Origin: a virus | DNA length: 21,247 nt | Virus record (IMG/VR): IMGVR_UViG_3300012148_000001 | Reading direction: 5' to 3' (one strand) | Shown: positions 1 to 21,247 of the stretch, piece by piece | Layout of the letters: every line of letters starts with the position of its first letter | Position numbering within the stretch: position 1 is the stretch's first letter | The notes under the pieces: generated by a model | What the model was told of the DNA's origin: nothing | Databases searched by the model: none | What the model saw: the letters and a program-made list of their open reading frames with translations, nothing else | Translations under genes and position numbers: made by a program

Positions 1-123
1 AGATTTTTTCTACAACCTGCAAGGCGGCATAAACACAAGCCGCACAAAGATTGCTCTCGGTTCAGACGTTAAAAAGCTGTACTGGGACGATGCTTCCAAT
101 GTCGAAATATTGAAAAACCAAGG
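1..123. repeat. Terminal overlap copy 1 (= 21125-21247). It closes a 21,124-bp circle or marks a direct terminal repeat.
   Basis: Bases 1-123 (agattttttctacaacc...gaaaaaccaagg) recur base for base at 21125-21247. Confidence 0.95.
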
Positions 124-1516
124 TATTTGCAGACAAAAAGGCAACGTACTTTTGTTCAAACTCAAAGACGAGGAAAAAATCGTCGGTATGTTTGAATACC
201 CCAAAAACAGCACAGAGTTTGTCTTTGTGACCGAGAGCGGCAAAATTTACAAGTATGCAAACACTTTTTCAACTCCACAGTTGATATGTTCACTAGATAA
301 TACCGTTTCCGCCGTTTCATTTGCATACTTTCTTGACGGCATCGTCATTTGTACCGATACGAACGGCGGAATTTTCTTTGAGACACCGAAAAGCACCGAA
401 GCCAAAAGCCTCAAACTTAAAAAAGCAAACGCCAAGGACGTTTGCTCCATATCGCTTTGCGTTTACGCAAGCAGGATATGGATAGGCGACGGCGCAGTCT
501 TATATTTCAGTGCTCTGGGCAGGTTTGACGATTGGGAATCTTCCGAAGACGCGGGCTACATTGAAAAATTTCACTGCAGCACCTCTAAGATACTTGCTCT
601 CAAAGAGTATATTGCCTGTCTTGCTATCTACAAAGAAGACGGCGTCTGGCTTTTGAACGGCACAGACCCCGATACATTCGCCATTGCAAGGTTTGCGGAT
701 AAAGGAGTTTTTTCGCAAAACGCGGTATTAACCTACAACAATAAACAGTATTTCGTAAACAGGGGCGGTGTTTTCACGCTTGAACAAGCAGGAGACCTTT
801 CCCAGATAAGCCTCGGGGCGAACATAGCCGCACCGATTCAAGAATACTTTGAAAAAATTGACTACTTTAAACTCCAAAATACTATTCTTCTGTCGGAAGA
901 GACCAAAAATAAAATTTGGCTCTTCCTTCCCTTTTCAGGCTACACAAGCGTTAACAACATTTTAATCTATGATTGCTATTGCGGGGCTTGGCTTAAGAGG
1001 GTGATACCGTATGAAATCAGCTGCGCCGCAAACGTTTTCGACAAAGTGTACACGGCGAGCGCGGAGGGCGAAGTTTTCGTTGAGAACACGGGAAACACTT
1101 TTAACGGAAAAGCAATCAAGTTCAATGTTTCGACCCCGTTCTTCCATCTTGGGCAGCCCTCGACACGCAAAATCATTGAAGACATGAATTTTATTTTTGA
1201 CGAGAGCCACGAAAACCGTTTTAAATTCGCTGTTTCCAAGGACTATGTGTCCTCTGAAAGTTTTGACATTGAGCAGGTGGACACCATTCAGCCTGATTGC
1301 CTTGTGTGGCAAGCACTCGACGAAGAGGACTACTTCAAAAGCTTGTGGGGAGACGACAAGCACTCCTTTAACTGGGCTGACCCCATCGAAGAAGCCTACA
1401 AAACGGAGATTTTCGACTCAAACACTTCCGTGCAGCTCCACATCTCCGGAGAGGAAATCGGGGACGACTTTGCCCTTGTGGGGATTGAGTTTAAGGAGAT
1501 TATTCCTGACGAGTGA
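2..1516 (+). CDS. Tail/nozzle-like virion structural protein; body of the junction-spanning gene
   Basis: The frame is open from base 2 to TGA 1514-1516. It has repeated beta-rich blocks (IWIGDG, GVWLLNG, QYFVNRGGVF, IWLFLPF, ILIYD) and lies between the endolysin and adaptor-like genes. The product name is contextual inference. Confidence 0.6.
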   Translation, partial: DFFYNLQGGINTSRTKIALGSDVKKLYWDDASNVEILKNQGICRQKGNVLLFKLKDEEKIVGMFEYPKNSTEFVFVTESGKIYKYANTFSTPQLICSLDNTVSAVSFAYFLDGIVICTDTNGGIFFETPKSTEAKSLKLKKANAKDVCSISLCVYASRIWIGDGAVLYFSALGRFDDWESSEDAGYIEKFHCSTSKILALKEYIACLAIYKEDGVWLLNGTDPDTFAIARFADKGVFSQNAVLTYNNKQYFVNRGGVFTLEQAGDLSQISLGANIAAPIQEYFEKIDYFKLQNTILLSEETKNKIWLFLPFSGYTSVNNILIYDCYCGAWLKRVIPYEISCAANVFDKVYTASAEGEVFVENTGNTFNGKAIKFNVSTPFFHLGQPSTRKIIEDMNFIFDESHENRFKFAVSKDYVSSESFDIEQVDTIQPDCLVWQALDEEDYFKSLWGDDKHSFNWADPIEEAYKTEIFDSNTSVQLHISGEEIGDDFALVGIEFKEIIPDE

Positions 1517-1525
1517 CGCGTATAT

Positions 1526-1915
1526 TTATGACGCCATTGAGATAAGAATGGCGAAAGGCACTACCATAAAGGTTAAACCGCCATAGAAGAACACGTAAAA
1601 CAAGTCACGGCGCTTGATTTTTTCATAAGGAAAGCCAAAAGCACATTCATTAAAGGGTCTGAACCTTTGACACCAGAAGACGAGTATTACAATGCTCATG
1701 TAAATGAGAAAAAGGCTGACAGTGTGCCTTAGGAAGTTGTGGGTCGCGATGTTGTAGCTAAGCGCGCCGTGCGCGTGGTTTGCGGCGGAGTATACAAAAT
1801 AAAACAGCTCAATCAGGGCGTTTATCCAACCAAACAACGCGAGAAAATTCAACAACGAACTACTATAAAACTTGTCCACAAGAAAATTATACCATTTTTT
1901 TTGAGGCTGTGTCAA
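1526..1915 (-). CDS. Integral membrane protein (about 3 TM segments); start codon uncertain
   Basis: The 129-aa track ORF has hydrophobic spans LLNFLALFGWINALIELFYFVY, VSLFLIYMSIVILVFW and LFYVFFYGGLTFMVVPFAILI. The listed start is TTG with no SD, and it sits inside a strong promoter, so the true start is probably downstream. Confidence 0.5.
   Translation of the reverse strand: MTQPQKKWYNFLVDKFYSSSLLNFLALFGWINALIELFYFVYSAANHAHGALSYNIATHNFLRHTVSLFLIYMSIVILVFWCQRFRPFNECAFGFPYEKIKRRDLFYVFFYGGLTFMVVPFAILISMAS
1886..1915 (-). promoter_or_regulatory. Sigma70-type promoter, TTGACA-18 nt-TGgTATAAT
   Basis: The reverse complement of 1886-1915 reads TTGACAcagcctcaaaaaaaaTGGTATAAT. Confidence 0.6.
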
Positions 1916-2126
1916 CGATAATTAAGATGACGAGGGGTAAAAAACAATCCGCGAAAGTCTTTAGGCGGCGGGTCACGGGGCAGCATCGTGAGCGAAACCG
2001 AAAGGCCGCCCCCGCAAACCGTATAAAAACTCCCCCGCGGGGAATCATGGTAATTAAACGGCCGCAGGGAATGAGTAAATTCGGCTCCTGTGGGCTTCGG
2101 GCTTACGCATTTAGTAAGGAATAACG

Positions 2127-2480
2127 ATGAGTGAAAAAAAAGACCACGAGGCGCTTTTGAGCCTGAACCTGCCTTCGCAGAAGGCTATAAACGAAGAAAT
2201 CGAGGAGCGCATCAAAAAACTGAAAGCCCCGGGCAAAAAGGCTAAAGGGGCTGATATAACGGACATTAAGAAGGCGGGCGAACAGGAGATTTTTTCTAAA
2301 AACGCCTGTTGGACTATGACCAACCTCAAAACCCTTCAGGAGTTTGAAATCACGGGCGTGAACGCCGATTTTAACCTTCAGGGAATGCCGCATATCAGGG
2401 AAATGCTTGTGAGCGGAGAGATTGACGGGTTTTTGAGGGGGGACTGTTACGTGAAATTTAAACACGTGAGACATGCGTAA
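2127..2480 (+). CDS. Hypothetical protein, 117 aa, charged
   Basis: SD TAAGGAATAACG precedes the ATG. The stop TAA lies inside the repeat motif GCGTAAGC. Confidence 0.6.
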   Translation: MSEKKDHEALLSLNLPSQKAINEEIEERIKKLKAPGKKAKGADITDIKKAGEQEIFSKNACWTMTNLKTLQEFEITGVNADFNLQGMPHIREMLVSGEIDGFLRGDCYVKFKHVRHA

Positions 2481-2612
2481 GCTAGGGGCTCGCAGGGTGC
2501 GAGCGGCGAGCTCGTAACCGCAGAGCTCATTAATAGCCGCCGTTGCGAGCGGCCGTCGAACGTTAGTGAGACAGCGAGTGGAGCAATCTTTGATTGCACA
2601 GGCGGAGTGCCT
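2466..2612 (-). repeat. Mosaic repeat block
   Basis: It is largely the reverse complement of 12259-12385, with one sub-module swapped. Confidence 0.85.
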
Positions 2613-2665
2613 AAAAAGAATAAGTAATGGTTGTAAATTATCGCTTTTTAAGGAGAAATTTATTT

Positions 2666-2746
2666 ATGAAAAAACGAACGAGCCAAAGCAGAAAGCTTGC
2701 TTTCAAATTTGCGAGTGAGAGCTTCAAAAGACCGGAGGTCTTATGA
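2666..2746 (+). CDS. Basic micro-ORF 1, 26 aa (MKKRTSQSRKLAFKFASESFKRPEVL)
   Basis: AAGGAG lies 9 nt upstream. Its stop overlaps the next ATG as ATGA. Confidence 0.45.
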   Translation: MKKRTSQSRKLAFKFASESFKRPEVL

Positions 2747-2822
2747 AAAAAAAACGAACGAGCCAAAGCAGAAAGCTTGCTTTCAAATTTGCGAGTGAGA
2801 GCTTCAAAAGACCGGAGGTCTT
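2666..2822 (+). repeat. Tandem duplication, 77 bp + 80 bp
   Basis: 2666-2742 and 2743-2822 are identical except for AAA inserted after the ATG. Confidence 0.95.
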
Positions 2823-2826
2823 ATGA
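2743..2826 (+). CDS. Basic micro-ORF 2, 27 aa; duplicate of micro-ORF 1 with one extra Lys
   Basis: GGAGG lies 6-7 nt upstream. Its stop overlaps ATG 2823 as ATGA. Confidence 0.45.
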   Translation: MKKKRTSQSRKLAFKFASESFKRPEVL

Positions 2827-3458
2827 ACTATTTTGAAATATTCAACAAAGTTATGCTGGAGCTCAACTACAGACCCGTTGTGCTCTTTGAAAACATCTTT
2901 AAAACAGAGCACCTGCGCATTTTGGAGAACATAAACCGCGTAAACGTCGATGTTTGCACGGCCTTCAACTGGTCTTTCCTCGAAAAAAAGACGCTTATAA
3001 AGCTTGAGGCCGACGCATCCGAGGCCGAGCAGGGCATAGCGGGGCAGATAACAAAGGTCTATGACGGGAAAAACAGACTTACCTTCATACCCGACTACGA
3101 AAGCTTTTATCAAGGTTCGCCCCCTCAAAACTCTTACGGTTACTTCAACGACAAGATTCTTTTCGGCAAAGCCGCACACCCGCGCGAGTTAACGGTGTAT
3201 TATAACTCTTCACAGCTTGCACTGGACGTCGGGGGCAGCGCGAAGAATTCCATGGACGAAAAAGAAGACCGCTCAATCATCCCAATGCCTTACGCAGAGC
3301 AGATTCTCGTTTACGGGACGTGCATGAAGACCAAGGCAAACCCCGCATACCCCAAGTTTGGCTTTTGGAACACGCTTTACACCATGTCGCTTGTGAATCT
3401 GCGCGCAAAGTGCAGTCCCACGAGCGAAGACGCCCCAACTATTGTGTTGAATACGTGA
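2823..3458 (+). CDS. Virion structural protein, possibly head-tail adaptor or tail-tube-A-like (211 aa)
   Basis: Good ORF that is translationally coupled to the micro-ORFs. Size and position are typical of podovirus adaptor proteins. The family was not verified. Confidence 0.45.
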   Translation: MNYFEIFNKVMLELNYRPVVLFENIFKTEHLRILENINRVNVDVCTAFNWSFLEKKTLIKLEADASEAEQGIAGQITKVYDGKNRLTFIPDYESFYQGSPPQNSYGYFNDKILFGKAAHPRELTVYYNSSQLALDVGGSAKNSMDEKEDRSIIPMPYAEQILVYGTCMKTKANPAYPKFGFWNTLYTMSLVNLRAKCSPTSEDAPTIVLNT

Positions 3459-3705
3459 GACAGACGCGAGGCTCATAGGGCAGCTGCGTTGAGCAGGTGA
3501 CCGAGAGCCGAACAATTGATGGCGAGAAGTGAGTGGAAAGTGGTGTTTACACCAACTTTCGCCACGAACGCCGAGCCAAAAGACCGCAGGTCTTATAGGC
3601 GACGTTGCGAGCGGCCGTCGAACGCTAGTGAGACAGCGAGCGCACAAAACTCTGAAAGAGTTTTGCCAGGAGCCGAATGCGTGAGACATGCGTAAGCCAG
3701 GGGCT
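3456..3705 (-). repeat. Mosaic repeat block
   Basis: Its modules are shared with 10196-10340, 5774-5848 and 2466-2580. Confidence 0.85.
3515..3597 (-). repeat. 83-nt composite element (AAGACC hairpin + GGCGAAAG bulged hairpin), copy 1
   Basis: Shared sequence ...GGCGAGAAGTGAGTGGAAAGTGGTGTTTACACCAACTTTCGCC...CCGAGCCAAAAGACCGCAGGTCTTAT. Confidence 0.9.
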
Positions 3706-3830
3706 CAAAAAGCACAGCGTTTTTACATCAAACAAGGTGAAACTTGCGAACCGTAATTTAACGGATGCGGCCAATCTTAACGCTTTGCAGGCAAAGCAAA
3801 ATCCCCGCAACGGAGCACACCCGCAGTATC

Positions 3831-3858
3831 ACAAAAGTGCCCGCAACCGCGCGGACAC
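3831..3858 (-). terminator. Intrinsic terminator for the 3887..4366 gene
   Basis: The minus strand reads GTGTCCGC-gcggtt-GCGGGCAC followed by TTTTG. Confidence 0.6.
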
Positions 3859-3886
3859 CTGTGTCAAAATAAAATTCGGTTAAGCC

Positions 3887-4366
3887 TTATCCTAAAGTCC
3901 CTTTAGGCATCACCATAAAGAGCAAAAACATGTGTCTCACAAAGATTACAACGAAAATACAGAAAATAATCAACGTCAAAAACTTTTGCATGTCAGCAAA
4001 AACAACGTTTTTCTTGTCTTTTTTGAGGTCCTGCATCACTTCAAACTCTTTTTTGTAAGGCTGAATGGGGAGCATTTCCTCAATAAAATCAATAACTTTC
4101 GAGTATTTAACCTTGATTAGGAATTGATAAGAGTCAATGTTGAGCCACCACATAAGCGTTACAGTCAACCCGACAAGCGTAACCGTAAGTATAGCACCGT
4201 TTGAAGAGAAAAACATAATTAAAAGATAAGTAATAGCAAGCAAACTAAGGCTTAAAACAGTGTAAAACCTGTTCGTGGCAAAGTTTCTGTCGATAAATTT
4301 TTCCTTGGCGTCGATGTAGCTTTTATACTGCTCCGTTATCATACAGGCTTTTTCTTTCTCGTCCAT
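3887..4366 (-). CDS. Membrane protein: N-terminal helix, 2 adjacent TM segments, a soluble segment and a C-terminal TM (SLATT-like architecture; family unverified)
   Basis: The internal start MDEKEK has AAAAAGGAGAAATTG upstream. TM spans are FYTVLSLSLLAITYLLIMFF, ILTVTLVGLTVTLMWWL and FLTLIIFCIFVVIFV. Confidence 0.65.
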   Translation of the reverse strand: MDEKEKACMITEQYKSYIDAKEKFIDRNFATNRFYTVLSLSLLAITYLLIMFFSSNGAILTVTLVGLTVTLMWWLNIDSYQFLIKVKYSKVIDFIEEMLPIQPYKKEFEVMQDLKKDKKNVVFADMQKFLTLIIFCIFVVIFVRHMFLLFMVMPKGTLG

Positions 4367-4436
4367 CAATTTCTCCTTTTTATTAAATAAACCGTTTATT
4401 TCCGTTTGGCGGGCTGTCTCCCGAGCCTCCGGCACG

Positions 4437-4612
4437 CTGCCTGCGGGAGGGCTTACGCTTTTACCGCCTGTGCAATCAGAGATTACCCCCTTCGCTCGAG
4501 CGTGGGGTCCCTACTCATTAAACACTCGTGCGGCCGCTCGTCTTCTTGCCGAACTTTGTGAGGCTTAGAAGAGAGGGTGTCGCTTGCGGCGACGCAGCCG
4601 TTCAGGACTTTT
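4437..4612 (+). repeat. Mosaic repeat block
   Basis: It contains GGCTTACGC, CCGCCTGTGCAATCAGAGATT, GGGGTCCC and GTCGCTTGCGGCGAC modules. Confidence 0.8.
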
Positions 4613-4666
4613 ACCCATTGCTAACGCGATTATACAATATTTTTTCAATATAGGCAATTATAAAAA

Positions 4667-5239
4667 ATGTACAAATTCAGAAAGTTGAATCTCGACCCCC
4701 AAAAGCTTGACGCAGAGGCTATCGGGCACTATGTAGAGATTGTAAAATTAATAACAATATATCGTCACAATTTGTTTGACGACTTTGTAAAAACTCCCTT
4801 GAGCGAGCACGTTTTGTCGCTTGTACAAAGGACTTTCCCCTATTTTTGGGTCATACTCACGAAGGCGGACGGACGTTTTTGCGGATTCATCTATTTGTAT
4901 GATTTTGTGGGGGACGAAAAGTGCGCCCACAGCGCCTGCGTCACGGTTTGCCTGAAAAAATCCTTCTGGGGCAGGGCCGCGAGAGACATCGGCCGCGCCT
5001 TTACGGGTTTTTGTTTCGCGAAAATGGGGCTGAAAAAGCTTCGGGCGGAGTGTTTCGCCTCTAACACATTGACGGGCAAGGTTCTTTGCGATTTGAAGTT
5101 CAAAAAAGAGGGCGTTTTGAAGGGGGAAACGCTCGTAAACGGGCGGAGCGAAGACCTTGTGCTGTGGGGAATGCGTAAGCCGGTGCCAGGGTGGCAGCGC
5201 TGTGAAGCGGTGACACACAGCACTACGATGGCGACGTAG
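4667..5239 (+). CDS. GNAT family N-acetyltransferase (RimJ/RimL-like)
   Basis: The motif run WGRAARDIGRAFTGFCFAKMGLKKLRAECFASNTLTGKVLCDLKFKKEGVLKGETLVNG matches the GNAT core. The last ~22 codons read through repeat modules (GCGTAAGCC onward). Confidence 0.75.
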   Translation: MYKFRKLNLDPQKLDAEAIGHYVEIVKLITIYRHNLFDDFVKTPLSEHVLSLVQRTFPYFWVILTKADGRFCGFIYLYDFVGDEKCAHSACVTVCLKKSFWGRAARDIGRAFTGFCFAKMGLKKLRAECFASNTLTGKVLCDLKFKKEGVLKGETLVNGRSEDLVLWGMRKPVPGWQRCEAVTHSTTMAT

Positions 5240-5300
5240 GACTGCAGGGCAGTATGCCCGAAGCCCACAGGAGCCAAACAGCGATAGCTAGGGGTGAACC
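5173..5300 (-). repeat. Mosaic repeat block overlapping the GNAT 3' end
   Basis: It parallels 7296-7440 but lacks the 76-nt element. Confidence 0.85.
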
Positions 5301-5350
5301 CTACGCGCATCCCTCACCGCCACAAACTTTGTAAATCATCTATTAAACAT

Positions 5351-5379
5351 TTGCCACACTGAAAAACCCCTTATATAAT
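5351..5379 (+). promoter_or_regulatory. Sigma70-type promoter, TTGCCA-17 nt-TATAAT
   Basis: Read directly; it lies about 80 nt upstream of the 5459 micro-ORF. Confidence 0.6.
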
Positions 5380-5458
5380 AACAAAGGGTATGCCCTAATC
5401 TCCTGTCTTCTCTGAACAGACGAAAAATCTGAAAAGCAAAGAAGGGGGGTGATAAAAG

Positions 5459-5533
5459 TTGATTATCAGAATAACTGAAAGAGCGCTAGCAATAATCATT
5501 TTACTGATACTACTAGCACTCAAATTCAACTAA
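5459..5533 (+). CDS. Hydrophobic micro-peptide, 24 aa (TTG start; IIRITERALAIIILLILLALKFN)
   Basis: A G-rich SD (AAGGGGGG) lies 9 nt upstream. It is a paralogue of 8102..8170, and the differences between them are synonymous or conservative. Confidence 0.5.
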   Translation: MIIRITERALAIIILLILLALKFN

Positions 5534-5679
5534 CGGGCATTTAATGAGAGCGGCTTCAACGCTCTCGCCCACAACAAACAAGGCGAGGTTATACCGAGCC
5601 ATAGTTTGATGGGTGCAACCAGCCTTAACGCTTTGCAAACAAAGTGAGCAATAGCGGTAAGTGCGTGTTTGCCATTTAT

Positions 5680-5707
5680 ATTATACCAAAATGCACGAAA
5701 AATACAA
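5680..5707 (-). promoter_or_regulatory. Convergent promoter, TTGTAT-16 nt-TGgTATAAT, inside a conserved 41-bp element (5671-5711)
   Basis: The reverse complement reads TTGTATttttcgtgcattttGGTATAAT. The same element recurs at 8201-8241. Confidence 0.55.
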
Positions 5708-5878
5708 GGGTGCTCCAAAATTCTGTCACCCCTGCGAGCGCCTATGAGACCTGCGGTCTTTTGGCTCACGCATAGCTCCTGTCAAAACTCTGAAAGAGTT
5801 TTGTGCGCTCCTCCGCTTCGGTCTCCTCAGCTCTGTCGCAACGTCGCCATCGTAGTGCTGCGTGTCACCGGCTGTCTT

Positions 5879-5954
5879 GGAATACGAAGTGCTCGGAAAA
5901 TTCAACATTTCCCTCGCTCAGGAGCTTTGCTTTGCATCAGCTCCCTTCGATTCC
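5879..5954 (+). repeat. 76-nt element, copy 1 (GGAATACGAAG...CTTCGATTCC)
   Basis: Near-identical to the other copies. Confidence 0.95.
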
Positions 5955-6061
5955 GCTCACAGCGCCGTCACATTCGCACCGGTTCACACCTTTACCGCCT
6001 GTCAAATCAAAGATTTGTGCATTTCTTACGGCCGCTCCACGGCCTGCAGTCATAACGGCGG

Positions 6062-6145
6062 TCATAAGACCTACAGTCTTTTGGCTCGGCGTTCGCGGCG
6101 AAAGTTGGTGTAAACACCACTTTCCACTCACTTCTCGCCATTAAT
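6062..6145 (+). repeat. 83-nt composite element, copy 2
   Basis: Same element; the loop of the first hairpin differs (ctaca versus tgc). Confidence 0.9.
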
Positions 6146-6170
6146 GAGCTCTGCAGCCACCGGCTTTCTT

Positions 6171-6246
6171 GGAATACGAAGCGCTCGGAAAATTCAACAT
6201 TTCCCTTGCTCAGGAGCTTTGCTTTGCATCAGCTCCCTTCGATTCC
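6171..6246 (+). repeat. 76-nt element, copy 2
   Basis: Near-identical to the other copies. Confidence 0.95.
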
Positions 6247-6449
6247 GCTCACCGCCGCTGTCTTTCGAGCCCCTAGCTATCGCTATTGGCTCCTGTCAAA
6301 ACTCTGAAAGAGTTTTGTGCGCTCCTCCGCTTCGGTCTCCTCAGCTCTGTCGCAACGTCGCCTATCAATACGTACGGTCTTGCGGTCTTGCCAAGCAAGC
6401 CCTGCAGACCTACTTCTGGTTCACACCTTTAGAAAGGAAAATAAACAAA

Positions 6450-7301
6450 ATGACAAACGAAAAATCTTACCCGGGCTTTTTAGCCCAAGCATGGAGCGGT
6501 AAAATCAACACAGGACTTGACGCAAGCTGCGTTATGCTCCAGTGCGTAAACCGCGATTACCAGGCGGACGCCGACAAAGGCGTCGAAGCCATAAACATCA
6601 TCGCCCCGAAAAAGGTCAAGGCGTCAAACTATGCAGGCACAATCAGCAGTTACGAGACGGTCGACACCGAAGGGCAGAAGTTAAAGCTCGACCAGAGCGT
6701 GTATTTCGGCTTTCAAGTGCCCGACATCGAGGAAGCGCAGTCAAACACAAGCATCATAGACACCCTGACCGCGCAGGCGAAAAAATCCATCGAAGAATCA
6801 ATCGACGCCTACCTTTTCGGCCACTACACAGAGGCCGCAGCCGCCAATGTCACAGGCAGCGCGGAAGACCCTGTTTTGCTTGACAGCGCAAGCGTTTACG
6901 CCAAATTTGTCGCGCTTGCCAAAAAGTTAAAACTCTCGGGCGCTATGACCTCGAGCGATAAGGGATGGGTAGTCGTTCACCCTGACGTAGAGGAGCTTTT
7001 GCTGCTTTCCGACGAATTCAGCGCGCCGTCCGCCACGGGCGACAATACCCTCTCTACAGGCTCTATAGGCAGGATTGCAGGCCTTGACGTCTTTGTCAGC
7101 AGCAATGTGGGCAAGGTTTCGGACAAATACGTAGTGCTTGCGGGTACGCAAAGGGCTATCACGTATGCGTCACAGCTTACGAAGATAGAGACAATCCGCT
7201 CGCAGTCGTCGTTTAACTCGATTGTCCGCGGCCTTTATACCTTCGGTGCGCTGACCATGAACCCCGAGGCAATGGCCGTCATGACTTGTAGAACCGCGTA
7301 A
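6450..7301 (+). CDS. Major capsid protein (HK97-fold-like, 283 aa)
   Basis: Start MTNEKSYPGF follows TTAGAAAGGAAAATAAACAAA. The protein is A/S/T/G-rich, and its C-terminal region (ITYASQLTKIETIRSQSSFNSIVRGLYTFGALTMNPEAMAVM) is typical of the Phage_capsid family. The upstream 306 nt of the track ORF is repeat mosaic. Confidence 0.7.
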   Translation: MTNEKSYPGFLAQAWSGKINTGLDASCVMLQCVNRDYQADADKGVEAINIIAPKKVKASNYAGTISSYETVDTEGQKLKLDQSVYFGFQVPDIEEAQSNTSIIDTLTAQAKKSIEESIDAYLFGHYTEAAAANVTGSAEDPVLLDSASVYAKFVALAKKLKLSGAMTSSDKGWVVVHPDVEELLLLSDEFSAPSATGDNTLSTGSIGRIAGLDVFVSSNVGKVSDKYVVLAGTQRAITYASQLTKIETIRSQSSFNSIVRGLYTFGALTMNPEAMAVMTCRTA

Positions 7302-7330
7302 GCCGGTGCTAGAGTGACGGCGCTGTGAGC

Positions 7331-7406
7331 GGAATCGAAGGGAGCTGATGCAAAGCAAAGCTCCTGAGCGAGGGAAATGTTGAATTTTCCGAGCGCTTCG
7401 TATTCC
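7331..7406 (-). repeat. 76-nt element, copy 3 (inverted)
   Basis: Its reverse complement differs from copy 2 by one base. Confidence 0.95.
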
Positions 7407-7716
7407 AAGACAGGCGGTGCCACGCAGCACTACGATAGCGACAGCTCTTCTTGTTTTCGAGGGTGAAACCCGAGAATTACAAGGGAGGGTACCCGGACGG
7501 GTGCGTAGGATGTTGAGACGGCAGTCGAAACACCCACAGGAGCTGACATCCGTTTAGGGCAGGGGTGAGCCTGAACGGCTGCGTCGTCGCAAGCGACACC
7601 CTCCCTTGTACGGCTCCTATGTCGCCTACAAGAAGAGCTGCAGCAGGCGTAAAGGGTGAACTCATTGATGGCCGCCGTTACGACCGCAGGGAGTAGGGAC
7701 CCCACGCGGCCAAGGA

Positions 7717-7890
7717 GTAGGCGACATAGGAGCCGTACTTACGATAAACAAGAAATCTGTGATTTCGTAGTTTAACGGATGCAATCTGCCGAAAGCCTTT
7801 GAGTAAAGCGAATTAGGCTTACGCGCATATTTGCCTTTGTAGCTGCTTTAGCGGCGTAGCGAAGGGGGTAATCTTTGATTTGCCAGGCGG
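7717..7890 (+). repeat. ~174-nt repeat, copy A (candidate structured RNA)
   Basis: About 95% identical to 20246-20418 by eye. Confidence 0.9.
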
Positions 7891-7942
7891 ACTGCGTAAG
7901 CCGGTGCGTCAGCGGAATCGAAGAGAAACCAAAACCTCTTGC

Positions 7943-7972
7943 TTGCACATTTCCCGCGTCATGCGCTATAAT
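7943..7972 (+). promoter_or_regulatory. Sigma70-type promoter, TTGCAC-18 nt-TATAAT
   Basis: Read directly; it lies about 130 nt upstream of the 8102 micro-ORF. Confidence 0.55.
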
Positions 7973-8101
7973 ACAGCAGACAAGTACAGCTTACCTGTCT
8001 GACGAGAACAACAAAACTGAATAATACGGGCCACCCGCAATCCTCGCACCTTCAGCACAACATTTTTGGATGTTAGTCAGCTGAAAGGAGGTGAGAAACA
8101 C

Positions 8102-8170
8102 ATGATGATTACTGAAAAAGCGCTATTGCTTATCATTTTGATAATCATAGCGCTTAAATTTTCACATTAG
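8102..8170 (+). CDS. Hydrophobic micro-peptide, 22 aa (MMITEKALLLIILIIIALKFSH)
   Basis: A strong SD (GAAAGGAGGTGA) lies 7 nt upstream. It is a paralogue of 5459..5533. Confidence 0.55.
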   Translation: MMITEKALLLIILIIIALKFSH

Positions 8171-8209
8171 GGTGTTAAAAGGGTTGTTAGCGCAACCCTG
8201 CCCATTTAC

Positions 8210-8237
8210 ATTATACCAAAATGCACGAAAAATACAA
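8210..8237 (-). promoter_or_regulatory. Convergent promoter, TTGTAT-16 nt-TGgTATAAT (second copy)
   Basis: It lies within the conserved element 8201-8241, and its -10 box starts about 40 nt beyond the micro-ORF stop. Confidence 0.55.
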
Positions 8238-8351
8238 GGGGCGGAGCCGTTGAGGCTTCGGACACACTACCGTCACCCATTTCCCACACTTTGTCAAGAG
8301 CTGCCCCACATTCGGGCACAAAAACAGTTTACACAATTACGGAGAAAAACT

Positions 8352-8999
8352 ATGCAAAATATAATTACAAACGCGCCCCCTGCGGCTACAGGGCAGGGGG
8401 CGGCCGATATAAACCAGGCTCAAGGGCTCGGCGCGCTGAACCCGTCGCCGCAGGCCAACCTTTCAGAGCGCGAAAAGGGCCTTATCGAATACTGCAAAAA
8501 CATCGACAATCTCGTGGATTTCGGGATTATACAACCTCAAGAAGGACAAGCGATGAAAATAAATCTGATGAAAGAACTGTCACAACAGCCCGAGGTTTCT
8601 ACGGGTAATGAGGCACAAAGCCTTGTACAGAGCGGTTTTATGCAGTTTTTGAAAGAGCAGCCGAAGTTCTTTGAAAACAGGGACAATTTGAAGCAATACC
8701 TTGAAATTGTCGGCGTAGAGCTTGATAAAGATGATTTCGCGAAGATTGCGCAGTTGGTCGAAGACCTCGAGAATGCTGCGGTGTCGCGCTTTGCGGATAA
8801 ATCGCTTCACGGAGAGGCGCTAAAGGAGTTTAACGAGCAGGCGAAAGAGCGCCTCAAGACGCTGTCATCCAGCGTCGCGGGCGGCAGACTCGAGGCTCAA
8901 AAGTACTTTACTCCGGAGGAAATCGGCAAAATGTCGCCGCAGGAGTTCAGGCGAAACGAGCATATTATTAACGAGCAGATGAAAAAAGGCCGATTTTAA
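8352..8999 (+). CDS. Scaffolding-like protein (215 aa, helical and acidic)
   Basis: The internal start MQNIITN has GGAGAAAAACT upstream. Composition is coiled-coil-like and the gene neighbours the capsid gene. The product is inference. Confidence 0.45.
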   Translation: MQNIITNAPPAATGQGAADINQAQGLGALNPSPQANLSEREKGLIEYCKNIDNLVDFGIIQPQEGQAMKINLMKELSQQPEVSTGNEAQSLVQSGFMQFLKEQPKFFENRDNLKQYLEIVGVELDKDDFAKIAQLVEDLENAAVSRFADKSLHGEALKEFNEQAKERLKTLSSSVAGGRLEAQKYFTPEEIGKMSPQEFRRNEHIINEQMKKGRF

Positions 9000-9002
9000 A
9001 AC

Positions 9003-9420
9003 GCGATAGCTAGGGGCTCGAAAGACAGCGGCGGTCAGCCGGTGGCTGCAGAGCTCATTAATGGCGAGAAGTGAGTGGAAAGTGGTGTTTACACCAACTT
9101 TCGCCGCGAACGCCGAGCCAAAAGACTGTAGGTCTTATGACCGCCGTTACGACCGCAGGGAGTGAACAAATCTTTGATTTGCCAGGCGGTGAATGCGTGA
9201 GCCAGAAGTAGGTCTTTAGGGCTTGCGTCGTCGCAAGCGACACCCTCCCTTGTAATTCTCGGGCATAGCCCTCGAAAACAAGAAGAGCTGAAGCAAGACC
9301 GTAAGACCGTACGTATTGATAGGCGACGTAAGAGTTTGCTCGCAAACTCCACAGGAGCTGAATGCGTGAGCCAGACGTAGGACTGCAGTGCAGTATGCCC
9401 GAAGCTCACAGGAGCCAAAG
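9003..9420 (-). repeat. Mosaic repeat block
   Basis: Its modules are shared with 6062-6430, 10150-10380 and 15494-15990. Confidence 0.9.
9057..9140 (-). repeat. 83-nt composite element, copy 3
   Basis: Same element, inverted. Confidence 0.9.
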
Positions 9421-9449
9421 AGGCAGTCAGGAGAAGAACTAAACCATAA

Positions 9450-9566
9450 CTACTGTTTGGCTTTTTTAGTTTTGGATTCGGCTCCTACTGATGTCAAAGA
9501 TTTGCATGCGAGTGTAACGGCTACAGCCAAGAATACCGCAGTTGCTATATGTATAGGCTCAATCAT
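9450..9566 (-). CDS. Small membrane peptide, 38 aa (MIEPIHIATAVFLAVAVTLACKSLTSVGAESKTKKAKQ)
   Basis: AAAAAGGAGCTAAA precedes the ATG. It has a single TM segment and a basic tail. It is not in the ORF track because it is under 60 aa. Confidence 0.5.
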   Translation of the reverse strand: MIEPIHIATAVFLAVAVTLACKSLTSVGAESKTKKAKQ

Positions 9567-9642
9567 TTTAGCTCCTTTTTATTGAAATGAAGATGCATAT
9601 CAAGTTTTTTGTCAGTACTGTATAAAGACCTTAGAAGTATAA

Positions 9643-9885
9643 TTATGAAGTAGCGCGACCGAGCAGAGAGTGAAAGTCGAGGCGTTGAGCCTTGACTGTA
9701 ACTCGTTTATCGCGAGGGAGAAAGAACCACCCCAGTATTACGTATAAAGTTTTAACGCTGCTGTTTTGCATAAACGACAAACCCACAACCCCGCCGACTA
9801 AAACAGTCAACACGGCCATGAGGGATTGGCGCAGGGATATCAGACTGTCGACTTTCATTTTTGTGTACTCTAATTCTTTATTCAT
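9643..9885 (-). CDS. Small 2-TM membrane protein (80 aa, holin-like topology)
   Basis: Start MNKELEYTK. TM spans are LMAVLTVLVGGVVGLSF and TLYVILGWFFL. The SD is weak. Confidence 0.45.
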   Translation of the reverse strand: MNKELEYTKMKVDSLISLRQSLMAVLTVLVGGVVGLSFMQNSSVKTLYVILGWFFLPRDKRVTVKAQRLDFHSLLGRATS

Positions 9886-9945
9886 CCTGTAATTATACAC
9901 CTTGTGCATGGGCGGGGCAACAGTCATTTAAAGTAAAAAGCGAAA

Positions 9946-9980
9946 AGATTAATTTACATAACATATATTATCAATATAGA
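9946..9980. promoter_or_regulatory. Overlapping divergent promoters
   Basis: The minus strand reads TTGATA-17 nt-TAATCT. The plus strand reads TTTACA-16 nt-TATAGA. Confidence 0.4.
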
Positions 9981-10026
9981 ACTATTCGTAAGTTTTGAAG
10001 TCTGAAAGAACAATTTGAGAGGTAAA

Positions 10027-10200
10027 ATGTTTCCAGACATTTTCAAAAATCACGTTATTTTCAATAAAATGATATATGCCATATATCAAAATATAAAGGG
10101 TAAGGTTGTGTTAACAACTCTTTCCGAAGTACCAAGAGGGCTTACGCATGGCTCCTGTGGGCTTCGGGCATACTGCCCTGCAGTCCTGCGTCGCCTATAA
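10027..10200 (+). CDS. Doubtful small ORF (57 aa) whose 3' half is repeat mosaic
   Basis: GAGAGG lies 4 nt upstream of the ATG. The C-terminal 20 codons are modules seen elsewhere. Confidence 0.25.
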   Translation: MFPDIFKNHVIFNKMIYAIYQNIKGKVVLTTLSEVPRGLTHGSCGLRAYCPAVLRRL

Positions 10201-10278
10201 GACCTGCGGTCTTTTGGCTCGGCATTCGTGGCGAAAGTTGGTGTAAACACCACTTTCCACTCACTTCTCGCCATCAAT
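10196..10278 (+). repeat. 83-nt composite element, copy 4
   Basis: Same element. Confidence 0.9.
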
Positions 10279-10410
10279 TGTTCGGCTCTCGGTCAGCCGC
10301 TGACCGCCGCTGCCCTATGAGCCTCACCCCTGGCTATCGCATGGCTCCTGTGGAGTTTGCAAGCAAACTCTTACGTCGCCATCGTAGTGCTGCGTGCCGC
10401 CGGCTGTCTT

Positions 10411-10486
10411 GGAATACGAAGCACTCGGAAAATTCAACATTTCCCTCGCTCAGGAGCTTTGCTTTGCATCAGCTCCCTTCGATTCC
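10411..10486 (+). repeat. 76-nt element, copy 4
   Basis: Near-identical to the other copies. Confidence 0.95.
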
Positions 10487-10564
10487 GCTCACCGCCGCCG
10501 TCTTTCCCCCCATTCCAACGTGACATTTAGTCACCTTGTAACGGGTCCCTGCACCGGCTTACGC

Positions 10565-10595
10565 GCAAAAAAAATGGAGTTCGAAGACTCCATTT
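10565..10595 (-). terminator. Intrinsic terminator on the minus strand
   Basis: The minus strand reads AAATGGAG-tcttcgaa-CTCCATTT followed by TTTTTTTT. Confidence 0.55.
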
Positions 10596-10710
10596 GCATA
10601 CTAGCCGAAGCATTAACAACATGACTATTGTAGCAAATTCCGCCAAAATTAAAAGGTGTTATTAAGAAACCTTAACAAAACTTCGTACAGACAACAATAC
10701 AGGACATTTT

Positions 10711-11109
10711 ATGACCCGAAAACACATCACACAACAGCAAAAACGCTTTTTGAACGAATATGCCGACACTTTAAATCTGGAAAAATCCGCGCGCGCGGCG
10801 GGATACAGGAGTACAAACGTTCTTTCCCAAGTGAGGGCAATGCTTTTAAAGCCGCCTTTTAAACAGGAATTGGAAAAGATAATCTCCGAGCGCGTTTTCT
10901 GCCTCGACATCCCGCGTTCGTACATCGTCAAAAAGTACCTTGAGCTTATAGAATACGCATCTGCGGCCGATGAGGGGGGCATGCAAGACCCTGCGCTCGC
11001 GCTTAGAGCGCTTGACGGGCTTTGCAAAAATTTTCCGAGGGAGGAAAACGCGCCTGTAGAAGATGTTTTGTCTATGAGAATCGAGGGGCTGAACCATCAA
11101 AAGATATAG
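10711..11109 (+). CDS. Terminase small subunit
   Basis: The N-terminal QQQKRFLNEYADTLNLEKSARAAGYRS matches the Terminase_2 HTH signature. Confidence 0.75.
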   Translation: MTRKHITQQQKRFLNEYADTLNLEKSARAAGYRSTNVLSQVRAMLLKPPFKQELEKIISERVFCLDIPRSYIVKKYLELIEYASAADEGGMQDPALALRALDGLCKNFPREENAPVEDVLSMRIEGLNHQKI

Positions 11110-11151
11110 AGCACGGCTCCTTTTACGGACAAAGCATGGCCGTTCAAACAA

Positions 11152-11517
11152 CTAGGCGCTGTCTCTCAGCTCTTTTTCCACCGCATCATCAATCAGGGCG
11201 TTTATGCTCTTCCCCAGCCTCGCAGCCTTTTTGGCAAGCCTGTAGTGTTTTTCGGAACTTGTACGGTAGGTTATATTGCCCTTAAAATCAGCCAAATTCA
11301 AAGGTTCGGGAATCTCAAAACCGCCCTCTAAACTCGTCAAAATGTATGCCCCGAGCGCTTCTTTGAGGTTGCTAAACGCCTCTTCCGGAGTGTCTCCGCA
11401 CGTCATGTTCTCTTCAAGTTCGTCAATGCTGCCCAAATAGCACTTGTCCGGCTCGCTCCAACTCACACGGTAGCTCCAGGGCAGCTTTAAGTAGTATTCC
11501 GTATTTTTTTCAGCCAT
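11152..11517 (-). CDS. hicB: HicB family antitoxin
   Basis: It has an RNase-H-like N-domain (YLGSIDELEENMTCGDTPEEAFSNLKEALGAYI) plus a C-terminal RHH-like segment (SSEKHYRLAKKAARLGKSINALIDDAV). The SD is GGAGGG. Confidence 0.8.
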   Translation of the reverse strand: MAEKNTEYYLKLPWSYRVSWSEPDKCYLGSIDELEENMTCGDTPEEAFSNLKEALGAYILTSLEGGFEIPEPLNLADFKGNITYRTSSEKHYRLAKKAARLGKSINALIDDAVEKELRDSA

Positions 11518-11518
11518 T

Positions 11519-11761
11519 TTAGTGTCCCTCCGCTTTTAAAGCCTTTTGTACTTTTTGAATAATGTACGGTTTGACCGGGTTTTGGGTTAATACAACCGTT
11601 ATCGAATCTCTGTTAATTTTCCTGTAAGTCAGATGTGAGCTCCCGCCTGCAGGCCCCCGGGCGCTGTAACCGAGCGTTGATAATATTTTCCGCACTTCGC
11701 TTGGTTTTATGTCAGACTTTCCGCTTAATATCTTTTGAGCTGATTTATCCGATTTACCCAT
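11519..11761 (-). CDS. hicA: HicA family toxin (mRNA interferase-like)
   Basis: The segment SEVRKILSTLGYSARGPAGGSSHLTY...ITVVLTQNPVKPYIIQKV fits the HicA fold pattern. The gene lies directly upstream of hicB. Confidence 0.65.
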   Translation of the reverse strand: MGKSDKSAQKILSGKSDIKPSEVRKILSTLGYSARGPAGGSSHLTYRKINRDSITVVLTQNPVKPYIIQKVQKALKAEGH

Positions 11762-11767
11762 ATTGTT

Positions 11768-11796
11768 ATGATATCATTTTTGCTATCATATGTCAA
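11768..11796 (-). promoter_or_regulatory. hicAB promoter, TTGACA-17 nt-TATCAT, with an ATGATA/TATCAT inverted repeat
   Basis: Read on the minus strand. The -10 box ends 6 nt before the hicA ATG, which suggests a leaderless or near-leaderless mRNA. Confidence 0.55.
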
Positions 11797-12258
11797 GTAT
11801 GTTATACGGCGTCAACGCCCTTTGAGCCGCCGCAGCAAATCGTACAAAACACCCCCCTGCGGGGAATAAATGTAGTGATTGGAGCGGCTTTAGCGAATGT
11901 AAGTGCGTTTGCTTGTATGAGTGAAGACAAAAGAGCTCGAGATATTTGCTTGGGGGCTCGCGTTAAACGGGCGCAGTACGGCAAAGCCGTCCTTATCGCC
12001 CTTCGCTCGCCTCCGCTTTTTGAATCAACAAAAAACGACGAGTTCAAACAGGGACCCCACGCTCGAGCAAGGCGTAGGCGAAGAATGAGCCGTACGCTTG
12101 TAAAATAGGCGAAGCCTATTCGTACGAAGGGGGAAAGATGAGCTTAGCTGCTCCTGAACGTAATGACCCTGACCCGCCGGTTTTTGGTTCTTTTTAGACA
12201 AAAAGAACAAGGGCTTAAAGATTGAACGATTCAAAGTCACGTTCTTTTTAAGTATTCA

Positions 12259-12392
12259 CCGCCTGTGCAATCAGAGATTGCTTCTCTCGCTGTCTCACTA
12301 ACGTTCGACGGCCGCTCGTAACGGCGGTCATCAATGAGCTCTGCAGCCACCGGCTAACCGCCGCTGTCTTTCGAGCCCCTAGCTATCGCTAT
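12259..12392 (+). repeat. Mosaic repeat block upstream of the portal gene
   Basis: Inverted partner of 2466-2612. It contains an empty site for the 76-nt element. Confidence 0.85.
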
Positions 12393-12407
12393 TAGAAAGG
12401 AAGATAA

Positions 12408-14027
12408 ATGACTACACAAGAAAAATTCCACGGTCTGCCGCAGAAAATCGGCAAACTTTTCGAAAAATTCAACACCGAAAGAAACTCCCAGCTCGGCGAC
12501 ATAAAAGCGCTTAGGGAGAGAATCTACGGCATAAAAGACCACAAAAACGACACGTGGGGCTCCGACCTGATGCTCCCCGACCTCTACGAACAGTGCCAAA
12601 CCCTTAAGGCGCACGTGTTAGACAGCATTTACTCAAGCGCCCAATCGCTTTTCGACGTGTCGGCACAAAACGGCGAAACCACGCGCGAGGCAAGCGCGCA
12701 GAAGGCCATGCTCGTTGAAAATCTCGAAAAAATGAAAATCGGCGCAAAACTCGAGAAAATGGTCGAAGACCTCATAGAAACAGGCGAATGCACCCTCTTT
12801 GTCGGCTGGGAAACGCGCTACAGAAAGCACAGACGCGCCGCGAGCCTCGAAGAGCGTCTCGAAAGCGGCAAAAGCTTTGTGACACAAGACAAATTGGTCT
12901 ATGACGGCGTAACGGTGAAAACCATTGCCGCACAAGACTTCGTTTTCGACAGCGCCAGAAGCGCCAACTGGGACGGCTGCGCGAAGATTTTCCGCACATA
13001 TTTGGACATCGAGGACATAAAAGCCGATTCCACAAACGTTTACCTGACACAAGAAGTCGTAGAAGCCCTCAAGCAAAACATTTCACGCTTTGAAAAAGGC
13101 GAAGACACAGACGGCATACGTCACGGGCAGGTCGAAATACTTGAATACTGGGGCGACATCGAACTCGACGACGGCCAAGGCGGCACAAGATTTTTGAGGA
13201 ATCAATTCGTCGTTTGCGCAGGCCGCACAGCCATTTTGCGCTTCGAAGACAACCCTTTCGTAACCGCGCCCTTCATCTACGCGAATCTCATCGAAAACCC
13301 CGAAACAAAAAGGGGAATCTCGCCCCTGAAACCTGTCTTGGCGCTCAACACAGTCGCTTCGAGGATATTAAACAATCAGCTCGACGCGTACTCCTTAATT
13401 ATAAACCCGCCGTATCTTGCTCCCAAAGGGGCTTTTAAGGGTCAGCAAAAGGTAAGTCCCGGCAAAATCGTGGAATACGATTCGTCGCTGCTGCCTCAAA
13501 GCCCCACACCGCTTAACTTTAGCTCGGCGCTTTGCGGATGGGATTTTATAAATTATTTTAAGGGCTCAATTGAAAGCACGACGGGCATTTACAGGACAAT
13601 GGCGGGCGACAACGCAGGCACAGCACGCACCGCAACTGAAATGATGTACAGCGCAAACGGCCAAAACGCGCGCTTGAATATGGTTATAAACGCCGTGAAC
13701 CGCAAGCTCATCGTCCCCATGGTCGAAAAAGTGGCGGAAACCGTGGCCAATTTTAAATACGGTGAAGAAACAATCATAGTGCGCCTTGACGACAAGCAAG
13801 TTCCCGTAACGGTCGATGACACAATACGCGGCGGCGACTACGTTTACAGGTACTCCGACAAAAAAGCGACTTTAGAGCGCAAATTCCGTTCCAGAGAGGT
13901 GTCCGAGACCATCGCCGCATTTTCGAAAATCCCCGGATTTTCCGAGAAAATCAACTGGAACGAGTGTTTCAAGTTCGCCCTCGAACAGCTCGGGGTGGAA
14001 AATTCGCAGAAATACTTGGAAACATAG
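12408..14027 (+). CDS. Portal protein
   Basis: The 539-aa ORF lies directly upstream of the large terminase and uses the late-gene SD TTAGAAAGGAAG. Size and position are typical. The family was not verified. Confidence 0.65.
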   Translation: MTTQEKFHGLPQKIGKLFEKFNTERNSQLGDIKALRERIYGIKDHKNDTWGSDLMLPDLYEQCQTLKAHVLDSIYSSAQSLFDVSAQNGETTREASAQKAMLVENLEKMKIGAKLEKMVEDLIETGECTLFVGWETRYRKHRRAASLEERLESGKSFVTQDKLVYDGVTVKTIAAQDFVFDSARSANWDGCAKIFRTYLDIEDIKADSTNVYLTQEVVEALKQNISRFEKGEDTDGIRHGQVEILEYWGDIELDDGQGGTRFLRNQFVVCAGRTAILRFEDNPFVTAPFIYANLIENPETKRGISPLKPVLALNTVASRILNNQLDAYSLIINPPYLAPKGAFKGQQKVSPGKIVEYDSSLLPQSPTPLNFSSALCGWDFINYFKGSIESTTGIYRTMAGDNAGTARTATEMMYSANGQNARLNMVINAVNRKLIVPMVEKVAETVANFKYGEETIIVRLDDKQVPVTVDDTIRGGDYVYRYSDKKATLERKFRSREVSETIAAFSKIPGFSEKINWNECFKFALEQLGVENSQKYLET

Positions 14028-14130
14028 AAACAAGCCTCTGCCGGCTTTTGACTTTCTTTAAAGCTTGTAAAAAATGTAAAAAAGAGGAAAGCGGCTGTAT
14101 GGTGCAAAACTTAAACTAAAACCACAAACT

Positions 14131-15447
14131 ATGAACTATAAATTACTTAAATCTCAAAAAAAATTCCTGGAAATTCCACATAATTACAGCCTCGATGTTT
14201 GCATTTATCAGGGCGGTTTTGGTTCGGGAAAAACCTTTGCGGGGTCGCTTCTCGGGGTTTTGCTGTGCCTTAAATACCCCAAAATTATCGGCCTTGTGGG
14301 CGCACAGACCTATGCGCTCGTCCGAGACACAACTCTGACAAGCTATTTCGAGCATCTTTCGAACATGGGCTTCAAAGAGGGCAGGGAGTTTTCTTTCAAC
14401 AAATCCGAAAAAATACTCGAGCTAAAAAACGGCTCCAGAGTTCTGTTTCGGCACTTTGACGAGCCCAACAAACTCAAAAGTCTGAATCTGGGCTTCGCTG
14501 AAATCGAAGAAATGTCCGATGTTCCCGAAGAGACCTTCAAAATGCTTCTGGGGCGCATGAGACAGACTGTTCAGGCCGACTGGAAAGACTTTACGTACAG
14601 AATATTCGGGCATACAAACCCCGAAAACCGCAGGGGGTGGATATATAACACTTTTGTAAAAATCAAAAGGCCTAATTACAGGCTTATTATAGCGCCTTCA
14701 ACCGAGAACATCCACTTGCCGAAAGACTTTTGCAAGGATTTGAAGCGGGCATACGACGAAAAGTATTATAAAATGAACGTTTTGGGCGAATTTGAAGAAG
14801 GTGATAACGCGCTTGTAGTAAGGGATTTTACGGAAGAGAACATCCGTAAACTCAATTATAACGAGGGTCTTGATTTGCACATTACCTGTGATTTCAACGT
14901 AGACCCTATGTGCTGGCTTATCGCGCATAAAGACGACAGCAAAGTGTACTTTATAGACGAATTTGCGCTTGAAAACGCAACCACATCAAGTGCTTGCGAC
15001 GAGTTCATCCGCCGATACCCTTGCCACAAGGGACGAATCGTCATTAACGGAGACGCGAGCGGCGACAACAGGAGCTGCCAGAGCGAGTATACGAACTATG
15101 TCATCATGCGAAACAGGCTTGGCGCGCACGGTTACAGGGATGTAAAGTTCGACATCCGCACTTTCAATCCGCCGATACGCAACAGAATCGCGGCTTTTAA
15201 CGCCATGGTCAAAAACTCGGAAGGCGAAAGGCGGCTGTTCGTTGACCCGCAGTGCGAAAAACTTTTGTACAACTTTGAGAACTTGAAATATCTGGAAGGC
15301 AGCTCCAGACTTGACTTGCCGAGCTATTACCAAATCAAAAGCCTGCCCGGCACGAAATTTCTCGGCCACCCTTTTGACGCCGCAAGTTACCTTGTAGAGT
15401 ACTATTTCCCGATTGTCTGCGCGGGCAGCGGGTTTGAGGGGGTTTAG
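14131..15447 (+). CDS. terL: Terminase large subunit
   Basis: It carries Walker A (GGFGSGKTF), Walker B-like (LGFAEIEE) and nuclease acidic motifs (ITCDFNVDP, INGDASGDN, HPFDAASY). Confidence 0.9.
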   Translation: MNYKLLKSQKKFLEIPHNYSLDVCIYQGGFGSGKTFAGSLLGVLLCLKYPKIIGLVGAQTYALVRDTTLTSYFEHLSNMGFKEGREFSFNKSEKILELKNGSRVLFRHFDEPNKLKSLNLGFAEIEEMSDVPEETFKMLLGRMRQTVQADWKDFTYRIFGHTNPENRRGWIYNTFVKIKRPNYRLIIAPSTENIHLPKDFCKDLKRAYDEKYYKMNVLGEFEEGDNALVVRDFTEENIRKLNYNEGLDLHITCDFNVDPMCWLIAHKDDSKVYFIDEFALENATTSSACDEFIRRYPCHKGRIVINGDASGDNRSCQSEYTNYVIMRNRLGAHGYRDVKFDIRTFNPPIRNRIAAFNAMVKNSEGERRLFVDPQCEKLLYNFENLKYLEGSSRLDLPSYYQIKSLPGTKFLGHPFDAASYLVEYYFPIVCAGSGFEGV

Positions 15448-15449
15448 GC

Positions 15450-15990
15450 ATCCTGTTTGTCAAATCAAAGATTACCCCATTTGCAGCGAGCAACAGCTCG
15501 TCTTGTTTTCGAGGGCTATGCCCGAGAATTACAAGGGAGGGTGCCGTTTTCGGCCAAATTAAAATGGCGTAGCCATTATTCCCCGCGGGGGGCTTGTCGT
15601 ATGGCTTTGCGTCTGGCTTACGCTTTCGGCTCCTGTGGGTGTCTCAACTACCGTCTCAACATCCTACGTCGCCATCGTAGTGCTGCGTGCCGCCGACTGT
15701 CTTGGAATACGAAGCGCTCGGAAAATTCAACATTTCCCTTGCTCAGGAGCTTTGCTTTGCATCAACTCCCTTCGATTCCGCTCGCCGCCGCCGTCTTCCC
15801 CCCCCATTCCAACGTGACATTTAGTCACCTTGTAACGGGTCCCTGCACCGGCTTACGCATCCCGCCTGTCAAATCAAAGATTTGTTCACTCCCTACGGCC
15901 GCTCCACGGCCTGCGGTCGTAACGGCGGCTATCAATACGTACGGTCTTACGTGCTTGCTCATCGCAAGCCCTAAAGACCTACTTCTGGCC
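15450..15990 (+). repeat. Mosaic repeat block between terL and the 16012 gene
   Basis: Its modules are shared with 10343-10565, 5995-6060 and 9169-9330. Confidence 0.9.
15704..15779 (+). repeat. 76-nt element, copy 5
   Basis: Near-identical to the other copies (3 substitutions). Confidence 0.95.
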
Positions 15991-16011
15991 CAAGCACTTA
16001 GAAAGGAAAAT

Positions 16012-16254
16012 ATGGAAAATTTGAATCTTGTAATCGAGTATGCACCAACGGTTTTGGTGATTTTAATGTTTTTGCTGCACAACAAGTTTTTTGTGACGCC
16101 GGAGCAGTTGGAGCGCAGGCACAGGGACATTATAAAGGAGGTGGAAAACCGCTTTGCGCCTTTGATTTCGATGGATGAGCTGAAGCAGCAGTTTAGCGAA
16201 GTTAAAGAGAAAATAGACAAAATTTACGAATATTTTATGCGTGACAGGTACTGA
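16012..16254 (+). CDS. Membrane-anchored coiled-coil protein (80 aa)
   Basis: Start MENLNLV follows TTAGAAAGGAAAAT. It has an N-terminal TM segment (PTVLVILMFLL). The upstream 555 nt of the track ORF is repeat mosaic. Confidence 0.55.
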   Translation: MENLNLVIEYAPTVLVILMFLLHNKFFVTPEQLERRHRDIIKEVENRFAPLISMDELKQQFSEVKEKIDKIYEYFMRDRY

Positions 16255-16364
16255 AACCGCGGGTTTGTCAAAGGCTTAAAAGTCAATTACAGCAAAGGAA
16301 ATTGACAAAAATCTTGTAAAATAACCGCTTAATATTTCTTAACAAAAATTTTGATTTCAGGAAA

Positions 16365-16904
16365 TTACTTTAAGAAACCGAAAATGCCTGATTTCTTTGC
16401 CAGTAACGCTTTTTGCTCTTCGGTTTGTTTTTTCAGCGCGGAGATTTCTAAATCTTTTTCTATAAGTTTGGCATGGAGTTCGAAGTACTTGTCCTCCCAG
16501 TATTTTCTGCTTTCTTTCTCTTCGTTTCTAATAATTTCCAGTTGTTTATACTTGCCTGCTTCGACTGCCAGTTCCTTGAGTTCTGTAATGAGGTGTAAAG
16601 TCACAGTATCATTAGGTAAAGGGGTGGTGTGATGCGCTTCGTTGTTTAAAATTTCCGCGTTTATTATTGGAGTTTCCCGGAATGAAGCCGTGGTGTTGAT
16701 GTATGACTTGGAGGTCTTGTTGCGCTTCGATTTTAGGTTTAATTCGCGAATTTGTTCCGCTTCTTTTGGAGAAATTACAATAACTTTTCCGCCCGGTCCG
16801 TCAATTGTTTGAAGTTTTCCTTTGTCAATCCAAGCATATACCGAAGATTGGCTCATAAGAAGCATTTCCTGCGCTTCTTGAATTGTAAGTTTTAAATCTT
16901 CCAT
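16365..16904 (-). CDS. MerR/excisionase-type HTH DNA-binding protein with a C-terminal coiled coil
   Basis: The internal start is MEDLKLTIQEAQEMLLMSQSSVYAWIDKGKLQ (HTH_17-like), with AAGGATTGAA upstream. Confidence 0.65.
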   Translation of the reverse strand: MEDLKLTIQEAQEMLLMSQSSVYAWIDKGKLQTIDGPGGKVIVISPKEAEQIRELNLKSKRNKTSKSYINTTASFRETPIINAEILNNEAHHTTPLPNDTVTLHLITELKELAVEAGKYKQLEIIRNEEKESRKYWEDKYFELHAKLIEKDLEISALKKQTEEQKALLAKKSGIFGFLK

Positions 16905-16988
16905 TTCAATCCTTATTCTATTTCCAGTTAATTCCAATAAATTCTTAGAGTTTATAGTAAATTTTAGTAGTTTGCGGTGTTGCGGCTC

Positions 16989-17017
16989 TTGACAAATATT
17001 ATAGCATGGATTAGCAT
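16989..17017 (+). promoter_or_regulatory. Promoter TTGACA-17 nt-TAGCAT, reading toward the ori/rep region
   Basis: Read directly. A minus-strand TATAAT (17003-16998) overlaps it. Confidence 0.45.
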
Positions 17018-17120
17018 GCATGTAGGTTTATGTAAAAGAATGTGAAGCATGGCTGCTATATTGCGAAGGCAGGGCTTTTGCGTCCGCAGCTGATAGTGCT
17101 TTTGCTGAGGAGACAACCGG

Positions 17121-17276
17121 TGCCGACAGGCGAAAGCGCCTGAGAGTACTACAAAGACAGGATGCCGGGTATTGGAAAAATGCCGACAGGCGAAAGAGGC
17201 GTAGAGTACTGCAAAGACAGGGTATCAAAGATGGGTGCCGATTGCTGCAGGGTATCAAAGTATCGGAAAAATGACG
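17121..17276 (+). repeat. Direct repeats with a 60-bp period, plus shorter repeats
   Basis: TGCCGACAGGCGAAAG..AGAGTACT.CAAAGACAG occurs at 17121-17160 and 17181-17220 (35/40 identical). CAGGGTATCAAAG occurs twice and GGAAAAATG.CG occurs twice. A related motif lies at 18845-18880. Confidence 0.8.
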
Positions 17277-17452
17277 GGGGGTGAGAGAGTTTCAAATATG
17301 TGTCTGCGCGGCAATTGTGGAAATTGCTGTTGTACGCAGTAAAATGTTCAGTTGACGCCAAGACGGGAGCCGTTTTGAGCAGACACGCCGGAGAAGCGGG
17401 AAAGGGACTGATGCAGGGTCGCCAGGCGAAGTACAGCCGCAGCAACGGGCGG

Positions 17453-17501
17453 AAGCTCCCGAGCGAAGGAAATGTTGAATTTTCCGAGCGCTTCGTATTC
17501 C
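17453..17501 (-). repeat. 76-nt element, truncated copy (about 49 nt)
   Basis: It matches the GGAAATGTTGAATTTTCCGAGCGCTTCGTATTCC half. Confidence 0.85.
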
Positions 17502-17522
17502 AAGACGCGCGGATACACGGCA

Positions 17523-17552
17523 AAAAGGCAATAAAAATGTGCCTTTTATAAA
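17523..17552 (+). terminator. Weak hairpin/terminator candidate
   Basis: AAAAGGCA-ataaaaatg-TGCCTTTT followed by ATAAAT; the stem is AT-rich. Confidence 0.3.
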
Positions 17553-17650
17553 TAAAAAGCACAAATCAACTACTTTTTAAGTATAGCATTATTTCAAAAT
17601 AGTGCAATATGTTATTTTGTTGCGGGTTATTATTTTATTTTGCTGTGTTT
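17550..17650. other. AT-rich tract, candidate DNA-unwinding element
   Basis: Visibly AT-rich, and located between the direct repeats and the iterons. Confidence 0.4.
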
Positions 17651-17779
17651 GTAAGCGGTTTGGGAAATATGCGCTGTGACTGCGGGTGCTGCTGTGCTGC
17701 GGTGAAATTTTTCAAGAATTTGTATGAGACACGGGCGAATTCACGCTAAAGAAAAGTATATGGCTGTTGATAATGCTTA

Positions 17780-18050
17780 ACAAGGCCGTGCGGGTGCAAG
17801 TCAGGGTAAAAACCCTTAAGAGCAGAGTTTTTGGGCTATTAACAGGCGGAGGGTAAAGAAGCAATGCAGGAAGGTTTACGCCGTTTAATCGGCAGAGGGG
17901 CAGGAAAGGTTTATGGTCATAAGGTTTTACGGGCTCTATGGGCAGAAAAAACAGGATGGGAGACCTTAAAAGCAGAATCCAAGGGTGTTTACGAGCCGTT
18001 TAATTAAGGAAACAGGGTGGGGAGACCCGTAAGAGTAAAATTAGTAAAGG
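17780..18050 (+). repeat. Iteron-like imperfect direct repeats upstream of rep
   Basis: Recurring GGTTTACG(N2-3)CGTTTAAT, AGGTTTTACGGGC and ACAGG..GGGAGACC.TAA.AG units at about 50-60-bp spacing. Confidence 0.6.
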
Positions 18051-18057
18051 ATTTAAG

Positions 18058-18837
18058 ATGAATAATTACGGAATAACGGGGCAAAACAGCGAGAGTGTGC
18101 AGCAAACGCACGCAGTTACGCAGTTTGAGCTTACAAAGGCGCTTTACACATCGGATATACTGGCGAAAAGCGACCTTACTTGTTCGGCAAAGCTTTTTCT
18201 ATACGCGCTTTGCACGCATTATAACCCCAAGAATAAGACTATGTTTCCTTCTCAGGCTACGGTTGCTAAGAAGCTCGGTATAAGCGAAAAGTCGGCGGAG
18301 AGGGCTGTAAAAGAGCTTAAGGGCAAGGGTTTGATAGATTATGAAACCAGAAAAGTCAACCATTACCGCTTTAGCGAGAAGTTTTTCTCGCTGATAAATT
18401 TGAATCTCGCTGATATCCTGTCTTTCAAGGCGCAGGGGAAGGGTTCGGACAAAATGTCCGTGGGGGTCCGTCAAAATGTCTGTTGTGATGTCCGTCAAAA
18501 TGTCGGTCTAACAAATAATACTGAACAAAAAAATAAAAGGGATTTTTCTTTTTTTCAAAAAGGGCGAAGTGCTAAGGCGGCGCTGCAAGACGGGGGGAAG
18601 GCTGTGCCGTCCGTTGAGGAGACAAGGGAGCTTTTGAAGGAGCGCGAACGCATAAGGGAAGAGGGTTTTAACCCTTTGGATTATTCTTATGAGGACGCGT
18701 ACGTGTGGATAAAGTCGATGCCTGCTTTTTGGCTTAAAAAGTCAAAGATAGCAAGGAGTTTGATTGAAAAGTATAAGTTTGAGGATTTTTTGTATACGCT
18801 GGATTTTGAGATAGAGAATTTTCGGGAAGAGGCGTGA
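18058..18837 (+). CDS. Replication initiator-like winged-helix protein
   Basis: The segment LTCSAKLFLYALCTHYNPKNKTMFPSQATVAKKLGISEKSAERAVKELKGKGLI is the typical HTH_36/DnaD-like initiator N-domain. The SD is AAAGGA. Confidence 0.7.
   Translation: MNNYGITGQNSESVQQTHAVTQFELTKALYTSDILAKSDLTCSAKLFLYALCTHYNPKNKTMFPSQATVAKKLGISEKSAERAVKELKGKGLIDYETRKVNHYRFSEKFFSLINLNLADILSFKAQGKGSDKMSVGVRQNVCCDVRQNVGLTNNTEQKNKRDFSFFQKGRSAKAALQDGGKAVPSVEETRELLKERERIREEGFNPLDYSYEDAYVWIKSMPAFWLKKSKIARSLIEKYKFEDFLYTLDFEIENFREEA
18447..18504 (+). repeat. Three ..CAAAATGTC repeats inside rep
   Basis: GGACAAAATGTC is at 18447-18458 and CGTCAAAATGTC is at 18469-18480 and 18493-18504, spaced 22 and 24 bp. Confidence 0.85.
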
Positions 18838-19103
18838 GCCGAGCCGCCAACAGGCGAAAAAAAGGCGTGAAAAATGACAGGAAATTGTTGGAAAATATTG
18901 GAAAGGCCTGCTGTAAACGATTTTGTGAAATGTTTAAAAAAACGCGGCTTGAGAAAACAAGTTTCTGGAATTTTTCGGAAAAAACATGTAAATTTTTGGA
19001 ATTTTAAAAAAGGTTTTTCAAAACTGATACAAAACTATAAAAAATATGCTTTAGGAATTTGCTCCCGAAAACCCTTATATATCAAAGAAAACCTGTTTTG
19101 GGT

Positions 19104-19130
19104 TAGGTAATTTTACCTAGGTAATTTTAC
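19104..19130 (+). repeat. Tandem TAGGTAATTTTAC x2 (14-bp period)
   Basis: Read directly. Confidence 0.9.
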
Positions 19131-19644
19131 TAATATACAAATTAATAAATCCTGCTATTATCACAATAGAACGGTTAGGGCGGGTTTACGAAAACAAAAC
19201 CTTAACAGAGTGCAAACCAGTTTAAAATGTGTAAGTCAGTATGAGAGAAAAATGCTTTAAATTCGGTGTTTCACGCAAGACGGAAGCATCAAAATTCTTT
19301 AAAAAATTGACAATTTGTTTTGATATTTTTCGAACATTGTACGGCCGCAAAAGTTTATGTGGAGCCGCTGTTCAGGAATCAAAAAGACCAAACACCTTGT
19401 GTTTTGTTGATTTTAAAGAAAAGAAAATCGTTTTTCCAAGCCGCTTAAGGGAATGAGGGTTTTTCCCTACAAGAATCCTTATTCCTTTAGTGGGATAACC
19501 CGGGGGCAAATTTTGCCAAGCGCGAAACGCGCACTGTGAGGGGCTGTAGGCGAGAACAGGAGCCGAAGTACCGAGAAAAAGCACCAAGAGGGCGCATTTT
19601 AACACAAAAATTCCTTTGATTATATTATCACATCGGGTAATTGT

Positions 19645-19676
19645 TTAGGGTATTGCCTTTTGGGATAATACCCTAA
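19645..19676. repeat. Perfect 10-bp inverted repeat, TTAGGGTATT-12 nt-AATACCCTAA
   Basis: Read directly; it could be an operator or an RNA hairpin. Confidence 0.85.
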
Positions 19677-19691
19677 AGACCCAAAGTCTTG

Positions 19692-19713
19692 TGGGGCTTA
19701 GGCCCCATTTTTC
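19692..19713 (+). terminator. Intrinsic terminator
   Basis: TGGGGC-ttag-GCCCCA followed by TTTTTC. Confidence 0.6.
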
Positions 19714-19938
19714 TAAAACCGGAAAATTGTTATAACGAAATGAGCGACGTAAAATTTTTTACCGGGTGAATGGGTTACAACGGGGCAGAGCCTCACGGTT
19801 AAAGGAGAACATCCGCGCCGCAGTCGGCGTAATTCAGCAGACAAAGCAGGCTTGAAGCCTGACACTTATGACAAATGCTTGTGTAACAAGGCTAAAGGCC
19901 GATGTTCCGAGTGAAGTTAACGCTGCAAAGGAAGGGAA

Positions 19939-20166
19939 ATGAAACTTACAACCAGGGAAAATCAAGTCATATCACTGCTTGTAACAGGTTTGGACGACAA
20001 AAGCATCGCATCCCAGATGGGGGTTTCGGTCAGAACCGTACACGCGCATCTGGCAAACATTTACACAAAGTTTAAAGTTCAAAACCGCTCGAGCGCTATA
20101 CTTTTTTGGCTAAACAAAGAAGGACAGAGCTGCGGAAAGCTGCTTCAAGGCACACGCTGCCTGTAG
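19939..20166 (+). CDS. LuxR/GerE-type HTH protein (75 aa, DNA-binding domain only)
   Basis: The segment LTTRENQVISLLVTGLDDKSIASQMGVSVRTVHAHLANIYTKFKV is a canonical GerE HTH. The SD is AAGGAAGGGAA. The stop TAG lies in the repeat CCTGTAGGCG. Confidence 0.8.
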   Translation: MKLTTRENQVISLLVTGLDDKSIASQMGVSVRTVHAHLANIYTKFKVQNRSSAILFWLNKEGQSCGKLLQGTRCL

Positions 20167-20178
20167 GCGAGTTTGCGA

Positions 20179-20240
20179 GCCGTACAGAGCTGGGTCCTAG
20201 CGGATACTAAGGCGGGAGCCGCAGTACCAAGAGGGCACGC
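20179..20240 (+). repeat. 62-nt direct repeat, copy 1 (GCCGTACARAGCTGGGTCCTAGCGGATACTAAGGCG..AGCCGCAGTACCAAGAGGGCACG)
   Basis: Matches 20480-20541 with 3 differences. Confidence 0.9.
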
Positions 20241-20245
20241 TGCCT

Positions 20246-20418
20246 GTAGGCGACACAGGAGCCGTACTTACGATAAACAAGAAATCTGTGATTTCGTAGT
20301 TTAACGGATGCAATCTGCCGAAAGCCTTTGAGCAAAGTAAATCAGGCTTACGCGCATATTTGCCTTTGCAGCTGCTTTAGCAGCGTAGCGAAGGGGGTAA
20401 TCTTTGATTGCACAGGCG
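20246..20418 (+). repeat. ~174-nt repeat, copy B
   Basis: About 95% identical to 7717-7890. Confidence 0.9.
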
Positions 20419-20479
20419 CAAAAGACGTCAAGCCAGAAGTACCAAGAGGGCACGCCGCCTGTAGGCAAGGTGAAACCGC

Positions 20480-20541
20480 GCCGTACAAAGCTGGGTCCTA
20501 GCGGATACTAAGGCGTCAGCCGCAGTACCAAGAGGGCACGA
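20480..20541 (+). repeat. 62-nt direct repeat, copy 2
   Basis: Matches 20179-20240. Confidence 0.9.
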
Positions 20542-20601
20542 CGCGCATAAAACGCAGGTCGGGACGCTGTAAACGCGGGCACACTCAACCGTTGGGGAGT
20601 A

Positions 20602-21096
20602 ATGAAGAGAATAATTTTACACTGGAGCGCGGGCACTTACAAGCCAAACGCGCACGAAAAAGCTTGCTATCACTACCTTATAGACGACAAGGGCAAATGC
20701 CACGCGGGCAAATACGCGCCTGAAGACAATCTGGACTGCCGCGACGGCTTATACGCAGCGCACACAGGAGGTCAAAACACAGGCTCTATCGGCGTTTGCA
20801 TGTGTGGCATGCACGGTTACCGCTCGCCCATCGAAGTTGGCGATTTTCCGTTGACCAAAATCCAAGCGGAGAGTACTTTTAAGATTTGCGCGCTTTTGTG
20901 CAGAAAGTACGAAATTCCTATAGACAAAGACCACGTGAAAACGCACAGGGAAGTGGGTTTAGAGCTGCCGCGAAGCTCAAGCGCAGGGAAAATAGACATA
21001 ACCTACCTGCCCTTTGAGCCAAACCTTTACCCTGACGAGATTAGCGAGTACATAAGAAATAAAGTGCGTTGGTATTACAAACGCTTAGGCTACTGA
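20602..21096 (+). CDS. N-acetylmuramoyl-L-alanine amidase (Amidase_2/PGRP, T7-lysozyme-like) endolysin
   Basis: It carries ILHWSAG, YHYLID, AAHTGGQNTGSIGV and VKTHREV motifs. Confidence 0.85.
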   Translation: MKRIILHWSAGTYKPNAHEKACYHYLIDDKGKCHAGKYAPEDNLDCRDGLYAAHTGGQNTGSIGVCMCGMHGYRSPIEVGDFPLTKIQAESTFKICALLCRKYEIPIDKDHVKTHREVGLELPRSSSAGKIDITYLPFEPNLYPDEISEYIRNKVRWYYKRLGY

Positions 21097-21119
21097 CCCT
21101 GAAAACTTTTAAGGAAACA

Positions 21120-21247
21120 ATGAAAGATTTTTTCTACAACCTGCAAGGCGGCATAAACACAAGCCGCACAAAGATTGCTCTCGGTTCAGACGTTAAAAAG
21201 CTGTACTGGGACGATGCTTCCAATGTCGAAATATTGAAAAACCAAGG
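21120..21247 (+). CDS. 5' end of the junction-spanning tail-like structural gene (continues as 2..1516; 506 aa in total)
   Basis: ATG at 21120 is preceded by AAGGAAACA. The frame maps onto base 2 of the window and onto the 110..1516 track ORF. Confidence 0.75.
   Translation, partial: MKDFFYNLQGGINTSRTKIALGSDVKKLYWDDASNVEILKNQ
21125..21247. repeat. Terminal overlap copy 2 (= 1-123)
   Basis: Identical to the window start. The reading frame of the junction gene is continuous across it. Confidence 0.95.

Follow-up and report, generated by a model that had tools for sequence, protein, structure and literature searches.

The window analyzed here, i.e., the entire stretch of 21,247 nucleotides, is a MEGAHIT k141 contig from a short-read metagenome assembly. 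It corresponds to a circular phage unit of 21,124 bp, the unit length also given in an earlier sequence-only reading, with bases 1 to 123 identical to bases 21125 to 21247. Called genes occupy 12,051 bp, or 57% of this circle (~59% in the earlier estimate), and 43% is non-coding. Much of the non-coding DNA consists of arrays of short repeats, which are listed in Table 1. The proportion of the replicon assigned to this mosaic had been overestimated at ~40%, a figure that is in fact that of the non-coding fraction; the blocks then listed total only ~4.0 kb. Specifically, the mosaic makes up 18% of the phage genome if self-matches are counted and 20% if those to variant genomes and host DNA are included, the latter set accounting for 46% of the phage non-coding DNA.

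Table 1. Repeat blocks and modules in the window (positions in nucleotides; ".", no strand assigned)
Position	Strand	Feature	Remarks
2083..2108	+	Minimal L..R unit	GGCTCCTGTGGGCTTCGG joined to GCTTACGC
2465..2612	.	Mosaic block	Inverted copy of 12259-12389 (131 nt, 82% complementary)
2585	-	CCGCCTG..AGATT module	Inside block 2465..2612
2669..2827	+	Perfect 80-nt tandem duplication	With AAGACC-gga-GGTCTT hairpin; start of 211-aa gene
3451..3706	.	Mosaic block	Arm of 154-nt inverted repeat with 10189-10342
3512-3600	-	Module A (76/83-nt element)	Inside block 3451..3706
4437..4612	.	Mosaic block	R motif 4450; CCGCCTG..AGATT 4464; module C fragment 4536-4606
5173..5275	-	L..R unit without B, 103 nt	Empty site for B (alignment); overlaps final codons of acetyltransferase gene
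5739..6443	+	Largest array	Upstream of capsid gene
5775-5848, 6289-6362		Module E, two copies	Inside array 5739..6443
5873-5956, 6165-6248		B cores, two	Inside array 5739..6443
5995-6061		Module D	Inside array 5739..6443
6060-6148		Module A	Inside array 5739..6443
6406-6443		Shared ribosome-binding-site module	Inside array 5739..6443
7296..7544	-	L..R unit, 249 nt	B core 7329-7412 and module C fragment; begins at stop codon of capsid gene; inverted relative to copies upstream of that gene (145 nt, 94% complementary)
7570..7907	.	Mosaic block	Module H 7717-7860; second H copy 20246-20418
7870	-	CCGCCTG..AGATT module	Inside block 7570..7907
9003..9419	-	Array downstream of scaffold-like gene	Module A 9054-9142; L..R units 9195-9359, 9364-9416
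10139..10564	+	Two tandem L..R units	R-AT-L junctions 10139/10150, 10332/10343
10150-10340		L..R unit	Nested module A 10193-10281
10343-10564		L..R unit	Nested B core 10405-10488
12258..12393	+	Mosaic block directly upstream of portal gene	Inverted copy of 2475-2605
15450..16012	+	Array between large terminase gene and 80-aa gene
15478-15580		Module C	Inside array 15450..16012
15628-15858		L..R unit	B core 15698-15781; inside array 15450..16012
15862-15928		Module D	Inside array 15450..16012
17453..17519	-	Isolated B fragment, 67 nt	87-94% identical to full copies; between HTH gene and replication initiator gene
20157..20540	+	Array upstream of amidase gene

The repeats are real and reproducible. 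Self-BLASTN (word size 7, E ≤ 1e-3) yielded 162 off-diagonal matches covering 3,880 bp, compared with 0 to 30 bp in 20 dinucleotide-preserving shuffles, and the repeated blocks found in this way match those named in the sequence-only reading. Several of its copy numbers could be reproduced and others had to be revised. The motif GGCTTACGC is present in 12 copies in the window, as claimed, and together with its C variant (consensus GGCTYACGC) in 16, compared with 0.3 expected in mononucleotide shuffles. For CCGCCTG..AGATT, eight of the nine reported copies were recovered, the one at 15452 being only a variant. The 76-nt element has four full copies instead of five plus a truncated one, and the counts for GAGCCCCTAGCTATCGC (four at two or fewer mismatches) and CCCCGCGGGG (two) likewise deviate from those given before.

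At least two types of module, L..R and B, behave as discrete mobile units. An L..R unit opens with GCTCCTGT(A/G)G, which carries a GT(A/G)G head like that of REPs; next comes an imperfect palindrome, and the unit closes with a small hairpin and GGCTYACGC. Eight such units are located in the window, and the pattern has nine matches in ~104 kb of putative host DNA (described below) versus 0.08 in shuffles. Within the arrays, R-(2-5 nt)-L junctions recur. The B element comprises 84 nt with terminal inverted repeats of 10 to 11 bp, and the ends of all five full-length copies in the window are identical. In the phage B is nested in L..R units, whereas host B is nested in a different repeat element, TTCTTG...GCGTTTACGCT, which is located in a prepilin-like leader. 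Empty and filled versions of CC|TCA-type sites were found for both settings, the phage L..R unit and the host gene. The likeness to BIME/REP sequences or nested MITEs noted previously is supported by the REP-like head with its palindrome and by a nested element having terminal inverted repeats and empty as well as filled sites.

Repeat expansion is peculiar to this phage lineage. Most of the approximately 30 related contigs that reach 9 kb or more (portal 29 to 61% identical) show an ORF cover of 0.8 to 0.95 and self-repeats of 0 to 3%, with L033 (14%) and L028 (8%) as outliers, whereas the same measure gives 0.62 and 18% for the window. The 13-kb contig of one relative, L012, carries most of the window's genes in tightly packed form, and two further relatives with terminal overlaps, apparently complete circles, have 13,992 bp and 17,006 bp. 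A small phage thus seems to have been enlarged from ~14-17 kb to 21 kb because its intergenic gaps became packed with short hairpin-forming mobile repeats, and a repeat density at this level is unusual in a phage genome. The phage is under purifying selection, its portal protein being 99% identical at ~95% DNA identity.

The arrays turn over quickly between sister genomes, and this turnover is ongoing. Genomes whose genes are 94 to 99% identical differ by gains, losses, and swaps of modules as well as by loss of the hicAB and 8xMP gene cassettes. At site 15450-16012 three states occur, i.e., 564 nt in the window and L014, ~100 nt in L004 and L015, which lack 15503-15969, and 58 nt in L009 and L010. 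In L002, a ~420-nt stretch of other modules takes the place of block 2465..2612, the duplication at 2669..2827 is present as a single copy, and a 237-nt insert, which in the window contains the second module H and lies between two direct 64-nt copies of module G (at 20176-20239 and at 20477-20540), is absent, leaving one G copy. Sister contig L005 lacks the 73-nt A element at 6066-6138. In L004, segment 9378-10092 is inverted between 82-nt inverted copies; it is bracketed by array 10139..10564 and 9057-9138. Clean target-site duplications are not the rule: the direct repeats beside indels measure 3, 11, 61, 64, or 174 nt or are absent. At an insertion in the 5′ end of TerL in L009, the target is duplicated over 61 nt and is also present as an inverted copy. 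Such flanks are explained by transposition no better than by recombination or template switching.

The modules had implicitly been regarded as the phage's own vocabulary; however, they are also located in the chromosome of its putative host, which, judging from shared samples, shared repeats, and homologues, is probably an uncultured gut-type Melainabacteria/Gastranaerophilales-like bacterium. A 22-mer from the B core matched only Ga0153xxx metagenome contigs, one of which carries SMC-ScpAB and GAPDH in a chromosomal locus that recurs on contigs of 252 kb and 295 kb; a host contig of 1.14 Mb originates from the same sample as the window. BLAST matches between putative host DNA and window modules show 80 to 100% identity. 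For example, window positions 9241-9290 are 100% identical to positions 2910-2959 of host contig L019, module C (15478-15580) is 95% identical to L019 2873-2975, and part of module H recurs at L019 10697-10772. When modules A, B, C, H, and LR were used as nhmmer profiles, 17 sites were identified in 104 kb of putative host chromosome, whereas 51 related phages (530 kb) yielded no match to these five; there, all nine profiles together gave a single weak match, of module E in L012. Elements occupy 0.7% of the sampled host DNA, and their density is ~25-30 times higher in the phage. The families are common to phage and putative host, and transfer is possible in either direction.

Taken together, the blocks are probably arrays of short, non-autonomous, hairpin-forming repeats shared with the host, selfish elements of the REP/BIME/NIME/MITE kind that are mobilized in trans and shuffled by recombination. 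"Selfish hairpin elements" had been one option of the sequence-only reading, and both this option and the comparison with BIME/REP or nested MITEs are supported by the host copies, the defined units, and the arrays differing between near-identical genomes. Preserved hairpin pairing, detailed below, likewise favors the present reading. Since no recognizable transposase or recombinase is encoded by the phage, a host enzyme would have to copy the units in trans, and the likeliest candidate is an HUH/Y1 transposase recognizing single-stranded DNA hairpins, of the RAYT or IS200-IS605 kind, although no Y1/RAYT gene was found in ~124 kb of host DNA. The arrays may then be rearranged by recombination among copies and by template switching during replication, which would produce the mosaic order, both orientations, flanking duplications, gene-cassette deletions, and inversions. 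The phage presumably tolerates this load because the surviving insertions lie between genes, and its capsid and headful packaging probably have spare capacity, given that the apparently complete relatives measure only 14 to 17 kb. Effects on transcripts or on recombination with the host would be secondary to a primarily selfish nature of the elements.

It is unlikely, although several observations fit, that recombination alone built the arrays, i.e., that non-transposable pieces of host intergenic or prepilin-leader DNA were acquired by illegitimate or short-homology recombination and then amplified and scrambled by unequal crossing-over, gene conversion, and template switching. The variable flanking duplications (3 to 174 nt), the TerL insertion in L009, the inversion between inverted copies, and the lack of a phage transposase agree with such a history, as does module C, the center of which is substituted rather than inserted between host strains. 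Moreover, all five full phage B copies share one flanking context and may for this reason have spread within larger units. Against it stand the precise and identical B ends with terminal inverted repeats, the occurrence of B in two unrelated contexts with matching empty sites, the conserved L..R ends with a GT(A/G)G head as in transposase-recognized REPs, and the presence of the same families at many unlinked host loci.

We regard as quite improbable a reading in which the arrays are kept as adaptive regulatory or RNA modules acting on phage transcripts or proteins. As such they could serve as terminators, mRNA stabilizers, or RNase sites formed by gene-bracketing inverted copies, as arrays of binding sites, or as decoy or antisense RNAs against host transcripts with the same modules; in their part in modular gene shuffling they would be comparable to PeSL cassettes of T4-type phages. 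Indeed, at six genes an array starts at the stop codon or overlaps it, and unique segments with promoter and ribosome-binding site remain ahead of the following gene. Inverted copies of 145 nt bracket the capsid gene, and arrays coincide with cassette gain and loss, as PeSLs do. From a likely promoter at 5351-5379, the capsid mRNA would have a leader with ~700 nt of modules. Hairpin pairing also survives double changes: in the inner hairpin of module A, four of nine pairs are changed on both sides with 100% of cells still paired, modules C and E show similar pairing-preserving swaps, and the hairpin pair GGGT-gaa-ACCC versus GGGC-tat-GCCC pointed out previously is present. This covariation rests on two alleles per hairpin and could be explained without selection by arm-to-arm templated correction of palindromes. 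However, L..R units behind plus-strand genes are evenly mixed (four plus-strand, four minus-strand), and module C is antisense to both flanking genes at two of three host sites and sense in the phage; because module orientation is independent of the direction of flanking genes, the RNA-processing, protein-binding, and decoy options are not favored. Furthermore, strong sigma-70-like sites lie in unique DNA and not in modules, few modules are terminator-like, there is no match in Rfam, whole arrays are missing from compact relatives and sister genomes, and in the host the same units lie within codons of prepilin-like leaders.

An assembly chimera from a mixed population, or proteins hidden in an unusual code or in small ORFs, is hardly credible despite the short-read origin of the contig, several stop-free stretches of 120 to 270 codons crossing the arrays, and a short contig, L018, joining segments in a different order, since the arrays recur in independent assemblies (ENA, JGI, and Logan) made from other samples and with other pipelines, array edges are crossed by two Logan contigs at 100% identity, none of the listed repeats longer than 141 nt is a perfect copy (exact identity should therefore stay below the assembler k of 141), reassignment of TGA, TAG, or TAA opens no long ORFs in the non-coding gaps, array translations are compositionally odd, ORFs of the compact relatives L012, L028, and L066 have no tblastn matches in the window's non-coding DNA, and ORFs in the array regions match neither PHROG nor Pfam.

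Among known systems, the REP/BIME sequences of Proteobacteria with their RAYTs (REPINs) share with the arrays short imperfect palindromes having a GT(A/G)G head, here CTGTGG or CTGTAG followed by GGGCA-tac-TGCCC, AATTTCT-ttt-AGAAATT, or AGTTTGC-aa-GCAAACT. Mosaic clusters with other short motifs directly after stop codons, complementary changes preserving the palindromes, many chromosomal copies, and the lack of a transposase inside the element are common to both. In contrast, the host here is Melainabacteria-like rather than proteobacterial and no RAYT was found, the units are longer (50 to 250 nt) with a second conserved end, GGCTYACGC, many hairpin sequences occur between the same ends, and orientations do not alternate regularly as in BIMEs. 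Copies are also found inside coding sequence, and the densest known site of the elements is a phage genome. Correia elements and other MITEs, like Rickettsia palindromic elements (RPEs), are small, palindromic, and non-autonomous and insert in frame into genes without destroying them. The host units in prepilin-like leader codons may parallel RPEs, and B resembles MITEs in its terminal inverted repeats, defined ends, and nested insertion, but there is no sequence similarity, no clear target duplication of fixed length, and no known parent IS.

Neisserial NIMEs, in which dRS3 repeats flank RS elements, likewise form long arrays of many families of 50- to 150-bp units that are separated by a short recurring junction motif, corresponding here to the R-(2-5 nt)-L junction, and vary in unit number and order between strains; they are believed to favor recombination and the exchange of neighboring genes. 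The present arrays differ from NIMEs in that they lie in a tailed-phage genome, lack the dRS3 motif ATTCCCN8GGGAAT, and have a junction that does not form an inverted repeat; neither an associated recombinase nor a filamentous phage integrating at dRS3 is known from this system. The PeSLs of T4-type phages are short, repeated, intergenic stem-loop motifs bordering non-essential genes, and recombination between them leads to insertions, deletions, and replacements between phages ~96% identical (Arbiol et al. 2010, PMC2839356). The sister genomes described here differ in the same manner. Whereas a PeSL is one composite motif of a strong sigma-70 early promoter and a terminator in fixed orientation (PMC2839356), the modules of the present phage comprise many sequences in both orientations with no consistent promoter, are shared with the host chromosome, and make up ~20% of the genome.

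The window is a circular unit of 21,124 bp, its first 123 bases reappearing at the end, and corresponds to ENA contig ERZ27241817 k141_94609. It encodes a small tailed-phage gene set. Gene calls span 12,051 bp (57%), in line with the approximately 59% that the sequence-only reading had assigned to supported coding sequences, and 9,073 bases (43%) are non-coding; tailed-phage genomes are normally more than 90% coding. When TGA, TAG, or TAA was read as a sense codon, no long open reading frames (ORFs) appeared in the gaps, and the ORFs of three compact relatives (L012, L028, and L066), used as tblastn queries to look for decayed family genes, had no matches in the unique non-coding DNA. The window is also free of tRNA and tmRNA genes and matched no Rfam 15 covariance model at E ≤ 1, and the whole unit had no megablast match among INPHARED phages or PLSDB plasmids. 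No integrase was recognized in the window, and PHROGs and Pfam revealed no transposase or recombinase among its ORFs or those of its variants.

Genes of the window and sites of repeat units in DNA of the putative host
Feature	Sequence	Position
Virion or tail protein, 506 aa	Window	Across window origin
8xMP membrane-protein gene	Window	3887-4366
Major capsid protein	Window	6450-7301
Scaffold-like protein	Window	8352-8999
Small terminase	Window	10711-11109
hicAB toxin-antitoxin pair	Window	11152-11761
SU10-type portal	Window	12408-14027
Large terminase	Window	14131-15447
Replication initiator	Window	18058-18837
GerE-type regulator (small GerE/sigma-like protein)	Window	19939-20166
Amidase	Window	20602-21096
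HTH protein	Window	
Acetyltransferase	Window	
Prepilin-like leader inserts	Host locus L019	10676-10930, 16889-17150, 17818-17930
Prepilin-like leader inserts	Host locus L025	845-950, 11366-11480
Prepilin-like leader inserts	Host locus L077	8527, 10001, 10979
Prepilin-like leader insert	Host locus L079	10001
C + A composite	Host locus L079	10783-11316
C + A composite	Host locus L019	2873-3087, 8200-8407

Self-BLASTN of the unit yielded 162 off-diagonal matches covering 3,880 bp, compared with 0 to 30 bp in 20 dinucleotide-preserving shuffles. The repeated blocks are those listed in the sequence-only reading, most but not all of whose motif counts hold. Its further claim, that hairpin modules make up about 40% of the replicon, stands as to a large repeat content but not as to the figure: the listed blocks total approximately 4 kb, and the mosaic, counting also sequence repeated only in sister genomes or host DNA, amounts to only 4.1 to 4.3 kb, i.e., 20% of the genome and 46% of the non-coding bases. 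The arrays are not an artefact. The same arrays were recovered in separate assemblies of other samples by other pipelines (ENA, JGI, and Logan), array edges are 100% identical in two Logan contigs, and one JGI contig covers window positions 12338-19576; since the listed repeats longer than 141 nt are never perfect copies, exact identity should be below the assembler k of 141. A search of the literature on intergenic repeats and MITEs in phage genomes and on Gastranaerophilales phages found no such arrays in a phage, and queries with the accessions of the samples had no matching papers.

The rest of the non-coding DNA consists in part of unique sequence, including the region 5' of the replication gene and the best promoter-like sites (1915-1886, 5351-5379, 11796-11768, and 7944-7972). 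A 39-nt motif, CCATTTAYATTATACCAAAATGCACGAAAAATACAAGGG, is conserved at 5672-5710, 8202-8240, and 10619-10657, i.e., 5' of the capsid array, of the scaffold-like gene and, in a weaker form, of the gene for the small terminase; a phage-specific late promoter or operator is a possible role. Local short repeats surround the replication initiator gene (17121-17161 and 17181-17221; 18466-18508; 19104-19130). The first two form a 41-nt direct repeat whose copy number apparently differs in the sister contigs L009 and L013, the gene itself holds a 12-nt tandem of 3.6 copies, and another tandem nearby is of 14 nt. These repeats are unrelated to the mosaic modules and may be iterons or origin elements.

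Within the arrays, units with defined ends can be delimited. The motif GGCTYACGC, marking the right end (R), occurs 16 times versus 0.3 expected from mononucleotide shuffles, and SSCYCCTGT, marking the left end (L), 10 times versus 1.0 expected; junctions in which R is followed by L after 2 to 5 nt were found repeatedly. The window has eight L..R units of 26 to 249 nt, and the pattern occurs nine times in approximately 104 kb of DNA from the putative host, an uncultured Melainabacteria/Gastranaerophilales-like bacterium, with eight of the nine in prepilin-like leaders; shuffles gave 0.08. At the L end, CTGT(A/G)G precedes an imperfect palindrome that differs in sequence from unit to unit (e.g., GGGCA-tac-TGCCC, AATTTCT-ttt-AGAAATT, and AGTTTGC-aa-GCAAACT), and a small hairpin precedes the R end. 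Nested within L..R units is element B, with a core of 84 nt and the ends GGAATACGAAG and CTTCGATTCC; it reads TGTCTTGGAATACGAAG...CTTCGATTCCGC, its terminal inverted repeats of 10 to 11 bp enclosing two inner hairpins. Five full copies and one fragment are present in the window and one copy in the host, at 97 to 99% identity. B is the one element type for which empty and filled sites were observed: CACCGC is followed directly by TTCACAGCGC in the L..R unit at 5173-5275 and by B and then TCACAGCGC at 7296-7450, and prepilin-like paralogues of the host show GGCCCCC-TCAACGG (empty) versus GGCCCCC-B-TCAACGG (filled). The ambiguous overlap at these sites is at most 2 to 4 nt, in a CC-TCA context. 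In sister genomes, a minus-strand ORF without a family match is intact (164 aa in L004 and 175 aa in L009), its N-terminal part running through a B fragment; in the window (17014-17562) its frame is broken, and it is the only broken gene found in the unique non-coding DNA.

Modules A to D fold as one to three hairpins, and few modules reach terminator-like scores. Single modules have only moderate thermodynamic z-scores (-0.3 to -3.5), alike on both strands, so that these do not single out a functional strand. Double changes leave the hairpins paired, as the sequence-only reading had noted for one compensatory pair. Specifically, both sides of the inner hairpin of module A (76 to 83 nt) are altered in four of nine pairs and broken in none, with loop and bulged base unchanged, which shows that the hairpin is preserved. 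It exists in only two alleles, each in both phage and host; templated arm-to-arm correction of the palindrome could give the same picture, so preservation does not by itself reveal its cause. In one sister contig module A is missing, with a junction overlap of only 3 nt. A simple target-site-duplication model, ATGCGT/ACGCAT, was rejected as a general rule, as it fits some prepilin-like leader inserts but neither the others nor the phage units.

Portal homologues are plentiful at approximately 50 to 60% identity, some on contigs of up to 1.3 Mb that we read as apparent prophages. In a set of approximately 30 related contigs from IMG/VR and NCBI (≥9 kb; portal 29 to 61% identical), most have a greedy ORF cover of 0.8 to 0.95 and self-repeats of 0 to 3%, with L033 (14%) and L028 (8%) as outliers in the latter; the corresponding values for the window and its close variants are 0.62 to 0.66 and 14 to 18%. 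In L012, the nearest compact relative (portal 61% identical), most of the window's genes lie on a 13-kb contig with short gaps between them, and two relatives with terminal overlaps, read as complete circles, measure 13,992 and 17,006 bp. Given this compactness, several kilobases of intergenic DNA were probably gained in the lineage of the window. In the phage family (L012, L028, L066, and others), apparently complete circular genomes are only 14 to 17 kb in size, and its gene set comprises an SU10-type portal, terminase, capsid protein, one large tail/virion protein, and a replication initiator. A single weak match to the module E profile lies in L012 (2503-2543; E = 4e-5), in a 520-nt gap 5' of the small terminase gene; this lineage may have a few related elements.

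The genes of nine sister contigs are 94 to 99% identical to those of the window, and the differences lie almost only in the arrays; portal identity of 99% at the protein level versus approximately 95% at the DNA level points to purifying selection. The block at 2474-2646 is swapped in a sister for another module mix of approximately 420 nt, a 237-nt insert (20240-20476) is missing in a sister, and the gap from the large terminase to the gene after it measures 58, approximately 100, or 564 nt. A perfect 80-nt tandem duplication at 2669-2827, present as one copy in L002, takes in a hairpin together with the ATG and ribosome-binding region of a 211-aa gene. The hicAB pair is absent in L004, and the 8xMP gene is apparently missing in L002, an absence that represents a loss, since the distant relative L012 has the gene; both loci are bordered by repeat arrays. 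The segment 9378-10092, carrying a 94-aa gene, is inverted in L004 (L004 5516-6229); two 82-nt copies of module A in opposite orientation (9057-9138 and 10197-10278) bound it exactly.

The junctions of such rearrangements vary, some showing no repeat or 3 nt and others direct duplications of 11, 61, 64, or 174 nt. In the independently assembled contigs L009 and L010, a 122-nt repeat unit lies 17 codons into the large terminase gene (L009 4533-4654, L010 3701-3822; window equivalent approximately 14115-14175), where a 61-nt direct target duplication restores the gene start and a short inverted target copy is present too, which is a signature of template switching. The mixture of junction types argues that any transposition was overlaid by recombination and by template switching during replication. 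That recombination alone generated the arrays is unlikely: messy junctions fit such an origin, but the precise ends of B and its occurrence in independent contexts do not.

Exact scans of the GTDB species-representative genomes with a 22-mer of B, the commonest module, and an A 21-mer gave no match, so either the host lineage or these families are not among the representatives, and the B 22-mer had no match in IMG/VR. It was found in six contigs, all from one JGI metagenome series, one of which is non-phage and carries a chromosomal locus with SMC-ScpAB and GAPDH beside a prepilin-type gene; the same locus occurs on contigs of 252 and 295 kb. For the prepilin-like protein, the best named homologues belong to Candidatus Gastranaerophilus and a 'Cyanobacteria bacterium', Candidatus Scatousia is the source of one portal homologue, and a 1.14-Mb contig of the putative host organism (ERZ27241817 k141_54098) stems from the same sample as the window. 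By BLAST, 848 bp, or 0.7%, of 124 kb of putative host chromosome match phage modules at 80 to 100% identity, and phage and host copies are up to 98 to 100% identical. The nhmmer profiles A, B, C, H, and LR gave 17 matches in 104 kb of host DNA, approximately 1 per 6 kb in loci picked around prepilin-like genes, with many matches within leader codons, versus none in 530 kb from 51 related phages; with all nine profiles, the only match in these phages was the weak module E in L012. The vocabulary therefore belongs to this host-phage pair and not to the phage family. Module density in the phage is approximately 25 to 30 times that of the sampled host chromosome, and G+C content is 41 to 42% in putative host DNA and approximately 50 to 55% in window stretches with arrays. 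Modules may have passed from host to phage or from phage to host.

The putative host has many paralogous prepilin-type genes in which repeat units separate the conserved xFTLAEVLL motif from the few codons at the start of the gene; L..R units, element B, and a part of module H all occur in this position. The four insert types, of 29 to 82 extra codons, keep the reading frame and contain no stop codon; as the extension lies 5' of the expected prepilin-peptidase cleavage site, it would go with the removed leader. On either side of the SMC-ScpA-ScpB operon, a C + A composite of approximately 200 nt begins immediately at a stop codon, and at another locus it lies between the copies of a 174-nt direct duplication (98% identical) that is AT-rich and terminator-like.

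Phage and host thus share element families, and the phage arrays show defined unit ends, REP-like hairpins, lineage-specific expansion, and rapid turnover. In the mechanism that we favor, the units would be selfish, non-autonomous elements that an enzyme of the host copies in trans. The REP/RAYT and IS200/IS605 systems suggest, by analogy, a hairpin-recognizing single-strand-DNA Y1 transposase as this enzyme; the approximately 124 kb of putative host DNA read contained no Y1 transposase gene. The copies would then recombine and template-switch, scrambling order and orientation and causing intervening genes to be lost or inverted. Survival of intergenic insertions alone and spare headful capacity, probably left by a 14- to 17-kb ancestor, may explain why the phage tolerates this load. 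It is possible, if doubtful, that the phage is the main reservoir and vehicle of the hairpin elements for its host population, swapping copies with the chromosome, with the shared sequences acting as portable homology in recombination with host loci that include the large prepilin-like gene family with the same units in its leader codons. An adaptive RNA or regulatory role of the arrays, which adjoin stop codons, place the capsid gene between inverted copies, and probably contribute approximately 700 nt of modules to the capsid mRNA leader, is improbable given that module orientations are mixed, that modules are without promoters and terminator-like hairpins scarce, that sister genomes dispense with whole arrays, and that the same units occur inside host coding sequence.

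To our knowledge, mobile DNA is largely free of REP/BIME-type interspersed repeats. In the phage lineage described here, purifying selection acts on the structural genes and 43% of the DNA is non-coding, about half of this being host-type hairpin elements, which were gained within the last approximately 5% of sequence divergence. If trans-copied selfish elements are indeed responsible, non-autonomous elements can invade and inflate phage genomes where packaging capacity permits and can drive cassette loss, inversion, and array turnover, and one element pool is common to phage and host; were the phage also the vehicle, REP/MITE-like elements would be shuttled by a tailed phage whose genome architecture they shape. 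A REP-like repeat system in Melainabacteria is also described, with insertions that keep the frame of prepilin-like leader peptides; together with a natural variant population, it makes the mobility mechanism directly testable.

By definition, a REP has a GT(A/G)G head and, after it, an imperfect palindrome of approximately 20 to 40 nt (Nunvar et al. 2010). The L ends, with ..CCTGTGG or CCTGTAG and varied palindromes, have the same structure, which bears out the likeness to REPs seen in the sequence-only reading. REP/REPIN systems further feature a cognate rayt gene flanked by two inverted REPs in the same genome, and high-copy, extragenic REPs spread over the chromosome; neither the phage nor the approximately 124 kb of putative host DNA read showed a Y1 transposase gene, and the 17 profile matches in 104 kb come from loci picked around prepilin-like genes, many of them inside leader codons. 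The likeness to BIMEs proposed along with it does not extend to their regularly alternating REP orientation with defined spacer motifs; instead, L..R units form same-orientation tandems (9195/9364 on the minus strand and 10150/10343 on the plus strand) and are mixed in order with unrelated modules. In the NIMEs of Neisseria, RS units are separated by the inverted repeat dRS3 (ATTCCCN8GGGAAT), which had no match here at ≤1 mismatch. The comparison with nested MITEs fares better: B is small and non-coding, has terminal inverted repeats, occurs in several near-identical copies, and is nested in L..R units. MITEs additionally have a fixed-length target duplication and a related autonomous IS; the overlap at the empty and filled sites of B is ambiguous and at most 2 to 4 nt, and no parent IS was seen in the DNA read. 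PeSLs of T4-type phages carry a strong sigma-70-like early promoter and a terminator stem-loop, which the modules lack; as in these phages, recombination between copies inserts, deletes, and replaces genes in close relatives, and the array swaps and the inversion among the sisters are bounded by repeats. In behavior, REP/BIME, Neisseria NIME arrays, T4-type PeSL cassettes, and RPE/MITE-type elements come closest, and what sets the present system apart is its density in a tailed-phage genome, its Melainabacteria-like host, and its in-frame copies in prepilin-like leader codons.

Follow-up and report, generated by a model that had tools for sequence, protein, structure and literature searches.

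Phage genomes are normally packed with genes, and a 76-nt repeat found at positions 6171-6246 of a small viral genome, and again in several near-identical copies, raises the question of what this repeat is and how it spread. The window, i.e. the whole stretch of 21,247 nucleotides that was analysed, consists of a 21,124-bp genome and a 123-nt direct terminal repeat. As this terminal repeat is exact (1-123 = 21125-21247), the window is considered to be a complete phage genome. It is the genome of a podophage, coding for an SU10-type portal, a Terminase_3 large subunit (TerL), a Phage_capsid_4 capsid, a small terminase, an amidase and an HTH_36/DnaD-like replication protein. Among the phage genes of the window, no integrase, transposase, recombinase or polymerase was found. 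The called genes cover ~59% of the phage genome and ~40% is non-coding, half of which would consist of tiny structured modules, probably mobile, that are common to phage and host. Two identities had been proposed for the repeat in an earlier note, either a MITE-like unit with a divergence low enough for recent spread or gene conversion, or a compact structured RNA. The results presented here suggest that the 76-nt repeat probably forms the core of a longer unit of 84 nt, a non-autonomous mobile DNA that targets the loops of folded hairpins and leaves no footprint.

The repeated unit and its fold

Five full copies of the repeat are located at 5879-5954, 6171-6246, 10411-10486 and 15704-15779 on the plus strand and at 7331-7406 on the minus strand, with 97.4-100% identity to the 6171 copy. 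A sixth copy lies at 17453-17501 (minus strand), and all six positions had been given correctly in the earlier note. The terminal sequences GGAATaCGAAG and CTTCGATTCC are present in all full copies and form a stem (GGAAUaCGAAG/CUUCGAUUCC as RNA) that encloses two hairpins, as had been described. RNAfold agrees with the three-way junction that had been predicted for the 76-nt copies (-19 to -24 kcal/mol, z -2.2 to -3.9). The sixth copy, previously regarded as truncated, is a long variant of the unit whose second hairpin contains an extra ~33 nt; its covariance-model match extends from 17399 to 17515 (minus strand, flanks included). In strain s147, the long variant is complete at 109 nt with its closing stem present, and the closing strand has decayed in the window.

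Comparison of the copies indicated that sequence conservation reaches beyond the 76-nt core into the flanks. The unit delimited by the comparison of empty and filled sites between strains measures 84 nt and reads TGTCTT, the 76-nt core and GC. The mobile unit is longer than the core and overhangs the terminal inverted repeats asymmetrically, by 6 nt (TGTCTT) on one side and 2 nt (GC) on the other. Copy 1 of the 84-nt unit (5873-5956, plus) is located upstream of the capsid gene. Copy 2 (6165-6248, plus), which contains the repeat at 6171-6246, has the 5' tag TTTCTT and lies inside an S-type hairpin module. Copy 3 (7329-7412, minus) has the opposite orientation and follows closely on the stop codon of the capsid gene. 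Copy 4 (10405-10488, plus) has an orthologous site in s147 (L147, about 4062) that is precisely empty. Copy 5 (15698-15781, plus) belongs to a 469-nt mosaic block that is missing entirely from strains L148, L151 and L152.

The strand called sense in the earlier note is not the one that folds better. Its reverse complement has the more stable fold (-30.1 kcal/mol, z -4.1; RNAfold), and this holds in every homologue, with G.U pairs where the other strand has A.C, as in the invariant GGGAAAU/AUUUUCC. On this strand the 84-nt unit reads 5'-GC-GGAAUCGAAG...CUUCGuAUUCC-AAGACA-3'. Its ends pair with each other into a 10-bp stem with one bulged base, around two hairpins that are unlike in sequence and size, the first of which has GUUGA as its own loop. 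The former sense orientation does lack stop codons in every frame, but so do 8% of dinucleotide shuffles, and stop counts in the mosaic blocks are near expectation; stop-free frames as a selected feature were rejected on this ground. The recurring 'LGIRSARKIQHFP' peptides among the open reading frames are indeed read-through of the repeat.

A covariance model was built from copies of the phage and of the metagenome-assembled MAG and RUG genomes described below. The search with it, proposed as a check in the earlier note, recovered diverged members that do not contain the search string in phage strains (type B in s147 and s148) and in the host (types C and D). The terminal stem P1 is paired at 98% across 29 distinct sequences with both-sided changes at 8 of its 10 pairs, in an alignment that was fitted to the model and that contains many near-identical rows; its bulged base is retained in most types. 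The covariation of P1 is ambiguous because it is also expected from transposon ends that are inverted repeats. Members of type A and of the MAG and RUG types all have the same apical hairpin, GGGAAAU-GUUGA-AUUUUCC; this invariance is partly due to ascertainment since the hairpin was the search pattern. In types B-D the hairpin shows double substitutions, and slid controls scored far lower. The junction strands differ completely among the phage, MAG and C/D types, and the stems are kept. In the diverged relatives of the likely host and of the MAGs, compensatory changes preserve the stems.

Empty sites, hairpin targets and the host

The orthologous empty site is located 5' of the small terminase gene in s147 and reads ..GTGCCGCCGGC|TCACCGCCGCC.., where the bar marks the insertion point. 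At this site the window contains exactly 84 extra nt (TGTCTT, core and GC), and the flanks match over more than 100 nt on each side. The junction is ambiguous by only 2 nt, with GC on either side of the unit, and a target-site duplication is therefore absent; nor is any duplication shared by the flanks of the different copies. The 84-nt unit was thus inserted or excised precisely. Unoccupied paralogues of the site of the 6171 copy are found at about 9003-9063 and 12329-12398, and also in s147. The first (9003-9063, plus) is an S-type target hairpin module reading ..CAGCGGC-GGUCA^GCCGGUGGCUG.., with ^ at the insertion position, and the second (12329-12398, minus) is a module of the same type with the loop GGUUA. 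As only one empty/filled pair is orthologous, some of the paralogous empty sites could be secondary losses.

When folded, all five empty sites placed the insertion point directly after the final base of a pentaloop, where the 3' strand of the stem begins, on the reverse complement of the former sense strand. The target pentaloops are GGUGA, GGUCA, GGUUA and GUUGA, carried by a short hairpin whose shape is typically ((.((.((((.....)))).)).)). Insertion always occurred 3' of the A of a G(G/U)UNA loop (5/5 empty sites), and the 5' flank of filled sites ends in ..NNA. After removal of the unit in silico, 10 of the 14 distinct filled sites had the junction at the same loop/3'-stem position in the minimum-energy fold. 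Hairpins of the target type that are unoccupied number seven in the window for 1.9 expected. The unit was found at this structural position in hairpins as unlike as CACCGGC^TCACC, CACCGCC^TGAAC, CACCTGC^TCAAC and, in the host, GGCCCCC^TCAAC. The target was shown in this way to be structural, namely the pentaloop/3'-strand junction of a short hairpin.

The family extends to cellular genomes. When one genome per species was scanned for the apical hairpin, a few uncultured MAGs (CASELB01, CASDWH01, RUG14214, RUG745) matched in multiple copies. The MAG unit, GGAUUaUUCGG...CCGAAAAUCC, is diverged with the same architecture, keeps the 3' tail CCAAGACAG and lies in the loop of an outer hairpin, at the 3' edge. 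One MAG copy (L105, 26-159) has the loop of its apical hairpin reversed with respect to the flanks, together with an expanded other arm, a pattern suggestive of a small inversion across the stem of this hairpin. The phage-type unit itself was detected in the metagenome scan in JGI Ga01539xx samples only, with one match on a cellular contig. No near-identical DNA was found in GenBank phages, and the IMG/VR scans gave no phage-type element, two 18-mer matches being unrelated coding DNA.

Host chromosomal contigs were reached through a pilin-like protein in the same samples as the phage, one of them, of 1.14 Mb, in the window's own sample. The GAPDH of the host has 86% identity to its counterpart in Candidatus Gastranaerophilus (ex Termes propinquus), and to judge from this the host is likely a Gastranaerophilus-like member of the Melainabacteria. 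The phage portal (12408-14027) shares ~22% identity with portals of cyanobacterial podoviruses (LPP-2, Pf-WMP3, A-4L), a distant similarity that fits a host in the sister group of Cyanobacteria. One MAG has three neighbouring genes in common with the host, with 46-62% protein identity. Several phage modules are present in host spacers at 80-100% identity. In ~83 kb of non-redundant host DNA, 0.7% is similar to phage modules and four family members were identified, one of them of type A, the phage type. The density in the phage, with six copies and 20% of repeats in 21 kb, is much above that of the host. The element thereby links an uncultivated phage to an uncultivated Gastranaerophilus-like host, and to our knowledge no phage has been isolated from these Melainabacteria.

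Three host pilin paralogues (L165 10676-11035; L171 845-1144; L171 5214-5513, minus) have in-frame, stop-free insertions of 252, 90 and ~260 nt in the region of the prepilin leader. At L171:845, the insertion is a 90-nt diverged element of type D (..GGCCCCC|TCAACGGAGCCC..). The type D element of L165:10676 is itself occupied and reads ..GGCCCCC|TGTCTT[76 nt]GC|TCAACGGAGACC.. The intact junction ..GGCCCCC|TCAACGG.. thus becomes ..GGCCCCC|TGTCTT[76]GC|TCAACGG.., and an 84-nt unit is therefore nested in the GUUGA loop of a relative. Its structural position matches that in the phage; the junction is ambiguous by 1 nt and has no target-site duplication. An apparent empty/filled polymorphism of the host at the pilin gene was rejected; it is only a difference in gene calling, all strains carrying the insertion. 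An 11-nt direct repeat at the pilin insertion could be a target-site duplication of the family, but it overlaps the terminal stem of the type D element and may be carried by the element itself. Beside the pilin locus, the 1.14-Mb contig contains an unrelated prophage-like region (L173 1-9600) with an integrase, an SSB, a YqaJ and a CI-like repressor, in which the covariance-model search found no family member.

Mosaic blocks and strain variation

The 76-nt repeat is one among several interspersed modules of the phage genome. By self-comparison, these modules amount to 4.3 kb, i.e. 20% of the genome, and they are confined to spacers, where they occur in both orientations and in mosaic combinations. 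The closest IMG/VR relative (L001) is a complete phage of 13,992 bp with a 127-nt terminal repeat, a TerL 70% identical, the same gene order and short spacers. No family member was found in L001 and in related 14-40-kb phages identified through TerL. An 8xMP-family octameric membrane protein (3887-4435, minus) and a GNAT acetyltransferase (4667-5239, plus) are encoded between the structural genes, and both are conserved in L001.

The mosaic block at 2465-2827 includes an exact tandem duplication (2669-2747/2749-2827) of a 79-nt module, directly 5' of a gene for a 211-aa protein. The one at 3468-3706 contains an unoccupied target-type hairpin, CTGC-GTTGA-GCAG, at 3484-3496. Copies 1 and 2 of the 84-nt unit lie in the block between the GNAT and capsid genes (5731-6443), copy 3 in the block between the capsid and scaffold-like genes (7296-7907) and copy 4 in the block 5' of the small terminase gene (10149-10564). 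Further blocks are found at 9003-9419, at 15489-16012 between the TerL and 80-aa genes, and at 20153-20544 between the GerE-like and amidase genes. The module content of the latter is unlike in each of three strains, and an 84-nt unit is present in this region in s148 and L151. A 39-nt AT-rich motif, CCATTTAyATTATACCAAAATGCACGAAAAATACAAGGG, is conserved 5' of the capsid, scaffold-like and small-terminase genes (5672-5710, 8202-8240, 10619-10657). It is distinct from the GC-richer mosaic modules and may be a late promoter or regulatory site of the phage.

Strain variants of the phage were recovered from other samples by exact-protein look-ups (ERZ27241822, -823 and -828; JGI 3300012082, 3300012088 and others; Logan SRR6448491 and SRR6448500). 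Their genes are 97-99% identical, and their spacers are unlike in content, order and orientation. Three strains have a spacer of 97 nt between TerL and the next gene, compared with 565 nt in the window and 685 nt in s147. Independent assemblies gave the same copies with the same flanks, and the repeats are therefore not an assembly artefact. Such elements can dominate the strain-level variation of a virus.

The differences between strains go beyond single units. The segment 9378-10092 is inverted in s148 and bracketed by inverted repeat modules (9374-9417/10149-10192 and 9057-9138/10197-10278), the block at 9003-9419 being its left inverted-repeat arm; it carries the gene of a 94-aa membrane protein (9643-9927, minus). 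In s147, a mosaic block of ~300 nt (L147 7640-8000; window ~14115-14175) follows codon 15 of the large terminase gene, and 60 nt comprising the ribosome-binding site and the first 15 codons are duplicated. As a result of this duplicated gene start, TerL remains intact downstream of the block. Larger mosaic blocks have flanking duplications of 11, 18-20, 45 or 60 nt, and a second mechanism, duplication or recombination, therefore also shapes the blocks. Strain s148 lacks a HicB-like gene and its 80-aa partner (window 11152-11761, minus), which may form a toxin-antitoxin pair and are found in the window, in s147 and in L150.

Family members would insert into one another's hairpins, and local duplication together with recombination between copies would give rise to mosaic intergenic blocks. 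The blocks were plausibly built by such mutual loop insertion and by duplication or recombination, and would explain the greater part of the ~7 kb by which this phage exceeds its compact 14-kb relatives. An alternative explanation is that the elements are not mobile at all. A composite of S hairpin and 84-nt unit would then spread by duplication, homologous recombination and gene conversion, and the 'empty' sites would result from replication slippage across the P1 base, between repeats of 1-2 nt. The GC on both sides of the unit at the filled phage site could support slippage, the larger blocks do spread with long flanking duplications and with recombination and inversion between copies, and the 97-100% identity of the copies is also expected from gene conversion. 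However, the occurrence of the unit at the same structural position in unlike hairpins, including that of a diverged host member, is hard to obtain by copying one composite module, and the nested junction of the host is ambiguous by only 1 nt. This explanation was judged improbable. The low divergence pointed out in the earlier note fits recent spread, and gene conversion, its other proposal, fails on its own for the same structural position in unlike hairpins.

Structured RNA, transposition and known systems

The unit could also be chiefly a functional structured RNA of phage and host, kept in many copies by selection, for instance as a small RNA that binds protein or as a cis-acting signal for mRNA stabilisation or processing. 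The stems conserved with compensatory changes agree with this part of the earlier proposal, as do the apical hairpin shared by type A, MAG and RUG members and the G.U asymmetry that marks one strand. The copies are also found in late-gene leaders and spacers that are probably transcribed, with sigma-70-like sites 5' of blocks at 5351 and 7944; within the modules, nothing notable was found in the way of sigma-70 promoters or intrinsic terminators. The copies nevertheless lie in both orientations between co-directional genes. Their junctions are not conserved, types B, C and D alter the apical hairpin, and its invariance elsewhere is partly the product of the search. The presence of the element is polymorphic among near-identical strains, and the compact relatives do without it. 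Rfam 15 gave nothing in the window at gathering score or at E <= 1 and only chance-level matches in the MAG loci, and ARAGORN found 0 tRNA or tmRNA genes. The RNA proposal is thus the weaker half of the earlier alternative, and only a slender probability is given to it. A hammerhead-like self-cleaving ribozyme was rejected, the junction strands being unconserved and without Rfam ribozyme match.

A classical MITE, i.e. the deletion derivative of a DDE-transposase IS with a fixed target-site duplication, appears very improbable despite the 10-11-bp terminal inverted repeats of a small, non-coding, multi-copy element common to phage and host as are vMITEs (PMC11602168), given the 1-2 nt of ambiguity without target-site duplication at the orthologous pair and the nested insertion, the asymmetric overhangs, the hairpin-loop target and the lack of a longer element with the same ends in the host and MAG DNA examined. 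The MITE-like reading of the earlier note is nonetheless retained as far as it concerns a non-coding, multi-copy unit with pairing termini, whose presence varies between strains and which inserts into its own relatives. MITEs that occur both in phages and in their hosts, at a higher density in the viral than in the cellular genomes, are known (vMITEs, Nadal-Molero et al. 2024, PMC11602168). The unit resembles them (PMC11602168) as a short non-coding sequence with pairing ends, found in a phage and a likely host chromosome at at least 95% identity, denser in the virus and providing a phage-host link. Contrary to vMITEs, which are defined by terminal inverted repeats and target-site duplication (PMC11602168), it is inserted in hairpin loops without duplication. 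The load is also extreme here, the element and its companion modules making up ~20% of a 21-kb genome.

For the 84-nt mobile element proposed here, movement would be catalysed in trans, most probably by a putative host enzyme, since no recombinase or transposase was found in the phage. Three features suggest a single-strand route, namely seamless insertion beside a short motif, reliance on folded hairpins with extrahelical bases, and G.T wobbles confined to one strand. This route may be of the HUH/Y1 type (IS200/IS605 or RAYT-like), a tentative assignment that we regard as more doubtful than probable. No Y1 transposase (TnpA, RAYT) was found in the phage genes or in the gene tables of the host loci examined. 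An autonomous parent with the same ends was not found either, no pair of ends 0.2-4 kb apart enclosing a gene in the host and MAG DNA searched (~0.1 Mb of non-redundant host DNA).

Several known systems share some of these properties. Mosaics of REP, BIME and REPIN sequences, and REPs inside genes, are known, Cyanobacteria included (PMC3733652). The modules described here likewise form palindromic mosaic clusters in spacers, in both orientations and sometimes inside genes, and for REP/REPIN sequences mobilisation in trans is attributed to a single host enzyme (RAYT, Y1/HUH) that works on folded single strands. The S-type target hairpins are short palindromes; the 84-nt unit is not a simple palindrome, and its three-way junction differs from the 20-40-bp hairpin or hairpin doublet of REPs. 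In addition, GTAG/CGTC are not adjacent to the stems, the genome is that of a lytic-type phage, and no counterpart of the RAYT gene of REP systems was seen in the phage genes or host loci examined. IS200/IS605 elements and their miniature derivatives (PATEs) transpose by 'peel-and-paste' of a single strand, seamlessly and without target-site duplication, and insert directly 3' of a motif (TTAC for IS608, TTGAT for ISDra2). The absence of duplication, the insertion adjacent to a motif, here G(G/U)UNA, and the imperfect hairpins with extrahelical bases are similar. However, IS200/IS605 elements have a similar subterminal hairpin at each end and ends that are not paired with each other, whereas the ends of the 84-nt unit pair and its inner hairpins are dissimilar; the target motif is here displayed in a hairpin loop, and no TnpA was found among the genes examined.

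A target recognised as a folded hairpin is known for IS1397 and ISKpn1 (in REP loops), group IIC introns and integron attC sites. The unit resembles these systems in that a folded hairpin, rather than a duplex sequence, would be recognised. Their mobile DNA measures at least 1 kb and depends on known enzymes (DDE transposase, intron RT and IntI, respectively), in contrast with an 84-nt non-coding unit, and IS1397 makes a duplication of 3-4 bp. The difference from the described systems is the combination of an 84-nt three-way junction, a base-precise loop target without duplication, self-nesting and an extreme load on a tiny phage. The unit could then represent an undescribed, 'hairpin-homing' class of miniature elements that recognises a pentaloop hairpin, inserts seamlessly and carries its own target. 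Because of this target copy, it can accumulate autocatalytically into nested mosaics, which would have enlarged the genome by about half and would drive a very rapid reshuffling of the spacers, in which a gene cassette was inverted and gene starts were duplicated. A new kind of transposase or recombinase, structure-specific and acting on single strands, could then be at work, from Melainabacteria or from their phages. Such a class was considered rather unlikely. As the way in which REP-like and other non-classical miniature elements move is poorly understood, the base-precise picture of the movement of a module (an 84-nt unit, no footprint, a hairpin-loop target) provides a useful foothold, and the 84-nt unit with a 13-nt target hairpin is a simple substrate for finding the enzyme.

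Rickettsia palindromic elements (RPEs), palindromes of ~100 nt, are inserted in frame and stop-free inside protein-coding genes. The family insertions in the cleaved leader of the three host pilin paralogues are reminiscent of them. Unlike RPEs, to which they have no sequence relationship, the elements described here are found in another host lineage, are mostly intergenic and have an absence of stop codons that is statistically ordinary. In the pilin paralogues, a duplicated AFTLAE or GFTLAE cleavage motif is retained downstream of the insertion, so that the insert would leave with the cleaved leader.

Follow-up and report, generated by a model that had tools for sequence, protein, structure and literature searches.

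A structured repeat unit with exchangeable hairpin cassettes is common to Gastranaerophilales chromosomes and their phages

The cassettes with constant flanks and variable cores seen in this phage genome are real, and they belong to a new and well-defined family of structured repeats that links the phage to an uncultured host. The repeat unit is a multicopy intergenic element of the chromosomes of Gastranaerophilales (Melainabacteria) and of their phages and prophages. The existence of a structured unit of about 110 nt, the membership of the phage copies in a host family, the constancy of the junctions and the exchange of modules at these junctions are well supported; the mechanism of these events is less certain.

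Results

The phage genome and its compact relatives

The window, that is, the whole stretch of 21,247 nucleotides that was analysed, has the sequence of ENA contig ERZ27241817 k141_94609 and represents a circular assembly of 21,124 bp, bases 1-123 being found again as 21125-21247. Gene calls and domain scans identify a tail/virion protein, a major capsid protein, a SU10-type portal, the large and small terminase subunits, an HTH_36 replication initiator, a GerE regulator and an amidase; the same searches of the window revealed neither a recombinase gene nor an effector of the Cas or TnpB/IscB type. Megablast of the window against the INPHARED phages gave no match, and scans for tRNA and tmRNA in the window and the host units gave nothing beyond weak matches at chance level.

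The relatives that share the gene order of the window are compact (11.6-12.9 kb): L055 is a complete circle of 12.9 kb, and L105, L106 and L107 measure 11.6-12.3 kb. According to a tally from the gene calls, the non-coding part of the window amounts to about 8.1 kb (38%) and is made up of mosaics of repeated modules lying in both orientations. The DNA that the window possesses beyond its compact relatives consists mostly of such modules, and the multiplication of the repeat units has probably helped the phage genome to grow from about 12 to 21 kb.

Cassettes of the window

The pattern GGCTCCTRTG-N(0-30)-CGTCGCC has four exact matches in the window, against 0.00 expected from 100 dinucleotide-preserving shuffles. 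They lie at 5230-5275 (-), 10150-10195 (+), 10343-10380 (+) and 15628-15673 (+), between the left flank GGCTCCTGTG and the right flank CGTCGCC. A relaxed scan adds two identical K4 cassettes of 74 nt (5775-5848 and 6289-6362, left flank A/GGCTCCTGTC), a K2-core cassette with one mismatch (9322-9358, -), a K1 variant in which ACGTCTGG stands instead of CGTCGCC (9374-9417, -) and a K3 variant with the degenerate right flank ACGCACCC (7504-7546, -). The cassettes listed by the sequence-only reading and their coordinates are confirmed by these two scans, the flanks being paired far above the shuffle expectation. Furthermore, every core folds as a hairpin, and not only the one that had been named palindromic.

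The same reading had described an apparently empty form of the cassette. The corresponding strings are present at 7612-7626 (+), 7720-7734 (-) and 20249-20263 (-), but a filled and an empty version of one locus were not found. All three strings are embedded in a fixed 22-nt motif, GTACGGCTCCTRTGTCGCCTAC, which was observed in this phage lineage only and in no host copy. A single 22-bp inverted repeat accounts for two of them: its arms hold the strings at 7612 (+) and 7720 (-), the motif (GTACGGCTCCTATGTCGCCTAC) being placed on either side of an 85-nt segment (7606-7741). The third copy lies at 20246-20270 (-). A further look-alike at 15061-15075, within the TerL coding sequence, is probably a chance match.

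Repeat-rich metagenome contigs are prone to mis-assembly, and the contigs of the relatives do break inside repeats. Nevertheless, the units are recovered independently in ENA, JGI, Logan and NCBI assemblies and in many MAGs, the number of cassette matches expected by chance is 0 and the covariation described below is strong, all of which makes an assembly artefact or a chance similarity scarcely credible.

The complete unit

The layout of the unit, which is about 105-125 nt long, was read from the host copies. From 5' to 3', it comprises GCTCCTGTG, hairpin A, TACGTCGCC-ATCGTA, the stem PB enclosing hairpin B, whose loop is usually close to UCAAC in the host copies, and CCGGCTTACGC; the 3' end reads C(C)GGCT(T/C)ACGC and is followed by a T-rich stretch. 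The left flank of the cassettes is the 5' junction strand of this unit, the variable core is hairpin A and the right flank is the beginning of the TACG...CGTA arm. The proposal that the flanks form a preferred insertion site for independent hairpin elements is not supported, the flanks being junction strands of a larger unit and the core its first hairpin. The leader GGCTTACGCAT found before the left flank belongs to the unit ahead, often only a partial one, of which it forms the 3' end; in the host arrays, the 3' motif is followed by a T-rich linker and then by the next unit.

This arrangement can be followed along the window. At 10139-10149 (+), GGCTTACGCAT, a copy of the 3' terminal motif that also ends the block at 10555-10564, stands ahead of the K1 cassette (10150-10195, +), itself made of GGCTCCTGTG, hairpin A and GCGTCGCC and associated with a match to the family model R1 at 10145-10265 (E 4.5e-4). 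Its hairpin A has a lower stem GGGCU/AGUCC and an upper stem GGGCA/UGCCC, and the cassette continues into TATAAGACC (module B) without the canonical ATCGTA arm. The repeated hairpin modules B and I extend over 10196-10331 (+) and have copies at 3451-3604 (-), 6054-6145 (+) and 9057-9155 (-). The unit at 10343-10564 (+; R1 46 bits) is complete and consists of GGCTCCTGTG, a K2 hairpin A (GGAGUUUGC/GCAAACUCU), ACGTCGCC, ATCGTA, the PB 5' arm GTGC (10387-10390), a hairpin-B region enlarged to about 160 nt, the PB 3' arm GCAC (10551-10554) and CGGCTTACGC (10555-10564).

The best family-model match (R1 99.4 bits, E 1e-25) is a compact and complete 113-nt unit with a K1 core at 5168-5280 (-), into which the acetyltransferase ORF 4667-5239 extends with its 3' end. 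The K3-core unit at 15623-15858 (+; 56 bits) has an expanded hairpin-B region, ends in GGCTTACGC at 15850-15858 and belongs to a repeat block that spans about 530 nt, lies downstream of TerL and is missing in the relative L052. The K4 unit at 5763-5994 (+; R1 5801-5994, 30 bits) contains the leader GGCTCACGCAT, AGCTCCTGT, the hairpin CAAAACUCU/AGAGUUUUG, a second segment, ACGTCGCC and ATCGTAGTGC, and has a homologous single copy in the compact relative L055 (2497-2556). The second, identical K4 cassette (6277-6362, +) lies immediately upstream of the major capsid gene.

The opposite strand carries a K1 variant followed by a K2 variant in adjacent cassettes (9317-9422, -; R1 9276-9364), the K3 variant with its degenerate right flank (7498-7549, -; R1 7433-7549) and a 74-nt hairpin-B-like module with the loop CTCAAC (9652-9725, -), which is missing from the close relative L131. 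Finally, type-2 units are seen in the phage lineage only. The one at 15862-15928 (+) is composed of CCGCCTGT, a hairpin CAAAUC/GAUUUG, the TACG...CGTA arm and ACGGCGG, its CCGCC pairing with GGCGG; other copies lie at 2537-2605 (-), 5995-6061 (+) and 12259-12327 (+).

Distribution in host chromosomes

A strict pattern with 24 specified bases (GCTCCTGTG, N15-45, TACGTCGCCATCGTA), for which we calculated a chance expectation of about 0.1, detects 17 loci in the species-representative genome collection and 22 further loci in metagenomes. Nearly all of the 17 belong to MAGs of Melainabacteria, Vampirovibrio or Gastranaerophilales, several on contigs of 124-210 kb, and three are contigs of MAG JAVBQM01, which also contains the related phage L107. 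In IMG/VR, neither this pattern nor the 20-mer of module C matched any contig, and the 18-nt cassette pattern gave 48 singletons, a number estimated to be compatible with chance. One of these singletons, L048, was later recognized as a real relative.

When run over 347 kb, a covariance model built from 17 units recovers 56 of them at E<1e-9. The host units are flanked by housekeeping genes (MacB/FtsX, ABC transporter, OmpH, response regulator) and are either single or organized in direct tandem arrays of 112-122-nt units, such as the three 122-nt units of L108 and the 2.2 units of 112 nt of L123; an inverted pair was seen only once (L120). Among the sampled sequences, the unit is so far confined to Melainabacteria and their phages. 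We found no publication describing this repeat family, and the literature on Gastranaerophilales phages or repeats and on phage MITEs yielded nothing relevant.

Genomic context and conservation

In about 28 of 33 host cases, several of which are the same locus in different samples, a convergent gene ends with its stop codon against or within the 3' end of the unit. The 5' side of the host units faces the start of the next gene or a stop codon on the same strand at a distance of 4-34 nt. Both orientations relative to the neighbouring genes are found, in the phage as in the hosts. In reverse complement, the 3' motif reads TAAATGCGTAAGCC and contains stop codons in two frames, which may be the cause of the orientation bias relative to the abutting gene. 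The window acetyltransferase and a host serine recombinase are ORFs that read into units. No promoter or terminator tied to the units was found. Intrinsic termination was considered and rejected, no unit coinciding with a terminator-like site.

One well-conserved copy is flanked by the genes of a serine recombinase and a tyrosine integrase. Among six strains compared at this locus, the identity amounts to 97-100% in the 105-nt unit, against 75-96% in the flanking 600 nt, and at least some copies are therefore under purifying selection.

Secondary structure and covariation

The covariation was evaluated with a five-helix model on 52 distinct copies of the unit. Paired cells amount to 92.6%, against 76.5% after shuffling and 27-49% when the partners are slid, and 178 double-change cells are observed against 53 in the shuffled set. 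The covariation score reaches 0.44, compared with 0.14 after shuffling (0/500 attaining the observed value) and 0.03-0.08 with slid partners. Compensatory changes support hairpin A, PB and hairpin B, each of which shows pairs with three or four Watson-Crick types; P1 and P3 show no variation. In hairpin A, the third pair is non-canonical and conserved (G.T 30, T.T 11 and A-T 9 of 52). The TACG/CGTA arm and the closing GCU/GGC helix do not vary within type 1; the phage-specific type-2 units (CCGCCTGT...ACGGCGG) possess a perfect CCGCC/GGCGG closing helix in the same place, and we infer that the two types would provide compensatory support for this helix. In several single-sequence folds, the 5' and 3' ends come together to close a four-helix junction.

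Could the unit be a functional structured non-coding RNA, multicopy in the host, acting as a cis-acting 3'-UTR element, as a small RNA processed from arrays or as a self-cleaving ribozyme? The extra copies of the phage would then use or titrate a host factor recognizing the unit. We regard this as a serious rival to the model favoured in the Discussion, although a less probable one. The three covarying helices with their invariant junction sequences, the non-canonical pair of hairpin A, the four-helix junction of several single-sequence folds and, in our reading, the compensatory closing helices of types 1 and 2 are in keeping with it, as are the conservation of the unit (97-100%) relative to its flanks (75-96%), the strong strand skew (62% pyrimidine) and the orientation bias relative to the abutting gene. 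Small RNAs may be encoded in tandem arrays, NsiR1 being an example, and the arrays of the unit recall these. On the other hand, the units lie in both orientations with respect to the neighbouring genes in phage and hosts, they have no associated promoter or terminator and they are dispensable in close relatives of the phage. No Rfam family was matched beyond weak chance matches at E up to 10: the window had no match, either at the gathering score or at E up to 5, and in the search at E up to 10 L113 gave two weak chance matches (E 0.43 and 5.8) and L108 none.

The signals concerning the strand are also in conflict. The asymmetry of the wobbles (G.U versus A.C) favours the GCTCCTGTG strand in hairpin A and does not in hairpin B, and the reverse strand gives the more stable fold (MFE) in 46/52 units, a result confounded by the 62% pyrimidine content of the sense strand; these signals do not define an active strand. 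Moreover, the covariation is no proof of an RNA, since compensatory changes in hairpins, together with extragenic clustering, are also a property of REPINs (PMC3116915).

Two kinds of candidate structures were discarded by eye. A tRNA-like cloverleaf, a hammerhead, a twister and a group II domain V lack their defining motifs and have no Rfam match; a long-range pairing of TACGTCGCC with GGCTTACGCA, suggested by reverse-strand folds, is broken without compensation by variants of the 3' motif.

Gain, loss and exchange of units as DNA

Copies of the unit are gained and lost as DNA, by insertions accompanied by flanking direct repeats and by changes in tandem copy number. In the hosts, the empty site of L108 has a single CCGGCTTTTGCTGATT, and the matching site of L119 has a 122-nt unit between two copies of CCGGCTTTCGCTGATT, the direct repeat of this filled/empty pair being the 16-nt CCGGCTTTYGCTGATT. 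The empty site already holds CCGGCTTTTGC, which resembles the 3' end of the unit and is doubled in the filled site. At the neighbouring ssb locus, the array counts 1.5 copies in L119 versus about 3 in L108. In front of many host units stands a second copy of the unit's own 3' segment, over 13-63 nt. In the phages, the 5' end of TerL in L052 harbours a complete (-) unit, with a flanking 60-bp duplication that regenerates the gene start, and L107 shows a similar but older insertion at a distance of 5 nt. The direct repeats flanking the units measure 16, 32, 60 and 63 nt.

The junction motifs GGCTCCTG, CGTCGCC and GGCTTACGC are the exact points at which copies exchange modules. The core at 10150-10195, of 28 nt in the window, is replaced in L131 (97-99% identical) by a 58-nt core of K4 type, the swap occurring exactly between GGCTCCTG and CGTCGCC; identical sequence borders it on the left (more than 50 nt) and on the right (about 190 nt). 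The sequence-only reading was therefore right in proposing fixed flanks with swappable cores, and the exactness of this replacement shows that the cores have defined boundaries and are not arbitrary fragments of an ancestral repeat. In the next unit (10343-10564), the part between ACGTCGCC and GGCTTACGC is a 66-nt module of TATCAATACG type in L131. The region upstream of the portal differs wholesale between the window and L052. Gene conversion or template switching between paralogous units would be the simplest explanation of these swaps, because both donor core types exist elsewhere in the genome.

The exactness of the exchange at conserved motifs could also recall a dedicated site-specific recombination of the integron attC or Xer/dif type, in which circular units of about 110 nt would integrate at CCGGCTTNCGC-like sites and cassettes would be swapped. 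The CCGGCTTTTGC motif of the L108 empty site, duplicated in the filled site, the many units preceded by their own 3' segment and the copy found between the serine recombinase and tyrosine integrase genes would agree with such a system. However, a recombinase adjoins the units at one locus group only of about 30, the phage encodes none and direct repeats of 16-63 nt do not fit a fixed crossover core. Integron attC sites, which are 57-141 nt long, resemble the unit in their conserved ends, variable structured centre, overlapping size (105-125 nt for the unit), position just after stop codons and role as recombination points for cassette exchange; they differ from it in that the unit flanks are not complementary R''/R' boxes, that no integrase is encoded in the window, that neither integrase nor attI is nearby and that tandem units have no intervening ORFs. 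We consider this explanation quite improbable.

The constant scaffold and variable insert had also been read as a guide or decoy, the scaffold presenting cores that would pair with targets of the host or of competitor phages. Beyond the layout itself, the evidence runs against this idea: the cores are self-complementary hairpins that vary mainly by compensatory substitution, a sample of 1.29 Mb of DNA from hosts and phages contains no match to them apart from other copies of the element, and the gene calls and domain scans of the window reveal no effector gene. The scaffolds of CRISPR, omega RNA and bridge RNA differ from the unit on these last two points. A guide or decoy function is thus very improbable.

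Discussion

The model to which we incline, with moderate confidence, is that the unit is an interspersed mosaic repeat of the REP/BIME or ERIC kind, which propagates and recombines at the DNA level and is transcribed together with the genes at whose ends it lies. The unit would be a non-autonomous, hairpin-forming DNA repeat whose spread and reshuffling would proceed by recombination or template switching, aided by the short conserved motifs. The swaps would arise when paralogous units undergo gene conversion or template switching, the conserved junctions of 7-9 nt setting their visible boundaries. The unit would lie mostly at gene 3' ends, be co-transcribed there and perhaps shape the ends of mRNAs. 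The phage would have acquired units from its host, and their subsequent proliferation in the phage intergenic regions would have led to the approximately 8 kb (about 38%) of mosaic non-coding DNA.

A REP is a multicopy extragenic imperfect palindrome of about 20-40 nt, and a REPIN is an inverted doublet of REPs that forms one long hairpin and is mobilized by RAYT (Y1) transposases, the genes of which are bordered by their cognate REPs. Like REPs, REPINs and BIMEs, the unit is multicopy, extragenic and hairpin-forming, shows compensatory changes in its stems, occurs at gene 3' ends and between convergent genes, and builds clusters or arrays and mosaics of module types. It differs from them by its length of about 110 nt, its three or four helices and its invariant unpaired motifs, as opposed to a palindrome of 20-40 nt, and furthermore by insertions with direct repeats of 16-63 nt and by its massive presence in a phage genome. 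Unlike REPINs, the host units are single or in direct tandem arrays and not in inverted doublets, and neither a RAYT nor another transposase was detected among the ten flanking ORFs scanned. Further observations also weigh against the REP-like reading: no mobilizing enzyme was identified among the flanking genes sampled, and the window encodes no recombinase; the several helices, the invariant unpaired motifs and the conserved non-Watson-Crick pair look more like a functional RNA; and the conservation at the level of the locus indicates a purifying selection that exceeds the need of a passive repeat.

Other families of intergenic repeats share part of these features. BOX elements are modular, and copies of ERIC carry internal insertions at fixed sites. 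The unit resembles the ERIC/IRU, BOX, RUP and Correia-type elements, which are intergenic, 100-150 nt long, found in either orientation, co-transcribed and structured, and its fixed junctions with swappable modules are reminiscent of BOX and ERIC; in contrast to the ERIC/BOX-type repeats, it is restricted to Melainabacteria and their phages as far as sampled. In contrast to MITEs, it has no terminal inverted repeats (5' GCTCCTGT versus 3' GCACCGGC/GGCTTACGC) and no target-site duplication of fixed length (16, 32, 60 and 63 nt); this combination means that no known transposition chemistry fits. In the T4-type phages, PeSLs are promoter-early stem-loops of about 50 nt that contain an early promoter, mediate modular shuffling, are phage-specific and are co-oriented with the genes. 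They share with the unit the character of short, repeated intergenic stem-loops serving as recombination points, with modular variation between close phage relatives, and are distinguished from it in that the units are repeats of the host chromosome, are found in either orientation and have no consistent promoter.

The unit could also belong to a new class of small structured nucleic acids, at once functional and mobile: a four-helix junction of about 110 nt with invariant nucleotides at the junction, a conserved non-canonical pair, exchangeable helix cassettes and target duplications of variable length. It might, for example, deliver a self-processing or protein-recruiting RNA from the tandem arrays and spread among Melainabacteria and their phages in an RNA-mediated manner, as a SINE does, or by template switching. 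We judge this proposal unlikely.

In conclusion, our observations describe a strongly structured repeat family of the uncultured gut lineage Gastranaerophilales that was previously undescribed, with no Rfam match and no paper found, and the shared element ties a family of small phages to this host. Whereas phage genomes are normally streamlined, a tailed phage here tolerates, and perhaps exploits, a near-doubling of its genome by repeats of host type, which raises the question of how relatives of 21 kb and 12 kb are packaged. The exact exchange of cassettes at junctions of 7-9 nt offers a tractable natural system for the study of modular recombination driven by short motifs. If the unit is an RNA with an activity of its own, it would define a new RNA class for which an alignment is ready-made.

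Genome size and the terS region

Among tailed phages, the window falls into a family with very small members: its relatives, the contigs L055, L105, L106 and L107, measure 11.6-12.9 kb, L055 being a complete circle. The window itself (1-21247) amounts to 21.1 kb, of which about 38% is non-coding DNA, and the 1.7-fold difference in length between it and these relatives bears on packaging.

Between terS and the portal gene of the window lies a HicB/UPF0150-like gene together with a partner of 80 aa, both encoded on the strand opposite to these two (11152-11761, minus strand), and a strong promoter-like site, TTGACA-17-TATCAT, is found at 11796-11768. Directly upstream of terS, an A-run and a hairpin followed by CATACTAGCCGAAGCATTAACAAC (window 10565-10610; L055:2670-2710; L105:8190-8250) are kept in all relatives. 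This arrangement looks like a minus-strand intrinsic terminator, although the compact relatives have no minus-strand gene upstream of it.

Duplications and inverted repeats

The major capsid gene of the window (about 6450-7301) is bordered by the two arms of a 145-nt inverted repeat (5843-5987 and 7298-7442; 94% complementary), and the transcription of both arms could bring the 5' and 3' UTRs of this gene into a long duplex. A perfect 79-nt tandem duplication (2669-2747 and 2749-2827) contains an AAGACC...GGTCTT hairpin resembling the module B hairpin of the repeat mosaic, and its end coincides with the ATG of the gene at 2823-3458, so that here, too, a gene start is included in a duplication. 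A 74-nt module similar to hairpin B (9652-9725), which the window has but the 97-99% identical contig L131 lacks, lies inside or at the 3' end of a minus-strand ORF (9643-9927), with no flanking duplication at this module.

Unit copies in phage and host genes

In the related phages L052 and L107, a (-) unit is inserted within the first TerL codons (L052:4540-4660 and L107:4251-4430) and lies between the two copies of a direct duplication, about 60 bp long, which regenerates the gene start. These are two events in two diverged phages, at sites 5 nt apart, and the near-palindrome AATTCCTGGAAATT adjoins both sites. The TerL start of the window (14131) is devoid of an inserted unit.

At the host locus L118, a serine recombinase ORF (PF00239; 4770-5453, minus strand) reads through a unit in antisense for about 40 codons and stops where a tyrosine integrase gene (3656-4783, minus strand) begins. 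Among six strains, the unit at this locus is 97-100% identical, whereas its flanks are 75-96% identical.

One canonical unit also occurs on a contig of 7.3 kb from a Methanobacteriaceae bin (L124, CAVCIU010000063.1); this contig probably comes from Melainabacteria or a phage and was binned wrongly. Finally, at 11809-13251 on the 75-kb host contig L142, two (-) units lie one on each side of a Terminase_3 large-subunit gene. This gene belongs to a different (pro)phage, and the element is thus present in further phages of these hosts.

Follow-up and report, generated by a model that had tools for sequence, protein, structure and literature searches.

The stretch of DNA analysed here (the window, 21,247 nt) repeats its bases 1–123 exactly at its other end and is therefore a circle of 21,124 bp, a podovirus-like phage genome. 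It encodes a major capsid protein (MCP), an SU10-type portal, large and small terminase subunits, a replication initiator, an amidase, a GNAT acetyltransferase, a HicA/HicB-like pair and an 8xMP membrane protein. No tRNA or tmRNA was found by ARAGORN, and no match, near or distant, was obtained in INPHARED. Using the gene calls of the identical source contig, 8,166 of 21,124 nt (38.7%) are non-coding, and this DNA is packed with short repeats in both orientations, at least 60 direct families and 108 inverted pairs. One of these repeats is an 84-nt element that is present at some sites and absent from other copies of the same sites (Table 1).

The 84-nt element and its hairpin contexts

Read in the sense of copy A, the element runs TGTCTTGGAAT...ATTCCGC; in an excised form, ATTCCGC would be joined to TGTCTTGG. 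The five full copies in the window are 97.6–100% identical to copy B, whereas their flanks fall into several families. Folding predicts a three-way junction, in which P1 is GGAAT(A)CGAAG / CTTCGATTCC with a bulged A, P2 carries an invariant tip, CGGAAAATTCAACATTTCC, and P3 is a variable hairpin (GGAGCT...AGCTCC). A small internal loop (TCTT opposite GC) joins P1 to an outer stem, which is the carrier hairpin or context, and the empty sites fold as the same outer hairpin closed by a short loop.

Table 1. Features of the window and their positions
Feature	Position	Strand	Covariance-model score (bits)	Remarks
Terminal repeat	1-123 and 21125-21247			Exact
Major capsid protein	6450-7301
SU10-type portal	12408-14027
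Large terminase subunit	14131-15447
Small terminase subunit	10711-11109
Replication initiator	18058-18837
Amidase	20602-21096
GNAT acetyltransferase	4667-5239
Promoter-like site	5351-5379			Strong
Gene with homologue in L001	8352-8999
Copy A	5873-5956	+	110	Caps a context-2 hairpin (about 5845-5990)
Copy B	6165-6248	+	110.1	Caps the context-1 hairpin (about 6140-6285)
Copy C	10405-10488	+	111.1	Left arm of context-2 type, right arm resembling context 1
Copy D	15698-15781	+		Inside the 467-nt module block
Copy E	7329-7412	-	110.3	Caps a context-2 hairpin (7296-7436) that begins inside the MCP stop codon region
Copy F	17394-17505	-	39	About 38 nt extra in the P3 loop; decayed 3' end; lies in ORF 17149-17562
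Stump of the element	7910-7923	-		14 nt, CAGCGGAATCGAAG, next to a GCGTAAGCCGGTGCG arm
Context 1, uninterrupted	12348-12383			CACCGGCT-a-ACCGCCGCTGTCTTTCGAGCCCCTAGC; junction CACCGGCT-a-ACCGCC at 12348-12362
Context 1, inverted copy	9009-9044			g in place of a
Context 1, split by the element	6158-6260
Empty context-1 hairpin	12329-12393	+		Loop UAACC in the fold of 12325-12395
Empty context-1 hairpin, inverted copy	8999-9063	-		GGCGGT-CAGC-CGGTGG at 9030-9045
Diverged empty relative of the context-1 hairpin	2475-2540	-
Empty context-2 hairpin	5173-5229	-		GCGCT-GTGAA-GCGGTGAC; overlaps the 3' end of the GNAT ORF
Empty context-3 hairpin	3470-3510	-		GGTCACCTGCT-C-AACGCAGCTG
Empty context-3 hairpin, diverged arms	10283-10323	+		GGTCAGCCGCT-G-ACCGCCGCTG; related filled version at L033 6631-6714
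Module block	15503-15969			467 nt; cleanly absent from strains L003 and L033
Segment inverted in L003	9378-10092			Between 44-nt inverted repeats
Module family shared with the bacterial chromosome	15478-15580			95% identity
Module family shared with the bacterial chromosome	9241-9290			100% over 50 nt

The original prediction held that a 76-nt element forms an insertion/deletion unit of about 87 nt, since two independent contexts exist with and without it. Both contexts were confirmed. Context 1 is uninterrupted at two places and split at a third, with flank identities of 25/26 nt on the left and 37/37 nt on the right, far beyond chance. Context 2, GCGTAAGCCGGTGC...CAGCACTACGAT, is intact at one place and split at that of copy E. 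Nevertheless, the inserted unit is 84 nt, with 1–2 nt of junction ambiguity, and the 76 nt is its P1-to-P1 core, GGAAT...ATTCC. The GCGG on both sides of the insert is a real 4-nt junction repeat in context 2, but it is CAGC/GCTG in context 1 and only 1–3 nt in other contexts. The two contexts are also not fully independent, since both are REP-like hairpins whose arms are similar near the junction (CACCGSCT to the left and A(M)CGC to the right).

To examine where the element sits, it was removed in silico from all 24 distinct flank contexts found in the phage strains, the bacterial chromosome and the MAGs described below. The junction fell in the apical loop of the predicted hairpin in 20 of the 24, compared with 160 of 600 (27%) random non-coding positions of the window (binomial p about 1e-8). 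The contexts fall into about six families and are not 24 independent trials, yet every family behaves this way, and the folds of filled and empty sites agree. Written as TGTCTTGGAWT...AWTCCGC, the element lies directly after a C of the loop in every context, and is followed by T in phage and host and by A in the MAGs. The short repeats at the junctions (GCGG, CAGC/GCTG, CT/GCT or a single C; none in the MAG copies) vary in length and sequence. A fixed target-site duplication is not supported; the repeats could be microhomology, although they do not clearly fit simple microhomology either.

Filled and empty sites in related phages and bacteria

The exact capsid protein is encoded on four assemblies, and a metagenome scan for the core of the element found more contigs of the same phage group. 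The 18–19-mer scans of metagenomes and genomes returned mostly chance hits, and only loci confirmed by BLAST or the covariance model were used; the 21-mer core is absent from IMG/VR. Genes are 94–99% identical between these strains, while the intergenic DNA differs by gain, loss, replacement and inversion of modules. The decisive case lies downstream of the GNAT gene. The window reads GGCAGCGCT-GTGAA-GCGGTGACAC, whereas the strain contig L003 reads GGCAGCGCTG-GTGA-(GCGGAATCG...CCAAGACAG)-GCGGTGACAC, with identical sequence extending more than 30 nt to the left and more than 90 nt to the right. An orthologous site is thus polymorphic, although whether the element was inserted or excised could not be determined. 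A third context, empty in the window at the first of the two context-3 hairpins, is filled in L067 (12527–12610). Next to the arm sequence of the 14-nt stump, L003, L004 and L069 carry a full copy.

Caps with other bodies were also found. At the loop position of copy E, L003 and L004, which are independent assemblies, hold a different insert of about 190 nt that begins (A)GCGGAAT and ends CCAAGACAG, the same termini. L003 4639–4754 holds a 115-nt "type B" cap with the same termini and the same bulged-A P1 but a different body, and the 190-nt form is type B with a further module nested in it. A type C occurs in the host.

All the sequences are short-read metagenome assemblies, and the arm-element-arm blocks (150–320 nt) exceed the assembler's k-mer (k=141), so that paths through paralogous copies could be mis-joined. 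That the filled/empty differences are assembly artefacts is nevertheless very unlikely. Filled and empty forms coexist inside the single circular window contig, and the filled L003 copy carries the locus-specific arm variant CTGCCACCCTGGCACC of the window's empty site. Moreover, independent ENA and JGI assemblies agree: L003 matches L004 downstream of MCP, L003 matches L033 for the 467-nt absence, and six host contigs share the same filled site.

The element was also found outside the phage. One metagenome hit (L068) lies on a bacterial chromosome recovered from the same ENA sample series and the same JGI project as the phage, with contigs that reach 295 kb and encode SMC, ScpA/B, GAPDH and aminoacyl-tRNA synthetases. 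Chromosome loci (L157–L166) carry the element at 96–98% identity in the leader of a pseudopilin gene (filled at L157 10774–10864), and a paralogous pseudopilin leader in L164 has the same hairpin empty (CCCCCT-C-AACGG; CAGTTCGGCCCCCT-C-AACGGAGCCC). The same intergenic regions contain at least seven other module families of the phage's non-coding DNA, two of which are listed in Table 1. The only named relatives of the pseudopilin family are Candidatus Gastranaerophilus and "Cyanobacteria bacterium SIG30". The bacterium is therefore probably Melainabacteria-like, and probably the host of this uncultured phage, as inferred from co-occurrence and shared repeats. In about 52 kb of unique host DNA there is one copy of the element, against six in 21 kb of phage.

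A scan of species-representative genomes found diverged copies in two unnamed, Melainabacteria-like MAGs, one of which encodes a protein 78% identical to one from "Cyanobacteria bacterium SIG31". Further copies are in two rumen MAGs and in a metagenome contig (L047) whose name suggests a termite gut. In the MAGs the element sits in a quite different REP-like hairpin, GA[TTCCGAA]-ACAAG-[TTCGGAA]TGACA. Eight instances have the 5-nt loop and others carry inserts of 37 to 92 nt in it, of which three are 92-nt inserts (the 87-nt element) placed between AC and AAG. The outer arms covary between copies (ATTCCGAA/TTCGGAAT, ATGCTGAA/TTCAGCAT, CCCTGAA/TTCAGGG). Filled and empty pairs therefore exist in five kinds of hairpin, and the termini are the same in every context.

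Alternatively, the element could spread and disappear without dedicated transposition, through homologous recombination or gene conversion between paralogous hairpins and slipped-strand deletion between the short direct repeats brought together by the hairpin. Phage carrier arms are similar near the junction, copies are nearly identical, as concerted evolution would produce, and junction repeats of 2–4 nt flank a strong hairpin, the classic substrate for slippage. The flanks are mosaic, since copies C and D combine a context-2 left arm with a right arm like context 1, and L069 joins a context-1 left arm to a different right flank. Repeats mediate other rearrangements as well, namely the clean loss of the 467-nt block and of a 73-nt block with 1–3 nt of junction overlap, and the inversion seen in L003. 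Gene conversion alone could indeed produce the within-phage pairs. However, recombination needs flanking homology and cannot seed the same unit, with the same termini, in hairpins whose arms share no homology, such as the phage contexts, the host pseudopilin leader (CAGTTCGGCCCCCT) and the MAG hairpins (GATTCCGAAAC). Different caps with identical termini also occupy the same loop position in different strains. As the sole explanation, this pathway is considered unlikely, although recombination between copies clearly also shapes the region.

The only more distant relative found, L001, shares 42% capsid, 50% portal and 51% amidase identity. Its capsid gene is followed after 62 nt by the homologue of window gene 8352–8999, and it has no repeat families, whereas the same gap in the window is 1,050 nt. 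The non-coding mosaic is therefore an acquisition of this lineage.

Structural conservation and function

A covariance model built from 20 copies recovers all of them and the divergent caps. On 27 distinct sequences, 87% of cells pair, against 75% after shuffling and 33–62% when partners are slid. Changes on both sides are shown by 17 of 25 pairs, which is reached by 0 of 500 shuffles, and in P1, 6 of 10 pairs are compensatory. The alignment was fitted to the model, which favours the structure; nevertheless, the slid controls and the independent single-sequence folds agree with it.

Such conservation, with a P2 tip invariant from the phage to distant MAGs, would also fit a selected function, for instance an RNA domain in leaders and trailers (a terminator, mRNA stabiliser or processing site) or a protein-binding DNA cruciform, in which filled and empty sites are alternative versions of a functional hairpin. 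Copies A and B lie between the promoter-like site and the MCP start, copy E starts at the MCP stop, and host copies lie in pseudopilin leaders. The universal A.C mismatch in P2 would be a G.U pair on the opposite strand. However, G.U and A.C counts are symmetric, 17 against 16, so no strand is favoured. No Rfam 15 family matches at the gathering threshold or at E<=1 in the window, none matches the element at E<=1 in four MAG loci, and no hammerhead-like CUGAUGA...GAAA core in register was seen by eye. Copies occur in both orientations, decayed and truncated copies exist, turnover is high between strains that are 95–99% identical in genes, and L001 does without any such element. A coding explanation for copy F was rejected, because strain indels there are not multiples of three. 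That the junction is mainly a functional module is thus doubtful, although this would not exclude mobility.

Inferred mobility and relation to known systems

Our analysis favours, with moderate confidence, a non-autonomous, structure-defined mobile DNA module that is found inserted in the apical loop of a pre-existing REP-like hairpin and extends it as a cap. The module would belong to a set of interspersed hairpin-repeat families of the Melainabacteria-like probable host, which have colonised the intergenic DNA of the phage and now make up about 39% of its genome. No mobilising enzyme was identified. No recognisable transposase, integrase or HUH protein was found by Pfam or PHROGs among 20 phage ORFs, PDB sequence searches of two unknown proteins were empty, the ORFs neighbouring the MAG copies share no family, and gene tables of about 70 kb of host loci, short of the complete host genome, list no transposase. 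The activity is therefore inferred to be encoded in trans by the host, recognising the conserved termini and the P2 tip and acting on extruded or single-stranded hairpins. Candidate types are HUH/Y1 (RAYT or IS200/IS605-like) or an IS110/IS1111-like recombinase. Homologous recombination between copies would then shuffle flanks, delete blocks and invert segments.

A more speculative possibility, which we consider improbable at present, is that the element and its sister caps, sharing the termini ...TGTCTTGRAAT / ATTCCGC..., are substrates of an undescribed insertion system that recognises the tip of an extruded hairpin rather than a sequence, and works in both a Melainabacteria-like host and its phage. 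The phage may exploit the resulting host-like mosaic, for example as recombination handles, as 5'/3' pairing elements around its capsid gene, or as decoys against a host defence that senses foreign DNA or RNA.

With short elements, many natural filled/empty alleles and several cap types, the finding offers a tractable system that could address how REP/BIME-like and nested small repeats move, which is unsettled for most such families. No description of this element or of such a phage was found in the literature, and a search for the P2 sequence returned no paper.

The carrier hairpins may resemble GTAG-tagged REPs or REPINs (PMC3733652, PMC3116915). They and neighbouring units begin with CGTAG or CGTAAG, units of the form CGTARG-hairpin-CACAGGAGCC recur, and CGTAAG (19 times in non-coding and 5 times in coding DNA) and CAGGAGC are strongly enriched in the non-coding DNA. 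The repeats are likewise short, intergenic, hairpin-forming and clustered into mosaics in both orientations, and a carrier hairpin made of two inverted arms resembles a REPIN. The carrier hairpins, and not the element, fit the description of a 20–40-nt imperfect palindrome; the element is a three-way junction inside the loop of the REP-like hairpin and has no such tag. No RAYT was found among the phage ORFs.

The closest behaviour appears to be that of the small dispersed repeats (SDR) of Nostoc and related cyanobacteria (Elhai et al. 2008, Genome Res 18:1484), the sister lineage of the probable host. These seem to be very small non-coding repeats, nested inside other repeats, with a secondary structure supported by compensatory changes and a mobility inferred from presence and absence between related genomes. 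SDRs are probably 21–27 nt long; the present unit is 84–115 nt with a three-way junction.

Insertion sequences that target REP hairpins (IS1397/ISKpn1; IS1111-group elements such as ISPa11 and ISPpu9/10; Tobes and Pareja 2006, PMC1525189) also insert at a defined position in a repeated extragenic hairpin, and the IS110/IS1111 group leaves little or no duplication. Here the left flank and the element end both read CT in the phage and host copies, but not in the MAG copies. Those elements are about 1.3–1.5 kb and encode their own transposase, whereas this unit has no ORF, and no parent IS with the same ends was found, without a search of an IS database.

Bacterial MITEs (Correia/NEMIS, RUP, ERIC, Nezha) and mycobacteriophage MPME elements are similarly non-autonomous, multi-copy and 50–500 nt long, with inverted-repeat arms that fold into a hairpin and a presence that varies between strains. 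In the present element the P1 arms, GGAATACGAAG / CTTCGATTCC, form a 10-bp imperfect inverted repeat that lies 6 nt inside one terminus and 2 nt inside the other (TGTCTT... and ...GC). There is no consistent target-site duplication, and the target appears to be defined by structure, a hairpin tip.

Finally, intergenic DNA swollen by families of short palindromic repeats, in contrast to a compact relative lacking them (here L001), is known from sponge mitochondrial RHEs (PMC2800124), Volvox organelle palindromes (PMC2670323) and pithovirus MITEs (PMC10664404). Those are eukaryotic organelles and giant viruses, whereas here the genome is that of a 21-kb tailed phage that shares the repeat families with its probable bacterial host.

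Rearrangement of DNA between strains

Gain or loss of the three-way-junction element is not the only difference between the phage strains. Other blocks of 467, 73 and 69 nt are also clean insertion/deletion units, with junction overlaps of 1-5 nt. The 467-nt block is absent from strains L003 and L033, the 73-nt hairpin module from strains L004 and L069, and the 69-nt block from L030. A HicB/HicA-like pair located between the small terminase and portal genes is in a stretch that L003 lacks, where the corresponding interval of the window is represented by only 496 nt. In addition, a segment carrying a 94-aa ORF is inverted in L003, and there the interval between the same 44-nt inverted repeats also holds about 480 nt of extra DNA with two small ORFs. 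The inversion could result from recombination between the repeats; alternatively, it could be a switch.

Duplicated units were also observed within the window. A perfect tandem duplication of a 79-nt unit lies just upstream of, and runs into, the start of an ORF. Two paralogous cassettes were identified, each of which has a strong sigma-70-like promoter match, followed by a 22-24-aa hydrophobic peptide ORF, and ends with a 39-nt repeat.

Coordinates of rearranged segments, duplicated cassettes and nested or inverted repeats in the phage window and in other loci
Sequence	Position	Strand	Feature
Window	2669-2827		Perfect tandem duplication, units 2669-2747 and 2749-2827
Window	2823-3458		ORF whose start is reached by the tandem duplication
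Window	5351-5710		First cassette
Window	5351-5379		Promoter match, TTGCCA-17-TATAAT
Window	about 5459-5533		Hydrophobic peptide ORF, LIIRITERALAIIILLILLALKFN
Window	5672-5710		39-nt repeat of the first cassette
Window	5873-7412		Capsid gene bracketed by inverted copies of the element
Window	6066-6138		73-nt hairpin module
Window	7944-8240		Second cassette
Window	7944-7972		Promoter match, TGCACA-17-TATAAT
Window	about 8102-8170		Hydrophobic peptide ORF, MMITEKALLLIILIIIALKFSH, preceded by AAGGAGGTG
Window	8202-8240		39-nt repeat of the second cassette
Window	9374-9417 and 10149-10192		Inverted repeats flanking the inverted segment
Window	9378-10092		Segment inverted in L003
Window	9643-9927	-	94-aa ORF
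Window	9653-9721		69-nt block
Window	11112-12251		Interval corresponding to 496 nt in L003
Window	11152-11761	-	HicB/HicA-like pair
Window	15503-15969		467-nt block
L157 (probable host chromosome)	10676-10930		Repeat modules in a pseudopilin gene
L114 (MAG Batch1_idba_bin.956)	13-162		Copy with an inverted P2 loop segment
L127 (MAG locus)	2974-7601		Six-ORF block bracketed by inverted copies of the element
L077 (metagenome contig)	3531-3622		Hairpin with the same P2 tip
L081 (metagenome contig)	3077-3151		Hairpin with the same P2 tip

Repeat modules in pseudopilin genes of the probable host

In the probable host, repeat modules lie inside the called N-termini of pseudopilin genes (proteins P0002 and P0012-P0061). 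For instance, P0002 reads MKRRAFTL, followed by 74 codons of modules including the three-way junction, and then RAFTLAEVLL. The 222-nt insert is flanked by an 11-nt direct repeat, GCGTTTACGCT. Other paralogues share a repeat-encoded extension that itself exists with and without a nested block of about 50 codons.

Arrangement of the element and occurrence of its P2 tip

The capsid gene in the phage and a six-ORF block in a MAG locus are each bracketed by inverted copies of the element, where the upstream copy is co-oriented with the genes and the downstream copy is opposite. In a read-through transcript the two copies would be complementary. In one MAG copy (L114), the apical P2 loop segment GGAAAATTCAACATTTCC is inverted relative to its flanks, compared with all other copies. 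Two AT-rich metagenome contigs carry a hairpin with the same P2 tip (GGGAAAATTCAACATTTCCC) inside a GTGGAT...ATCCAC stem, and therefore the tip motif may be more widespread than the element. L001 (IMG/VR UViG 3300010163_003601), the only distant relative found, is compact, with intergenic gaps of about 40-140 nt, and has no repeat families.
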